Position numbers and translations under genes: made by a program
Notes under the pieces: model-generated
Databases searched by the model: none
What the model was told of the DNA's origin: nothing
Seen by the model: the letters and a program-made list of their open reading frames with translations, nothing else
Source: Bacteroidales bacterium
GTDB taxonomy: Bacteria > Bacteroidota > Bacteroidia > Bacteroidales > JAFGHD01
Reading direction: 5' to 3'
DNA: 63,643 nucleotides
Assembly: GCA_016927695.1 (NCBI GenBank)
Contig: JAFGME010000037.1
Location: 1-63,643, forward strand
Shown here: positions 1-63,643 of the stretch, in pieces
How the letters are laid out: the number at the start of each line of letters is the position of its first letter
Numbering within the stretch: the first letter of the stretch is position 1

Positions 1-344
1 CCTCCGAACGACATTTTCCCTATTCCTATCGCAACTATCGCCCCGATGAGCAAAATCCACCACGGAAGGTTCGACGGCACATTAAAGGCAAGCAAAACAC
101 CGGTGACCAGGGCAGACCCATCGGTGATGGTGACTTCCGTTTTCATCAGGTACCTCTGTATGACGTACTCAACAGCCAGACAGGAAACCACGGAAATGGC
201 GATCACCCTGAAAGCATCCAGTCCGAAAAAATAAACGGAGATCAAAGCGGCAGGCACCATCGCATAAACAACACCGTACATTATTTTTTTGGTACTGTTG
301 CCGGTATGCACATGCGGAGACCCTGATATCGTCAATACATTCAT
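1..344 (-). CDS. rnfD: Rnf electron transport complex subunit D (5' part; runs off window start)
   Basis: Manual translation from ATG at 344: MNVLTISGSPHVHTGNSTKKIMYGVVYAMVPAALISVYFFG...DGSALVTGVLLAFNVPSNLPWW; directly downstream of rnfC. Confidence 0.93.
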   Translation of the reverse strand, partial: MNVLTISGSPHVHTGNSTKKIMYGVVYAMVPAALISVYFFGLDAFRVIAISVVSCLAVEYVIQRYLMKTEVTITDGSALVTGVLLAFNVPSNLPWWILLIGAIVAIGIGKMSFG

Positions 345-394
345 CTTGTTACAGTTACAGTTTAATATATTTCAACCCTGACATTTTTACTGAT

Positions 395-1729
395 CTATTT
401 CTTTGCACGGTTCCGGATCATCAGACCGACACGGCTTTTACCGACCCTGATATAATCCAGGAGCGGCCTGCCAGCCGGGCAGGTATAATGACATGATCCG
501 CATTCAATGCAATCCATTACCCTTTCCTTTTCGGCCCGTTCAAAATCTTCCACCAGCACGAGTTTTTCTATCAGCCAGGGCTCAAGGCCCATCGGGCAGG
601 CGGTGATGCATTTGGCGCAACGGATGCAGTTCATGGGTTCTTCCCTGAGGCTTTCGGCCTGCGGCATGATCAGGATTCCGGAAGTACCTTTTATTACGGG
701 AACTTCCAGGCCGGTCATCGCCTTGCCCATCATGGGCCCTCCGCCGATGATCTTGCCGGTGTCGCCGGGCAACCCTCCTGAAGCTTCAATGAGCGCTGAA
801 ACGGGTGTACCGATGCGGACAAGGAAATTGGAAGGTTTCTTCACCGATTTCCCGGTGAGTGTGACCACCCTTTCAAATAAAGGCTTGTTTTTCTGAACCG
901 CTTCATAAACCGCAAAGGCTGTACCCGCATTGTTCACCACGGCGCCCACCTCAATGGGAAGTTTGCCCGAGGGCACTTCACGGCCCGTCATGGCTTTGAT
1001 GAGCTGCTTTTCAGCGCCCTGCGGGTACTTCACCCTGAGGGCCTGCACCTCTATTCCCTCGTATTTACCGGCAAGTCCGCTGAGGTATTCAATGGCATCC
1101 GGTTTATTGTTCTCAATGCCGATGAATGCCCTGTTCACGCCCAGGCCTTTCATCAGGATTTTGGCGCCGATCATGATCTGCTCGCCCTTTTCCATCATCA
1201 GCCTGTGGTCGGAGGTCAGATAAGGTTCACATTCAACGCCGTTGATGATCAGCACTTCAGCCTTCTTACCGTCGGGCACCATGAGTTTTACATGCGACGG
1301 GAAAGTAGCCCCGCCTAACCCTACGATGCCCATCTCGCTGATCTTTGCTATGATCTCTTTTTGGGAGAGGGAAAAATCGCGGACGATGGCTTCACTCCTG
1401 TCAATGCTTTCGAGCCATTCGTCGCCCTCCACATCGATCACAACAGTTGGCCTTTTATAACCGCCCGTATCGGCAATTTCATCTATCCTGGCTACTTTGC
1501 CCGACACTGACGAGTGTATGTTTGCGGAGATGAAAGCTTCACCTTTGGCAATGAGCTGCCCGGTTTTCACCGTATCGCCTTTGGCAACCACGGCTTTTGC
1601 CGGAGCGCCCAAATGCTGGGACAGAGGTATAAAAACCTTTGGCGGTATGGCAAGAACCTCGATTTCCTGTTTTTCCGATATCTTGTTCTCGGGGGGATGA
1701 ATCCCGCCCATTCTGAAGGTCTTTAACAT
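395..1729 (-). CDS. rnfC: Rnf electron transport complex subunit C
   Basis: GGIHPPENK N-terminus, GIVGLGGATFPSHVK, INGVECEPYLTSDHRLM, and two ferredoxin motifs (CIRCAKCITACP, CIECGSCHYTCP). Confidence 0.97.
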   Translation of the reverse strand: MLKTFRMGGIHPPENKISEKQEIEVLAIPPKVFIPLSQHLGAPAKAVVAKGDTVKTGQLIAKGEAFISANIHSSVSGKVARIDEIADTGGYKRPTVVIDVEGDEWLESIDRSEAIVRDFSLSQKEIIAKISEMGIVGLGGATFPSHVKLMVPDGKKAEVLIINGVECEPYLTSDHRLMMEKGEQIMIGAKILMKGLGVNRAFIGIENNKPDAIEYLSGLAGKYEGIEVQALRVKYPQGAEKQLIKAMTGREVPSGKLPIEVGAVVNNAGTAFAVYEAVQKNKPLFERVVTLTGKSVKKPSNFLVRIGTPVSALIEASGGLPGDTGKIIGGGPMMGKAMTGLEVPVIKGTSGILIMPQAESLREEPMNCIRCAKCITACPMGLEPWLIEKLVLVEDFERAEKERVMDCIECGSCHYTCPAGRPLLDYIRVGKSRVGLMIRNRAKK

Positions 1730-1744
1730 TCCCGGAGTATTTTT

Positions 1745-2701
1745 TTATTCTTTAATATTCTGATTGTCTTTCTGTTTACTTTCCGTTTCCGGCACAGGGG
1801 CTTCCGGAGGTTTGGCAGCAGCGGTATCTTTTTCAGCGGATTTTTCATCCCCGGTTTCTTCTGTGGCTTTCCTTGGCGGGAAATTCAGCTCATGGATGGC
1901 CTCCGTCGGGCACACAACCACACATTTGCGACACAGTTTGCATTTTTCAGCATCGATATAGGCCAGGTTATTCTCAAGGGTGATGGCATCGAAAGGACAC
2001 ACTTTTACGCATTTACCGCAGCCGATGCATGCCACCGAGCAGTTTTTCCGGGCAATACCGCCTTTTTCTTCATTCACACAGCAGACATAAATCCTTCTGT
2101 CCTTTTTACCTTTGGGCCTCAGTTCAATGATGTCCCTGGGGCAGGCCTCCACGCAGGCTCCGCAGGCCACGCACTTGTCGTTCACGACGGGAAGTCCGGT
2201 TTCAGGATCCATGTGTATGGCATCGAAAAGGCAGGCTCTTACACAGTCGCCCAATCCGAGGCAACCGTGGGGGCAGCCGCTCTCTCCCGAAAAAAGGCTG
2301 TGCGCAAAATAACAGGTGGTGGCGCCTTCAAACCTGACTTTTTGCGGGGCGTTGGCCTTTGATCCGTTGCACCTTACCACCGCAATCTTCGGGTCCACGG
2401 CGTTTGCTTCCAGACCTAACACCGCTGCCACCTGGGCCATAACATCATTGCCTCCCACAGGGCAGTTCAGCCCTTCAATACTTTTCTTCTCATGGCCCTG
2501 CTTCACGATGGCTTCAGCAAAAGCGCGGCAGCCTGCAAATCCGCAACCTCCGCAATTGGCGCCCGGCAATGTCTTCTCCACTTCATCAATCTTCGGATCC
2601 TCAAAAACCTTAAACTTACGAGCCACGAAATAGAGGATAATGGCAGCGGCAGAACCCAGTGCAGCCAGGGATACGACAGAGTAAACAACTACATCATTCA
2701 C
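1745..2701 (-). CDS. rnfB: Rnf electron transport complex subunit B (polyferredoxin)
   Basis: N-terminal [16 protein letters not shown], multiple CxxCxxCxxxCP motifs; GTG start; rnfB-C-D order as in Bacteroidales. Confidence 0.95.
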
Positions 2702-2739
2702 TTTGATATTCTGTTTTAATGTTATTTGAATAACGGAGG

Positions 2740-2747
2740 CAAATGTA
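2740..2747 (-). promoter_or_regulatory. Bacteroidota -7 promoter element upstream of rnfB
   Basis: TACATTTG on the minus strand matches TAnnTTTG, ~40 nt before the start. Confidence 0.65.
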
Positions 2748-2999
2748 AAAACAAATCAGAAAGTTGAAAATGTTTTGATAAGAAAAAATGGAGCCCGAAA
2801 ACAGTTTGTAATCGTTCTAAATACAAGGGATGGAATTCATAAACCGGAAGCCGGTATCCGGAATGGGACACATGTAGCAGGAGATTTGCCACCAGGCTGA
2901 TATTCTTTATTAAGTCTGTATTAAAATCGATTTTCCGAACCTGACATGATGAATGGACAATGAATTGTTTTTTGTGAACTTTAGTTTACCATTGTCAGC

Positions 3000-4554
<1,555 letters not shown>

Positions 4555-4558
<4 letters not shown>

Positions 4559-5328
4559 TTGGAATTCTTTAAAATCTGATCATTCATTTGCAATTTAACA
4601 TCAGGGTTATTCATGATGTATTGCAATATATCCTTGGTTGAAAAGGCAGGATTTATCTCAAAAAGCGCTTTGTACATTTCCCGGGCCAGGCCAAAATCTG
4701 TTTCTGTGTCAACTGTAAGCCTTATGTCCTTTTTAGTGAAAAATGGATCAGGTGCATTTATCTTCTGTATACTGAACAAATCAGGATGTGTATAAATATA
4801 ATTGGTTACATGTTCCCTGTACACAGGTTTATCAGTTAGGTCCTGAATTTTTTTCAAAGCCGATGTACTCACTACTTCACCCCAAAAACCAAGATGGGAT
4901 TTGATTGATGGCAGATCGCCGTCAAGATAATAAGCGGTATAATCATGCAAATCTCCTTCATGGTAATCTAACAACTTCATAGTGCCTACTGCATCAAAAA
5001 ACGGATTATCAGCACAGATCCTTACAATTTGATCCAAACCATAAAAATCTGCGGCATCAATAAAGCGATGCAGAACATCAGACTCAGACCCCTTGAACCC
5101 TTCAATTTTATATTTATCAGCATATCTGAGGACTTCCAGATCGATCAATCTGGTTGTTGTGGCGAGAATTATTTTAATGCTGTTCTTTACCTGCGATGTA
5201 ATACTTGACATAAGGATATCCAGTATTGAATCATTTTTATAGAAGGGTAACAGAAGTTTCCTCGGAAACCTTGAAGAAGCTGCCCTCGCCTGAATAATTA
5301 TTCCCGTATTTTTTGCTTTCTCTGACAA
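4555..5328 (-). CDS. Cytidylyltransferase family protein (SpsF/CMP-nonulosonate synthetase-like)
   Basis: IIIQARAASSRFPRK, GSESDVLHRF, VRICADNPF, REHVT, RLTVDTETD; TTG start uncertain. Confidence 0.85.
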
Positions 5329-5387
5329 TTGATGAACCGGATAAAAAACAAATTTAAAACTTTAATAAACGATATCAATTTTTTTTG

Positions 5388-5395
5388 TATATTTG
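5388..5395 (+). promoter_or_regulatory. Bacteroidota -7 promoter element for the FG-GAP gene
   Basis: TATATTTG 27 nt before ATG 5422; argues for a start at 5422 rather than 5329. Confidence 0.6.
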
Positions 5396-5421
5396 TTACG
5401 GGAGCCAAAAATGAAATTATT

Positions 5422-7425
5422 ATGAACGCAATGCATTCATTCATATTTTTTTTCACTTTAATTTTTAGTGTTAATAATGCGATTGCACAATTTGACACAG
5501 TTGTATCTTTTCAAAAAATCTCTGAGACAAGCGGCAATTTTACCGGCCAGCTCAGCAATGAAGATCACTTTTCAAGAGTTGCCAGTATTGGTGATTTGGA
5601 TGATGATGGAATTCCGGACATTGCAGTGGGTGCATTCGCAGATGATGATGGAGGCATCGATAGAGGTGCTGTGTGGATTCTTTTTCTAAACAGCAATGGA
5701 ACCGTGAAGAATCATCAGAAAATCAGTTCCACGGAGGGAAATTTCACCGGAATTCTGGATGACCAGGATTTTTTTGGGAATTCAGTTGCTGGGATTGGCG
5801 ATCTTGACAATGATAATGTTGAAGATATTGCTATTGGAGCATCCTTCGATGATGATGGTGGTTACAACACAGGAGCAGTTTGGATATTATTTTTAAACTC
5901 CAACGGCACAGTAAAAAACTATCAGAAAATCAGCAACTTTGAAGGGTATTTCAACGGGTATCTTGATGTAAATGATTGGTTTGGCCTCTGGGTCTCAAAC
6001 ATAGGTGATTTTGATAACGATGGAGTTGCTGATATTGCTGTTGGTGCAACCGGGGATTCTGATGGCGGAGGTGAAAACACAGGCGCTCTGTGGATTCTGT
6101 TTCTGAATTCTAATGGAAGTGTAAAAAGCAGCCAAAAAATCAATAAGTATTTCGGAGGTTTTACAGGCAATCTTGACCCTGGTGACAGGTTCGGCAGAAG
6201 CTGTACCTGCTTGGGTGACCTTGATGGAGATAATATAAAGGATCTGGCGGTTGCTGCCCACTTTGATGATGACGGGGGAACTGACAGAGGAGCAGTCTGG
6301 GTGCTTTTCATGAATCCTGATGGAACAGTAAAAAGTCATCAAAAGATAAGCAATACTCAGGGAAACTTCTACGGAGTATTGGATGATAATGACCAGTTTG
6401 GAATCTGTTCCACCCTGTTGGGCGATATTGATGGAGATGGAGTTGTTGATGTTATGGTCAGCAATCAGTTTGACGACGATGGTGGTTATAACCGAGGGGC
6501 TGCCTGGTGCCTGTTCTTAAACACGAACGGCACAGTAAAGGGATTTCAGAAAATAAGCGATACAGAGGGTAATTTTAATGCCAACCTTGAAAATGAAGAT
6601 TGTTTTGGTGCAACCTCAAAACTGATCGGAGATATAAATAACGATAACAAACTTGAAATAGCTATTGCTGCAGCTTATGATGATGATGGCGGCAGCAACA
6701 AAGGTGGTGTATATATCGTTTCGATCGAATCATTCTTTTCTCCCAATATCACGGTCGATGTAAAAGTATACCTTGAGGGACCTTATAATGGAACGATTAT
6801 GATGCCTGTGTTAAACTTTCTCGGATTTCTTCCTCTTAGCCATCCTTATAATACTCCTCCCTGGAACTACAACGGGACCGAGAGCGTTGCGTCCATACCT
6901 TCCTATAATATTGTGGACTGGATACTGCTTGAGATCAGGGAATCGACGGGAAGTGCTGTCACGGCTACTACCGATTCCATTCTGTTCAGAAGGGCTGGAT
7001 TCCTTACTTCACAAGGTCAAATTCGCGATATTGATGGAACAGGTCTCATTTCATCCGGTCAGGAAGCAGCAGGCAACCTGTATGCAGTGGTTCACCACAG
7101 AAACCACCTTGCTGTTATGTCGGCCTTTCCAATGAATGGATACAACGGTATTTATACATATGATTTTTCTTCCGGTGTCACCCAGGCTTTAGGGAACTCA
7201 AGCGCTCATAAAAATCTGGGCGGAGGTGTTTATGGTATGTTCGGCGGTGATGGCGATGGAGATGGACAAACGCAAAACCCGGATAAAATAGAAGTCTGGA
7301 ACATTCAATCCGGATTGGAAGGATATTTGGGTGGCGACTTCGACATGGACGGGCAGGTAAAGAACCAGGATAAGATCGAAGTGTGGCAGATGAATGTGGG
7401 GAGGGGATCACAGATCGTTCAGTGA
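5422..7425 (+). CDS. Secreted FG-GAP/integrin-alpha-like beta-propeller protein with C-terminal EGP-HRNHL-dockerin-like module
   Basis: Signal peptide; repeated GDLDxDGxxDIAVGA..DDDGG..GAVWILFLNSNGTVK..QKIS units; C-terminal LEGPY...HRNHL...GDGDGDGQ...GDFDMDGQV. Confidence 0.85.
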   Translation: MNAMHSFIFFFTLIFSVNNAIAQFDTVVSFQKISETSGNFTGQLSNEDHFSRVASIGDLDDDGIPDIAVGAFADDDGGIDRGAVWILFLNSNGTVKNHQKISSTEGNFTGILDDQDFFGNSVAGIGDLDNDNVEDIAIGASFDDDGGYNTGAVWILFLNSNGTVKNYQKISNFEGYFNGYLDVNDWFGLWVSNIGDFDNDGVADIAVGATGDSDGGGENTGALWILFLNSNGSVKSSQKINKYFGGFTGNLDPGDRFGRSCTCLGDLDGDNIKDLAVAAHFDDDGGTDRGAVWVLFMNPDGTVKSHQKISNTQGNFYGVLDDNDQFGICSTLLGDIDGDGVVDVMVSNQFDDDGGYNRGAAWCLFLNTNGTVKGFQKISDTEGNFNANLENEDCFGATSKLIGDINNDNKLEIAIAAAYDDDGGSNKGGVYIVSIESFFSPNITVDVKVYLEGPYNGTIMMPVLNFLGFLPLSHPYNTPPWNYNGTESVASIPSYNIVDWILLEIRESTGSAVTATTDSILFRRAGFLTSQGQIRDIDGTGLISSGQEAAGNLYAVVHHRNHLAVMSAFPMNGYNGIYTYDFSSGVTQALGNSSAHKNLGGGVYGMFGGDGDGDGQTQNPDKIEVWNIQSGLEGYLGGDFDMDGQVKNQDKIEVWQMNVGRGSQIVQ

Positions 7426-7486
7426 GGGTTCAACGTGTACTCAGAGCGCTGAGCAGTGATAATATCACCCCATATTGACCCACCCA

Positions 7487-7570
7487 TTACCGGAATCTGA
7501 AACATATTTTAGTACAACCCGTAACAGGGCTCCATGTACTTCCAGTCCATTCAATTTTTGTTGTGGCCAT
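7487..7570 (-). pseudogene. Truncated phage Gp37/Gp68-family (DUF5131) gene
   Basis: MATTKIEWTGSTWSPVTGCTKIC... matches the family N-terminus (TKIEWT..TWNPVTGCTKIS), then stops after 27 aa. Confidence 0.7.
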
Positions 7571-7632
7571 GATTAATTATTATTGTGAAATTTATCCTCC
7601 TCCCATTTTTTGGGATTATACTGCATTTATTA

Positions 7633-7704
7633 TTATTTTTTAAATTCAAATTCTTCACTCAATATGGCTGCCGGTAAAGCTTCAATGGCTTCGGGTAGCT
7701 GCTG
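7633..7704 (-). pseudogene. Possible C-terminal remnant of a type I restriction specificity subunit (HsdS)
   Basis: QQLPEAIEALPAAILSEEFEFKK* resembles the HsdS terminal helix; short match only. Confidence 0.35.
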
Positions 7705-7766
7705 ATACTCATGTGTCGTCGCAGGCCTGATAAAACAATCATTCAGGCTTTGCTGCGAAAAATCAA

Positions 7767-7954
7767 TAATAATGGGCTGATTACTCCGTATTGCGGACTT
7801 CCCCCTGTCCTTTTCCTATCCTCGCCTTCTTTTGTCCGGACAGGAGCTTTCAACCATCGTTCACAATAAATCAGTTTGTGACGCTTGTTAGTGTATTTGC
7901 CCAAATGCGGATCATGTGGCCATGATCGATGTGGTCAGAACAAAATGCAGAAAT
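7767..7954 (-). pseudogene. Group II intron reverse transcriptase fragment (RT3-RT4)
   Basis: ISAFCSDHIDHGHMIRI / frameshift / GKYTNKRHKLIYCERWLKAPVRTKEGEDRKRTGGSPQYGVISPLL; degenerate FFDxIDH, WLKAP and PQGGVISPLL motifs. Confidence 0.8.
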
Positions 7955-8066
7955 TTTATACCCTGTAAGTTTAACTGCAATATGTTAATATTCCGTTGTG
8001 GCGAAAGCAGAAGATTATTACACTCTGACGGCTATTGTTCTAACATGTATAATAACAGGAAAGCCA

Positions 8067-8297
8067 TAAAACCTTATTTTATTTCCCCAACCTTAGTAAC
8101 AGGGAGAATCCAAAAATTCCCACGACCTTATTACCTTATTATTGTCAAAATAAACATCGAACGCAACAACCTTCGAAGAAGAATACAGTGATTTTCTTCA
8201 TGAATATCAAAAAACACTGAAACCTAAAATAAGGGAATAAGGTTTTAATCCTTACGATTACCTATTCTACTAAGGTTGAAAAATAATAAGGTTTTTA
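8067..8297. mobile_element. ~230-bp non-autonomous element with mirrored repeats and a probable IS200-like (Y1) transposase C-terminal remnant
   Basis: Four ACCTTA(T/G)T motifs on the left (8071, 8090, 8125, 8133) mirrored by four on the right (8228, 8236, 8269, 8285); 8163-8240 reads ATTFEEEYSDFLHEYQKTLKPKIRE*. Confidence 0.6.
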
Positions 8298-8480
8298 AAA
8301 TTTTACTGCCAATAAGATAAATACCGGCATCTCATTGTAAACAAACATGAGTGTCCGTAAAGGCAAAATCAGGTATCTCTCTGGTGACATGATTGGAATC
8401 TCCTGGTGGTTGAAAATTTTTGGCAGATACTGCCGGTTCAACAAAATGCATGGTTTTATTCCGTTTGTTGTATAATTCCT

Positions 8481-8632
8481 GGCGTACTTGTATTCCCTGC
8501 TAAAATCTTTCGTTCACCCTGTTAAATCCACTTTGTGGAAGGCTGCGCCATATTTAACAGGGTAAATTGAAAAATCTCAAGTAAAAGATCGCAGCAGGCT
8601 TTATTTACCGTTAAATCATAATGCAAACCCAT
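8481..8632 (-). pseudogene. Avd-like four-helix-bundle gene remnant (DGR accessory protein), disrupted and truncated
   Basis: MGLHYDLTVNKACCDLLLEIFQF, and after removing the 50-bp insert TKDFSREYKYA; resembles the Bacteroidota four-helix-bundle N-terminus (YxxLPVYKAxYDLLLEIFxFTKDFxREYKY); ~90 nt after the FISUMP gene stop. Confidence 0.75.
8513..8562. repeat. 50-bp palindromic miniature insertion (REP/MITE-like)
   Basis: ACCCTGTTAAAT (8516-8527) and ATTTAACAGGGT (8552-8563) form a perfect 12-bp inverted repeat; inner TCCAC-TTT-GTGGA hairpin; removing it restores the avd-like frame. Confidence 0.8.
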
Positions 8633-8650
8633 TATCCGATAAAAACTTCG

Positions 8651-8696
8651 ATCCCGCCTCTGGCGGGATACCCCACCCTTCGGCTTCGCTCAGGGT
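8651..8696. repeat. Two GC-rich hairpins downstream of the FISUMP gene
   Basis: ATCCCGCC-TCT-GGCGGGAT (8651-8669, perfect 8-bp stem) and REP-like ACCCT-TCGGCTTCGCTC-AGGGT (8675-8696). Confidence 0.75.
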
Positions 8697-8722
8697 AAAA
8701 ATTGTCAAATAGACAAAGCGTC

Positions 8723-11359
8723 CTAATTATCCCGGAGGCAACGGACACTTGTACCAGTTAGCTTATTGTAGTTGCCCACGCTCATACCGCCGGAGCCAAA
8801 GGACAGGCCACGACCCCAGGAAGTGCCTGAAAAGTACTCTGTAGAAGACCACCAGTAGCCGTAGTAGCCAATTAAGTAGAAGGCGCCACTGTGGTGACGG
8901 TAGCCGCCTGGAAGACCTGAAAATCCGTAATCGTCTGTGCCATAGTTTCCATAATTTGAATCTTCTTCCCATCGCGGGTGCTCGCTTGTATTGCAACCAA
9001 CGCCAAGAGGTGAATTGACCTGTCTGCACGATTTAAGCTTGTTCCCGTTGGGCCAACCTGTTCCGCCAAGATAATCGGTTAATGCTGTCCATTCATTATC
9101 AGCCGGCACATGCCAGCCCGACGGGCAAAGACCGTTGGTGTCGACTGTCGCATACCAGTTGTATAAAGGGCCGTATTTGTCTTTCCAGTTTATATCATTG
9201 TCGTACCAAACGTAAGCTCCGGTAGTCAGGCTTGACCATGCACTTGCATCTGTTACATTGGGAATGGGCGTGCCGTTTTTATAAGTCGTTGTTTTCAGGT
9301 TTTCCTTCAACCAGCATTGTGTGCCGATAAGTACGGTGTTGTATATATTGTCGTCAATATCAGTTATGGTTGGCATGCCGGGGCAGGGCTCGCCTGATGC
9401 GCCGCCGGAGGTTACGGTAATGTAGTTGGTCTTTATTTTCGTGTCGGAACCGTAGGTGTTGGCAACTGTGAGTTGCACGGTGTAGCTGCCTGCATTTTGG
9501 TATGTGTGCGCCGGGTTCTGCTGTGTGCTGGTATCGCCATCGCCAAAGTTCCACTGCCAACTTGTGGCGTTGTTGGTGGACTGGTCGGTGAAGTAAACGG
9601 TAAGGGGTACGGCGCCGGAGGTTGGGGTACCGGAGAAGTTTGATGCAGGGGGACCTTCATCTATGATGCAACGGACACTAAAGCCATTGCGCTTATTGTA
9701 GTTGTACGCACTCACATCACCATCGCACCAGAAGAGGTTTCGGTACCAGGCGCTAATAGACGAGTACTCCGTAGAAGACCACCAGGTGCCGTAGTAGCCA
9801 ATGGTGTCGAAATTGCCATAGTTGTCGCGCTCGCTGCCCGGAAGACCAGAAAATCCGTAATTGTCTGTGCCATAGTTACCATAAAATGGATCTTCTTCCC
9901 ATCGCGGATGCTCGCTTGTATTGCAACCGCCGCCAAGAGGTGAATTGACCTGCCTGCACGATTTAAGCTTGTTCCCATTGGGTTCACCTGTTCCCCCAAT
10001 ATGATCAGTCAGCGCTGTCCATTCATTATGAGTCGGCACATGCCAGCCCGACGGGCAAAGTCCGTTGGGATCGACTGTCGCATACCAGTTGTATAAAGCG
10101 CCGTATTTGTCTTTCCAGATAATATTATTGTCATACCACACATAAGCTCCTGTAGTCAGGTTTGACCAGTTATAACCATTGGTAACGTTCGGTATGGAAG
10201 CGCCGTTTTTATAAGTTGTAGTCTTCAGGTTTTCCTTCATCCAGCATTGAGAGCCTATCAGAACGGTATTGTACACATTGCCGTCAATGTCTGTTACCGG
10301 ATCGCTACAGCTCCACCATTGTATCACAGCCACTGCTGTCGTATCAGTACCGATCAGCCCCCCGGAATCCATCACCTGCATCATTCCAATATAAACGCCA
10401 GGCTGATCGTACTGCCATGTGGCCGTTTTCGTCATACTCCATCCACTCTCCCAGATGCCGTCGCCGTCAAAATCCCACCGTACCCGCAATGCTTCCGGCG
10501 GATCCTCCGGATCGGTGCTCATCGAGCCGTCGAAGCTGAAAATGGTAGTCGTGTTACCTGTCTGGGGCGTTACCGTGAATTCCGCCACAGGAGGTGTGTT
10601 CAGCAGGTTCACCGGAACCTGGCTTGCCAGCCCCGCATTGGGATACCAGATGTCAATCTTGTCGTTGTTGTCCACGTATCCGTTCATCGTAAAGTCTCCT
10701 GCCAGGTAACCCGATAACCCTGCCTGCGGCTTCCAAACCTCCAGCTTATCGGTGTTGTTTACCGTGCAGTCGGCGTTGCCGTCGCCGCCTGCCATGACCC
10801 AGTAACCATTCACCTGTTTGTGCGCCATGGTTCCGCCGTATGCCTTGTCAGGAGCGTCAGTGAAATCGTAGGCGTATATGCCGTTGCTCAGCGTCAGTGG
10901 AAAATTCGACAGTAGGCCCAGATGGTTGCGGTGCCACACGACCACATAGAGATTCTGGGTGATATTGTGTCCGGTGAACTGGGGCGGGCTGACGCCGTCA
11001 AGTCCGGTGATGACGCCATCATAAAAGATGAAACAGGTCATCCGGTCAATCACCGTAGCGGGGGTTGCTGTTTCCGGCCCTCCCGGCGCTTCGCGCAACT
11101 CCACCAACACCCAGTCCACTACCTCGTTGTTCGGTATAGAAACCACCTGATCCGGGCCGTTGTGATACCAGGGCGCCTGGTTGTAAGGATGGTTCAAAGG
11201 CAGGTAACCATTGTTGTTCAGGAAGGTGTTCATATCATCACCAGTGAAAGGGCCTTCGAGATAGACCTTCAGGTCGAGGGTGATCTGGGCTGCAGCATGG
11301 AAGGGCAGCCATCCATTCATGCAAATAATGGCAAACGTAATGTAAATGAGCTTTTTCAT
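8723..11359 (-). CDS. Secreted protein: EGP-HRNHL-dockerin-like module, PKD, FISUMP, PKD, FISUMP; candidate DGR target
   Basis: Signal peptide; WDFDGDG and WNFGDG PKD motifs; two DIDGNxYxTVxIGxQCWxxENL...YGxLYNW...CPxGWHVP...WWSST...SVRC domains. Confidence 0.88.
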   Translation of the reverse strand: MKKLIYITFAIICMNGWLPFHAAAQITLDLKVYLEGPFTGDDMNTFLNNNGYLPLNHPYNQAPWYHNGPDQVVSIPNNEVVDWVLVELREAPGGPETATPATVIDRMTCFIFYDGVITGLDGVSPPQFTGHNITQNLYVVVWHRNHLGLLSNFPLTLSNGIYAYDFTDAPDKAYGGTMAHKQVNGYWVMAGGDGNADCTVNNTDKLEVWKPQAGLSGYLAGDFTMNGYVDNNDKIDIWYPNAGLASQVPVNLLNTPPVAEFTVTPQTGNTTTIFSFDGSMSTDPEDPPEALRVRWDFDGDGIWESGWSMTKTATWQYDQPGVYIGMMQVMDSGGLIGTDTTAVAVIQWWSCSDPVTDIDGNVYNTVLIGSQCWMKENLKTTTYKNGASIPNVTNGYNWSNLTTGAYVWYDNNIIWKDKYGALYNWYATVDPNGLCPSGWHVPTHNEWTALTDHIGGTGEPNGNKLKSCRQVNSPLGGGCNTSEHPRWEEDPFYGNYGTDNYGFSGLPGSERDNYGNFDTIGYYGTWWSSTEYSSISAWYRNLFWCDGDVSAYNYNKRNGFSVRCIIDEGPPASNFSGTPTSGAVPLTVYFTDQSTNNATSWQWNFGDGDTSTQQNPAHTYQNAGSYTVQLTVANTYGSDTKIKTNYITVTSGGASGEPCPGMPTITDIDDNIYNTVLIGTQCWLKENLKTTTYKNGTPIPNVTDASAWSSLTTGAYVWYDNDINWKDKYGPLYNWYATVDTNGLCPSGWHVPADNEWTALTDYLGGTGWPNGNKLKSCRQVNSPLGVGCNTSEHPRWEEDSNYGNYGTDDYGFSGLPGGYRHHSGAFYLIGYYGYWWSSTEYFSGTSWGRGLSFGSGGMSVGNYNKLTGTSVRCLRDN
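8738..10297 (-). repeat. Ungapped intragenic direct repeat (8738-9367 and 9668-10297, offset 930 nt)
   Basis: Hand alignment: about 25/154 aa differ in the N-terminal part versus 26/52 in the block before SVRC. Confidence 0.9.
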
Positions 11360-11386
11360 AATATCGTTGTTTATGTGATTGGTTTA

Positions 11387-11949
11387 TCATTTCAAACATT
11401 CAGCGCATTGTTGGCCAGGCGCCCGACCTTTAAATAAAGCAATAATTCGTTTCATGAGGTTATTCGGATGTCCATACGTTTTCAGCCTGTACTTATTCCG
11501 GAGCCATCGGGCAATTCTCTTGTTCAGAGACCTGAACAGCGGGTGCAATTCAGATATCCGGAACTTCCCGTAAAAGTTGATCCATTCACGGATTTCAGGA
11601 GCTTTAGCAGCAGCTGAAAAATGGATGTTTTTATCAACCCATTTGTGTATAGCTGAGTTACTAATCTCCCAGATTATCCGTTTCTGGCTTTTCATACTGG
11701 TGGATGGCCTAAAACCCCAGAAAAGTTGCCCATCTGTCCGTGAACATTTCCTGGGTTTGAACGTAAACAAAAAAAATCAAACGACACCGGAACATTCTTG
11801 TTTTCCTTGTGAAACCGGGCTGTTCTATAACAGTATACGATTGTTGCCTTCTGTTCATTTTTCTCCAAAGCAGACTGTTTGAACCTCTCCCTGACTTTAT
11901 CAAGGATGAACTCTGATATTTCTATGCTGCGAATGTGTATGATGATATT
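11387..11949 (-). pseudogene. Group II intron RT/maturase fragment (from just after YADD through domain X)
   Basis: NIIIHIRSIEISEFILDKVRERFK...IVYCYR...VSFDFF / frameshift / FTFKPRK...FWGFRPSTSMKSQKRI...IREWINFYGKFRISELHPLFRSLNKRIARWLRNKYR; no intron domain V recognised downstream. Confidence 0.85.
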
Positions 11950-12829
11950 AGTTTATTTTTATCAACTTCCCTGTTCCTATCTTTTTTCCAGCACGCATTT
12001 CAAAATAATATGGCCCTGTTTCTAACCTTTCCGCCTTCCATTCAATTTTATGCTTTCCTTTGGTTTGATTTTCATGTACCATAACTTCAATCACCCTGCC
12101 ATTTTTGTCAAATATTGCTAAAGTTGTTTTAGATTGATCTTAAAGCATATAATCAAAATTAATAAATATTTTAAATGGATTTGGAATTACATAAACATTT
12201 AGTCTTAAATTATTTTGCCTTATTTCATTAATATCACCGGGAAAAGAACCAAATTCGTATGCACCCATATCAACAATGGGCCCGCCCGTTCCATCACCAT
12301 CCCATATTCTGTAATTTCCTATAATATCCTGAAGGGGTAATGAAAGCCCTTTTGTATCAGCTTTGCCTGCATCAATACAAGGTGATTCAGATGTTAATAA
12401 ATATGGATAATCTCCACTGTTTAAAAAATGGGCTTGAAGATCGACAGCTAATGCCACCTCCATAGACTGCATGTCCGTTTCTAATGGTAAATCCACATAA
12501 AACAGATGATTGATCTTCACCTGAATTAAAAGCAACCACACTTTTTTTTATCGGAAGGTGAATATACTCCAACAATCATGGTTTGTTAAATATATGCAGT
12601 ATACAGTGTTATTAGAAATTCTGAAGCAACCGTAATATTTTTACCACCAAAATTAATGTTTTCGTTATAGGTCCCTGGTTCAACTAAAACAGTATCCCCA
12701 TTAAATGCCACATTAATACCTTGCTGGATTGTAGGATAATCGGCAGGTATATGTATCACCTGTGCTTTGATCGATGAGATGAATATTAAAGCGCTGAAAG
12801 AAAGTTGAATTTTTTTTATCTGTTTACAT
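11948..12829 (-). pseudogene. Decayed T9SS cargo gene (beta-helix-type N-terminus, CTD)
   Basis: QVIHIPADYPTIQQGINVAFNGDTVLVEPGTYNENINFGGKNITVAS...GFTIRNG...GGGISC joined to SPCIDAG...VDMGAYEF...IPNPF...GKLIKIN*; in-frame stops, frameshifts and an internal deletion. Confidence 0.8.
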
Positions 12830-12874
12830 TATAACAAGTTGCAACTGATCAGTTTCTAAATTAAATAAAAATTC

Positions 12875-13223
12875 TCAGTCTTTCAGGCAGCGAAGACTAA
12901 AGCCATAAGTCTTCATATTGAATGAGGCAGAACACTGATCATAAAAAATGCTAAGATTATTCCCATAGTAACTTGAATTCTGGGCGCTGCTCCAGTAAAA
13001 ACCTGAAACACCCCTGTTTTTTATTAAACTGCCAGTACCAGCCGGCAGAGGTTTCCCGATTGTCAGTTGCAGAAGTTGCAGGATTATATGAACCCAAATT
13101 CTGGACGATCCAGCATTTATTACTTCCACTTAAATTGGTTTCAACAGTTGTATAATGAACTGTTTTATTCACCGGGGCAACATCACTGGCAAAATGTTCC
13201 ACAGTTAGAAGCTGGCCGCAGCT
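12875..13223 (-). pseudogene. Detached, internally deleted sixth FISUMP-like repeat of the 1403-aa gene
   Basis: In frame after the TGA at 13224-13226: SCGQLLTVEHFASDVAPVNKTV...SAGWYWQFNKKQG, then a frame jump to RGVSGFYWSS...YGFSLRCLKD*. Confidence 0.85.
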
Positions 13224-16200
13224 TCAGGGGGCCGTTGGTTCATACACACAGCGGACAGAAGTTCCCCATGCTTTCTCGCCAAAGTACAAACTGCTAAAAT
13301 CACCTGATAAGAATAAATGCCAGGCCTTATTACTGTCTTCCTGTGTACTGCTCCAGTAAGCTCCCTGGGATCCCCTGTATAAAAGCTGTCCGTTGCTGAT
13401 GTGCAGATAACCTGCTGAATGGAGCGTGAGCTCACTGGAGTACGCCTGAAAATGATTGTTCCATCCACCGTTAATATCAGCGTTAGTCCATTCAGTCTGG
13501 GTTGGGATCCTCCATCCGGAACCTAAAAGCGCTTTGCAGGGATCAGTGCCCGGCTGCCAGTTTGAATTTTCATTTATTGACATGATCCAGGGAGTATTCG
13601 GAGTGCGGATTGTACCATCATGCTTGTATCCCTGCCTGCGGTTAAACTGCCAGTACCAGCCGGCTGAAGCTTCAGAGTCATCTGTTGCAGAATTGGCCTG
13701 ATGATCGGCGCCAAGGTTTTGTGTGATCCAGCACAAGTCACTTCCGGTCAGGTTGGTCACCACTGTTCCGTAATTAATGGTTTTGTCAACTGGCGCCACA
13801 TCTCCTGCCGTATGAACCACCTGTAAGTCATTGCCGCAGCTCCACGACGCCTCAATGAGACAGCGAATACTGTAACCAAGGGATGTTGCTTGTTGCTGCA
13901 TTGTGCTGCTGTTATCGCTGAGATACAGTGCCCAGCTTGGCAAACCTGTCGAAGTGCTGCTCCAGTAATGACCGTTCGAACCCCTGGCCAGCAAAGTACC
14001 GGCGCTGCCCTGTATGTAACCTGCCGCATGAAGTTTCAGAACGCTGGAGTACGAATCATCGTAGTTGTTCCATCCCCCGTTGAGGTCAGCATTGCTCCAC
14101 TCCGTGCCTGTCGGTATTCTCCAACCTTCGCCGAAGAGTTTTGTACAGGGATCGTTTGCGGATTGCCAGTCAGTATAGTTGCTGCCCACAGGGTTCCAGT
14201 TACCGGGGATAAGGGTCGTACCATCATGTTTATAACCCTGTATTTTACCGAACTGCCAGTACCAGCCGGCTGAAGCTTCCGTTGCATCGGTGGCAGAAGC
14301 AGCCTGATGGTCGGCTCCCAGGTTTTGGGTGATCCAGCATTTGTTGCTTCCTGAAAGGTTTGTTTCCACTGTGCCATAAGTTACGGTCTTATTAACAGGT
14401 GAAACCTCTCCCGCGTAATGGACCACCTGGAAACTATCTCCGCAACTTACCGAAGTTGGAATATCCCTGACACACCTGACAGAATTGCCGTTTGCCTTTT
14501 CAATGTATGTCATCCCGCAGGCATAATTGTACATATGCAAGATTGAACCTAAACCTTCCAGAAGAGTGTTCGAATTGTCTGTCCAATAATAACCAATTGA
14601 TCCTCTGTCCATTAACCCGCCATTCCACATCCAAAGCTGCCCCGCGGCATGAAGTTTTAATGCGCTGGTGAAAGCCTGGCTATAATTGTTCCAACCGCCA
14701 TTTAAATCAGCGTTGTACCATTCTGAATAGGTGGGCATTCTCCATCCGGAACCGAGAAGTAATGCACATGGGTCATGGGAAGGCCACCAGTTTGCGTTTT
14801 CAATGATAGATGTAATCCAGATAGTGTTAGGGGTCCGGGTTAGCCCGTCATGCATGTAACCCTGTTTTCGGTTGAACTGCCAGTACCAGCCTGCCGATGC
14901 TTCAGTGTCATCTGTGGCAGAGGTGGCTTGTTGATCTGATCCCAGGTTCTGGGTTATCCAGCATCTGTTGGTTCCGGCCAGGTTGGTTGGTGAGGTCTGA
15001 TAATTTACGAGCTTGCTTACAGGGGCGACATCCCCTGCCGTGTGAACCACCTGAAGTTCATCGCCGCATTTCCAGGTTTCCGGGTTATCACGAACACAAC
15101 GAACCGAATAACCGTAATTTTTATTGCGGGCGTCGCGGGCAGCCTGGGCCAGGCTGAATCCCAGCGTCCTGTAAACTGCGCTGTCACCACTTTCCGTGGA
15201 TGACCACCAATAGCCGTTGCTTGCCATATAATTGAATGAACCGGAAAGGTAGTTTCTGCCACCGCCAGGCAGGGCTGTGAACCCGACAAGATCCGAAGAG
15301 CCCGCATTCGGATTTGTCCAATGCGTGAAACCGGTTTCCTTGAGCTTTCCACCGCCATCCACCCCGCGCCAGCCTGTGATGTCACAAGCTATTGTATTGT
15401 CAACAAACTGTTCGAGCATGCACCATTCGGCATCTGTTGGCACATGCCATCCGCCGTTTGGCGGACAAATACCCTGAACTCCCTGTGTGATAACATAATT
15501 CATGATTTCATTCCACTGGTAAAGACCACCGTAAACATCACAGTTTGCATCACTGTTGTTATAGCAATATTTCTCGATAATTCCATTGTCAGCTTGCTGC
15601 TGAACACCGTTAATCCTGGCACCAATGTTTAAATTCGCCGCCATCCAGCACTGTGTGCCGATTACGGTGGTATTATACACCTTTCCGTCTCTTGGATCTA
15701 CTATTGTATCCCCGCAAGACCATACATAATCCTTTGTTATGAAATCCCACACCGGCCCTGCCGTTGAATCCCCGTACACATCGTAAGCCACTACTTTCCA
15801 GGAATAAGCGGTTGAATAATTCAGGGTTCCCGGATAATAAAATGTGTCGGGGTGGTTGGCAATCATAAGCTGCGGATTGCCTGAATCCCCAAAATATATT
15901 GAGTAGTGAAGCGCATCACCGTTCGGATCGGAACAGGTCCAGGACAATGTAGGGTCTATTCCGATAGCTGTTGACCCGTTAAAAGGAACCGGGTTTTCCG
16001 GTGATGAAGGTGGCAGGTTGTTGAGCGGTTCATTTGCAATACAGCGAACCGAGTAACCATAAGCTTTATTCCTGTTATCGCGGCACGACTGGATCAGGAT
16101 ATTGCCCAATGTCCGGTACACAGCATTTCCGCCCGTTTCGGTGGAGCACCACCAGTAGCCGTTGGTGGACATATAATTGAACGAACCGTTGGAATAATTG

Positions 16201-17435
16201 CGGTCACCTCCCGGAAGAGCTGTAAATCCGCTTAAATTGGTGGCGCCTGTGTTTGGAGAGGCCCAGTGGATTGTACCTGTTTCCTTCATATTACCTCCTG
16301 CATCAAGTCCCCGCCATCCTGTCTGATCCCAAACCGGATCAGGATATCCGTACTGACTGTCCGCTTCACCTTCCAACTCTTTCCATTCCTCATCCGTCGG
16401 CACATGCCATCCGCTGTTTGGCAGACAAATCCCCTGCGCACCGGGCGCGCTTACATACTGCATCATTTCGTTCCACTGGTATAGGCCGCCATAGATATCA
16501 CAATTGGCTTCGCTGTTGTTGTAGCAATACTTTTCGATGGTTCCGTTGTCTGATTGGGGCTGAACACCGTCAATCCTGGTTCCCGCGTTCAGGTTTTCGC
16601 CCATCCAGCATCGGTTGCCGATTTCAACGGTGGTATAGATATGCCCGTCGCGAACGTCAGCAATATCTTTTCCGCAAACCCAGACGCCGGGCAGTTGGGC
16701 GCTCCTGCCGCTATTCACCAGCCAGTGATCGATCTTATCCACATTGTCAACCTGACCATTCATGGTGAAATCCCCCGCAAAATAACCTGAAAAACCCGCC
16801 TGTTGCTTCCAGACATCATTTTTATCCCCGTTGTTCACCTGGCCGTCGCCATTGCCATCCCCGGAAACCATGCCCCAGATTCCGGGCACAAGTTCTTTAT
16901 GGGCAGTGGCGCCTCCAAAAGCCTGTAAAACCCCTGCAGTAAAATTATAACCGTACTGTCCGCCAGTGCCGGTCAACTCCACAGCAGACATTACTGCCAG
17001 ATGGTTCCGGTGATAAACCACAACAAACAGTTTCTGTGAAATGGTAAGACCAAATTGCATCGGAGAAATGCCGTCGATTCCGGTTATGGTTCCGTTTTTC
17101 AGCACGAAGCCTGCCTGACGACCCACAACACTTTCAACATAAGCAGTGGAGGCATCCCCCGCCGTTTCACGGAGTTCAACTAAAATCCAGTCAACGACCT
17201 CGCTGTTTGGTATGGCAATGATGCTTTCAGGGCCGGAATAATTCCATGGGGCTGCATTGTAAGGCTGGGTAAGAGGGATTAAGCCGAAGCTATTCAGTGA
17301 AGTTTCCATCTCTGCGCCCCCGAAAGGTCCCTCTAAAATTACCTTCAGGTCAACGCTTATCTGGGCAAAGGGTTGCAGCGTCAATAAAAGCGCTGTGATC
17401 AACAAGAAAAATCTTTTCGATGGTATTGCTTTCAT
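13224..17435 (-). CDS. Large secreted protein: EGP-HRNHL-dockerin-like module, FISUMP, FN3-like, FISUMP, three divergent FISUMP-like repeats
   Basis: Signal peptide; DxRDG..Y.T..IG..CWM..NLN..YGGLYQW domains; three VVHxAGxVxPV...CWITQNLG...SAGWYWQF...LHxAG...SVRC repeats. Confidence 0.88.
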   Translation of the reverse strand: MKAIPSKRFFLLITALLLTLQPFAQISVDLKVILEGPFGGAEMETSLNSFGLIPLTQPYNAAPWNYSGPESIIAIPNSEVVDWILVELRETAGDASTAYVESVVGRQAGFVLKNGTITGIDGISPMQFGLTISQKLFVVVYHRNHLAVMSAVELTGTGGQYGYNFTAGVLQAFGGATAHKELVPGIWGMVSGDGNGDGQVNNGDKNDVWKQQAGFSGYFAGDFTMNGQVDNVDKIDHWLVNSGRSAQLPGVWVCGKDIADVRDGHIYTTVEIGNRCWMGENLNAGTRIDGVQPQSDNGTIEKYCYNNSEANCDIYGGLYQWNEMMQYVSAPGAQGICLPNSGWHVPTDEEWKELEGEADSQYGYPDPVWDQTGWRGLDAGGNMKETGTIHWASPNTGATNLSGFTALPGGDRNYSNGSFNYMSTNGYWWCSTETGGNAVYRTLGNILIQSCRDNRNKAYGYSVRCIANEPLNNLPPSSPENPVPFNGSTAIGIDPTLSWTCSDPNGDALHYSIYFGDSGNPQLMIANHPDTFYYPGTLNYSTAYSWKVVAYDVYGDSTAGPVWDFITKDYVWSCGDTIVDPRDGKVYNTTVIGTQCWMAANLNIGARINGVQQQADNGIIEKYCYNNSDANCDVYGGLYQWNEIMNYVITQGVQGICPPNGGWHVPTDAEWCMLEQFVDNTIACDITGWRGVDGGGKLKETGFTHWTNPNAGSSDLVGFTALPGGGRNYLSGSFNYMASNGYWWSSTESGDSAVYRTLGFSLAQAARDARNKNYGYSVRCVRDNPETWKCGDELQVVHTAGDVAPVSKLVNYQTSPTNLAGTNRCWITQNLGSDQQATSATDDTEASAGWYWQFNRKQGYMHDGLTRTPNTIWITSIIENANWWPSHDPCALLLGSGWRMPTYSEWYNADLNGGWNNYSQAFTSALKLHAAGQLWMWNGGLMDRGSIGYYWTDNSNTLLEGLGSILHMYNYACGMTYIEKANGNSVRCVRDIPTSVSCGDSFQVVHYAGEVSPVNKTVTYGTVETNLSGSNKCWITQNLGADHQAASATDATEASAGWYWQFGKIQGYKHDGTTLIPGNWNPVGSNYTDWQSANDPCTKLFGEGWRIPTGTEWSNADLNGGWNNYDDSYSSVLKLHAAGYIQGSAGTLLARGSNGHYWSSTSTGLPSWALYLSDNSSTMQQQATSLGYSIRCLIEASWSCGNDLQVVHTAGDVAPVDKTINYGTVVTNLTGSDLCWITQNLGADHQANSATDDSEASAGWYWQFNRRQGYKHDGTIRTPNTPWIMSINENSNWQPGTDPCKALLGSGWRIPTQTEWTNADINGGWNNHFQAYSSELTLHSAGYLHISNGQLLYRGSQGAYWSSTQEDSNKAWHLFLSGDFSSLYFGEKAWGTSVRCVYEPTAP

Positions 17436-17457
17436 TATTGGTGGATTTATAACAAAG

Positions 17458-17465
17458 CAAATATA
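17458..17465 (-). promoter_or_regulatory. Bacteroidota -7 promoter element for the 1403-aa gene
   Basis: TATATTTG on the minus strand, 23 nt upstream of the ATG. Confidence 0.6.
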
Positions 17466-17623
17466 AAGAAATATTCAAAAGGCAAAAAAATGAAGGTCGG
17501 TTTGCCGGAATATTTCTTATGAAAGCATTGAGAGAATCGCCGCCCCTCAACGGGATGCTTTCTGAAAAAGCGGATAAAACATTCTCCGGTCCCTGAAATT
17601 GCGGCACCGGTGGCTAAGGCTGA

Positions 17624-19147
17624 TTACGTTGCTGATTTCATTTCTTTCTCAAACTTCGCCAACACTTTTTTCACCTCCGCGGGCGTCGGCCTTTTCATCC
17701 CTTCCTGTTGTTCGAGCAACTGTTTCTGGGCTGTTTTGCCGAGATTCTCCATGATCAGATCCTTCACCTCTTTTTTCTTTCCGTAGAGTACGGTGGCAAT
17801 CTCGGCCGGTTCAAATCCTTTGAGAAGTTTTTTCAGTCTGGTTCCGGGAAGCTTTGTGACGCTGCCGAAACTGAATTTGGATGCCGGCGCTTTCACGCTG
17901 GTTTTCTTTGCCGGAGGCGCTTTCTTAACCGGCTTTTCCACTTCGGGAGAAGCCGGTTGCAAATGACATTCATCGAGCCGGATCATAAAATCCGACAGCA
18001 CATTCATATAATTAATGAAGGCTTCATAAGGGGAAGGGTAAGGATTGAAATACCTGTGCACATCCCCGTCGGAGAACCATTTGGTGCACATGTAGTAAAA
18101 ATGGTCGCTTGCCTGCAGGTAATCCCAGTCGCGGAGGATGGCCGGATCGTGGCATGCTTTCACTTTGCCGGCCAGCGAATACAGTTTGGTAAACGCTTCA
18201 TTCTGCATTTCATTTCCCAGCCATGCTGTAAGGTCTCTCTCCTCATCGGCCCAGGATATGGGGAAAGGGACAAAGATTTCAGAGGCAGCTTTATGCTTCC
18301 TGACGATTTCCGAAGGGGTCCGGAATTTAAATCCTGTGGAGGTCAGAATTTTGGCGGGCAGGTCTTCCATAAACTCAAAAATTCCGGATTCCTCCCACTG
18401 ATGTTCACCAAAAGTTTCATAATCCACAAAGAGGTTCACGATTTCCTGTTCCTTTTCGATCTGGCTGATCCAGCGTGCATACTTATCGGCGGTCAGCGGC
18501 CATTCGCTCCATCCCTGGTCGGAGAACCGGAAGGCGATGTCATCACTCAGCCTGAAGTTTTTCAGCATCAGTTTCAGGTCGGGGTTGCCGTTATGGTGAT
18601 ACAGGAAATTGGGGCTTTTCCATCCCAGCACATGCTTGGCGCCTTCTGTCAGGATGGTTTTATAACCCATATCATACACCCTCTGCCCGATAGCATCCGA
18701 ATAGATCAGTTCAGTGTTCCGGAAAGTGACCGGTTTTTGCCCGAACAGTCTTTCAATGGCCTGGCTGTGATTCCCGACCTGGCTGACAAATTCTGCAGTA
18801 TCATTGAGTGATGCAAGGGAATGGGCATAGGTTTCGGTAAGGAATTCGACATTGCCGGTAGCGGCAAGGGCTTTAAATGAATTAAGCACTTCGGGGGCAT
18901 AGCGTTCGAACTGCTCCAGGGCGGGGCCTGAGATAGAATAACTTATTTTGAATGACTTACCATGTTTTTTAATCAGCTTAAGCATCAGCTTGTTGGCAGG
19001 AAGGTAGCATTTCCGTGCCACTCTCTGCATGATGGATTTGTTCAGGTAGTCGTCATAATAGTGATGGTCGGAACCCATGTCGAAAAACCTGTAAACCCTC
19101 AGTCTGAATGGTTGATGCACCTGAAAATACAAGCAAATTGATTTCAT
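17624..19147 (-). CDS. GH57 alpha-amylase/glucanotransferase with K/P/A-rich linker and FliG-C-like tail
   Basis: YFQVHQPFRL, ETYAHSLA, FRNTELIYS, DYETFGEHQW, SWADEERD, SDHFYYMCTKW. Confidence 0.92.
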   Translation of the reverse strand: MKSICLYFQVHQPFRLRVYRFFDMGSDHHYYDDYLNKSIMQRVARKCYLPANKLMLKLIKKHGKSFKISYSISGPALEQFERYAPEVLNSFKALAATGNVEFLTETYAHSLASLNDTAEFVSQVGNHSQAIERLFGQKPVTFRNTELIYSDAIGQRVYDMGYKTILTEGAKHVLGWKSPNFLYHHNGNPDLKLMLKNFRLSDDIAFRFSDQGWSEWPLTADKYARWISQIEKEQEIVNLFVDYETFGEHQWEESGIFEFMEDLPAKILTSTGFKFRTPSEIVRKHKAASEIFVPFPISWADEERDLTAWLGNEMQNEAFTKLYSLAGKVKACHDPAILRDWDYLQASDHFYYMCTKWFSDGDVHRYFNPYPSPYEAFINYMNVLSDFMIRLDECHLQPASPEVEKPVKKAPPAKKTSVKAPASKFSFGSVTKLPGTRLKKLLKGFEPAEIATVLYGKKKEVKDLIMENLGKTAQKQLLEQQEGMKRPTPAEVKKVLAKFEKEMKSAT

Positions 19148-19159
19148 AAACCTTTTACA

Positions 19160-20452
19160 TTACTTAACATTCGATACTGTATCTTTATATTCTTTCATTA
19201 TTTTAACTGCCGCGTTTTCCCATTTCAGGTTGTCCACTTCTTCCCGGCCGTATTTGATAAACATATCCGACAAAGCCGAATAATGGAGCAGGCCGTGGAT
19301 GGCATCCGCCATGCCGTGGGTGTCCCAGAAATCAACCTTAATGGCATGCCTGAGCACTTCTGCCACCCCCGATTGTTTGGAAACGATTACGGGAACGTTG
19401 ATCCTCATTGCCTCCAGAGGAACGAGGCCAAAGGGTTCGGAAACGGAAGGCATCACAAAAACATCGCTCATGGCAAACATCCTGTCCACATCGTCGCCTT
19501 TCAGGAACCCGGTAAAATGGAACCTGTCAGACATTTTCAGCCGGGCCACCTGTCGGACGATCTTATACATCATATCGCCGGAACCGGCCATCACAAAACG
19601 GACGTTTCTGTCTTTGGAGAGTACTAACCTTGCTGCTTCCACAAAATATTCGGGGCCTTTCTGAAAGGTGATCCTGCCAAGGAATGTCACAATCTTTTCA
19701 CTGACATTCTTTTTTATCGAAAGCATTTCCATTTTTTCAACCGGTTCGATGGCATTGTGTATGGTAACCACCTTTTCGGGTGCGATGCCATACCTGTTGA
19801 TCACGGTGTTGCGGGTGAGGTTGCTGACGGCAATGATTTTGTCGGCTCCTTCGAACCCGGCTTTTTCAATTTCATAAATCTGTGAGTTGACATTTTCGCC
19901 GGTACGGTCAAATTCGGTAGCATGAATATGCATGATCAGGGGTTTCCCGCTGACGGCTTTGGCTGCCAGCCCGGCATAGTAAGTGTGCCAGTCGTGGGCA
20001 TGGATGAGGTCAAAATCGTACCTGGAGGCAATTTCACCTGCCACAAGTGCAAAACGTGCCACTTCTTCCAGGAGGTCGGGGCCGTATTTTCCGCTGAAAT
20101 CAAACCTCTGGCTGTAAATCGATTTCTTTCTTTCTTCCCTTTCTTTTTTGGTTTCCCGGATCACTTTTTCATACTGTTCGGGATCGAGATATGGGGCCAG
20201 GTTTGAATTCACTTCAATATAAGTCAGGTTTTTCACCAGTTCCTTTATCTCCGATTTCCTGAAATGAACTTCCACATCGCTGGCATTGATAAGGCGTACA
20301 GCTCTCTCATCCTCGTCGCCATAAGCTTTGGGCACAGCAAACAACACTTTGGCCCCCTGTTTCAGGAGGCCTTTGGTCATGCCGTAACAAGCGGTGCCTA
20401 ATCCTCCGGTGATATGGGGAGGAAATTCCCAGCCAAACATCAAAACTTTCAT
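19160..20452 (-). CDS. GT4 glycosyltransferase (glycogen/alpha-glucan synthesis)
   Basis: MKVLMFGWEFPPHITGGLGTAC, HAHDW, HATEFDR, GRITFQKGPEYF, PSVSEPFGLVPLEA; start moved to ATG 20452. Confidence 0.92.
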   Translation of the reverse strand: MKVLMFGWEFPPHITGGLGTACYGMTKGLLKQGAKVLFAVPKAYGDEDERAVRLINASDVEVHFRKSEIKELVKNLTYIEVNSNLAPYLDPEQYEKVIRETKKEREERKKSIYSQRFDFSGKYGPDLLEEVARFALVAGEIASRYDFDLIHAHDWHTYYAGLAAKAVSGKPLIMHIHATEFDRTGENVNSQIYEIEKAGFEGADKIIAVSNLTRNTVINRYGIAPEKVVTIHNAIEPVEKMEMLSIKKNVSEKIVTFLGRITFQKGPEYFVEAARLVLSKDRNVRFVMAGSGDMMYKIVRQVARLKMSDRFHFTGFLKGDDVDRMFAMSDVFVMPSVSEPFGLVPLEAMRINVPVIVSKQSGVAEVLRHAIKVDFWDTHGMADAIHGLLHYSALSDMFIKYGREEVDNLKWENAAVKIMKEYKDTVSNVK

Positions 20453-20465
20453 ATCCTCAAGGGCG

Positions 20466-22412
20466 TTATTTTTTGTAATTCTCAATCATTTCATTGATCC
20501 TTAGCAATTCGGCCACGCACCAGGCCTGGCTGATACAGCCTCTGGCCTCGTGAGGCGGGTCGCCGTCATACACTTCGGAGATTGTCCCGATGCCATGTTC
20601 GGGCATCTCCTCTTCAAAAGCGCTGTAAATTTTCTGAGCGGATGAGAGGCCATCCTCGCCGTAAATCCTGAGGTATCCTTCCACATAATGCCCCAGCAGC
20701 CAGGGAAAAGCCGCTCCCATGTGGTAGGCCTGATCCCTTTCAGAGGGCGTTCCTGCATAAACCCCTTTATATCTTGAATCCTGAGGTGATAGCGACCGTA
20801 AACCCCGGCGTGTGAGCAATTCCCTTTCGATGGTGTGTAAAATATCTGCCTTGATTTCATCAGATACAGGCGAATAAGGCATGGAAACGGCAAAGACCAT
20901 GTTCGGCCTCACCGACCAGTCGCTGAAACCGCCATCCACATAATCGGCCAGATAACCTTTTTCCTTATTCCAGAAAACCTCAGTGAATGAGGCGGGTATA
21001 ATGTCTGCAACGGCAGACCATTCATTAATAAATTCCTGGTCTTTATTGGCCATGGCAAGTTCCAGGGTGAACCGGATGGCATTGTACCATAAAGCGTTGA
21101 CCTCCACAGCATAACCGTTTCTGGGAGTCAATGGTATGCCCCCGGTTTTTACGTCCATCCAGGTCATGGCATCATGGATGCTCCCTGTATGGAGCAATCC
21201 GTTTTCGTCCATTTTGATGTTGTAACCGGGCCCTTTCCGGTATTCTTCCAGGATGTATTTCATCACGCCGCCGAATTTCTTCCAGATGTAACCCGGCTTT
21301 CTGATATGCTGGTTATACTTTTGAAGTGCATAGAAGAACCAAAGCGGTGTATCGGCCGATTCATGGGTAAACCCGGAGGGGCTGAATTTTTCAGGAAAAA
21401 AAGGTCCTTTCATCTCACTCACCATGGTATCCACCACCGCCTCAAAGTTCTTTATGTCACCGGTGGACAGCATCAGGCCGGGCAGCGCTACAAAGGTGTC
21501 GCGTCCTGCGCCGGCAAGCCACGGGTAACCTGCGATGACCTCTGAGTGATTGTCTCTTTTATTGATAAACTGCTGGGCGGCATTCTCCAGGCAATGCCTG
21601 AAGCTGTCACGGGGCACCCTGTTTTTCCTTTCGGAAGTGTAAGCCTTTTTCAGAATGGAAGGATCGGCTGCTTCAGTACCTGCAGTGAAAATAATGCTTT
21701 CCCCTTTCTTCAAGGGCAATTCAAGATATCCGGGAACGAGGAGATCTTCCCTGAATTCGTATCCCCTTTCCTGCTCCTTGGAGTATTCTATCCCATAATA
21801 CCATTCCGGGAGATGAACATAAGAGGGATTTTTTGAGGTTTGAAGATACAAAGGGGAATATCCGGGATATAACTTCATTTTGATCCCATGAGGAACGCTT
21901 TCAAATGAAGTGTCGGCATGGTCGTTTGCCCGGCTTAAGGAGTGCCTGTTTCTGAAGGCAAGAAAAGGTTTTAGCCGGATAAGTGTGGGAGAGTGCGCAT
22001 CCTCAAGGGTGAGTTTGATCAATATCCTGTCCTGGTTGGCGATAAACAGCCTTTCCACGGTAAAATGCACACCGCCGACATGATAAGTGACCCTTGGGAT
22101 AGGATCCGATTCGAAATCGCTGATGTATTTATGTCCCTTGGGATTGTAAACATTGCCGGCGTATTTATGAATACCCAGGTTAAATTCGGCGTTATGCTGG
22201 ATAACGGATACGTCAAGCGAGGAAAGCAACACATGGTAATCGTTGTCGATTTCCGGTTGACGTACAATCAGCAATCCGTGATATTTTCGTGTATTGCAGC
22301 CAACGATGGTGGTGCTGGCAAAAGCCCCGGCCCTGTTGGAACGGAGAAGTTCCTTTTTGAGTGAATACCCCAGATTGACCAGCTTTGACTTATCAAAATC
22401 AATATACCCCAT
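20466..22412 (-). CDS. Glycogen debranching enzyme (amylo-alpha-1,6-glucosidase)
   Basis: CNTRKYHGLL, IAGYPW...GRDTFVALPGL, MTWMD...TPRNGYAVEVNALWYNA, ISEVYDGDPPH, SQAWCVAE. Confidence 0.93.
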   Translation of the reverse strand: MGYIDFDKSKLVNLGYSLKKELLRSNRAGAFASTTIVGCNTRKYHGLLIVRQPEIDNDYHVLLSSLDVSVIQHNAEFNLGIHKYAGNVYNPKGHKYISDFESDPIPRVTYHVGGVHFTVERLFIANQDRILIKLTLEDAHSPTLIRLKPFLAFRNRHSLSRANDHADTSFESVPHGIKMKLYPGYSPLYLQTSKNPSYVHLPEWYYGIEYSKEQERGYEFREDLLVPGYLELPLKKGESIIFTAGTEAADPSILKKAYTSERKNRVPRDSFRHCLENAAQQFINKRDNHSEVIAGYPWLAGAGRDTFVALPGLMLSTGDIKNFEAVVDTMVSEMKGPFFPEKFSPSGFTHESADTPLWFFYALQKYNQHIRKPGYIWKKFGGVMKYILEEYRKGPGYNIKMDENGLLHTGSIHDAMTWMDVKTGGIPLTPRNGYAVEVNALWYNAIRFTLELAMANKDQEFINEWSAVADIIPASFTEVFWNKEKGYLADYVDGGFSDWSVRPNMVFAVSMPYSPVSDEIKADILHTIERELLTRRGLRSLSPQDSRYKGVYAGTPSERDQAYHMGAAFPWLLGHYVEGYLRIYGEDGLSSAQKIYSAFEEEMPEHGIGTISEVYDGDPPHEARGCISQAWCVAELLRINEMIENYKK

Positions 22413-22442
22413 AATACTTTATCCAAATATAGTTCTTTCGTG

Positions 22443-22450
22443 CAAAAGTA
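22443..22450 (-). promoter_or_regulatory. Bacteroidota -7 promoter element for the glycogen operon
   Basis: TACTTTTG on the minus strand, 31 nt upstream of ATG 22412. Confidence 0.6.
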
Positions 22451-22584
22451 ATTCAATTTCCGGCATATTATGTAATGCCCTTAAAAATAACAATCATTTA
22501 AACATAACGGTAAAACCTGACAGCAGATTGGTTCAATCCAAAACAGGAAAAGGGCATTTTTTGTTTAATTCATCCGGAAAAAAT

Positions 22585-22815
22585 TCACTTCCCGGCATCT
22601 TTTCTTTGGGTAATGAGCTTTTTGCCAAGGTAGGCAGAGGCCAAAACGGCAAGAAAAAGCAAACCTCCGCCAATCGGGGATGCCCCTCCTACCGGCAGAT
22701 CGCCCGATCCCGGTCCTCCACCCGGGTTTGGCGGTTCATCAGCATACAGGTGTTGTGAAACAAAAAACAATGCCATCGTAACCAAAAACACCGCGTATCT
22801 CGTAGCTTTTTCCAT
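22585..22815 (-). CDS. Small secreted protein with a PID-CTERM-like C-terminal sorting signal
   Basis: Signal peptide, Pro/Gly linker (DEPPNPGGGPGSG), then PIGGGLLFLAVLASAYLGKK (motif + TM + basic tail). Confidence 0.65.
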   Translation of the reverse strand: MEKATRYAVFLVTMALFFVSQHLYADEPPNPGGGPGSGDLPVGGASPIGGGLLFLAVLASAYLGKKLITQRKDAGK

Positions 22816-23004
22816 ATATACAATTTTATCAATACTTATCAATAATTGTGCAAATTATCTCAAATAATTATGATTCAAATTATTATAACAGTCCCCCCAC
22901 AAATAACATCCAAAAATGGGAAACGGTATTTCAAATTAATAAAAATAAGGTATTGAATCGGCAAAAATGTATAATTTAGCTGTTGATTTATAAAAACAGT
23001 AAAG

Positions 23005-25356
23005 ATGAAATGGTGGTTGGTATTGGTTGCTCTTCCCTTGCTGGGATATGCTCAGAACTCATCCGTAACGGGTTATCTGACGGAAGCGAAAACGGGAAAA
23101 CCGGTTCAAAACGCAGAGCTGCTTATCGAAAACTCATCCTATGCTACCACATCCGGAAGCGATGGCGCCTTCCATTTCACGGATCTGCCGGCCGGCAGCT
23201 ACTCCTTGGTATGCAGACATATAAGCTATCAAAAACAAACCATAAAATTTGACCTGGAAAACAACGAGAGGAAAAAGCTGCGTATCAGTCTGCTGCCCGG
23301 TATAATGACGCTTGAAGAAGTGGTGATAAAGGAGAACGCCCCGGAAAGGGAACTGATCAGCTTATCACATATCCCCGCAATTTCGGCAACAAGGGTCGAC
23401 ATTGATGAAAGCGCCGTTGCCGATCCGGGTGATTTTCTGCGGAGCCTCTCCAACATTTCGGGGATAAGGAAAGGGGGCACAGGCATTGATCCGGTCGTCA
23501 GGGGGTTCAGGTTCAGCCAGTTGAACATCCAGTTAAACAACGGGCAAAAGGTGGAAGGAGGATGCCCCAACCGCATGGATCCGGTCACTTCCCACATTGA
23601 AATCGATGATGTTGAAAGGATAGACGTTTACAAAGGGCCGCATGCATTGAAATTCGGGGCTTCCCTGGGGGGCATCGTGCACATCAAAACCACCGGCCCG
23701 GAACAATTTGATAAGCCGGGCTTCAGTCTGACGGCCGCCAAAGGTTATGAGAACAACTGGAATGGAGAGAAAGAACGGCTTTCGATATCCGCCGGTGTAA
23801 AAAAAGCCTCCGTTCACATTTCCGGAAGCAGGCGTGATTATGGCAATTACAAAGACGGGGCGGGCAACATAGTCGGATCATCCTATTGCCGTTACAACTA
23901 TAAAGCTGCTGTAGCCTGGTTCCCCGACTCCCGTCAAAAACTCGCCGGGGCTTATGAAGGTTCTGCCGGAAGAAATGTTGCTTTCCCATCCCTACCTATG
24001 GATGAACGAACCGACGATACGAGGCTTGTTTCAGTGGATTATCACAACAATAATTTTCTCAATGCCCGGTCAACACTTAAAGTTAAGATATATGATTCCC
24101 ATGTTCATCACCTGATGGACAACAAGCAAAGGCCGTTATCAGATACGGTGGTTGCCATCTCAGACATCATTGCCACCAACCGGGGTCTGAGGATTGAGGG
24201 AAATATGCTTACAGGCAAAGGGCAAATCACAACCGGAATGGATTTGGAATACATTACAAAAGATGGCAGCCGTACGAAAAACATGATTATGCAACCGGGA
24301 CTTCCCGTGAAAGAAGAAAAACTGTGGAATAACGCAAAATACAGCAATACAGGTTTATTTGGAGAATACTTTATTAAACATAACACCCTGTCGCTGACAC
24401 TCTCTGCCCGCGCCGACCTCAACAGCGCCGGTTCTGATGAGATCAGTATCACTCATCCCATGGCAGGGGAAATATACAATTATGGCACCGATTCCATCCG
24501 TTCAGATTACCTTAACTTCAGCATCAGCGCCGGAATGGTTAAAGGGTTGGGGAAGAAATTCAAGGTAGCTGCGGCATTGGGAAGAGGGATGCGGAGCCCC
24601 GACCTGACCGAAAGGTTCATTATTCTGCTTCCGATAGGTTACGACCAATTCGACTACCTTGGAAATCCTGAAATCAGACCCGAAATTAACAACCAGGCCG
24701 ATATCACATTTACTTATGCAGAAGAAAAAACCGGAATGGTTGAAATCACCGGATTCATTTCTTATGTGAACCGGTATATCGGCGGAACCATTATCCCCCC
24801 CTCACAGCAAAAACCACTGACTGCCAATGTTTTGGGTGTCAAACGGTTCGACAATCTGGGCAATGCCCTCCTTCGCGGATTTGAATTCAGTTATCACAGC
24901 CCGGAGAGGTTCAGAATGAGGTGTACAACCGGCGCCGGCTTTACTTATGGTACCCTTGATCTGGGTTATCAGTACCTGCTCAATGAAAACGGAGAAATAA
25001 CCGGCCAGCAAGAAATAAAAAATGATGCCCTTAGCGAAATTCCACCCCTGGAAGCAACCCTGGCCCTGGAATATCCCCTGATCAGGAACAGGCTGATCCC
25101 CAAATTGAACCTCAGGGCGGTGGCCCCGCAGAATCATATTTCAAAGGCCCAGTATGAAATGGCATCCCCGGGGTTTGTGATCGCAGGGGTTTCGTTCTTC
25201 TTTGAAGTCAACAGTGTGCTCAGCCTTACCGGAGGTGTACACAACATTTTCGACATGGCTTACTATGAACACCTTAACCGTAACATTATCGGTTCAGGTT
25301 CAAGCTTTTACGAACCCGGGAGAAGGTTCTTTATCAACCTGCTATTTAAGATATAA
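23005..25356 (+). CDS. TonB-dependent receptor, OprC/NosA-like copper type
   Basis: N-terminal carboxypeptidase-regulatory-like domain; plug GGCPNRMDP (CxxxM); HHLMDN (HxM); C-terminal YYEHL...EPGRRF. Confidence 0.88.
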   Translation: MKWWLVLVALPLLGYAQNSSVTGYLTEAKTGKPVQNAELLIENSSYATTSGSDGAFHFTDLPAGSYSLVCRHISYQKQTIKFDLENNERKKLRISLLPGIMTLEEVVIKENAPERELISLSHIPAISATRVDIDESAVADPGDFLRSLSNISGIRKGGTGIDPVVRGFRFSQLNIQLNNGQKVEGGCPNRMDPVTSHIEIDDVERIDVYKGPHALKFGASLGGIVHIKTTGPEQFDKPGFSLTAAKGYENNWNGEKERLSISAGVKKASVHISGSRRDYGNYKDGAGNIVGSSYCRYNYKAAVAWFPDSRQKLAGAYEGSAGRNVAFPSLPMDERTDDTRLVSVDYHNNNFLNARSTLKVKIYDSHVHHLMDNKQRPLSDTVVAISDIIATNRGLRIEGNMLTGKGQITTGMDLEYITKDGSRTKNMIMQPGLPVKEEKLWNNAKYSNTGLFGEYFIKHNTLSLTLSARADLNSAGSDEISITHPMAGEIYNYGTDSIRSDYLNFSISAGMVKGLGKKFKVAAALGRGMRSPDLTERFIILLPIGYDQFDYLGNPEIRPEINNQADITFTYAEEKTGMVEITGFISYVNRYIGGTIIPPSQQKPLTANVLGVKRFDNLGNALLRGFEFSYHSPERFRMRCTTGAGFTYGTLDLGYQYLLNENGEITGQQEIKNDALSEIPPLEATLALEYPLIRNRLIPKLNLRAVAPQNHISKAQYEMASPGFVIAGVSFFFEVNSVLSLTGGVHNIFDMAYYEHLNRNIIGSGSSFYEPGRRFFINLLFKI

Positions 25357-25364
25357 GTGCAAAA

Positions 25365-25724
25365 ATGAAAAAGATATTTACATTGCTACTGTTTTCAATG
25401 GTTTTGGCTTCATGTGAAAAGGAAGATGAAGAAAAAACCGTTACCTACCTCGTAAGCGATGCTGTGTCGGAGATATCTTTCAGTTATCTCGATCAGCAGG
25501 GGGCGCTGATAAACCGTTCAGAATCGTTCAACAGCAAGGAAGATGACTGGAAACTCACATTCGGGGCAAAAAAAGGCGACCTGGTTTATCTCTCGGCAAC
25601 CTACACCGATTCGTTGTCATCCGTTGCCCTGAGCATCCTGATCAACGGAAAAGTTTACAAAAAAGCCTCGAGCAATAACGATCCCGACAGGTACGTTACT
25701 GTTTCAGGCGTTATTCCATATTGA
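25365..25724 (+). CDS. Small hypothetical lipoprotein
   Basis: Lipobox LASC followed by EKEDEE; in the operon after the TBDR. Confidence 0.75.
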   Translation: MKKIFTLLLFSMVLASCEKEDEEKTVTYLVSDAVSEISFSYLDQQGALINRSESFNSKEDDWKLTFGAKKGDLVYLSATYTDSLSSVALSILINGKVYKKASSNNDPDRYVTVSGVIPY

Positions 25725-25738
25725 AGAGGGAAACAATC

Positions 25739-26533
25739 ATGTCAGGAAAATTTTTATTCCCGCTTGTAATTTTGTTTACCGGTCTTTCGTGCAGCAAGGA
25801 CCCCGAACAGGTTGTGCCGGAACCGGCGGGTAAAGCAACAGTATCCTTTGTACACCTGAATGAGGGCGCCCCCCTTGAATTTGACACGTTGATGTATGTG
25901 AATGCAGCAGGGAATCCGTACCTTGTCAATGAGATTCAGTATTTCATCTCCGACCTCACCTTTTACCGTAACGACGGACTTAAAAAAATCATTGACGACT
26001 GGAAAGACATCCATTATGTTGACACCGACATCCCTTCCTCCCAAACCTGGGAGATTTTCGATCCGCTTCCTCCCGGAAAATATGACTCCATCTCTTTTGT
26101 TTTTGGAATCAGGGAGGAGAAAAATCATTCCTTTATGTATGTCAACCCCCCAGAAAGGGACATGTTCTGGCCGGAGTTCTTAGGAGGAGGGTACCATTAT
26201 CTGAAGCTCAACGGGAAATGGCTTCCGGAGGAGGGTGACAAAACCCTGCCTTTCGACTTTCATCTGGGCATCGGGCAGATTTATTATCAATACCCTGATT
26301 CCATCGAGTCGTTTGTACAGAACTGGTTTACGGTGAATCTCCCGACAGAAGGCCTTATCATCGCTGAAGGAAACACATCTGTTTTACACATCATCATGAA
26401 CGTCGAAAAGTGGTTTAAGGAGCCTCATATTTATGACCATGACCTGTGGGGAGGGTACATCATGCAAAACCAGGAAGCCATGCAAATAGCGAAAGAAAAC
26501 GGATTCAATGTTTTTTCAGTTCAAATTCAGTAA
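25739..26533 (+). CDS. mbnP: MbnP-family copper-binding lipoprotein
   Basis: Lipobox LSC; YFISD, G.YDSISFVFGI, DMFWP..LGGGYHYLKLNG, FHLG; next to a di-haem peroxidase. Confidence 0.8.
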   Translation: MSGKFLFPLVILFTGLSCSKDPEQVVPEPAGKATVSFVHLNEGAPLEFDTLMYVNAAGNPYLVNEIQYFISDLTFYRNDGLKKIIDDWKDIHYVDTDIPSSQTWEIFDPLPPGKYDSISFVFGIREEKNHSFMYVNPPERDMFWPEFLGGGYHYLKLNGKWLPEEGDKTLPFDFHLGIGQIYYQYPDSIESFVQNWFTVNLPTEGLIIAEGNTSVLHIIMNVEKWFKEPHIYDHDLWGGYIMQNQEAMQIAKENGFNVFSVQIQ

Positions 26534-26539
26534 ATCACT

Positions 26540-27184
26540 ATGGACTTTAAAGTAATACATTTGTTTTTCATCACCCTGATTTTTTCTGCCTGCAGCGAAC
26601 CGGACGAGTCGCCGCCTGTGCTTACACTGGTTGGGCAGCAAAATGTGAGGTCTCCACTGAATGTGGAATGGAATGATCCCGGGATCAAAGCATCAGACGA
26701 TTTTGACGGTGATATTTCCTCAAAGGTTTTTGTTGAAAGTGATGTAAATATTGATAAAACAGGGTTTTACACAGTATTGTATTCCGTGACCGACCAGGCT
26801 GGGAATATGGCTTCCCCGCTCAGCAGGTCGGTAGAAATATACAACTCAGCCGAAAATCATACCGGCAACTATGAAGCGAGAGACGTGATATTGTTTCCGG
26901 TACAGGACACCATGGTTTTTGATGCTGAGATTGCCGTTGACTCCCTAATGAACCACCGTCTTCTGATCCGTTATTTTACCTCAGGGATTCCGGTTGCAAT
27001 TTACGGCGATGCCGTGGATACCGGCTTCGTTGTTCCCTTCCAGATTGTTGAGATTGAAGATATGACATACAGCCTGCAGGGTTCCGGGACGATCAACGAT
27101 ACACTTGTCCGGGTCAGTTACACCAAAAATATGGAAGGGGTGGTGTGGTTGGCAGAACTGCGGTTAATCAAACAGGAAGAGTAA
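26540..27184 (+). CDS. Lipoprotein with DUF5011/Ig-like domain
   Basis: Lipobox FSAC; PPVLTLVG...WNDPGIKASDDFDGDIS...YTVLYSVTDQAGN. Confidence 0.8.
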   Translation: MDFKVIHLFFITLIFSACSEPDESPPVLTLVGQQNVRSPLNVEWNDPGIKASDDFDGDISSKVFVESDVNIDKTGFYTVLYSVTDQAGNMASPLSRSVEIYNSAENHTGNYEARDVILFPVQDTMVFDAEIAVDSLMNHRLLIRYFTSGIPVAIYGDAVDTGFVVPFQIVEIEDMTYSLQGSGTINDTLVRVSYTKNMEGVVWLAELRLIKQEE

Positions 27185-27186
27185 TC

Positions 27187-28356
27187 ATGTTATACCATCA
27201 CAAATATTTGATTTTTCTTGCCTTTGCAATTACAGTTGTTACAGGGTGCAGTAAAGACAAAGAAGATCCGGCCCCGGTAATCACCGGACCCACTCCTTAT
27301 ACGCTGGAGATTCCACCCGGTTTTCCCACACAGCTTAACATTCCGGAAGACAACCCGATGACTGTGGAAGGCGTTGAGTTGGGGCGGTATCTTTTTTATG
27401 ACGGCAGGCTTTCAGGCCGGACCCATCCCGATTCGCTGATGAGCTGTGCCACCTGCCACCTGCAGGAGAACTCCTTTGAATGCGGGATCAATCACCCTGT
27501 TTATATCAATGGCTTCACCTTTGGAATCGCGGGAAAGCCCACGCCTCATGTCATGCTTCCCCTCATCAACATGGTCTGGAATTCAACGGGATATTTCTGG
27601 AATGGCTTTGTGGGCAGCGACAATCCCGAGCCCCATTACCGGACGCTGGAAGACATTGTCTGGATGGGGGTGGTGGCTGAACATGAAATGAATGGCGACA
27701 CCATCAGGGTGAAGGAGGTTTTCCAGGACCTTCCCGGGTATCCGGATCTCTTTAAAAAAGCATTCGGATCCAGCCGGGTGACCATGAAGAACATCAGCCG
27801 TGCCATTGCTCAGTTTATCAGGACATTCACATCCTCCGACTCAAAATTCGACCGGTACCTGAGGGGGGAAGAGCAGCTCTCACCCTCCGAGCTGAACGGC
27901 TTTGTGCTGTTCACCACCGAAGAAGGCGCCGACTGTTTTCATTGCCACGGAGGGTCTGCCAATCCATTGTTCACAACCAACCTGTTTTATAACAACGGCA
28001 AGGACACACTTTTCACCGGTCCCAATGAGGATCCGCGTGACCGTTACCATATCACCGGCGACCCTGCTGACTTAGGGGCATACAAAGCGCCCACATTGCG
28101 GAACATCATATATACAGCGCCCTACATGCACGACGGACGATTCAGCACATTAGACGAGGTGCTGGCCTTTTACAACACCGGGTTACAATGGTCGCCTTAC
28201 ATCAACCCACTCATGCACCACATCGCCAACGGAGGCACACAGCTCACCCCAAATGAACTAATCGACCTGAAAGCTTTCATCCTTAGCCTCACCGACACCG
28301 TTTTTATCCACAATCCGGCCCTGGCAAAACCGGACAAATTTCCGGATGAAATGTAG
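27187..28356 (+). CDS. Di-haem cytochrome c peroxidase family lipoprotein (MbnH/MauG-like)
   Basis: Two CxxCH motifs (CATCH, CFHCH), LGRYLFYDGRLS, YKAPTLRNIIYTAPYMHDGRF; lipobox VTGC. Confidence 0.9.
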   Translation: MLYHHKYLIFLAFAITVVTGCSKDKEDPAPVITGPTPYTLEIPPGFPTQLNIPEDNPMTVEGVELGRYLFYDGRLSGRTHPDSLMSCATCHLQENSFECGINHPVYINGFTFGIAGKPTPHVMLPLINMVWNSTGYFWNGFVGSDNPEPHYRTLEDIVWMGVVAEHEMNGDTIRVKEVFQDLPGYPDLFKKAFGSSRVTMKNISRAIAQFIRTFTSSDSKFDRYLRGEEQLSPSELNGFVLFTTEEGADCFHCHGGSANPLFTTNLFYNNGKDTLFTGPNEDPRDRYHITGDPADLGAYKAPTLRNIIYTAPYMHDGRFSTLDEVLAFYNTGLQWSPYINPLMHHIANGGTQLTPNELIDLKAFILSLTDTVFIHNPALAKPDKFPDEM

Positions 28357-28388
28357 GATATTCCGTTTTTATCTACTTTTATCGGATA

Positions 28389-29291
28389 ATGCATAAAGGG
28401 TACCTATACGGATTGCTGGCCATTTTATCATGGTCCACCATTGCTTCAGCATTTAAAATCTCACTAAGATACTGGGATTACCCATCGCTGACGCTTATGG
28501 CTTCGGTGACGGCATCCGTTTTCCTGCTCATTTCACTTGCTGTAGGAAAAAAAGTGAGACTACTTAAGGCATTGAAATTCAAAGATCTGGCCCTTGCCGC
28601 CCTGATGGGCTTTCTGAATCCTTTCCTTTATTATCTTATTTTGCTGAAAGCATACACGATTCTAAGGGCTCAGGAAGCCGGAACGCTGAACTATATCTGG
28701 CCCATTTTCCTGTCCATACTTGCCGTTCCCTTCTTAGGAAAAAAAATGGGATTGAATAGTTTTCTGGCCATCCTTATCAGTTTTGCAGGTATTGTGGTCA
28801 TTGCTTCAGAGGGGAGGCCCGGCGCCTTTGAATTCCGGGAGCCGGGGGGCGTGCTGCTTGCCACCGGAAGCGGATTTATCTGGGCCATGTACTGGATATT
28901 AAACCTCCTGAGCAAAACGGATGCTACCGTGAAACTATTTCTGAATTTCTTTTTTGGCAGCATTTTCCTGTTGATCTATGCCGGTTTTACAGGGTTAACA
29001 GCGCCTTCCATTGAAGGGCTGGCAGGTGGCGTATATTTAGGCCTGTTCGAAATGGGTGTGCCATTTCTGCTCTGGCTTATGGCCCTCAGGCTGGTGGATA
29101 ATACAGCTTTACTCTCGAACCTTGTATATTTGTCACCCTTTATTTCACTTCTTATCATCCGTTGGACCCTGGGAGAAAAAATACTTCTGTCCACCATCGC
29201 AGGGTTGACCCTGATTGTGGCAGGGATTTTCATCCAGCAAAGAAGCGGACGCCTTGCTGCTCATCCGCCCGGCCTAAAGCAAGGGGATTGA
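28389..29291 (+). CDS. DMT/EamA family transporter
   Basis: About 10 TM segments in two EamA-like halves (LNYIWPIF...; LVYLSPFISL). Confidence 0.88.
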   Translation: MHKGYLYGLLAILSWSTIASAFKISLRYWDYPSLTLMASVTASVFLLISLAVGKKVRLLKALKFKDLALAALMGFLNPFLYYLILLKAYTILRAQEAGTLNYIWPIFLSILAVPFLGKKMGLNSFLAILISFAGIVVIASEGRPGAFEFREPGGVLLATGSGFIWAMYWILNLLSKTDATVKLFLNFFFGSIFLLIYAGFTGLTAPSIEGLAGGVYLGLFEMGVPFLLWLMALRLVDNTALLSNLVYLSPFISLLIIRWTLGEKILLSTIAGLTLIVAGIFIQQRSGRLAAHPPGLKQGD

Positions 29292-29302
29292 CACACGTTA
29301 TT

Positions 29303-31837
29303 TCATTGAATTTCAGCATAATCCTCCACAGGCAAAACAAGCCAGAAAACGGAACCGTGGGGCTGGTTGGGTTCATAATACAGAGCGCCCCCCAACATCA
29401 TGGCAAGGCTTCGTGAAATGGCCAAACCTAAACCTGTGCCTCTGAATTTTCTTGTATGACTGGTTTCAAGTTGAGTGAAACGTTCAAACATTTGTTCCAC
29501 CTTATCGGCAGGGATGCCCGGGCCTGTATCCCTGACGAAAAACCTAAGGCAGGTTTTCCCGCCTTCCGGTATGGTTTCAAATCCGAACTCCACAAGCCCC
29601 TTTTCGGTAAACTTAAGCGCATTGCCAACCAGGTTACTTATAATCTGCCTGATCCTGAAGGGATCTGAAAATACCATTGTCCTTTGTCCGGGGACAGAAG
29701 ACATTCGCATGTTCAGAATGACTTTCTCATTGTGGTTTGCTTTGAGAAAAAGCTCCCGTAATTCGTTCATCAGTTCCTCCACACAAAAGGCCGATTTGGT
29801 GAGCCGAAGCTGACCGGCTTCGAGTTTTGATATATCAATGATATCATTTATGAGGTTAAGCAAAACCGAGCTGCTGCTTAAGATATGAGCCGAATACATC
29901 TCCTTTTCCTCTTCTGACCCCCCCCCTTCGGCAAGCAGGTTCACAAAACCTACAATGGAGTTCATCGGCGTCCTGATCTCATGCGACATATTGGCAAGAA
30001 AAGCCGATTTAAGCCGGTCCGACTCTTCTGCCTTCATTTTGGCCTCTTTCAACTCTTCAATGAATTTCACACGCTCGGTGATATCTATGATGTTGGTTAG
30101 AAGGGCAACAGGCTTGTTGTCGGCGTCCTTAATGACCACCGAAGATATTTCAGCATTAAACTCCGACCCGTCAGCCCTCCGGAGGATGTATTCATTCCGC
30201 GTTTTCTTTTCCTTTTTAAAAGCTACCTGGAAATTCCGGAGGCCGTTTTCCAGGTTTTTATCTGAAAGGTAATCCGCAATATTCCTGCCTATGATTGCTT
30301 CTTTGGAAATAAGGCCGAAAAGTTTCACACCCGCAGGATTGCAGTCGATTATCGTCCCGTCATAGCTGGCAAGGGAAATGCTGTATGGGGATGAATCGAA
30401 AATCATCCTGAATTTCTTCTCATTTTCAGTGATCACTTTGTTGGTATCTTCAATGATCTTTTTTGAATTCATGATTTCCTGATTCCGGGTCATCAGCATT
30501 TTGTTGGCTTTGTTCTTTTGCTTATACAACCTGAAAATGATGTATAAGAATGCCGCGATCAACAGTATCCCTGCCAAAAAACTGTATATAAGCAGTTTCT
30601 GACGGGAGATTTCTTGATCCATCCTGTTCATTTCAAAATCTCTGAGTTGCTTTTCCGTTCTCAGCAGCTCAATTTCCTTTTCGGCCGATTCGATTTCAAA
30701 GGCTGCCTCCACCTCAAGCAGTTTTTGCGAGTAAACCTGTTCATTCAGGCTATCCTCATAGGCTTTGTAGAGCATAAGGTTTTCGTATGCATCCCTGAAA
30801 TTTCCCATTCTTTCATAAAGCACACTGGTGTTTTTGTAGATCACAACAAGGTCTTTGGCATCATGGGTGGCTTTTGCATAATCCAGCGCCCTTAAGAGGT
30901 ACGCCCTGGCATTGGTGTAATCGTTCGTTTCAATATAAACCTGGCCAATGTTGCTGAGCAACCGGCCGCTGTTTATTCCCAGGTTATTATAGATGTCATG
31001 GGATTTCAGATAAAAAAAAAGAGCGCTGTCGTATTTCTTCAGATCGGTATAACTTTTCCCAATATTCAGATAGGCATCGGCAACGATTTCCTGGTTTTCA
31101 AATGCTGCGCCTTTTTCAAGGGATTGTCTGAAATACCGGAGAGCTTTCCGGAATTCGTTCCTCCCGTTGAAAACCATGCCTATATTGTTCAGGAGCACCT
31201 GTTCAAGGTAATGATTGCCTATTGATGTTGCAAGCGCCAAAGCTTCCTCAAAATAAACCTGTGCCTTATCGAAGTTTTGCAGGGATATAAATATTGACCC
31301 GATGTTGTTGAGAGAATTAACCATCAGGGTGGTATCTCCGAATTTCCTTTTCAGTTCGAGCGATCTGATGTGGTAATCGAGGGATTTGTTGAACAGCCCT
31401 ACCCGGCTCAATGTGATGCCAAGATTGTTATAAATCCTGGAAATACCCAGTGAATCTTTAATGCCGGAGTAAAAAAACAGGCTGGAATCATAATACTTAA
31501 TGGCCTGAAGGTTTTCCCCCTTAAAGTAGCAGATGTTTCCTGCAGATTTATAAACCTCGGCCAGGAGGGTGTCGTCATTCAGATCCCTTGCCATGGCAAG
31601 GGCTTCGTGCGTATACTTTTCCGATTTCTCAACAGATAGCGCAATGTATTTATTGGACAACCCGATGAGCAATTTAATCTTTTGTGCACCTGTTACCGAG
31701 TCGGGAATAGATCCGAAGCGGTCACCGCCATGATGAGAGAATTGAGAATATAATGATTGTCCGGCGCCTGTCCAAAAGAAGAACAGAAAAGAGATGACTG
31801 CAAATAATAAAGCCGGCCTGTCTGTTGTACTTCCCAT
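29303..31837 (-). CDS. TPR-sensor PAS histidine kinase
   Basis: Multiple TPRs (YNNLG, LNNIG), TM, PAS, FLANMSHEIRTPMN, NALKFT, DTGPGI, GTGLGL. Confidence 0.92.
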   Translation of the reverse strand: MGSTTDRPALLFAVISFLFFFWTGAGQSLYSQFSHHGGDRFGSIPDSVTGAQKIKLLIGLSNKYIALSVEKSEKYTHEALAMARDLNDDTLLAEVYKSAGNICYFKGENLQAIKYYDSSLFFYSGIKDSLGISRIYNNLGITLSRVGLFNKSLDYHIRSLELKRKFGDTTLMVNSLNNIGSIFISLQNFDKAQVYFEEALALATSIGNHYLEQVLLNNIGMVFNGRNEFRKALRYFRQSLEKGAAFENQEIVADAYLNIGKSYTDLKKYDSALFFYLKSHDIYNNLGINSGRLLSNIGQVYIETNDYTNARAYLLRALDYAKATHDAKDLVVIYKNTSVLYERMGNFRDAYENLMLYKAYEDSLNEQVYSQKLLEVEAAFEIESAEKEIELLRTEKQLRDFEMNRMDQEISRQKLLIYSFLAGILLIAAFLYIIFRLYKQKNKANKMLMTRNQEIMNSKKIIEDTNKVITENEKKFRMIFDSSPYSISLASYDGTIIDCNPAGVKLFGLISKEAIIGRNIADYLSDKNLENGLRNFQVAFKKEKKTRNEYILRRADGSEFNAEISSVVIKDADNKPVALLTNIIDITERVKFIEELKEAKMKAEESDRLKSAFLANMSHEIRTPMNSIVGFVNLLAEGGGSEEEKEMYSAHILSSSSVLLNLINDIIDISKLEAGQLRLTKSAFCVEELMNELRELFLKANHNEKVILNMRMSSVPGQRTMVFSDPFRIRQIISNLVGNALKFTEKGLVEFGFETIPEGGKTCLRFFVRDTGPGIPADKVEQMFERFTQLETSHTRKFRGTGLGLAISRSLAMMLGGALYYEPNQPHGSVFWLVLPVEDYAEIQ

Positions 31838-31842
31838 GCGCT

Positions 31843-34800
31843 TTATTTGATGTGTTTTCTGATGATATTGATTAAATCGGAAGGTTTTATGGGTTTGGAA
31901 ATGTAATCGTCAAAGCCGGCCAGAATGCTTTTTTCCCTGTCTTCTGCCATTGCGTAGGCAGTGAGTGAAATCACCGGCACCGGTTTACGGATGCCCTTAA
32001 TGATCCTGGCAGCTTCAAAGCCATTCATTTCAGGCATTCGAATATCCATAAGCACCAAATCAATACTCTCATCGTGCTTCCGGAATAATTTCACGGCCTC
32101 TTCCCCGTTTTTTGCATAAAGAATTTTCGCCCTGGTTTTTGAAAGTATGGCCTTCACCAGTTCATAATTGGATTGCTCATCTTCGGCTACAAGGAATGTT
32201 TTTCCCTCCCAATCCGGACTTTCGGTTTTCACTGATCTCTCAACCCTGCTTTCAACGGCATCCGCCAATATGAACGGAAGGATGAAGTGAAAGACACTTC
32301 CCTTGCCCGGTTCCGACTCCACCCAGATTTTTCCTCCCAGTAATTCCACTAACTTTTTAGTGATGGTAAGGCCCAGGCCTGTACCTCCATACCCCCTTGT
32401 ACTCGACTCTTCAGCCTGGCGGAATCGTTCAAAAATGATGTCTGTTTTTTCCTTTTGCAACCCGATACCTGTATCTCTGACAAAGAAATGGATTGTATTT
32501 TCACGGCCGATGGTATAACCGTATTCAATAAACCCTGAACTGGTAAATTTTACTGCATTGCTCAGCAGGTTGTTCAGTATCTGTCTCAGCCTGAACGGAT
32601 CTGAAATAATGGAAAAACCTTCGTTGCCGTTTCCTTTAAACACTTTGATTTCAAGGCTTTTGCGTTTGAGCCGCAGGATTTCATTTTCAAACAGGTCTTT
32701 AAGTTCATCAATGATACGGTTTACCTGGCACGATGAATGAACGATCCTGATCTGCCCGGCTTCGATTTTTGCCACATCAATGATATCTTCGATCAGGTTA
32801 AGTAAGATTTTGGAGTTTTCATTGATCAAAGCGACATATTCCTTACGGTGTTCTGCCATCAGGGAGGGATCATTGAGCAATTCCGAAAAACCCACAATGG
32901 CATTCATCGGGGTTCGAATCTCGTGTGACATATTGGCCAGAAAGGCGGTTTTTAATCTGTCGGATTCCTCGGCCCTTTCTTTGGCAGCCTGAAGATCGAC
33001 TTCGACCTTTTTGATATTGGTGATGTCGATGGAAACGCCTATTACGGCGCCCTGCCCGCGGCTTGGGAAAGTAAAAGGTATTTTAATGGTTTGCATTACC
33101 CTGACTTCCCCATCATGAAAAGTAAACTTTCTTTCAGGAATGAAACGGGTTTCATTGTGATCAATGACATAGCGGTCTTCCCTGAGAAAATCATCCGCCT
33201 CGCCGGAATCTTTATGCACTTCCTTTTGCAGCTTTCCTTCCAGTTCTTCCACAGTGAGCCCATACGTTCTTGCGGTGGCCTGGTTCGCCAGAAGGAACCG
33301 TCCATCCCACGATTTCACAAAGATCATGTGTGGCACGGTATCGATAATTTTCCGCAACCTGAACTCACTTTCCTTCAGTGATTCTTCCGCCTGCTTCTGG
33401 TTAATGGTAAGACCGATTTGTGTGGAAACAAACCCGATGATTTCAAGATCATTCCCGGTAAGAATGTTTTCATCATGATAATTCTGAACCATCAACGCTC
33501 CGATCACTTTTTCACGGGCCTTCAACGGTGTTCCGATCCAGACTTCGGGGAGCTTTCCGGTAAGTTTCAGGGGCAGGTTTTCCATCCGGCCTTTCTTCAG
33601 GATTAAAGGCTTGTTCTCATGGATCAGAAAGGAAGTAAGCGTTTTCAGGTCGTTGATGGATACTTCGTCCTCAATTCCGCTCACAAGGTAAGGCAGGGTG
33701 ATCTCATCCGTATGCTGATCATAGAGGGCAATACAGAAGTTGGTGGTATCTATCACCCGGTCGAGTTCATTTCTTATCACAGGGAAAAGCTCGTCGAGGT
33801 CGCCTGTTGTAATAACTGCACCTGCTATCTTATAAGCCACCGACTGCAGCTCCTCAAACCTTTTCCGTTCCTTTTCGATGATCCTTTCCTTGGTCACATC
33901 CCTGGCGCTGCCGACCGTCCCGATCAACCGGCCTTTTTCGTCCCAGAAAGGGGCTTTGTTGACATCGAGGTATATCATTTCCCCTTTTACCCGGCCCGGT
34001 TCATCCGTACGCACCGCTTTCCTGGCGCTGATCACCAGATCATCGCTGTCTGAGCAGATTTTTCCGAAAGTATGCCATTCAGGGTCACCGGGATGCTTCC
34101 TTCTTTCTCTCTCTGCAAAATAGAGGTCGGTTTTCCCGATGGGCTCAGAGGTGTCTGAAGTGCACAGGAGGTTTTCACAAAGGGATTTATTTGCAAAAAT
34201 ATACCTGTTTTTCAAATCTTTGGCCCAGATCATATCAGGCACATTATCGGACATAAGTCTGAAAAGCGAATAAAGCGCCTTGTATTTTTTCTCACTCTCA
34301 CGAACAAATGCATCGGCCATCTTCCGGTTGGTAACATCAATGGCAGTGCCCAACACCACCGGTTCACCCTCAAGCATCATCATGGAATTGGACACTTCAA
34401 CCCACCTTTCCTCTCCGTCTTTAGTGAGGATTTTGAACTCATAACTCACAGGCACTGTTTTGCCCGCTAACCTTGCCTGTCCCCTTTTCTTCACAAAGTC
34501 TATGAAATCAGGATGTACAATTTCATAAAACTGCTTTGATTTTAACTCTTCCTCCGAGTATCCTGTAATAACGAGGGAGGCAGGATTCATGTAAATATAT
34601 CTTCCCGATGTATCAAAAATAAAAATGGCGCTCCTGATATTTTCCGAAAGGAGGCGGAATTTCTCTTCACTGGTTCTCAGAAGGTCATTGGCTTTCTTTT
34701 GGGCAGTGATGTCGATGATATATCCATCGAAACCCAATATTTCTTTTTGTGGCGAGTAATTGGTCCTTGCGCTGATCTCTGCCCAGAAGAATGACCCGTC

Positions 34801-35097
34801 CTTCTTTTTCAGTTCCACTTCCCTTACCGACAGGAATCCCTTCTGTATCAACTCTTTGACATATATCTTCCGGGTGTCCTCGTACCGATAAATTCCACCG
34901 GCTTCCTTCCTAAGAAGTGATTCCCTGTTTTCATATCCCAGCATTCTGGCCGCCGTATTGTTCACATACACAAATTTCCCTTCGGGCGTTGTTCTGAACA
35001 GGCCTGCAGGCACATCATCAAACAATTCGGGGAAATGACCGGGGCCGTTGGCAGGAACACTCCCATTCATATCATGATCGTCCATGGTCATATCCAT
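31843..35097 (-). CDS. Cytoplasmic multi-PAS/GAF hybrid histidine kinase with receiver domain
   Basis: About four PAS domains, GAF, HisKA (SHEIRTPMN), HATPase, receiver (VAEDE...LMDIRMP...SKP). Confidence 0.93.
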   Translation of the reverse strand: MDMTMDDHDMNGSVPANGPGHFPELFDDVPAGLFRTTPEGKFVYVNNTAARMLGYENRESLLRKEAGGIYRYEDTRKIYVKELIQKGFLSVREVELKKKDGSFFWAEISARTNYSPQKEILGFDGYIIDITAQKKANDLLRTSEEKFRLLSENIRSAIFIFDTSGRYIYMNPASLVITGYSEEELKSKQFYEIVHPDFIDFVKKRGQARLAGKTVPVSYEFKILTKDGEERWVEVSNSMMMLEGEPVVLGTAIDVTNRKMADAFVRESEKKYKALYSLFRLMSDNVPDMIWAKDLKNRYIFANKSLCENLLCTSDTSEPIGKTDLYFAERERRKHPGDPEWHTFGKICSDSDDLVISARKAVRTDEPGRVKGEMIYLDVNKAPFWDEKGRLIGTVGSARDVTKERIIEKERKRFEELQSVAYKIAGAVITTGDLDELFPVIRNELDRVIDTTNFCIALYDQHTDEITLPYLVSGIEDEVSINDLKTLTSFLIHENKPLILKKGRMENLPLKLTGKLPEVWIGTPLKAREKVIGALMVQNYHDENILTGNDLEIIGFVSTQIGLTINQKQAEESLKESEFRLRKIIDTVPHMIFVKSWDGRFLLANQATARTYGLTVEELEGKLQKEVHKDSGEADDFLREDRYVIDHNETRFIPERKFTFHDGEVRVMQTIKIPFTFPSRGQGAVIGVSIDITNIKKVEVDLQAAKERAEESDRLKTAFLANMSHEIRTPMNAIVGFSELLNDPSLMAEHRKEYVALINENSKILLNLIEDIIDVAKIEAGQIRIVHSSCQVNRIIDELKDLFENEILRLKRKSLEIKVFKGNGNEGFSIISDPFRLRQILNNLLSNAVKFTSSGFIEYGYTIGRENTIHFFVRDTGIGLQKEKTDIIFERFRQAEESSTRGYGGTGLGLTITKKLVELLGGKIWVESEPGKGSVFHFILPFILADAVESRVERSVKTESPDWEGKTFLVAEDEQSNYELVKAILSKTRAKILYAKNGEEAVKLFRKHDESIDLVLMDIRMPEMNGFEAARIIKGIRKPVPVISLTAYAMAEDREKSILAGFDDYISKPIKPSDLINIIRKHIK

Positions 35098-35153
35098 GTA
35101 TAACAGGTTGAATTTAATTTGTAATCCGGTTCAAACTAACTCAATAGTTTTAA

Positions 35154-35191
35154 CAAATATACCACAATAATGATTAAAATAGTTATTTTTG
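35154..35191. promoter_or_regulatory. Divergent Bacteroidota -7 promoter elements
   Basis: TATATTTG (minus, 35154-35161) for the kinase and TATTTTTG (plus, 35184-35191) for suhB. Confidence 0.55.
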
Positions 35192-35206
35192 ATGAAAATT
35201 CACAAA

Positions 35207-36001
35207 ATGAATCTTGAACTTTTAACAAAACAGGTATCAAATCTGAGCAGAGCGGTAGGACGTTACATCAAAAATGAATACAGGAATATTACTCCAGGGC
35301 ACATAGAAACCAAGGGGAAAAACAGTTTTGTTACTTATGTTGACAGAAATGCAGAGTCAAGGCTGGTGAAAGAGTTGGGCAAGTTGTTGCCCGGAGCCGG
35401 ATTTATTGCTGAAGAAAGCGATAAATACCCCCGCGGAAATGAGTATAACTGGTGCATCGACCCCCTTGACGGAACGACCAATTACATTCACGGCATTCCA
35501 TTGTTTTCGATCAGTATAGCGCTCTTAAGGAAGGACAGGGTCGTCAGTTCGGTGATTTTTGAGGCCAATCATCAGGAATGTTTCTACACCTGGGAAGCAG
35601 GCAAAGCTTTTCTCAACGGGCATGAGATCCATGTTTCCGGGGCCGGAACCCTGGAACAATCACTGCTTGCAACGGGTTTCCCGTATCAGGATTATGATAA
35701 AATGGACGAATACATCCATCTTTTCAAAGAATTTATGAAACGGACCCGGGGGCTCCGGCGGATGGGGTCGGCAGCGGTTGACCTGGCCTATGTGGCATGC
35801 GGACGTTTCGACGGTTTTTATGAATATGGGCTCAACTCATGGGACGTGGCCGCAGGATCCTTTCTTGTGGAGCAGGCAGGCGGTATCGTTTGCGATTTCA
35901 GCGGAGCAAAAAATTATATTTACGGTAAAGAAATCATTGCATCCAATCCTTTAATTTTTGAAGAATTCAAAAAATCAGTCATCCATTCATTTCAAAAGTA
36001 A
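35207..36001 (+). CDS. suhB: Inositol monophosphatase family protein
   Basis: AEE, WCIDPLDGTTNY, ATGFPY, RRMGSAAVDLAYVACGRFDGFYE, WDVAAG; start moved to ATG 35207. Confidence 0.9.
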   Translation: MNLELLTKQVSNLSRAVGRYIKNEYRNITPGHIETKGKNSFVTYVDRNAESRLVKELGKLLPGAGFIAEESDKYPRGNEYNWCIDPLDGTTNYIHGIPLFSISIALLRKDRVVSSVIFEANHQECFYTWEAGKAFLNGHEIHVSGAGTLEQSLLATGFPYQDYDKMDEYIHLFKEFMKRTRGLRRMGSAAVDLAYVACGRFDGFYEYGLNSWDVAAGSFLVEQAGGIVCDFSGAKNYIYGKEIIASNPLIFEEFKKSVIHSFQK

Positions 36002-36018
36002 AAACCATAACTGATTTC

Positions 36019-36360
36019 TTGATGAAACATCAAGCCAACAACGGAATAGACAATTCCCGGATCATCATGAAGGATTCACCGGGAAGAAGCCTCGCCAAGG
36101 CTGTTACCTGGCGCATACTTGCCTCTGGCGCCACCTTTCTGGTTGCTTTTGTGATATTCAGGAGGTATACAAACCAGAAAGTCAGCGAAGTGCTTGAAAG
36201 TGCAACCTTCGTTACCACACTCGAATTCCTGTCAAAAATAATTTTTTACTATATCCATGAACGGCTCTGGACGAATATAAACTGGGGCAAATTCATGAAT
36301 AAAAGATACTGGGAGCGGCGCGCCTGGAAAAAACTTTACAGGAAAATGCATGAAAATTAA
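36019..36360 (+). CDS. DUF2061 family membrane protein
   Basis: RSLAKAVTWR...KIIFYYIHERLW..I.WG. Confidence 0.8.
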   Translation: MMKHQANNGIDNSRIIMKDSPGRSLAKAVTWRILASGATFLVAFVIFRRYTNQKVSEVLESATFVTTLEFLSKIIFYYIHERLWTNINWGKFMNKRYWERRAWKKLYRKMHEN

Positions 36361-37756
36361 TATTTCCAGACAGTACATGATGAAAACAACACACATAATG
36401 ATACTGTTTCCTTTGCTTGCAGCCATGCTATGGCTGCCGGTGAAAAACGCCTGCGGGCAAAAGGAAACTGTTAAGGTATACAAGTTTGATATCAAAGAGC
36501 AAATCGCCCCCCCTGTCTGGCGCACAACACAGAAAGCATTTCAGCAGGCCGCCGACACAAATGCAGCCATCATTCTGATCCACATGAACACTTATGGCGG
36601 GATGCTTGATGCGGCAGATTCCATACGCACCATCATCCTTAAATCGGAAATCCCGGTGTTTGTGTTTATCGACAATAATGCTGCCTCTGCCGGGGCTCTC
36701 ATTTCCATTGCCTGCGACAGCATTTATATGCATCCCGGGGCCAATATCGGGGCGGCAACCGTCGTGGACCAAACCGGAAAACCTCTGCCTGACAAGTATC
36801 AGTCATATATGAGATCGATGATGAGATCAACGGCAGAATCTTCGGGAAGAGATCCTGAAATAGCCCAGGCTATGGTGGATCCGCGTATCTCCATCGAAGG
36901 GGTGTCAGATACCGGACAAGTCCTTACCTTTACTGCGACCGAAGCCATGGCAAACAACTACTGTGAAGGCATTGCGAAATCCGTTGACGAAGTGCTTAAA
37001 CTGGCAGGCATAGAGAATTATACCATCATTGAGCAAAAACTCAGCTCTCTTGACAGAATGATCGGGTTCCTGATCAACCCCTTTGTAAGCGGCATCCTGA
37101 TCATGATCATCATCGGGGGCATATACTTTGAACTTCAGACGCCCGGAATAGGCTTTCCATTAGGCGCCGCCATCCTGGCCGCTATGTTGTATTTCGCCCC
37201 ACTCTATCTTGAAGGCCTGGCAGAACACTGGGAGATCATCGTTTTCATTACCGGAGTCATCCTGCTTGCCATTGAGATTTTTGTCCTGCCCGGATTCGGC
37301 TTACCCGGTATTGCCGGGATCATTCTCGTTGTAGCAGGGCTTACCCTCAGCATGGTTGACAACATTGGCTTCGACTTTACGGGTATTGCACTCAACACAC
37401 TGTTAATGGCCTTCTTTATTGTGGTGATCGCCATGTTCTTTTCGATTATACTTTCGTTTTATGTCAGCAGAAAAGTTTTCACCTCCACAGTTTTTGGCCA
37501 TCTTGCCCTGGATTCGGTGCAGATGAAAGACCAGGGATTTGGCACAACAGATTCGGTTTACAAAAACATGATCGGTCAGAAGGGTACGGCCCACACAGTG
37601 TTGCGTCCTGCCGGTAAAGTTAATATTGCAAATGATATCTTTGATGCCACTGCCGAAACAGGTTTTATTGAGAAGGGAAGCAGGATCATGGTAACAGGTT
37701 ACCAGACGGCTCAGTTGTTTGTCAGAAAAGCGGAGGAGCAAGTTGATGAATCATAG
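36350..37756 (+). CDS. nfeD: NfeD family membrane-bound serine protease
   Basis: [29 protein letters not shown] region ELQTPGIG, C-terminal LRPAGKV OB-fold; true start may be slightly downstream. Confidence 0.9.
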
Positions 37757-38255
37757 GATAGAAGTCACCCACGCCGACATCACTACCTTGAAAACGGATG
37801 CCATTGTGAATGCAGCCAACAATTCACTTCTCGGAGGCGGAGGAGTGGACGGCGCCATCCACAGGAAAGCAGGGCCGCAATTGCTTGATGAGTGCAGGAC
37901 ACTCAACGGTTGTGAAACAGGAGGCGCAAAAATAACCCAGGGCTATAACCTGCCCGCCCGCTTCGTCATCCATACCGTGGGTCCTGTCTGGAGAGGCGGG
38001 AACAATAATGAAGATGACCTTCTTGCTTCGTGTTACAGGAACAGCCTAAGATTAGCCGGTGAAAACGGCTGCCACACCATCGCCTTCCCCGGAATTAGTA
38101 CAGGCGTGTACCGTTTCCCGAAGGAAAGGGCTGCCGGGATTGCCATTCAGCAGGTGAAGGATTTTATGGAGCATAATACGACACCCGAAAAAGTGATTTT
38201 TGTTTGTTTCGATGAGGAGAGTCATAACATTTATCAAAAACTTTTGAATAGATAA
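37746..38255 (+). CDS. Macrodomain O-acetyl-ADP-ribose deacetylase (YmdB-like)
   Basis: DIT...[44 protein letters not shown]. Confidence 0.93.
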
Positions 38256-38333
38256 AAATCAACCTCCTCAATCCATCAAAGTACAAATATATTTAATATT
38301 ATTGCCTGATAATAATTAAGCAGCGGCGTCCTG

Positions 38334-40844
38334 ATGATTCTTTTCAAATCCCCATATTTCCCGGTCTTCTTCATGATCATCTTTTCTCTCCTTTTTTGGC
38401 AAAAATCTACGGCCCAGAATAATGATAAAAGGTTAATGAACGCTTCAAGGACAACAGCGCCCCCAAAAATCGATGGTGAACTGAACGATGAGGCCTGGGC
38501 AACAGCCGAAGCCGCTACCGGTTTTGTACAATACCAGCCCTACAACGGAAAAGCAGCCTCCCTTCCGACCGAAGTAAAAATTGTATACGATGATTATGCC
38601 TTTTATGTGGGCGCTCTTCTTTATGACCCGCAACCCGACAGCATTTATACCGAACTCAGTGTAAGAGACGAGATCAACATCGCAGATTATTTCGGGGTGT
38701 ACTTTGATCCTTTCAACGATTTCATCACTGCATACGGATTTATAGTCACTGCGGCAGGTGTACAGGTTGACCTGAAATCGGTTGAGGGTTCCGGAGAGGA
38801 TGAAAGCTGGAATGCTGTTTGGAAAAGCGAAATTAAAATCACCGACACGGGGTGGGTGGCTGAGCTTGAGATACCCCATTCCGCTTTACGATTCCCAAAA
38901 ACCGGCAGGGAGCAGGTATGGGGTCTTCAGTTTTTCAGGCAGATTATGCGCTACCGTGAAACAGACACATGGAACTTTATTGACCGCAATGCAGACGGAT
39001 TGAACAACCAGGCCGGCCGGCTCACCGGGATTCACGATTTAGATCCCCCCCTGAGATTGTCCGTTGTGCCTTATCTTTCAGGATATGTGGAAAAAAACCC
39101 GGAACTTGACCACTGGAGCGCCTTTAGCAATTATGGCCTTGACTTGAAGTACGGCATCAGCGAAAGCTTTACATTAGATATGACCCTTGTGCCCGACTTC
39201 GGCCAGGTACAGTCCGATGATATCATATATAACCTCTCGCCTTTTGAAGTGTATTATGATGAAAAACGACCCTTTTTCATGGAGGGCACCGAGTTATTTG
39301 ACCGGGGAAACGTGTTCTACAGCCGGCGCATCGGCGCTACTCCCTCGGGGTACGATGCAACTGAAGACAGCCTGCTTCCCAACGAAATCATCATTGACAA
39401 TCCTTTATCCTCCCAATTGATCAACGCCACCAAAATTTCGGGAAAGACAAAAAAAGGACTGGGTATCGGGTTGTTCAACGCTATGACTTCCAATACTTTT
39501 GCAGAAATACAGGACACCCTAACGGGAGCATCAAGGAAAGTCACCACAGAACCTTTCTCCAATTACAATATGATAGTCATTGACCGGTCACTCAGGAATA
39601 ATTCATTTGTCAGCGCTTATAATACCAATGTTTACAAACCGGAAAATGAATACTCAGCCAATGTTTCGGGAACAGAATTCAAAATCACCGATAAAAAAAA
39701 CACCTATTCTGTTTTCGGAATAGGCTCTGTTAGTCAGCATTACGACAAGGGTGAAAAACCGGGGTTCGGGCATAAGTACTTATTGTCGGCCGGAAAAATA
39801 AGCGGCAGGTTTATCTATGAGCTGGAGCACAGTGCGGCTTCCGACACTTACGATCCGAACGAAATGGGTTATCTTTCGAAAAACAACGAATTTGAAAACC
39901 TGTTGTATCTCGCTTATAACCAATATGAACCACATGGTAAACTGCTGGAATGGACCAATGAACTGGAAATCTCCTGGGATTTTCTTTATCATCCCCGGAA
40001 GTTTACCTGGTTCAGCATAGATTATGACACCCGGGCCACCAATAAAAACCATCTTACGGTCTGGTTCAACAGTGAGCTGAAACCGGTAAACTCTTACGAT
40101 TATTACGAACCCAGGGTGTGGGGTTATTACTACACTGCTCCCCCCTCCTTATCTATGATGGCAGGCTATTCACCCGATTACAGAAAAAAATTCCTCATCG
40201 ACCTCCGTGCCGGCTACTTTTACTCAGGGCATTACCGTGAAGAGAAGTACTCCTTCAACATTAGTCCGAGGTTCAGAGCCGGCGACAAGCTCATGATCAT
40301 CCACCGCTTCGATTACAGTTACAACAGGGATGATATGGGGTATGTAACAGACACCACCGGAAATGACGGCGCACAGGCAATCATCTTTGGTAGAAGGAAC
40401 CTCGAGTTGTTCACCAACACCCTTACGGCAGAATACAAATTCACCCCCAGATCAGCTCTTTCACTCAGGATCAGGCATTACTGGATCACGGGAAAGTATC
40501 TTGAATTCTACGACCTGTTAACTGATGGATATCTGAAATCCAACCAATACCGGCAGGGAGACGACTTCAGCTACAATGCATTTAACATCGATCTGTTTTA
40601 TCAATGGAATTTTGCGCCCGGGAGCGAAATCAATCTTGTATGGAAAAACTCAATACATCATCTGGATGAAACCCCGGTATTTCCTGACGGTTTTTCCTCA
40701 AAAGCAGACATTCCTGCAAACTTTATTGACAATTTCCGGAATACAATCAACACCCCTTCCGCCAACAGCTTTTCAGTCAAAATATTGTATTATCTTGACT
40801 ACATGTACCTTAAGAAACTTCACAAAAAACCTTCAGAATCCTGA
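38334..40844 (+). CDS. CBM9-like plus DUF5916 outer-membrane protein
   Basis: PKIDGELNDEAW, WNAVWKS, GLDLKYGI, PDFGQVQSD, EKRPFFMEG, FYSRRIG. Confidence 0.85.
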   Translation: MILFKSPYFPVFFMIIFSLLFWQKSTAQNNDKRLMNASRTTAPPKIDGELNDEAWATAEAATGFVQYQPYNGKAASLPTEVKIVYDDYAFYVGALLYDPQPDSIYTELSVRDEINIADYFGVYFDPFNDFITAYGFIVTAAGVQVDLKSVEGSGEDESWNAVWKSEIKITDTGWVAELEIPHSALRFPKTGREQVWGLQFFRQIMRYRETDTWNFIDRNADGLNNQAGRLTGIHDLDPPLRLSVVPYLSGYVEKNPELDHWSAFSNYGLDLKYGISESFTLDMTLVPDFGQVQSDDIIYNLSPFEVYYDEKRPFFMEGTELFDRGNVFYSRRIGATPSGYDATEDSLLPNEIIIDNPLSSQLINATKISGKTKKGLGIGLFNAMTSNTFAEIQDTLTGASRKVTTEPFSNYNMIVIDRSLRNNSFVSAYNTNVYKPENEYSANVSGTEFKITDKKNTYSVFGIGSVSQHYDKGEKPGFGHKYLLSAGKISGRFIYELEHSAASDTYDPNEMGYLSKNNEFENLLYLAYNQYEPHGKLLEWTNELEISWDFLYHPRKFTWFSIDYDTRATNKNHLTVWFNSELKPVNSYDYYEPRVWGYYYTAPPSLSMMAGYSPDYRKKFLIDLRAGYFYSGHYREEKYSFNISPRFRAGDKLMIIHRFDYSYNRDDMGYVTDTTGNDGAQAIIFGRRNLELFTNTLTAEYKFTPRSALSLRIRHYWITGKYLEFYDLLTDGYLKSNQYRQGDDFSYNAFNIDLFYQWNFAPGSEINLVWKNSIHHLDETPVFPDGFSSKADIPANFIDNFRNTINTPSANSFSVKILYYLDYMYLKKLHKKPSES

Positions 40845-41768
40845 GATCATCTTTAAGGCAAAGCTTTCCGGAATGTAGTTCTCCCATCCCAAACACACAT
40901 GCGATCCGAACGCAGCAGCGGTTTCCAGGATGGATCGCCAGGTTTTTTCATTGGTTTGAGCGAGCTCTGCACGATGAATGTTTTTTAGGTACAGCTTATA
41001 CAGTATCCCTGCATTGAAGCTGTCACCGGCCCCGATGGTGTTAACTGCCTGAATGCCCGGTACATCCATGTTTATATTCAGGCGGTTGCTCAACAAAGTG
41101 ACCTGGCCACTACCCCGGGTATAGATCAATACCTTATTTCCTTCCCGGGACATTTTCCGGAAAACATCTTCAGCCGAAGCTGCGCCGAATATCAGACGGA
41201 AATCTTCGTCCGATCCTCTCACAATATCCGAAAAATATATATTTTCTTCAATGAAGGGCAATGACCGGTTCAAATCATCCAGATGTGCTTTTCTGAAGTT
41301 GGGATCGTACATCACAAGGCAGTTCTTTTTTAAAGCTTCACGGATGCAGATCAAAGTAAGCTTGCGGGAATCAGGGGCCAATGAAAAAAAAGATCCGAAA
41401 TGGAAATAGTCAACCCCCTCTGAGAAGGCAGGCACAATAAGTTGCCTTTCAGAAGGATACATCTTATAAAAAGTATAAGAGGCATCGCGTTTCTCGTCAA
41501 TGAACGCCAACGCCAGGGCTGTTTTTCCCGAGTCGTACATCCTGAGATAATCCGTGGAAACACGGTTTTCTGCCAGAAAGTCCTGCACCCTCCGGCCCAA
41601 AAAATCATCAGAAACTTCTGATACAAGGTGCACCGGCAGTTTAAGTCGTCCCAGGCTCACGGCAGTGTTGAGGCACGACCCGCCCGGAAGGGCCGACACC
41701 GCATTTCCCTTGTCGAAAACAATATCAAACACTGTTTCTCCCAGGCAAAATATGGCAGCTTTTTTCAT
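40833..41768 (-). CDS. PfkB family carbohydrate kinase (fructokinase-like)
   Basis: GETVFD, PGGSCLNTA, YDPNFR, NTIGAGDSFNAG; start moved to ATG 41768. Confidence 0.9.
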   Translation of the reverse strand: MKKAAIFCLGETVFDIVFDKGNAVSALPGGSCLNTAVSLGRLKLPVHLVSEVSDDFLGRRVQDFLAENRVSTDYLRMYDSGKTALALAFIDEKRDASYTFYKMYPSERQLIVPAFSEGVDYFHFGSFFSLAPDSRKLTLICIREALKKNCLVMYDPNFRKAHLDDLNRSLPFIEENIYFSDIVRGSDEDFRLIFGAASAEDVFRKMSREGNKVLIYTRGSGQVTLLSNRLNINMDVPGIQAVNTIGAGDSFNAGILYKLYLKNIHRAELAQTNEKTWRSILETAAAFGSHVCLGWENYIPESFALKMISGF

Positions 41769-41887
41769 TTTCCTGTCATTATGAAATAAAGGTAAAGATT
41801 TTATTTCAATGCCACCCAAATTCACTAATTTTACGTGCTGCAGGAAGGAAGGCGGGATGGCCGTTTTTTTTACAGGCCGGCAAAACA

Positions 41888-42700
41888 ATGACAATGGGAC
41901 GGGAAAAAATCACCAGCACAAAGAATCCTGGAATCAGAAACCTTATAAGGTTACAGAAAAACAGGAACAGGAAAAAGGAAATGCTCTTCGTGGTAGAAGG
42001 TATGAGGGAGATACTCATGGCTCTCGAAGCGGGATTCATGGTAAATAGCCTTTTTTTCTGTCCTGATCTCTCAGGGGAGGCGTTACCGGAGCCCCTCCAC
42101 ACTGTTTTAAGTAAGCATGAGAAAGTTTTTGAAATATCCCAGGAGGTTTTCAGGGTCATTGCTTACAGGGAAAACCGCGAGGGATTGATTGCCGTGTTCA
42201 GGGCAGATAACCGGGGGCTCAGCACGATCAGTCTCCAGCCTCAGTCCATGGTTGTCGTTCTTGAAACCGTCGAAAAACCGGGCAACCTGGGAGCCATTGT
42301 GCGGACAGCAGAAGCAGCCGGCTGCGATGCCCTGCTGGTCTGCAATCCCCAAACAGACATCTACAACCCCAATGTCATCCGTTCAAGTCTGGGCTGCATC
42401 TTCAGGATGCCGGTGGTGGCATGCTCCAATGAAGAGGCGCTGGAATGGCTGAGAAATAACGACTTCCGTATTACCGCAACCTGGCTGGAAGCCTGCAAAT
42501 CCATCTTCAGCGCCGATATGCTGGGGAATATCGCCGTCGTGATGGGCTCTGAAGCGGATGGAATCTCTGATTTCTGGATACAAAACAGCGATGTAAAAGT
42601 GATCATTCCCATGTATGGAAGGGTGAACTCGCTGAATGTCTCAGCTGCCACCGCCATGGTCATCTACGAATGTCTGCGGCAAAGAAACAGCCTTTTGTAA
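41888..42700 (+). CDS. TrmH/SpoU family RNA methyltransferase
   Basis: EKPGNLGAIVRTA, GSEADG, IPMYGRVNSLNVS. Confidence 0.93.
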   Translation: MTMGREKITSTKNPGIRNLIRLQKNRNRKKEMLFVVEGMREILMALEAGFMVNSLFFCPDLSGEALPEPLHTVLSKHEKVFEISQEVFRVIAYRENREGLIAVFRADNRGLSTISLQPQSMVVVLETVEKPGNLGAIVRTAEAAGCDALLVCNPQTDIYNPNVIRSSLGCIFRMPVVACSNEEALEWLRNNDFRITATWLEACKSIFSADMLGNIAVVMGSEADGISDFWIQNSDVKVIIPMYGRVNSLNVSAATAMVIYECLRQRNSLL

Positions 42701-42764
42701 CAGGAGTTAAATTTCAGCATAATTCCGGGATAATCTGTATTTTTGGTTGTTTTATTGAGCATTT

Positions 42765-44360
42765 ATGGCAAAAAAAAATAACAATGTAAGGAAAAACGGA
42801 TTGTCAGGATGGATTTTAGGGGGTATCCTCATGTTCACTGTCATCCTGTTCTCCAACTCCCTTACCAACGAGGTTCTTTATGGCTGGGACGACGGAGAAT
42901 ATCTTGCCAGTGAAAGCGTTCAGCAGTTCAGGGTGGGCGATTTCTTCTCCGGCTATTACCTGGGCATGTATCAGCCGCTCGGAGTATTGAGCCTGTCAGT
43001 CAATTATCTGATCTCCGGCGAGAAACCGGCTCCTTATCATCTTGTAAATCTTCTGATTCACCTGATCAACGTTATTCTGGTGTTTTACCTGATGCAGATA
43101 CTCACCCCGCGAATGGAGATCACCGGCCTTGTAACCCTGCTTTTTGCCATTCACCCCATGCATGTGGAAGCTGTTTCGTGGATTGCCACCCGGAGCAACG
43201 GCCTGTATTCTGCCTTTTATCTTGCGGCGCTGATCTTTTATCATCGATACCAGGAAAAAAAAACAGGCAAGGCCTACCTGCTTTGCCTAAGTGCATTTCT
43301 TTTGTCGCTCTTTTCAAAATCCATGGCTGTGACCCTGCCCCTGATCCTTCTGCTGATGGACTATTACCGTGAAAACACCCTCACCCGGCGTAATCTTTTG
43401 GAAAAAATCCCCTTTTTTGTGCTTTCCCTGCTTTTTGGTATCATTGCCGTTGACGCTTCCTCCGACTTCGGTCACATCAGCAACCTGGAGGTGGAGTATT
43501 CCTTTGCCGACAGGTTTTTCCTGCTTTCTTACGCCCTGGTTTTTTACATTTACAAAGCCATTGTTCCGGTCAACCTCTCGGCAGTGTATGCTTTTCCTGA
43601 AAAAACCGCGGCAGGCTGGCTTCCGGCGGAATATTATTTTTCTGCGCTTGCGCTTGCAGGTATAATACTGTTGCTCCTGGCGATCAGAAAGAGAAAAAAA
43701 GAAGTCGTTTTCGGAGCGCTGTTTTTCCTCCTTTCCATCTCGGTGGCATTGCCTGTGGTGTGGAACAGGATGCTGATGCTGGCCGACAGATACACTTACG
43801 TACCTTATACAGGATTATTTTTTGCCCTCGCTTTCGGGCTTACCGAACTGTTATCATCAAAAAAACCCTTTGCCCGCCAAATTAAAATGCCGGTGATGCT
43901 GGCAGGGGTAGCCCTGATTTTGTGGTACTCCATCACCACTTTTCAGCGAAACCTGATATGGAAAGATGCCATGACCCTGACCTCTGACATCATTGACAAA
44001 GAGAGGTCCGACATCGATGTGGCCATCGGGTATTTCTTCAGGGGCAACATACGCGACAGGATGAACGACATGGAGGGAGCGCTGAAAGATTTCAGCAGGG
44101 CCATCGAACTCAATCCCGGGTACACACTTGCCTATAACAACAGAGGCATCATTTTGGGGATAAAAGGGAATCTTGAGGAGGCGCTCGACGACTTCAATAA
44201 AGCCGTGAAACTGGAACCCGATTACAGGGATGCATATTATAACCGTGGGAATGTTAAGTATTACCTGAACTGGAAACAGGAGGCCTGCCTTGATTGGCAG
44301 AAAGCGGCCGCCTTAGGCTCAGAACAAGCCGAAAAAATCAGGAGTAAATATTGCAATTGA
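42765..44360 (+). CDS. TMTC-like GT-C membrane glycosyltransferase with C-terminal TPRs
   Basis: WDD in the first loop, YHLVNLLIH, LFAIHPMHVEAVSWI, LFSKSMA, ADRYTY, RNLIW, TPRs. Confidence 0.82.
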   Translation: MAKKNNNVRKNGLSGWILGGILMFTVILFSNSLTNEVLYGWDDGEYLASESVQQFRVGDFFSGYYLGMYQPLGVLSLSVNYLISGEKPAPYHLVNLLIHLINVILVFYLMQILTPRMEITGLVTLLFAIHPMHVEAVSWIATRSNGLYSAFYLAALIFYHRYQEKKTGKAYLLCLSAFLLSLFSKSMAVTLPLILLLMDYYRENTLTRRNLLEKIPFFVLSLLFGIIAVDASSDFGHISNLEVEYSFADRFFLLSYALVFYIYKAIVPVNLSAVYAFPEKTAAGWLPAEYYFSALALAGIILLLLAIRKRKKEVVFGALFFLLSISVALPVVWNRMLMLADRYTYVPYTGLFFALAFGLTELLSSKKPFARQIKMPVMLAGVALILWYSITTFQRNLIWKDAMTLTSDIIDKERSDIDVAIGYFFRGNIRDRMNDMEGALKDFSRAIELNPGYTLAYNNRGIILGIKGNLEEALDDFNKAVKLEPDYRDAYYNRGNVKYYLNWKQEACLDWQKAAALGSEQAEKIRSKYCN

Positions 44361-44385
44361 TCGTAATTTTGTAAAAAACAGGAAA

Positions 44386-45519
44386 ATGAAAATTTTGATG
44401 CTTATCACCACCGTCACTTTGACCTTCAGCCTCCGGCTGCCGGATGTTTCGGGGCAAAACCTGCAATATCCGGTGGATGTGTTGTACTATGAACCCGGGC
44501 AAACTTATTTCGTATCAAACTGGAATCAGGAAGGCGCCGGAAAGATATTCCGGGCAGACGGGGCCGGAAACATCACCGGCATTTTTTACACTTATCTCAA
44601 GTATCCCGGCGGTATGGCAATAGTCGGGGATGTGCTTTATGTTACCAATAATTACGACATCATCAACTACAACAAACCCTCCTACCTTGTGGGGATCGAC
44701 CTCAACTCCGGCCAGCAGGTACTGAACAGGCTCATCGATGCCGACCAGTGCTACTTAGACCTGATGGATACCGACGGCACAAATCTGTATTTCGGAAACA
44801 GCGTTAAGGATGTAATTTATAAATACAACATACAGGAAAATGATCTTACCGAACTTGTCCAGGCCAGCCAGCCCTTTGGACTTTGCTACGATTACATTCA
44901 CGGCCGCGTGGTTTATTTTGAAAGCGATTTTGTAACCTCAGTGATCAAATCGGTGAAGCCCGACGGAACAGACAAAAAAACGCTGTTGAACAATTTCAGC
45001 GGCTATCTGGAGGGGATCATCATGGACCACAACGGAAGGTTCTACTATTCGAGCTGGGGCGACGATTACGAATGGGGCAACGAGAGAGTCTATTCCAACA
45101 ATTCCACCTTCAGCAACCAGGTGATTGTTTCCACCGGCCACAACCGCCCTTTCGGAATGTGCATTATGCCGGAAAAAAAACTTTACGTCTGCAACTGGGG
45201 AGGCAATTCCTTCAGCTTCCCTGACATTTCAGAGTACCTGCCTGTAAATGAGAGTTCTCCTGCCCCGGAAAACTCACTCCTCCTCTCTCCCAATCCCTGC
45301 GAAGGGAAAAGCAGTGCGGTTTTTTCAGGGATGGCAGGCGTTGCAGGTGAACTGACTCTGACCGACCTCAGGGGAAGGGTTTTGTTCAATACGAGTGTCA
45401 ATATTCTGAGGGATGATTTCAGCGTTGATCTTGACCTGGCCTCACTCTCCGGAGGAATGTATTTCGTTACATTTCACGGTGTAAGTGTCCGGTTATCTCA
45501 AAAACTCATCATACAATAA
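44386..45519 (+). CDS. T9SS-secreted beta-propeller-like protein
   Basis: Signal peptide; NHL/YVTN-like repeats; CTD LSPNP...TDLRGR...LSGGMYFV...QKLIIQ. Confidence 0.8.
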   Translation: MKILMLITTVTLTFSLRLPDVSGQNLQYPVDVLYYEPGQTYFVSNWNQEGAGKIFRADGAGNITGIFYTYLKYPGGMAIVGDVLYVTNNYDIINYNKPSYLVGIDLNSGQQVLNRLIDADQCYLDLMDTDGTNLYFGNSVKDVIYKYNIQENDLTELVQASQPFGLCYDYIHGRVVYFESDFVTSVIKSVKPDGTDKKTLLNNFSGYLEGIIMDHNGRFYYSSWGDDYEWGNERVYSNNSTFSNQVIVSTGHNRPFGMCIMPEKKLYVCNWGGNSFSFPDISEYLPVNESSPAPENSLLLSPNPCEGKSSAVFSGMAGVAGELTLTDLRGRVLFNTSVNILRDDFSVDLDLASLSGGMYFVTFHGVSVRLSQKLIIQ

Positions 45520-45547
45520 TACTTAAACACATTCAAACAGAAGGATT

Positions 45548-46192
45548 ATGCTGCACGATATATTGCTGATACAGGATAAGCATCTGAAAGCCGGCGGGAA
45601 AATCATTGAAGAGGTACTCCGGAGAAAAAAGGACAAATTCATTCTTGGTATTTCAGGCGAGTCGGGCTCCGGCAAATCGGAGCTTGCCTTTGTAGTCGCC
45701 AAAGGACTCAGAAAGCATGGCATCTTCGCCAAGCCGCTGCACACCGACAATTACTATATGACCCATCCCCTGGAAAGACGTGACTGGAGGGCAAGGCATG
45801 GTATCGAAAACGTGGTGGGCTACAACGAATACGACTGGGATGCTATCCGGAAAAATATTCATGATTTCAAACATGGGAATAAATCGGAGATGCCCTGCGT
45901 GGATTTGGTCACCGAGCAGGTAGATCTCCTCATCACCGACTTCTCCGTTGTGGATATGCTAATCGTGGACGGACTTTACGCCATCAAAGCAGAAATGATC
46001 GATCTCAGGGTATTCATCGAACTGACGTATCTTGAAACCAAGGAAAAACATACCAAAGACGCCCGCGGCAAAGAGGTGATGGATGAAGTACGATGGGCCA
46101 CCCTGGCGCAGGAGCATAAAATGGTGCAGAGCCTTAAACCCCTCGCCGACCTTTTGGTGACGAAGGAGTATGAGGTGAAGGTTGCAAAATAA
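45548..46192 (+). CDS. Uridine kinase-like P-loop kinase
   Basis: GISGESGSGKS, HTDNYY, LIVDGLY. Confidence 0.8.
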   Translation: MLHDILLIQDKHLKAGGKIIEEVLRRKKDKFILGISGESGSGKSELAFVVAKGLRKHGIFAKPLHTDNYYMTHPLERRDWRARHGIENVVGYNEYDWDAIRKNIHDFKHGNKSEMPCVDLVTEQVDLLITDFSVVDMLIVDGLYAIKAEMIDLRVFIELTYLETKEKHTKDARGKEVMDEVRWATLAQEHKMVQSLKPLADLLVTKEYEVKVAK

Positions 46193-46742
46193 TTTTATTC
46201 AAAGTCCTATTTATCTCATCCATGTCAAAATACCCGGGGTCAAAATCAGTACCCAGCCATTCCAGATAGTTCTCATATTCTTCATGGTCCGGCTGTTTCA
46301 GTATCTCCAGCATTTCAGCGTAACCCCACACCCCGCCGCAGTCTTCAGGGGGGCAATTCATTTTTCCCCCGGTACATACGGGATGTTTAAAATCCTTATC
46401 TGCCGGAAGTATCTTTTCAAGCAGGATTTCGTGCATCCAGCTGTCGCCGAAATCGTACTCATAGATAATTTTTTCTTTTTCAACCTTCAGCAGGTCGGCC
46501 ACACGAAGCTTTTTCTTTTTATAATCGACATTGATCTCATCTTCCCACCAGTCGTCATCCGGATATTTTATACCATAAAAAATCCCCTCTTTTACAAACT
46601 GGTGCAAATGGGCATCTTCCCATCCCATTGCAATCTGAATGATGTTATGGAAGTCCTTTAAGAAATTGTCAGAAGGGATAAGCAACCTTCTCCATATTGC
46701 AGGATTCGAGCCGTTCAATGAAATCTTGATCTGATAAATCAT
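46134..46742 (-). CDS. Plasmid pRiA4b ORF-3 family protein
   Basis: YQIKISL...IWRRLLIP...IIQIAMGWEDAHLHQF, YEYDFGDSW, CPPEDCGGVWGY. Confidence 0.9.
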   Translation of the reverse strand: MIYQIKISLNGSNPAIWRRLLIPSDNFLKDFHNIIQIAMGWEDAHLHQFVKEGIFYGIKYPDDDWWEDEINVDYKKKKLRVADLLKVEKEKIIYEYDFGDSWMHEILLEKILPADKDFKHPVCTGGKMNCPPEDCGGVWGYAEMLEILKQPDHEEYENYLEWLGTDFDPGYFDMDEINRTLNKIILQPSPHTPSSPKGRRGV

Positions 46743-47044
46743 TTTCTATATTTTAAAATTATTCGATTACACTCAATGTTTTTTCCTGTAATACAAAGCT
46801 TTACCTCTAATCGTCCCCCACATCTTATGTGTCACTTCTGCAACAAAAATAACAACTTATTCTACCGATGCGCAAGTGACTAATGAAATATTTTCTAACC
46901 CTGCAGATTATTATTTTGCCTTCTGACTATGAAAAATTTATCCTTCAAGTTGGTTCCATCGAATCTTTTAATTTTTTATTCTTCCATTATTCTTTTTGTT
47001 TTCTTGTGTTTCCGGCAAATAGAATGTGATTTGTTCGAAAGTAA

Positions 47045-50000
47045 CTATTGCGGAACCTGTGACCCCTTTCCTGCATCCGGCGCCCAAAATTCAATCCTGT
47101 CGGTGTTGTCCACATTGCCATTCATATTGAAATCGCCCTGCAGGTAGCCTGAATTTCCAGACTGTGGCGCCCAAACTTCGGGTATGTCACCTGAAGTTAC
47201 CTTTCCGTCGCAGTTTCCGTCACCGGCAACCATACCCCAGATATCAGGGGCAAGCTGCTTATGTGCTACATTCCCCCCAAAAACCCTGGAGGCATCTGTC
47301 GAAAAATCATAGCTGAACCCAGACCCTGCTTGGGTTAATGGAAAAGCTGATATTACCGGCAGGTGATTTCTATGCCAGACTGTTGCAAACAGTTTATAGG
47401 AAAAACTTGCTGAAAATTTAAGCGGGCTTGTGCCATCCAATGACACAATCGAACCGTTCTGAGTAAGGAACCCCGCCTTTCTTCCAATCATCGTGCTATT
47501 GACGGCATCCTCAGCGGAAGGAGCATCCCGCAATTCTACAAGCACCCAGTCAATACAATGGTCGCCGGGAACCGCCGTAACGGCTTCTTTACCATTGTAA
47601 TTCCAAGGGCTGGCGCCGTAGGGCTGCATGAAAGGAATACATCCTGCCAGATTTAAATCATTTCGCATATTATGCGTAACAGGATCAAACCCGCCTTCAA
47701 GAAAAATGGTCAGATCCACTAGATACTCCTTAGATGCTGAATCGGGAAGAGTCCCTTCCGGATTGGAATATGACATACATGGACCCGTAAATGGCATCCC
47801 GTCAAGGCTTATATTGTTAAAAGTAACTCTTTTGCCCTCATCAATGGCCATATTCTGGCCAATGAAGCGAATGCGCACAATGAAATCAGGGTTGTTGTTG
47901 ACGTCAGATATTCCGGTAAAGTCAATATCATATAACAGATATGCGTCTGCAAGTGCAAAAGTATTGTATGGCAGGCCTGCGGAAGTCCACTCCGGTGCAC
48001 CGGAAACAGTTGAATAATCAATTTTCAGGCTATCGGCCGCCCCTTCATCCATAGCAGCAAAACGAAACACCAAATCCCGGAACCCTGTGCATGGAAGATG
48101 AAAAAAGAGGGTGTTTTCACCCCCGTCTCCTGTGAATGGCTGCCTGATTTGCACTGCACGCATATCTGAACTGGCAAACGGTATATTGTTATTGCCTTCA
48201 GGTCTGTAATTGGTAATGGTTGGGGCGTTTCGCCTTTCCATGGATGCCTTCCTCCAATTTGGATGGCCGTTAAAGAAGGGGTATCCAATGAGGGCTGAAT
48301 GAAATGCGAGAACAGATCCCGGAATCAATTCAAATGTCGGATCTAAGCATTTTAGAGGTGTGTCATTAGGAATGCCTGAACCAAAGAACCAGAAATGAAC
48401 CAACCGGCTTGTTGGTACTTCAGTGAATACTGCCGTAAGATTCAAACTCCCGGTTGGAGTAATCTCTAAAAGGGGAGAGTTAGTTTCAGATAAACCAATC
48501 CAGTGGCTGAAACCGTAGCCCGGTGCAGGAATGGCCTCCAGTTCAACAGGGATGCCCTCAAAATAAACGCCGGTCCATGGATAAGCTGTTTCGGGTACAC
48601 CGGGTGTTTTCGGAGTAATATGAATTGTGTTGATGCGGATGTGCCCGAAAAGAGCGTCATTTACATCCAGGGTAATAAACACATTGCTGTCAATATCAAA
48701 ATGATTCCGGATGTGCTGGCGCTGAATGGCAGGCCGCTGGTTACCAAAAGAAATCAAGGCATTTACCTGTGCTGCAGTAGCCGCATTTTTATTCCAGCGA
48801 TGGAAGTGCTCCGGAAGGTTGCTTTCCAGCGCCTGAAAGGCGGATGTTACAACCTCTTCAAAACGGGCAGGTACAAAAGTTGTATTCAAATGATCGGCAA
48901 AACGGTTGATGAAAAGGTTTTTGAAGCCCTCGTTTGTAAGCAGGCTTCGTAAAAATGCCGTTTTGTCGGGATGGCCGAAATTCCAGGGGGTAAATGTGCC
49001 TCCGCCCTCCGGATGAATTGCGTTCAGCAAATGATCGCCATCTACCCAATAAATCCTACCTGCCAGATCAAAATCCCAAACCATGGTTCTCCATTTTCCA
49101 TCGCCAAAGAATGTGCCTGACGGTTCCCTTGCACGCCAAAGTTTAAAGTGTTTTGAGCCATACCAGTCAACGTTATTGAGATAAATGAACATGACATTAT
49201 AATCAATATAGCTTTGCAGATCAAGCATTGTTTTCACCTGGCTGAAATTCTGCTCAATACTCATGTCGTTTTCCACAACAAAATTGTACATAAACCTGTA
49301 TAACAACAAATCTTCCTGTGTGCCAACCTCAATATGATTACTGGTACCCTGACCCCATACACCATTAAGAATTATTACATTCTCCGGATCAATGTTAAAG
49401 TTGTAGGCAATGTGATATTCATCCTGGTTATCGCGGATATACATCAGCCCCCAATACTCTCCATTGATATAATGTATTACCGGCCGGCTTCGTTGCACTC
49501 CTTCATAAACCGGTTCCATTAATCTGTGCGAGATGTGATCGTAGAGATGTGCCTGAACATTCCCCCCGGACCTTAAGGTGAATCTCTTAAACTGTTCCGA
49601 ACACAGATTTGGATTAGAACTGTTTTTCTCAGAAAAAAACGGATAGTTCACAATATTTTCATTATCATAAATATCCCTGGCATATAAACGCATACTTTTT
49701 AGCGGGCACCATCTTGAAGCTCCTCCATAAATACGTAAGCCCAAACCCTGGTTTATTGCAGGGAGGGAGTAGTTTTCTTCAAAAAATTCAATATGAGCGG
49801 GACATTCCCATTCTGATCCGCTTCTTAAATAGTTACCCTGTGGTCTGTAAGGGCTATTTGGGTGATTCACTCTCCACGCATCACAATCAATCCCGGCAAC
49901 ATAGATTCCGTTTTCATAATCAAATAAATCGCTTTCCTGCATATTGATGGACAATATTGGCAAACTAAAGTCATTGCCCATGGAATCATTGACAAAATAT

Positions 50001-50926
50001 GTGTTGGTTTCGACCTCGCTTGGAATAGCGCCCGTTTTGATGCTCTTCGCCCTAACTGTAATGGCCTTTCTTACCGGTGATGATGGGAAATAAAGTGGTA
50101 ACAGATCGTCGGTGGTTGAAATATGTGATAACTTATCCGGCTCATTTGACCGGTCATAAATTGAAATGCCACTTGCATAAATATGTGACTGATAAAAATT
50201 ATACAAAGTATCTCCAAATGGATCTCCGGGGTTCCGGGGGTAACTGTTTTTATAAGAATATATCGTAGCGTTGCTGCCCACGGGATTTGACCCGTCAAGG
50301 GTATAAACGATCGTGACTTCCGGATCAGGGTGGGCAAGATACAGTGTAAAGGGATACTGATAGAATCCTCCCGGATTGGAAAAATCAGGAGGAGAAAGGA
50401 TTTCAGTATAAGTTTGACTTGTATTGCTAAGGCCAGGTGTTGGTTCTGCAAAATAGAACCATGAGCCGTTTCCATCGGGATGCCTTCCAAAAGAAACATC
50501 GGTGGGTATCTGCGTGGGCTGAATTACGTCCATCAGGCTTCCGTCAGGGTAGGTTAGTAATATTTCTTCACCGGAAGAGCTAATGCTGAAATTAGTATGC
50601 AAAGGCATGCCGGGGGTGTTGCGGTCTTTTCCGGAAGCCCAAACCAGCATGAACTGACCCGGTTGAAGGCTGGTATCGGGAAAAACCCATTTGAAGAAAT
50701 TGTTGTAATCATCAGATATTCCATAATCCTTCAACAGAACAGGCCCGGAGCCAAAATTCACCAACTCGATCCAGTCTTCATAATCGTTATCTTCATCACA
50801 GATCGTACTGCAATTAGAAGACATTACTTCGTTGATGGCGATGCTTTGCGTATAAGCAACGAAAGGAACACATAAGACAAGAATGAGCGCCATCTTGCTT
50901 AAGGGTTTGTAAAAGACTTTTTTCAT
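47045..50926 (-). CDS. Secreted CotH-kinase family protein (LTD, chitobiase/FN3-like, CotH, B-repeat) with C-terminal EGP-HRNHL-dockerin-like module
   Basis: INEVMSSN...DWIEL, YTLDGSNP, YINGEYWG, NNVDW, WDFD; C-terminal LEGG...HRNHL...GDGNCDG...GDFNMNG. Confidence 0.88.
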   Translation of the reverse strand: MKKVFYKPLSKMALILVLCVPFVAYTQSIAINEVMSSNCSTICDEDNDYEDWIELVNFGSGPVLLKDYGISDDYNNFFKWVFPDTSLQPGQFMLVWASGKDRNTPGMPLHTNFSISSSGEEILLTYPDGSLMDVIQPTQIPTDVSFGRHPDGNGSWFYFAEPTPGLSNTSQTYTEILSPPDFSNPGGFYQYPFTLYLAHPDPEVTIVYTLDGSNPVGSNATIYSYKNSYPRNPGDPFGDTLYNFYQSHIYASGISIYDRSNEPDKLSHISTTDDLLPLYFPSSPVRKAITVRAKSIKTGAIPSEVETNTYFVNDSMGNDFSLPILSINMQESDLFDYENGIYVAGIDCDAWRVNHPNSPYRPQGNYLRSGSEWECPAHIEFFEENYSLPAINQGLGLRIYGGASRWCPLKSMRLYARDIYDNENIVNYPFFSEKNSSNPNLCSEQFKRFTLRSGGNVQAHLYDHISHRLMEPVYEGVQRSRPVIHYINGEYWGLMYIRDNQDEYHIAYNFNIDPENVIILNGVWGQGTSNHIEVGTQEDLLLYRFMYNFVVENDMSIEQNFSQVKTMLDLQSYIDYNVMFIYLNNVDWYGSKHFKLWRAREPSGTFFGDGKWRTMVWDFDLAGRIYWVDGDHLLNAIHPEGGGTFTPWNFGHPDKTAFLRSLLTNEGFKNLFINRFADHLNTTFVPARFEEVVTSAFQALESNLPEHFHRWNKNAATAAQVNALISFGNQRPAIQRQHIRNHFDIDSNVFITLDVNDALFGHIRINTIHITPKTPGVPETAYPWTGVYFEGIPVELEAIPAPGYGFSHWIGLSETNSPLLEITPTGSLNLTAVFTEVPTSRLVHFWFFGSGIPNDTPLKCLDPTFELIPGSVLAFHSALIGYPFFNGHPNWRKASMERRNAPTITNYRPEGNNNIPFASSDMRAVQIRQPFTGDGGENTLFFHLPCTGFRDLVFRFAAMDEGAADSLKIDYSTVSGAPEWTSAGLPYNTFALADAYLLYDIDFTGISDVNNNPDFIVRIRFIGQNMAIDEGKRVTFNNISLDGMPFTGPCMSYSNPEGTLPDSASKEYLVDLTIFLEGGFDPVTHNMRNDLNLAGCIPFMQPYGASPWNYNGKEAVTAVPGDHCIDWVLVELRDAPSAEDAVNSTMIGRKAGFLTQNGSIVSLDGTSPLKFSASFSYKLFATVWHRNHLPVISAFPLTQAGSGFSYDFSTDASRVFGGNVAHKQLAPDIWGMVAGDGNCDGKVTSGDIPEVWAPQSGNSGYLQGDFNMNGNVDNTDRIEFWAPDAGKGSQVPQ

Positions 50927-51063
50927 TTTTTTGATTTTTAAGATTTCCGTAAATAACCATATATTTCGGATTTTTTCAGGTGGCAGAATGCAATAATATG
51001 TTCAATGCAATGTATTCAAAGATACGATATTTTTTCCAAAAATGATTGATTATTTTTGCAACC

Positions 51064-52344
51064 ATGGAAAGAAAGATTAAAACACCCGAATGGGTTTATG
51101 GAAGGACTCTTTACGAAGTGAACACAAGACAGTTTACGCCCGGTGGCGCCTTCAGTGAATTCGAAAAACATCTGCCCCGGCTGAAAGATCTGGGCGTTGG
51201 CATCCTTTGGTTTATGCCCATCCATCCCATCGGTATAAAAAACAGAAAAGGAACTTTGGGAAGTTATTACTCCATCCGCGATTACAAGGGGGTAAACCCT
51301 GAATTCGGAAACCTGAATGAATTCAAAAACCTGGTTAAAAAAACGCACGGATTGGGAATAAAGGTCATTATCGACTGGGTGGCCAACCATACTGCCTGGG
51401 ACCATCACTGGACAAAGGACCATCCGGATTTTTACTCCCGGGATAAAAGCGGTGGCTTCAGGCCTCCATTTCCCGAATGGGAGGATGTGATTCACCTTAA
51501 TTATGATAACACGCAACTTTGGGAAGAAATGACAGAGGACATGTCTTTCTGGGTTCATGAGGCAGACATCGACGGATTCCGCTGCGATATGGCCCACCTG
51601 GTACGCACTCCTTTCTGGAACGAAGCCCGCCGTAAGCTTGACCGGATCAAACCCGTTTTTATGCTCGCCGAATCGGAAAACCACGACCTGCTGGAATATG
51701 CTTTTGATGCAATATACAACTGGAAGCTGCTCCATGCCATGAATGAGTTGGCGGCAGGAAAGACGGGGCCCGGTGAACTCCTGGAGAAAGCCCTGAACGA
51801 ACTGGGATATCTCCCGCCAGGAGCCTCTTTCCTGAATTTCACAAGCAATCATGACGAGAACTCCTGGCAGGGGTCAGCCATTGAAAGGCTTCATGATTTA
51901 CTGGAACCCCTCACCGCCTTTACCTTCATGTTGCCCGGAATTCCACTGATCTACAGCGGGCAGGAAGCGGGAAACAGAAAAAGGCTGAATTTTTTCGACA
52001 AGGATGAGATATCATGGGAAGCACACAAAATGTTTTCAGTGTACCGGGAACTTGCCTCCGTCAAATCAGGAAACCCACCCTTGGCAAATCATGAAAAGAT
52101 CAGTGTGGTGGAAAACGATGCTGAAAATGGTATCATTTCCTTCGAAACCGGTAACGGGAACAACAGGATGCTTGTGCTGATCAATCTCTCAGAGGAAACA
52201 AAAAGCTTCGTGATTCATTACAACGGGAACATGGATAAACTTCGAAACGTAATCACAGGAGAAACATTCTCAATATCAGGGCCTTCACCCCGGTTCAATC
52301 TAAATCCGCGTTCATATCAAATTCTGATTTACACGGGCCATTAA
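51064..52344 (+). CDS. GH13 alpha-amylase family protein
   Basis: YEVNTRQF, DWVANH, DGFRCDMA, MLAE, NHDEN; TATTTTTG promoter at 51051-51058 supports start 51064. Confidence 0.92.
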   Translation: MERKIKTPEWVYGRTLYEVNTRQFTPGGAFSEFEKHLPRLKDLGVGILWFMPIHPIGIKNRKGTLGSYYSIRDYKGVNPEFGNLNEFKNLVKKTHGLGIKVIIDWVANHTAWDHHWTKDHPDFYSRDKSGGFRPPFPEWEDVIHLNYDNTQLWEEMTEDMSFWVHEADIDGFRCDMAHLVRTPFWNEARRKLDRIKPVFMLAESENHDLLEYAFDAIYNWKLLHAMNELAAGKTGPGELLEKALNELGYLPPGASFLNFTSNHDENSWQGSAIERLHDLLEPLTAFTFMLPGIPLIYSGQEAGNRKRLNFFDKDEISWEAHKMFSVYRELASVKSGNPPLANHEKISVVENDAENGIISFETGNGNNRMLVLINLSEETKSFVIHYNGNMDKLRNVITGETFSISGPSPRFNLNPRSYQILIYTGH

Positions 52345-52386
52345 TATTCAATATTGCATAGTCTCCTCACATTGTGAGTGTTATGA

Positions 52387-53919
52387 TTACAAAACAGGGG
52401 TATTGGTTTTGCGGTTCGGATCGTCCGGGTCATTGACCAGTAAAGTTAAAAATCCGGCAATGATCATTGAAATGCCACCGAGAATGAGGGCGTAGATGGC
52501 ATATCCGCCGGCAATATGTCTGACAAAAAACCCTAAGATGCTTGCTGCAAGTATCTGGGGTATTACGATAAAAAAGTTAAAAATGCCCATATATACACCC
52601 AGTTTATTTTGCGGCAGCGAACCCGTGAGTATTGCATACGGCATAGCCAGTATACTTGCCCAGGCCAGACCCACTCCCAGCATCGACAGGATCAGTAAAT
52701 ACGGGGTATTGAAAAAGTACACCGAAATCAATCCCAAACCTCCTGCCACCAAAGCAATCAGGTGTGTGATTTTACGGCTTGTATATTTAGCCAGCACAGG
52801 AAGCAGGAAAGCAACAGCCGCTGCAAAGCCGTTGTAAACCGCAAACATGATCCCCACCCAGTTGGCTCCCTCGTTATAAAGATCGGAAGTCGAATCACTT
52901 GTACCGTAAACATGATTTGTAACAGCGGCAGTAGTGTAAATCCACATCGAAAAAAGTGCAAACCATGAAAAAAACTGCACTATAGCTAACTGCTTCATCG
53001 TCAGGGGCATCTTAAAGAGATCGTTGATGACCTCGACAAAACCATTGTTTTTATTTCCTGAGCGTATCATCGCTCCTGTCGCAAGCTGCACCAACCCGAA
53101 GGCCAGTAACCCGAAACCCAGGATGTACAGTTCGGCTTCGAACCTGTAATAATATACGAGGAAAGCGAGGATGGCTCCGCCGGATAGCCAGAATATACTG
53201 CTTTTAAGAAACCTTGAAGAGGGCAATACCTCATCGGCAGTTTTTTCCACTTCCCTTTGGGTGGCAGCAATTTCCTCAAAAGTTTTCAGCTCTTCAGGGG
53301 TATATTCTTTGGTGCGCAGCACAGTCCACAGCACGGCAAGAAAAAAGACCGCCCCTCCGATATAAAAGGAAAGCTTGACCGATGGGGGTATCTGCCCTTC
53401 AGGCGCCGTATTGGCAACATCCAGCCAGTTGGTCATAATGTAGGGCAGAGCCGATGCCACAACCGCCCCCGTACCGATGAAAAAGCTTTGCATGGCAAAA
53501 CCTTTGGTGCGCTGTTCTGATGGGAGCATATCCCCGACAAATGCCCTGAAGGGCTCCATGGAGATATTGATGGAGGCGTCCATAATCCAGAGCATGCCTG
53601 CCGCTACCCACAACGCCGGCGAATTGGGCATGATAAGCAAAGCTAAGGAAGCAAAAATTGCCCCCACGAGAAAATAGGGCCTCCTCCTGCCTAACCTGTT
53701 CCAGGTATTATCGCTCATGTGGCCGATGATGGGCTGAATGATCAGACCTGTGACCGGAGCAGCGATCCAAAGAATGGGAATATCGTCCACGCTGGCGCCC
53801 AGGGTTTCAAAAATCCGGCTTACATTGGCATTCTGCAGGGCAAATCCAAACTGAATCCCCAAAAATCCGAAACTCATGTTCCAGATCTGCCAGAAACTCA
53901 GGCGGGGTTTATGTGTCAT
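52387..53919 (-). CDS. MFS/GPH maltose-sucrose type transporter
   Basis: LSFWQIWNMSFGFLGIQFGFALQ, GRRRPYFL, MDASINISMEPFRA, MGIFNFFIVIPQI. Confidence 0.92.
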   Translation of the reverse strand: MTHKPRLSFWQIWNMSFGFLGIQFGFALQNANVSRIFETLGASVDDIPILWIAAPVTGLIIQPIIGHMSDNTWNRLGRRRPYFLVGAIFASLALLIMPNSPALWVAAGMLWIMDASINISMEPFRAFVGDMLPSEQRTKGFAMQSFFIGTGAVVASALPYIMTNWLDVANTAPEGQIPPSVKLSFYIGGAVFFLAVLWTVLRTKEYTPEELKTFEEIAATQREVEKTADEVLPSSRFLKSSIFWLSGGAILAFLVYYYRFEAELYILGFGLLAFGLVQLATGAMIRSGNKNNGFVEVINDLFKMPLTMKQLAIVQFFSWFALFSMWIYTTAAVTNHVYGTSDSTSDLYNEGANWVGIMFAVYNGFAAAVAFLLPVLAKYTSRKITHLIALVAGGLGLISVYFFNTPYLLILSMLGVGLAWASILAMPYAILTGSLPQNKLGVYMGIFNFFIVIPQILAASILGFFVRHIAGGYAIYALILGGISMIIAGFLTLLVNDPDDPNRKTNTPVL

Positions 53920-53973
53920 ATTGTAAAATTATGCAACCTTTCAGGGCAAAGAGATGGTTGTAAAACAGTGCGA

Positions 53974-56058
53974 TTAACTGCGGGCTTCCTCGTCCAGTAT
54001 CTTTATTTTTGCTGCCAGCACACCGATTTCTTCCCTTGTCTTTTCAATCTTCTTTTCGAACTCTGCCTTCAGCAAAGCAGCCTGTTTTGACTTGGCCAGG
54101 AAGCCCAGATTGTTTTCCCATAACATCACATCATCCTCTAACTGTTTCTTCTTGCTTATGAGGAAGTTCTTTTCATTGCTCATGATCCTCCTGGCATTGG
54201 GCTGCTCTTTGATGTTATCATACCGGTTTCTGAAACTCATGGTCTGAATCTCTGTATGGGAGATTTTAAGTTTATCCAACCGTGTGTTGACGGTTTCCCT
54301 GAATTCATTCTGAAGCCTCTCCTTTTCGGCTATGGGAACGTGCCCGACTTCCATCCATTGCCTTTGAAAATCTTTAAGCACATTCAGATTCTCGTTTTTG
54401 TCACTTCCAAACTCATATTCCCTGACCTTTGAAATGAGATCTTCCTTGATTTTCAGGTTTTCCTGTTCATTTTTTTCAACATTGCCGAAATACTCTGATT
54501 TCCTGTTGAAAAATTCATCGCATGCTGCCCTGAACCTCTTCCATATTTTATCGGAATGTTTCCGCGGCACCGGTCCGATACTTTTCCATTCCTGTTGCAG
54601 AGTAATGAAGTCGCGGCTGGTTTTTTTCCAGTCGGCGCTGTCTTTCATCCCTTCAGCCTGAATGCAAAGGTCAAGTTTACGGTTATAATTGTTAAGCTGC
54701 TCGTCTTTGATCTCATTAAAATACTCCTTTTTTACAGTGAAAAAGGCATCAAGAGAATTTTTGAATCTGGTCCATACCCCGTCGTTATATTTCCTGGGCG
54801 CCGGACCTATGCTTCTCCAGATTTTGAGCAGCTCTGACATTTTCTGCGTGTCTTCCTGCCACAATTTCAGTGTCCTTTCCTCTGTCCTCAGTATTTCTTC
54901 AGCCCGCTCACAAAGTTCGGTCTTGGCCGTTAAATTGCCCTTTTGCTCTTCTGCAAGCTGAATATAATGTTCTCTTCGCCGCTGGTTGATTTTCTCTGTG
55001 GCTGCCCTGAACCTTTCCCATATCTCATCTTTTTTATCCTCCGGGGCGGGCCCTATTTCCTTCCACTCCTCATGTAAGCGCTGAAGTTCTTTGAAAGATT
55101 TGATGATGGAATTTTCAATCAGAAGTTCTTCTGCTTTTTCGCATAAAGCCATCTTTGCCTCAAGGTTTTTCCTCAGGTCCAAATCCCTGAGTTCCTTGTT
55201 GATTTTGACTTTGTCGAAAAACTTCTCTACAAAAAAATGATAGCTCTGCCAAAGGTTATTTACTTCATTCCTGGGGATAACGCCAATCTTCTTCCACCTG
55301 TCCTGGAGCTCCCGGAATTCATCGTATGTTTTTTTCAGGGTTTCTTCTGAATCTATCAACGCTTTCAACTCTTCGAGGATAAGCTTTTTGGCCTCCAGGT
55401 TCTTTTTCTTCTGTTCTTCCAGCTCTTCGAGGTGTTTCTGGCGCATCGACCTGTATACTACAAATAATTCCTCAAACCTGCTGTCTGTTGGATCCGGTTC
55501 AGCCACAAAGGCATCAGGAGCGCCGCCGGCATCAACAAATTCATTCTTTAATTTCTTCTGAAGTTCTCTTGTTTTCCTGAGGTATGCCATCTTTATCTGG
55601 GCCACCTGGGCTTTGATCGGATCAACTTCACCTCCCTGTAACAGTTCATCCAATAAAACCAACAGTTCCTCACGTGACTTATCCGAATAAAACTCTTCTT
55701 TAGCGGCCGGTTTATCCTCTTCATGATAGTCGGGGTCGTCGTCAGCTCCACTGTCATCATCGTGGTCATCCTGAGGTGCTTCTGCTGAGGGTTCATCGGT
55801 TTTCTGACGTGGTCTTCCTCTCTTCCTGGGAGAGGTTGCTTCGGGCGCTTCTGCGGAAGGGGGTTGCGGCTCTTCCTCTCCGGTTTTGGATTCCTCCCCT
55901 GCGGCTTCCGTTTCCGTGGGCAGGGATTCATCGGTTTTCACCTCTGATGTTACACTTTCATTCACTTCTTCTTTTTCGGTTTGCCCTTCGGGGCCGGTGT
56001 TCTCCTCCGGAGTTTGTGTCATTTCCGGATTCTGATCGAGTTCTGCCTTGTTTTCCAT
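53974..56058 (-). CDS. DUF349 domain protein
   Basis: Acidic disordered N-terminus; repeated LQxxWKxIGPxP...IWxRF units; TATTTTTG promoter on minus at 56124-56131. Confidence 0.88.
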   Translation of the reverse strand: MENKAELDQNPEMTQTPEENTGPEGQTEKEEVNESVTSEVKTDESLPTETEAAGEESKTGEEEPQPPSAEAPEATSPRKRGRPRQKTDEPSAEAPQDDHDDDSGADDDPDYHEEDKPAAKEEFYSDKSREELLVLLDELLQGGEVDPIKAQVAQIKMAYLRKTRELQKKLKNEFVDAGGAPDAFVAEPDPTDSRFEELFVVYRSMRQKHLEELEEQKKKNLEAKKLILEELKALIDSEETLKKTYDEFRELQDRWKKIGVIPRNEVNNLWQSYHFFVEKFFDKVKINKELRDLDLRKNLEAKMALCEKAEELLIENSIIKSFKELQRLHEEWKEIGPAPEDKKDEIWERFRAATEKINQRRREHYIQLAEEQKGNLTAKTELCERAEEILRTEERTLKLWQEDTQKMSELLKIWRSIGPAPRKYNDGVWTRFKNSLDAFFTVKKEYFNEIKDEQLNNYNRKLDLCIQAEGMKDSADWKKTSRDFITLQQEWKSIGPVPRKHSDKIWKRFRAACDEFFNRKSEYFGNVEKNEQENLKIKEDLISKVREYEFGSDKNENLNVLKDFQRQWMEVGHVPIAEKERLQNEFRETVNTRLDKLKISHTEIQTMSFRNRYDNIKEQPNARRIMSNEKNFLISKKKQLEDDVMLWENNLGFLAKSKQAALLKAEFEKKIEKTREEIGVLAAKIKILDEEARS

Positions 56059-56165
56059 TCAGATAATCTTTACAAAATTATTTTAAGAATTCCTTTGCAG
56101 GATAAAGTTCGCTTTTCGGGTTGCAAAAATATAAATTATTTGTTTTCAGAGAAATTTTTAAAGCC

Positions 56166-58481
56166 CTATTCAAATGGCCTGTTGTTAAATATAATAAAAC
56201 CCAGGTTAAAGTTAAAGGTAAACGGCTCGTCGCTGCCATCGTACCAGTTCACTCCCAGGCTGGCCGGCCCGAAAGGAAGGTGGTATACCATGGTCACAGA
56301 AGCCATATAATACCGGTTCGAAAAAATCTTTCCAAGCTCCACCGTGTTGTCATCCTTTTTTGAAATCTGGCTGAAAGGCTGAAATCCGTAAGCCTCCAAT
56401 CTTAAATCCAGGTTCTTGTTTAACAAAAAAACATTCTTTAATCCTAATGCGGCAAAATTATACGATCTGAACTGTGGAAGGAAAAGGGTTTTTGATTCAG
56501 GCACAGGCTGAAAAGCAGGCGCTGCAAGAACACTTGAGGTATAGTTGTTGAAAAGTTGCTGTGACGACAGGGTCACCTCACCGTAAAACCCCAGGTGCAA
56601 CGGGCCGATAGTCTCAAAATAATTATCATAGATCAGTCGTGTTTCAAGCCATTTATGATAAAATGTGTATTCATCCCTGTTCTTTGACGTAGAACCGGGC
56701 ACATTTCGTTCATTACCCAGAATGTACCTCGCCTGTATTTTCAGCATGGCGCCTGTGGAGGGATATTGTTTCCGGTTCAGGGAATTGAGGTGCAAAAGCA
56801 ATCCCGGGCTCACGAAATCAAAGGTTGTGTAATCCGCAGTGTCCAGCCTGCTGAACTGATTGGACGGATAATATTCGTCCTTTTTCCTTCCGGAAGATAT
56901 TCCAAGTGAGACTTTACCCTTTGGGGTTAACGGTATTCCTGTCTGATAATCCCAGAAATTATCAGTCTGAAGAATATAGGATGGATTTTTATCTTCAAAA
57001 AAATAAGTGGCCGTTTTGAAAAAATTCCATGCATTATAGGTGTATTTCATTTGCATAAAAACAGGCAACCGTCCGGGAAAGCTAAGTCTTCCGTTCAACT
57101 GTCCGGAATTGTAAAACCTGCCAAGATAGGTGTTTCCCCGGATGCTGAGAGAGTTTTTCCTCCAGTAATTGTAGCCTAATTGAATAAAAATTTCATTGGT
57201 GGTTCCGGATGAAACCAATCCGCCAATATCGGCAGTGAGCCTGTTTTCCCTCTTCATATCCAGATGCAGTGCAAAAGTGCTGTCGAAAGGATCGTAAATC
57301 AGTTTCGGGAAAATATAATCCACGTTTTCCTCAGAAGCCAGCTTAAAGTATTCAGGCCTGATCTCTTCTGCAGTATATTTCTGGGAATGGGATTTTTTTC
57401 GTAATGATCCCGCAAGCTGCTTATTGACATATACCTTCTGAAGGTCTGTAATGCCATCGATATCAAAGGAATCTACCGCCACAGGAGGGATTTTGGCTTT
57501 ATACTCCGCCCTCTTTTTTTCAACCTCCGACTCAGGGCAGAAACTACCGAATTTTTCCAGTATTTCAGGGATCATTCGTTGTGCCGCTGCATATCCGCTA
57601 TCGATAAAAGCCGAAGCATAGGAAAAATCCATCAGGTTTACCCGGTGCAACTCCGGAGAAATCAAAACGCCATTCTCCGCATTGATGACATATTCGGTCT
57701 TTTCCATCAGCATTGACTGTATCTGTGAAATAACATCATCCACCTCAGGAGGGCCATAGTTTGAGGCGGCTTTTGATCCGATGATGATGTCGGGGTTAAA
57801 ATCTTCGATCATGATGTTCACAGGAAAATTGTTATACATCCCCCCGTCGAACAGCAATCTCTTATCCACCATAACAGGCCTGAAATAGAAAGGGAAAGTC
57901 ATAGACGCCCTGACCGCTTCGCCTAAGTCGCCCGATTTCATGACATGCGCCCTGTTTTCCGAAATATCGGCTGCAACGCACCGGAAACCCACAAACAGAC
58001 TGTCAAAATCATATCCTGCAGCAGCAGCAGGGCCGGCAAACATTTCCATCAGCGCATAATCCATGGTATATGGGGTAACCAGGTTTGTAGGCAGCTTAAA
58101 GCTTAGTTTTGAATCGTATTTTATCTTGAATATCTGCCATGAAGCATTGGGATCGCCCTCCATGTAAAAATAGATATTCTTCTTGTTGAATCCTGGTGCG
58201 ACCCAGTGTATGATGTCGTCAGACTGAAAGATGTCCTCAATTTCCTGCACGCTGTATCCCGATGCATACAATGCACCAACCACGGCGCCCATGGATGTGC
58301 CTGTGATGTAATGTACCGGTATATTGTTTTCCTCCAAAGCCTTCAGTACACCTATGTGGGCAACCCCCTTTGCTCCACCGCCGCTGAGCACAAGGCCTAC
58401 TGTTTGTGAAAACGAAAACAGGCTTATAAGCATCAGGGCCAACATTCCTGTGAAACGTGTATTTTTGCAGCTAAATCTCAC
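56166..58481 (-). CDS. Patatin-like phospholipase with C-terminal beta-barrel (PlpD-like)
   Basis: LSGGGAKG, GTSMG, DGG motifs; TACTTTTG promoter on minus at 58538-58545. Confidence 0.9.
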   Translation of the reverse strand: MRFSCKNTRFTGMLALMLISLFSFSQTVGLVLSGGGAKGVAHIGVLKALEENNIPVHYITGTSMGAVVGALYASGYSVQEIEDIFQSDDIIHWVAPGFNKKNIYFYMEGDPNASWQIFKIKYDSKLSFKLPTNLVTPYTMDYALMEMFAGPAAAAGYDFDSLFVGFRCVAADISENRAHVMKSGDLGEAVRASMTFPFYFRPVMVDKRLLFDGGMYNNFPVNIMIEDFNPDIIIGSKAASNYGPPEVDDVISQIQSMLMEKTEYVINAENGVLISPELHRVNLMDFSYASAFIDSGYAAAQRMIPEILEKFGSFCPESEVEKKRAEYKAKIPPVAVDSFDIDGITDLQKVYVNKQLAGSLRKKSHSQKYTAEEIRPEYFKLASEENVDYIFPKLIYDPFDSTFALHLDMKRENRLTADIGGLVSSGTTNEIFIQLGYNYWRKNSLSIRGNTYLGRFYNSGQLNGRLSFPGRLPVFMQMKYTYNAWNFFKTATYFFEDKNPSYILQTDNFWDYQTGIPLTPKGKVSLGISSGRKKDEYYPSNQFSRLDTADYTTFDFVSPGLLLHLNSLNRKQYPSTGAMLKIQARYILGNERNVPGSTSKNRDEYTFYHKWLETRLIYDNYFETIGPLHLGFYGEVTLSSQQLFNNYTSSVLAAPAFQPVPESKTLFLPQFRSYNFAALGLKNVFLLNKNLDLRLEAYGFQPFSQISKKDDNTVELGKIFSNRYYMASVTMVYHLPFGPASLGVNWYDGSDEPFTFNFNLGFIIFNNRPFE

Positions 58482-58740
58482 CTCTGCAGTGGATTTTATG
58501 TATTAGTTTAAAAAAATGGTCCTTTTGTAACACCGGACAAAAGTATAGAGATAATCCCAATACGGGCAAATATTTGTCCCCGAATTTCGTGAATATCCGG
58601 AGGGGACCGGATCAAATTTGACAATAGAAGAACCATACCCTGCAACCCGTGGCGCCCCAAGCGCTTTTTCAACAACAAAATGTTGATAAAAACGTTGATT
58701 TATAAGCTTTTTCAAAGAACAGACAGAGTTGTTTTTAGCG

Positions 58741-58748
58741 TACCTTTG
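58741..58748 (+). promoter_or_regulatory. Bacteroidota -7 promoter element for gyrB
   Basis: TACCTTTG 35 nt upstream of the ATG. Confidence 0.65.
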
Positions 58749-58773
58749 TCTTTTAAATTTTATTCAATTTTAA

Positions 58774-60747
<1,974 letters not shown>

Positions 60748-60874
60748 TGATGAAGCTGTGAAACTGTTAGTCGCAGTTTTCCCTGTTTTGATGTATCTTT
60801 GTAAACGGTTTCACATATTTTAACAAATAAGCACAAATAGTCCGGTAATATCTTCTTTACTTTACAGTTTTAAT

Positions 60875-63034
60875 ATGACTTATTCATCGTTTATGAAAAA
60901 ATACAAGTACAGGCTGTTGTTTATTCCTGTTATGCTCATGGCAGTGAGCATTTTGCTTTTTGCCCACAAAAGCGGCAACAGCGATGACCAGAGAAGGGAG
61001 TTGCTGATAAAGGTGATGCAGTTTGCCATCAACAGCGGGCATTACCAGCCCGGCAGCTTTAATGATTCTTTTTCGTCCAGGGCCTTCGGAATTTATATTG
61101 AACGTCTGGACTACAATAAAAGGTTTTTGCTCCGGGAGGATTATCTTGCCCTGAAAAAGTTTGAAAACAAACTTGACGATGCTTTCCTCCAGATTAATTT
61201 CGAATTCCTGGATAAATCGGTGGATATCATTGAAGAGCGGATAGATGAATCGGATAAGTATTTTCATGACATCCTTTCACGGCCATTTGATTTTTCAAAA
61301 GATGAAATACTTGAGCTCGACCCGGAAAAGCTTGATTTTGCAGCAAGCCATGCAGAACTGAAAGACAGATGGCGCCTTTCATTGAAATATGAAACCCTTG
61401 TCAGGTTAAACGACATGCTTGAGGAGCAGGAAAAAGCCATGCAAAAAAGCGATACGGTTACAGAAAAGTCCTTTTCCGAACTTGAGGCTGAAGCGCGTGA
61501 AAAAATCCTGGAACGTTATGAAGACTGGTTCCACCGGTTATCACAGCTCAATGAAGATGACCGCCTCAACCTGTATGTCAACTCACTGGTGAATGTGCTG
61601 GACCCGCATACCCAATACTTTCCACCCAGGGATAAGGAAAACTTCGACATCCGTTTTTCAGGCCAGCTTGAAGGCATTGGAGCACAGCTCACACAGAAGG
61701 ATATTTATATTGAAGTGGTGAGGATCGTTCCGGGAAGCCCTTCATGGAAATTGGGAGAGCTTGAAGTGGGCGACCAGATACTCAAAGTGAAACAGGAGAA
61801 CGAAGAACCGGTGGATGTGGTGGATATGAGGCTGGATGATGCCGTGCAGCTGATCCGCGGGCCCAAAGGCAGCACTGTTACCCTGACTGTTAAAAAACTG
61901 GATGGCAACCTCCGTGACATTTCCATCGTGAGGGATGTTGTGATACTTGAAGAAACCTACGCCAAATCTGCCGTTGTTACCGATCCGGAGAGCAATATTA
62001 AAATCGGGTACATCAAACTTCCCTCCTTTTATGTTGACTTCGACAACAAAGAAGGAAGAAAGTGTTCCGAAGATATCAGGAAAGAACTGGCAAAACTTGA
62101 AAAAGAAAAGATTGAAGGTCTTATCTTCGACCTGAGGGACAACGGAGGGGGCTCATTGGAGGATGTAGTCAGCATTGCAGGTCTTTTCATCGACCAGGGC
62201 CCGGTGGTGCAGGTAAATGGGAAAGGTGGTACGAAAAGGGTGCTTCGTGACAATGATGCCGGAATCCATTATGACGGCCCGCTGCTGGTGATGGTGAATC
62301 CCATAAGCGCCTCAGCCTCAGAAATATTTGCAGCAGCCATGAAGGATTACGGACGCGCCCTCATCATCGGTTCTTCATCTACTTATGGCAAAGGTACCGT
62401 ACAAAACTTCACCGAGCTTGACAGGATGGTCTCCAGGGCGCCCGGAGATATGGCCCCCCTTGGTTCATTGAAAATGACAGTTCAGAAATTCTACCGCATC
62501 AACGGGGAATCCACCCAACTGAAAGGCGTGGTACCCGACGTTGTCATGCCGGATTATTACAGCTATATTGACTTCGGTGAGAAAGACCTTGACTTTGCCA
62601 TGGAATGGGACGAGATACAGCCACTTCCTTACAATCATTGGAATGCCTCGTATGATTTTGATTTCATTTCGGGGATATCTTCCAAAAGGATAGCCGGAGA
62701 TACCCTGTTTATGCTCGTGGATGAAAACGGAAAAAGACTGAAAGATATCCGGGAAGAAACCGGCATCAGCCTGAATTATGACGCCTTCAAAAGAGATCAG
62801 GAAAAACGGGAGGAAGAAGGAAAAAAATACGACAGGATAGGAAAAGACACTCTTGGTTTGCAACCTTTTGCCCTTCAGGAAGACCGGCTCGAAATGGCCA
62901 ATGACACCGCCAAAATCGCCCGTACGGAAGCCTGGCTGACCAATCTTAAAAAAGATGTTTATCTCTTTGAGGCAATGAATATCATGCAGGATATCCGCGA
63001 ATACCGTGCAGGTAAAGCCAAAAAAGAAGACTGA
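60875..63034 (+). CDS. prc: C-terminal processing (tail-specific) protease, S41
   Basis: DPHTQY, PDZ (GIGAQL), DLRDNGGGSL, SASASEIFA, GKGTVQ, QLKGVVPD; TATCTTTG promoter at 60794-60801. Confidence 0.95.
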   Translation: MTYSSFMKKYKYRLLFIPVMLMAVSILLFAHKSGNSDDQRRELLIKVMQFAINSGHYQPGSFNDSFSSRAFGIYIERLDYNKRFLLREDYLALKKFENKLDDAFLQINFEFLDKSVDIIEERIDESDKYFHDILSRPFDFSKDEILELDPEKLDFAASHAELKDRWRLSLKYETLVRLNDMLEEQEKAMQKSDTVTEKSFSELEAEAREKILERYEDWFHRLSQLNEDDRLNLYVNSLVNVLDPHTQYFPPRDKENFDIRFSGQLEGIGAQLTQKDIYIEVVRIVPGSPSWKLGELEVGDQILKVKQENEEPVDVVDMRLDDAVQLIRGPKGSTVTLTVKKLDGNLRDISIVRDVVILEETYAKSAVVTDPESNIKIGYIKLPSFYVDFDNKEGRKCSEDIRKELAKLEKEKIEGLIFDLRDNGGGSLEDVVSIAGLFIDQGPVVQVNGKGGTKRVLRDNDAGIHYDGPLLVMVNPISASASEIFAAAMKDYGRALIIGSSSTYGKGTVQNFTELDRMVSRAPGDMAPLGSLKMTVQKFYRINGESTQLKGVVPDVVMPDYYSYIDFGEKDLDFAMEWDEIQPLPYNHWNASYDFDFISGISSKRIAGDTLFMLVDENGKRLKDIREETGISLNYDAFKRDQEKREEEGKKYDRIGKDTLGLQPFALQEDRLEMANDTAKIARTEAWLTNLKKDVYLFEAMNIMQDIREYRAGKAKKED

Positions 63035-63218
63035 CCGGAAGCAGGGGATGTTTCCCGGAAAGTATTACAAAAAAATTCTGCATTTGGATTCAATGAAAGG
63101 TGTAATATGCAAAACACAGCATGTTTGACCTGCACTGATCAGCATTAACTTATATTTCCCGCAGATTTACGAAGGGTTTTGCAAAGATGCTTCAGCATTA
63201 ATACCGGCAGACCGGTTA

Positions 63219-63643
63219 TCAATGAACCCAGACTTTCCCAGAACTTACACCTTCCTGCGTCTGCACAACCACCACATAATACCCTTTTTGGGTAATGGCA
63301 ATCCTGTTCAAATCCGGTAAAAGGGACCTGTTATCTATTTCGCATCCAAGCAAATTATAAATACTGACAAGACCTTCCCTCATACCGGGGTTCGCAATGT
63401 AAAGGGTATTTTCCCATGTCCAAATCTGCAAAAGGTTTTCTTTCGGCATAAAGTGAAGCATGAGCCTGTCAGGGTTTTCGTCCGCCTGATAACTGAAATG
63501 ATAAACCCCATCACTTCCAAAGCTGTGCATGCGGCCGGTCTTCAGGTCTTCCAGCAATATCCGCAAATCATCCCCTACCGTACATTCGGAAAGTGACAGA
63601 GAATAACCGCCGCCGGCACCACAGGAAAACCCAATTGGAACCG
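63219..63643 (-). CDS. 3' end of a T9SS cargo protein (runs off window end)
   Basis: Frame open to the window end (VPIGFSCG...LLEDLKTG); CTD-like SIYNLLG...GYYVVVV...GKVWVH*. Confidence 0.75.
   Translation of the reverse strand, partial: VPIGFSCGAGGGYSLSLSECTVGDDLRILLEDLKTGRMHSFGSDGVYHFSYQADENPDRLMLHFMPKENLLQIWTWENTLYIANPGMREGLVSIYNLLGCEIDNRSLLPDLNRIAITQKGYYVVVVQTQEGVSSGKVWVH

Follow-up and report, generated by a model that had tools for sequence, protein, structure and literature searches.

In Clostridium thermocellum the X-module/dockerin dyad (XDoc) of CipA (PDB entries 2b59, 3kcp and 5g5d) fastens the scaffoldin to the cell. XDoc has an Ig-like beta-sandwich directly before, and packed against, a dockerin with two calcium loops; it is usually C-terminal and is also carried by multi-cohesin scaffoldins. 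The same arrangement and positions are predicted for a 225-residue module encoded by an uncultured Bacteroidales bacterium, although no sequence homology to the X-module was detected, the dockerin helices of the module appear shorter and its beta-sandwich is larger. C. thermocellum also separates type I dockerins, on cargo, from type II, on the scaffoldin, whereas here one type of module is present on both, and the host of CipA is Gram-positive with SLH anchors whereas the module belongs to a diderm with a T9SS. Type I dockerins (PF00404) share with the tail of the module two 12-residue loops built on D/N residues. Relatives of the module exceed the PF00404 cut-off, but the four copies in the stretch studied here fail it and have a DKxDVW-x-P motif apparently in place of the post-loop helices. 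T9SS type A and B domains are, like the module, C-terminal on many large secreted Bacteroidota proteins and hugely expanded in individual genomes; the module is, however, three times longer, contains a dockerin-like part and also occurs at N-terminal and internal positions.

Non-cellulosomal cohesin-dockerin pairs across bacteria and archaea were reportedly described by Peer and colleagues in 2009. Such pairs, like the system considered here, involve proteins unrelated to cellulose breakdown, but here there are ~100 carriers per genome, the dockerin belongs to a module of constant build, 225 residues long, and the cohesins are linked with T9SS sorting domains. That study (Peer et al. 2009) is cited in PMC6487960. 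In the literature searched, no description was found of a module/cohesin system linked to T9SS on such a scale.

Module copies and their host genes

The window, meaning the whole stretch of DNA analysed, extends over 63,643 nucleotides (assembly GCA_016927695.1, contig JAFGME010000037.1, positions 1 to 63,643) and contains four copies of the module (Table 1). A preliminary description had located them at these coordinates, without strand, and had placed them C-terminally on the FG-GAP and CotH proteins and N-terminally on both FISUMP proteins; the domain scan agrees throughout, with one copy on the forward and three on the reverse strand. The motif string given there for the module is also essentially right. 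Copies 2 to 4 are 42-50% identical to copy 1, and the four share 65 invariant columns with a mean column identity of 67%. In cargo gene 3, only 2 residues separate the end of the FISUMP domain from the stop. As had been stated, none of the four module proteins has a recognizable T9SS C-terminal domain, in that no Por_Secre_tail match was found in any of them. The accompanying statement that other proteins in the window do have such domains holds for one protein and for no more than one. This contrast protein, which has no module, scores 27.4 bits with TIGR04183, above the cut-off, and 24.5 bits (E 3.5e-5) with PF18962, below the cut-off of 27.

Table 1. Module copies, the genes that carry them and a contrast protein in the window. 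Tail, dockerin-like part of the module; profile E, E-value with the module profile.
Feature	Coordinates	Strand	Tail	Profile E	Placement or domain order
Module copy 1	6748-7422	+	7225-7422	7e-120	C-terminal on FG-GAP propeller protein
Module copy 2	47048-47725	-	47048-47245	1.8e-118	C-terminal on LTD-CotH protein
Module copy 3	10613-11287	-	10613-10807	1.7e-121	Directly after signal peptide, PKD/FISUMP protein
Module copy 4	16689-17363	-	16689-16883	3.3e-123	Directly after signal peptide, FISUMP/Lcl_C protein
Cargo gene 1	5329-7425	+			Signal peptide, FG-GAP repeats (E 5.6e-25, 6 stretches), module
Cargo gene 2	47045-50926	-			Signal peptide, lamin-tail domain (LTD, E 5.3e-13), CotH (E 2.4e-33), InlB-B-like repeat, module
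Cargo gene 3	8723-11359	-			Signal peptide, module, PKD, FISUMP, PKD, FISUMP
Cargo gene 4	13224-17435	-			Signal peptide, module, two FISUMP (Fib_succ_major) domains, Lcl_C-like repeats
Contrast protein, no module	44386-45519	+			T9SS type A sorting domain at 45286-45516

Predicted fold and dockerin-like tail

A structure model built from the module alignment, with copy 1 as first row, has a pLDDT of 87 and a pTM of 0.87 and predicts a beta-sandwich followed by a tail with twin calcium loops, 225 residues in all. When 48,161 chains were searched with VIA-align, the top two matches were both the CipA X-dockerin, 3kcp_A (Z 7.9, 140 residues aligned) and 5g5d_B (Z 7.5, 145 of 156 aligned, model residues 1-225), followed by a third match at Z 4.7; according to the search tool, Z values below 8 can reflect a shared arrangement. 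The best full-length Foldseek matches are the same CipA entries, 2b59_B having a probability of 0.91 and an E-value of 0.045. Thus the module as a whole is predicted to resemble the dyad that anchors CipA, with an Ig-like beta-sandwich directly N-terminal to, and packed on, the dockerin-like part. No relationship to known X modules, or to dockerins of type II, is apparent from sequence: the whole-module profile found no XDoc among PDB sequences, and a profile of the tail reached PDB dockerins at E-values of 0.5-2 (2b59_B at 0.52).

The tail, as judged from its residues, contains two EF-hand-like 12-residue calcium loops of the dockerin kind, ~29 residues apart, with D/N at positions 1, 3, 5, 9 and 12. 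Over the 101 full-length copies in the genome, loop 1 retains D168 in 97, N/D170 in 90, D/N172 in 99 and D179 in 101, and loop 2 retains D197 in 101, D/N201 in 100, N/D205 in 89 and D208 in 100. Dockerin_1 (PF00404) matches one of the four window copies, short of the cut-off (E 0.21); the only match in a genome-wide scan is a different, non-module protein on contig C134, and hhalign gives a probability of 1% for the tail against this one canonical dockerin of the genome. A shorter relative, from genome G022, can be aligned with positions 96-208 of the module (E 5.7e-17) and has Dockerin_1 at the aligned place with 28.8 bits, above the cut-off, relatives P0010 and P0007 also exceed this cut-off, and Dockerin_1 is present in 15-19% of the members of related Atlas clusters. 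With both loops retained in the genome and Dockerin_1 at the aligned place in a relative, the dockerin-like tail that had been proposed for the module stands.

Each loop of a dockerin is normally trailed by an alpha-helix of ~12-15 residues, and these helices form the cohesin-binding face. In the model the post-loop helices span only 3 residues (177-179 and 206-208), the tail block has the lowest pLDDT values of the model (51-85), and the consensus has a conserved proline 7 residues beyond loop position 12. The slight likeness of the window copies to dockerin sequences and the helices, apparently cut to about one turn by this proline, count against docking, as does the low model confidence of the tail.

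The beta-sandwich has an irregular but confidently modelled loop region of ~50 residues at its N-terminus and many near-invariant residues (W39, Y41, E45, D57, W58, R64, H117, R118, N119 and H120). A docking function gives no account of several of these (R64, W58, R118 and the HRNH motif), and such polar and aromatic conservation exceeds the needs of a passive spacer. They would be accommodated if a pocket in the sandwich, with the calcium loops, served for anchoring or adhesion through a non-protein ligand, which might be a glycan of the cell surface, such as LPS or capsule, or a polysaccharide from the environment. In keeping with this, weaker fold matches (Z 3-4) were obtained with transthyretin-like, carboxypeptidase-regulatory-like and putative Bacteroides adhesin domains, and other lineages have the beta-sandwich by itself: in G032 it is internal to a protein with a T9SS domain at its end, and no dockerin is attached. 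The module, however, matches no carbohydrate-binding family, its tail is better conserved than its beta-sandwich (mean pairwise identities of 61% and 49%) and its link to cohesins, documented below, would be left unexplained; we regard glycan binding as improbable.

Distribution in the genome and in public data

The profile built from the four copies re-finds each of them in the genome at E-values of 1e-118 to 1e-123, far beyond chance, and yields 113 matches, with 101 full-length copies and 112 module ORFs, of which the window shows a small part. Public data, clustered at 50% identity, contain 14,073 clusters of the family. The module matched no model of Pfam or NCBIfam and no paper or family model describing it was found, consistent with the earlier remark that no described function was known for it. 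A signal-peptide-like start is present in 77 of the 82 module ORFs that are complete at the 5′-end. As anticipated, the cargo is diverse in domain content: it includes proteases, lectin-like FISUMP proteins, an FG-GAP propeller and a CotH kinase, and the module is also found on C25 gingipain-type peptidases and on MAM, LamG and beta-helix proteins.

The preliminary description called the module position-independent. N-terminal or internal copies do exist (6 of 101 in this genome and 39 of 237 database relatives), as would be expected of a binding unit, but the term is overstated: no more than 30 residues separate the end of the module from the C-terminus in 95 of the 101 copies and 198 of the 237 relatives. 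Thirty of the 39 non-terminal relatives have FISUMP and 3 have a T9SS C-terminal domain, these domains, where placed, being downstream of the module.

Beta-sandwich domains are frequent spacers in Bacteroidota surface proteins, and in some database proteins (P0006, P0007, P0008 and P0010) the module is repeated in tandem, with 2 to 5 copies. Both facts would suit a common structural spacer or stalk that has spread by domain shuffling and has no shared partner. Yet conservation reaches 90% or more at ~50 positions over 101 paralogues that average 52% identity, and in this genome the module is nearly always terminal, present once per protein and never combined with a T9SS domain. Since this conservation, single terminal placement and strict exclusivity fit a shared interaction and do not fit a spacer, the latter is very improbable.

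Relation to T9SS sorting domains

A profile made from 40 of the genome's own type A matches identified 189 ORFs with T9SS domains, and none of the 112 module ORFs is among them; nor do the module ORFs overlap the 150 type A (TIGR04183/PF18962) or 7 type B (TIGR04131) matches. The mutual exclusivity that had been proposed as a test is therefore complete in this genome. Among database relatives, rare proteins (P0045 and P0229) have both the module and a type A domain.

This exclusivity, the predominance of C-terminal copies, and the presence of the module on protein families in which T9SS domains are otherwise used (the C25 peptidases among them, and MAM, LamG and beta-helix proteins) raise the possibility that the module is itself a new C-terminal sorting or anchoring domain. 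It would then replace the type A/B domain in export to the outer membrane, through the T9SS or another route, independently of cohesins, with the loops acting only as a calcium-stabilized structural element. The FISUMP and T9SS domains of most non-terminal relatives could be cited in support. On model matches, however, the module does not appear to be a T9SS C-terminal sorting domain: none of the models of these domains, which are about one third as long, recognizes it. The extreme C-terminal position that is obligatory for them is not kept by the N-terminal and internal copies, and no further export signal was recognized in the FISUMP proteins whose module is N-terminal. T9SS sorting domains are also removed by PorU, their cargo becoming attached to anionic LPS. 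The neighbourhoods of module genes revealed no dedicated partner gene comparable to PorP/SprF; enriched there are genes for TPR proteins and LytTR regulators. A role as sorting domain is, in our judgement, rather unlikely, and it would leave unexplained the cohesin fusions, synteny and co-occurrence to which we now turn.

Cohesins and a proposed docking system

Five ORFs in the genome encode cohesins, with Pfam cohesin (PF00963) matches on contigs C57 and C134. The cohesin model has a pLDDT of 93.8, and every top Foldseek match is a cohesin (E 8e-10, TM 0.8); with the family model matched and the nine-stranded jelly-roll present, these cohesins are genuine. The search for cohesin-like proteins that had been proposed thus has a positive outcome. 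The cohesin proteins come in two forms, one with a T9SS sorting domain and one with the module, and cohesins that are ~50% identical differ in which of the two they have, an interchange that would also be consistent with the module being a sorting domain. By sequence comparison, the modules on scaffoldins are no separate type from those on cargo. A gene pair consisting of a cohesin with a T9SS domain, followed by one or more cohesins with a module, is present in genomes of three families (G000, G311 and G222) and in further MAG loci. A count over 79 loci gave 95 module ORFs, 9 of them with a cohesin too.

Within the 401 genomes of the order, a cohesin is present in 37 of 47 module-positive and 69 of 354 module-negative genomes, related genomes not being independent. 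The Pfam cohesin is absent from the remaining 10 module-positive genomes, and in five of these a profile of the genome's own cohesins identified cohesins in one (G124). Family f48 (G048 and G184, 87-89% complete) has 15-17 first-look module candidates per genome and no cohesin detected by Pfam or by the own-cohesin profile. A module-rich family of this kind counts against docking and is in line with a sorting domain that works without cohesins.

A cohesin-docked surface display system is the most likely reading of the module, at about an even chance. The earlier interpretation is upheld in part: in its dockerin-like tail, varied cargo, exclusivity and cohesins, which are fused to the module and co-occur with it. 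It fails in the wording of position independence, and the binding to a common scaffold that it proposed is putative. The module would be a two-part docking unit, in which a beta-sandwich of ~165 residues is packed on a shortened dockerin of ~60 residues with two EF-hand-type loops, and is carried by ~100 Sec-exported proteins of the genome. It would putatively bind cohesin domains with calcium. Since a T9SS domain terminates some of the cohesin proteins, these should be exported by the T9SS and attached at the outer membrane, where they would serve as anchors. Those that end in the module, with 1 to 4 cohesins, would act as adaptors and so increase the number of sites for docking. Such a system would display proteins on the surface of a diderm cell in the manner of a cellulosome, but it would not be cellulolytic.

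If the module does dock on cohesins, cohesin-dockerin assembly would be a major organizer of the cell surface in a branch of the Bacteroidota that is widespread and uncultured, no longer a speciality of cellulolytic Firmicutes alone, and would govern proteases, lectin-like proteins, kinases and adhesins. A function would be assigned to an unannotated domain with >14,000 clusters at 50% identity, and surface display might profit from a docking pair that is compact, depends on calcium and comes from a Gram-negative host.

Docking would also raise a question for the T9SS, namely by what route ~100 proteins per genome that have no known sorting domain reach the surface, and it does not by itself explain their crossing of the outer membrane. 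One proposal, which we hold with little confidence, is that cohesins with T9SS domains are both surface anchors and carriers. Cargo that has a module but lacks its own export signal would dock on them in the periplasm and cross as a passenger through SprA, and multi-cohesin adaptors ending in the module would branch the assembly on the surface, so that ~3% of the genes would rely on one unit for export and display. The SprA translocon is present in the genome.

Module copies in the window and its genome

The preliminary description placed in the window four copies of a 225-residue module, and all four are present (Table), with 42-50% identity to copy 1 and 65 invariant columns. It also held that the proteins carrying them lack a T9SS C-terminal sorting domain, and indeed none of the four has one of either type A (TIGR04183/PF18962) or type B (TIGR04131). 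A profile of the four copies gave 113 matches in the genome from which the window comes (G000; 4.36 Mb in 317 contigs, 92.9% complete), where hmmsearch of stop-to-stop ORFs located 101 full-length copies on 112 ORFs. Against a roughly compiled set of 3,084 ORF-based genes, module carriers thus counted make up ~3%. Of the 82 module ORFs with an intact 5′-end, 77 begin with what a crude rule scores as a signal peptide, and the remaining five have a similar start as judged by eye. Mean identity among the 101 paralogues is 52%, with ~50 positions conserved at ≥90%; the family is old and under constraint rather than the product of a recent burst of duplication.

Table. Modules, cohesins, sorting domains and other features in the window, in G000 contigs, in other genomes (G311, G222) and in database relatives (P numbers)
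Location	Feature	Position or length	Strand
Window	Module copy 1, C-terminal end of FG-GAP protein	6748-7422	+
Window	Module copy 2, C-terminal end of LTD-CotH protein	47048-47725	-
Window	Module copy 3, after signal peptide of FISUMP protein	10613-11287	-
Window	Module copy 4, after signal peptide of FISUMP protein	16689-17363	-
Window	Sole other protein with T9SS sorting domain	44386-45519	
Window	Glycogen-type cluster	17624-22412	-
Window	TPR-PAS histidine kinase	29303-31837	
Window	PAS/GAF hybrid kinase	31843-35097	
Window	CBM9-like domain fused to DUF5916	38334-40844	+
Contig C57	Cohesin protein: four cohesins, PKD domain, module	1,155 residues	
Contig C134	Gene run, locus L047	1-12001	
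Contig C134	TonB-dependent-receptor-like barrel	816 residues	
Contig C134	Cohesin protein with T9SS domain	670 residues	
Contig C134	Cohesin and T9SS-domain protein	roughly 240 residues	
Contig C134	Cohesin and module protein	roughly 385 residues	
Contig C134	Sole canonical Dockerin_1 protein of G000, with CarboxypepD_reg domain	1,023 residues	
Contig C134	Cohesin protein without T9SS domain or module	673 residues	
G311	Gene pair	1,816 and 795 residues	
G222	Gene pair	1,470 and 755 residues	
P0045	Module	73-293	
P0045	T9SS domain	786-861	
P0229	Module	551-770	
P0229	T9SS domain	1266-1341	
P0010	Five tandem module copies	32-1199	

Fold of the module and its calcium-loop tail

An AlphaFold2 model built on 36 copies (pLDDT 87, pTM 0.87) has a beta-sandwich in residues 1-165, mostly at pLDDT >90 and with the first 50 residues confident yet irregular, followed by a tail (residues 166-225) of lower model confidence. 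The tail contains two loops of 12 residues each, in which positions 1, 3, 5, 9 and 12 are D/N and which are near-invariant across the 101 copies (D179 and D197 in 101/101, D208 in 100/101 and D168 in 97/101). DKxDVW and next a proline come after each loop, so that the usual dockerin helix is probably shortened. The proposal that the module is dockerin-tipped holds through its relatives but not through the window copies themselves, which fall below the threshold of the Pfam Dockerin_1 model. A shorter relative at locus L033, in a genome of another family (G022), aligns to module positions 96-208 and has a canonical Dockerin_1 at the aligned place (28.8 bits, cut-off 22.9), and the database relatives P0010 and P0007 likewise score above the cut-off, which argues that the tail is a derived dockerin. 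The tail profile had no significant match among PDB sequences, and its hhalign alignment with the only canonical dockerin of G000 was not significant.

Structure comparison of the whole module against 48,161 representative chains gave as its two best matches the XDoc of CipA, the X-module/type II dockerin dyad of the Clostridium thermocellum scaffoldin (3kcp_A, Z 7.9; 5g5d_B, Z 7.5), with the caveat that Z <8 may reflect a common arrangement. The 5g5d_B match has 145 aligned residues over model residues 1-225 and the third-ranked chain reaches only Z 4.7; given this gap, and as both parts of the module are covered, the match carries weight. Foldseek, too, ranks CipA XDoc entries first among full-length matches, although the E-values are weak (no better than 0.045). 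Within the beta-sandwich, W58, R64 and R118 are nearly invariant and an HRNH motif is conserved; this heavy conservation leaves room for a possible ligand-binding role. At locus L032 (genome G032), the beta-sandwich half (module positions 4-150) occurs with no dockerin, within a beta-helix protein whose C-terminal end is a T9SS domain. The sandwich and the tail have thus had distinct histories.

Cohesins and their association with the module

As proposed in the preliminary description, G000 was searched for cohesins, and Pfam together with a profile built from G000 identified five cohesin proteins, on contigs C57 and C134. The C134 cluster looks like a small scaffoldin locus. The cohesin fold was confirmed (pLDDT 93.8), the top Foldseek matches all being cohesins (E 8e-10), and identity between the cohesins that bear a T9SS domain and the module-bearing cohesin is ~50%. 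A gene for a cohesin and T9SS-domain protein followed by one for a protein with cohesin(s) and the module is also found in two further families (G311 and G222), and in the named genome collection at L058, L116 and L123, loci that were not added to the count as they may overlap genomes already counted. In 79 loci of that collection, 9 of 95 module ORFs include a cohesin.

Across the 401 genomes sampled from the order, a Pfam cohesin is present in 37 of 47 module-positive and 69 of 354 module-negative genomes; no probability is attached to this co-occurrence, as related genomes are not independent. When the G000 cohesin profile was applied to five of the ten module-positive, cohesin-negative genomes, a cohesin was recovered in G124 and none in G191, G084 or the module-rich G048 and G184 (87-89% complete). 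A single co-folding of the module with the cohesin of a cohesin and T9SS-domain protein, together with two calcium ions, gave scores of 0.00, 0.44 and 0.25 (mark 0.32), which count neither for nor against docking. The best-supported reading, to which we give an even chance, is that the module is a putative XDoc-like docking unit through which cohesin scaffolds take up diverse secreted proteins. The anchors would then be the cohesin proteins that T9SS exports, and the proteins with both cohesin and module would be adaptors. The idea that modules borne by scaffoldins are of a second specificity type, like type II dockerins, was rejected, as these modules are not outliers.

Module placement and sorting domains

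The module lies ≤30 residues from the ORF end in 95 of the 101 G000 copies, and ≤15 residues in 81. Three copies are N-terminal (two in the window, one on contig C149) and three internal (contigs C204, C163 and C7), and in five of these six a FISUMP (Fib_succ_major) domain is located downstream of the module; in the exception, on C204, the 206 residues after the module have no Pfam match. Among 237 database relatives, the module is ≤30 residues from the C-terminus in 198, N-terminal in 21 and internal in 18, with FISUMP present in 30 and a type A T9SS domain in 3 of the 39 that are not C-terminal. In about half of the 18 FISUMP ORFs in G000, FISUMP itself ends ~3 residues or fewer before the stop. 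The module is therefore last unless FISUMP or a T9SS domain, the usual occupants of the end, comes after it.

G000 has the SprA translocon, with 7 type B and at least 150 type A sorting-domain hits, and a profile made from 40 type A hits matched 189 ORFs. None of the 112 module ORFs has a type A or B domain, extending genome-wide the absence seen in the window. This exclusivity and the terminal bias would both follow from the main rival to docking, in which the module would be a new kind of terminal domain, for sorting or anchoring, used in place of the T9SS domain. We consider this rival unlikely; it accounts neither for the N-terminal copies nor for the links to cohesins. Classical dockerins are also mostly C-terminal, and C-terminal bias cannot, therefore, by itself separate docking from sorting. 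Neither docking nor sorting alone accounts for outer-membrane passage of the ~100 proteins that lack any known sorting domain; quite speculatively, transport as passengers on carriers with cohesin and T9SS domains would reconcile the two.

We also considered the N-terminal module as a substitute for a lipid anchor in FISUMP proteins, and rejected this, as most of those that lack the module start with an ordinary signal peptide, a lipobox being present in only one. In G000, FISUMP proteins mostly have signal peptides of the ordinary kind and lack a T9SS domain, features that do not account for their export.

Distribution and novelty of the family

Among 1.84 billion representative proteins, there are 14,073 matches at E ≤1e-3, falling to 10,078 with a cut-off of 1e-10 and to 3,046 with one of 1e-30. 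Nearly all named relatives are MAG proteins of uncultured Bacteroidales or Bacteroidetes, annotated as 'hypothetical' or with a name derived from the cargo, and the best 80 loci of the named genome collection are all from MAGs. A module match is present in 47 of 401 genomes sampled from the order and, in a sample of 401 from the whole phylum, in 55, other classes included. First-look counts of 44-81 candidates indicate large expansions in several families. P0010, P0006, P0008 and P0007 have 2 to 5 tandem whole modules per protein, versus one copy in G000. P0007 and a second module protein, P0090, are encoded on a 38-kb contig that bears the label 'Candidatus Thermoplasmatota archaeon' and is probably mis-binned, as all other named relatives are from Bacteroidota.

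Docking by cohesin-dockerin pairs is already known, as is the XDoc arrangement. As far as the searches reach, what is new is the family itself, with its fixed module of 225 residues, together with its scale, its occurrence on cargo and scaffoldins alike and its coupling to cohesins that bear T9SS sorting domains; though unproven, the module is of real interest for cellulosome and T9SS research. The whole module had no usable match in Pfam, NCBIfam or PDB sequences, matches to adiponectin and PBP4 being dismissed as short and repeat-driven. No description of it was found in searches of the open literature, including passages of PMC6487960.

Neighbouring genes and other window content

A survey of the 243 genes that flank module genes (for example at loci L048 and L049) revealed no dedicated export partner of the PorP/SprF kind. 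Enriched, and the most frequent, are TPR proteins (16/243) and LytTR response regulators (6/243), from G000 families of ~65 and ~33 members, respectively, which points to regulation rather than sorting. With the two kinases encoded in the window, these neighbours may provide dedicated regulation of surface proteins. The CBM9-like and DUF5916 fusion (E 1e-195 for DUF5916) is a large protein with no assigned function. The glycogen-type cluster adjoins the second FISUMP gene and encodes a GH57 enzyme, a GT4/GT5 starch-synthase-like transferase and an amylo-alpha-1,6-glucosidase (GDE_N and GDE_C).
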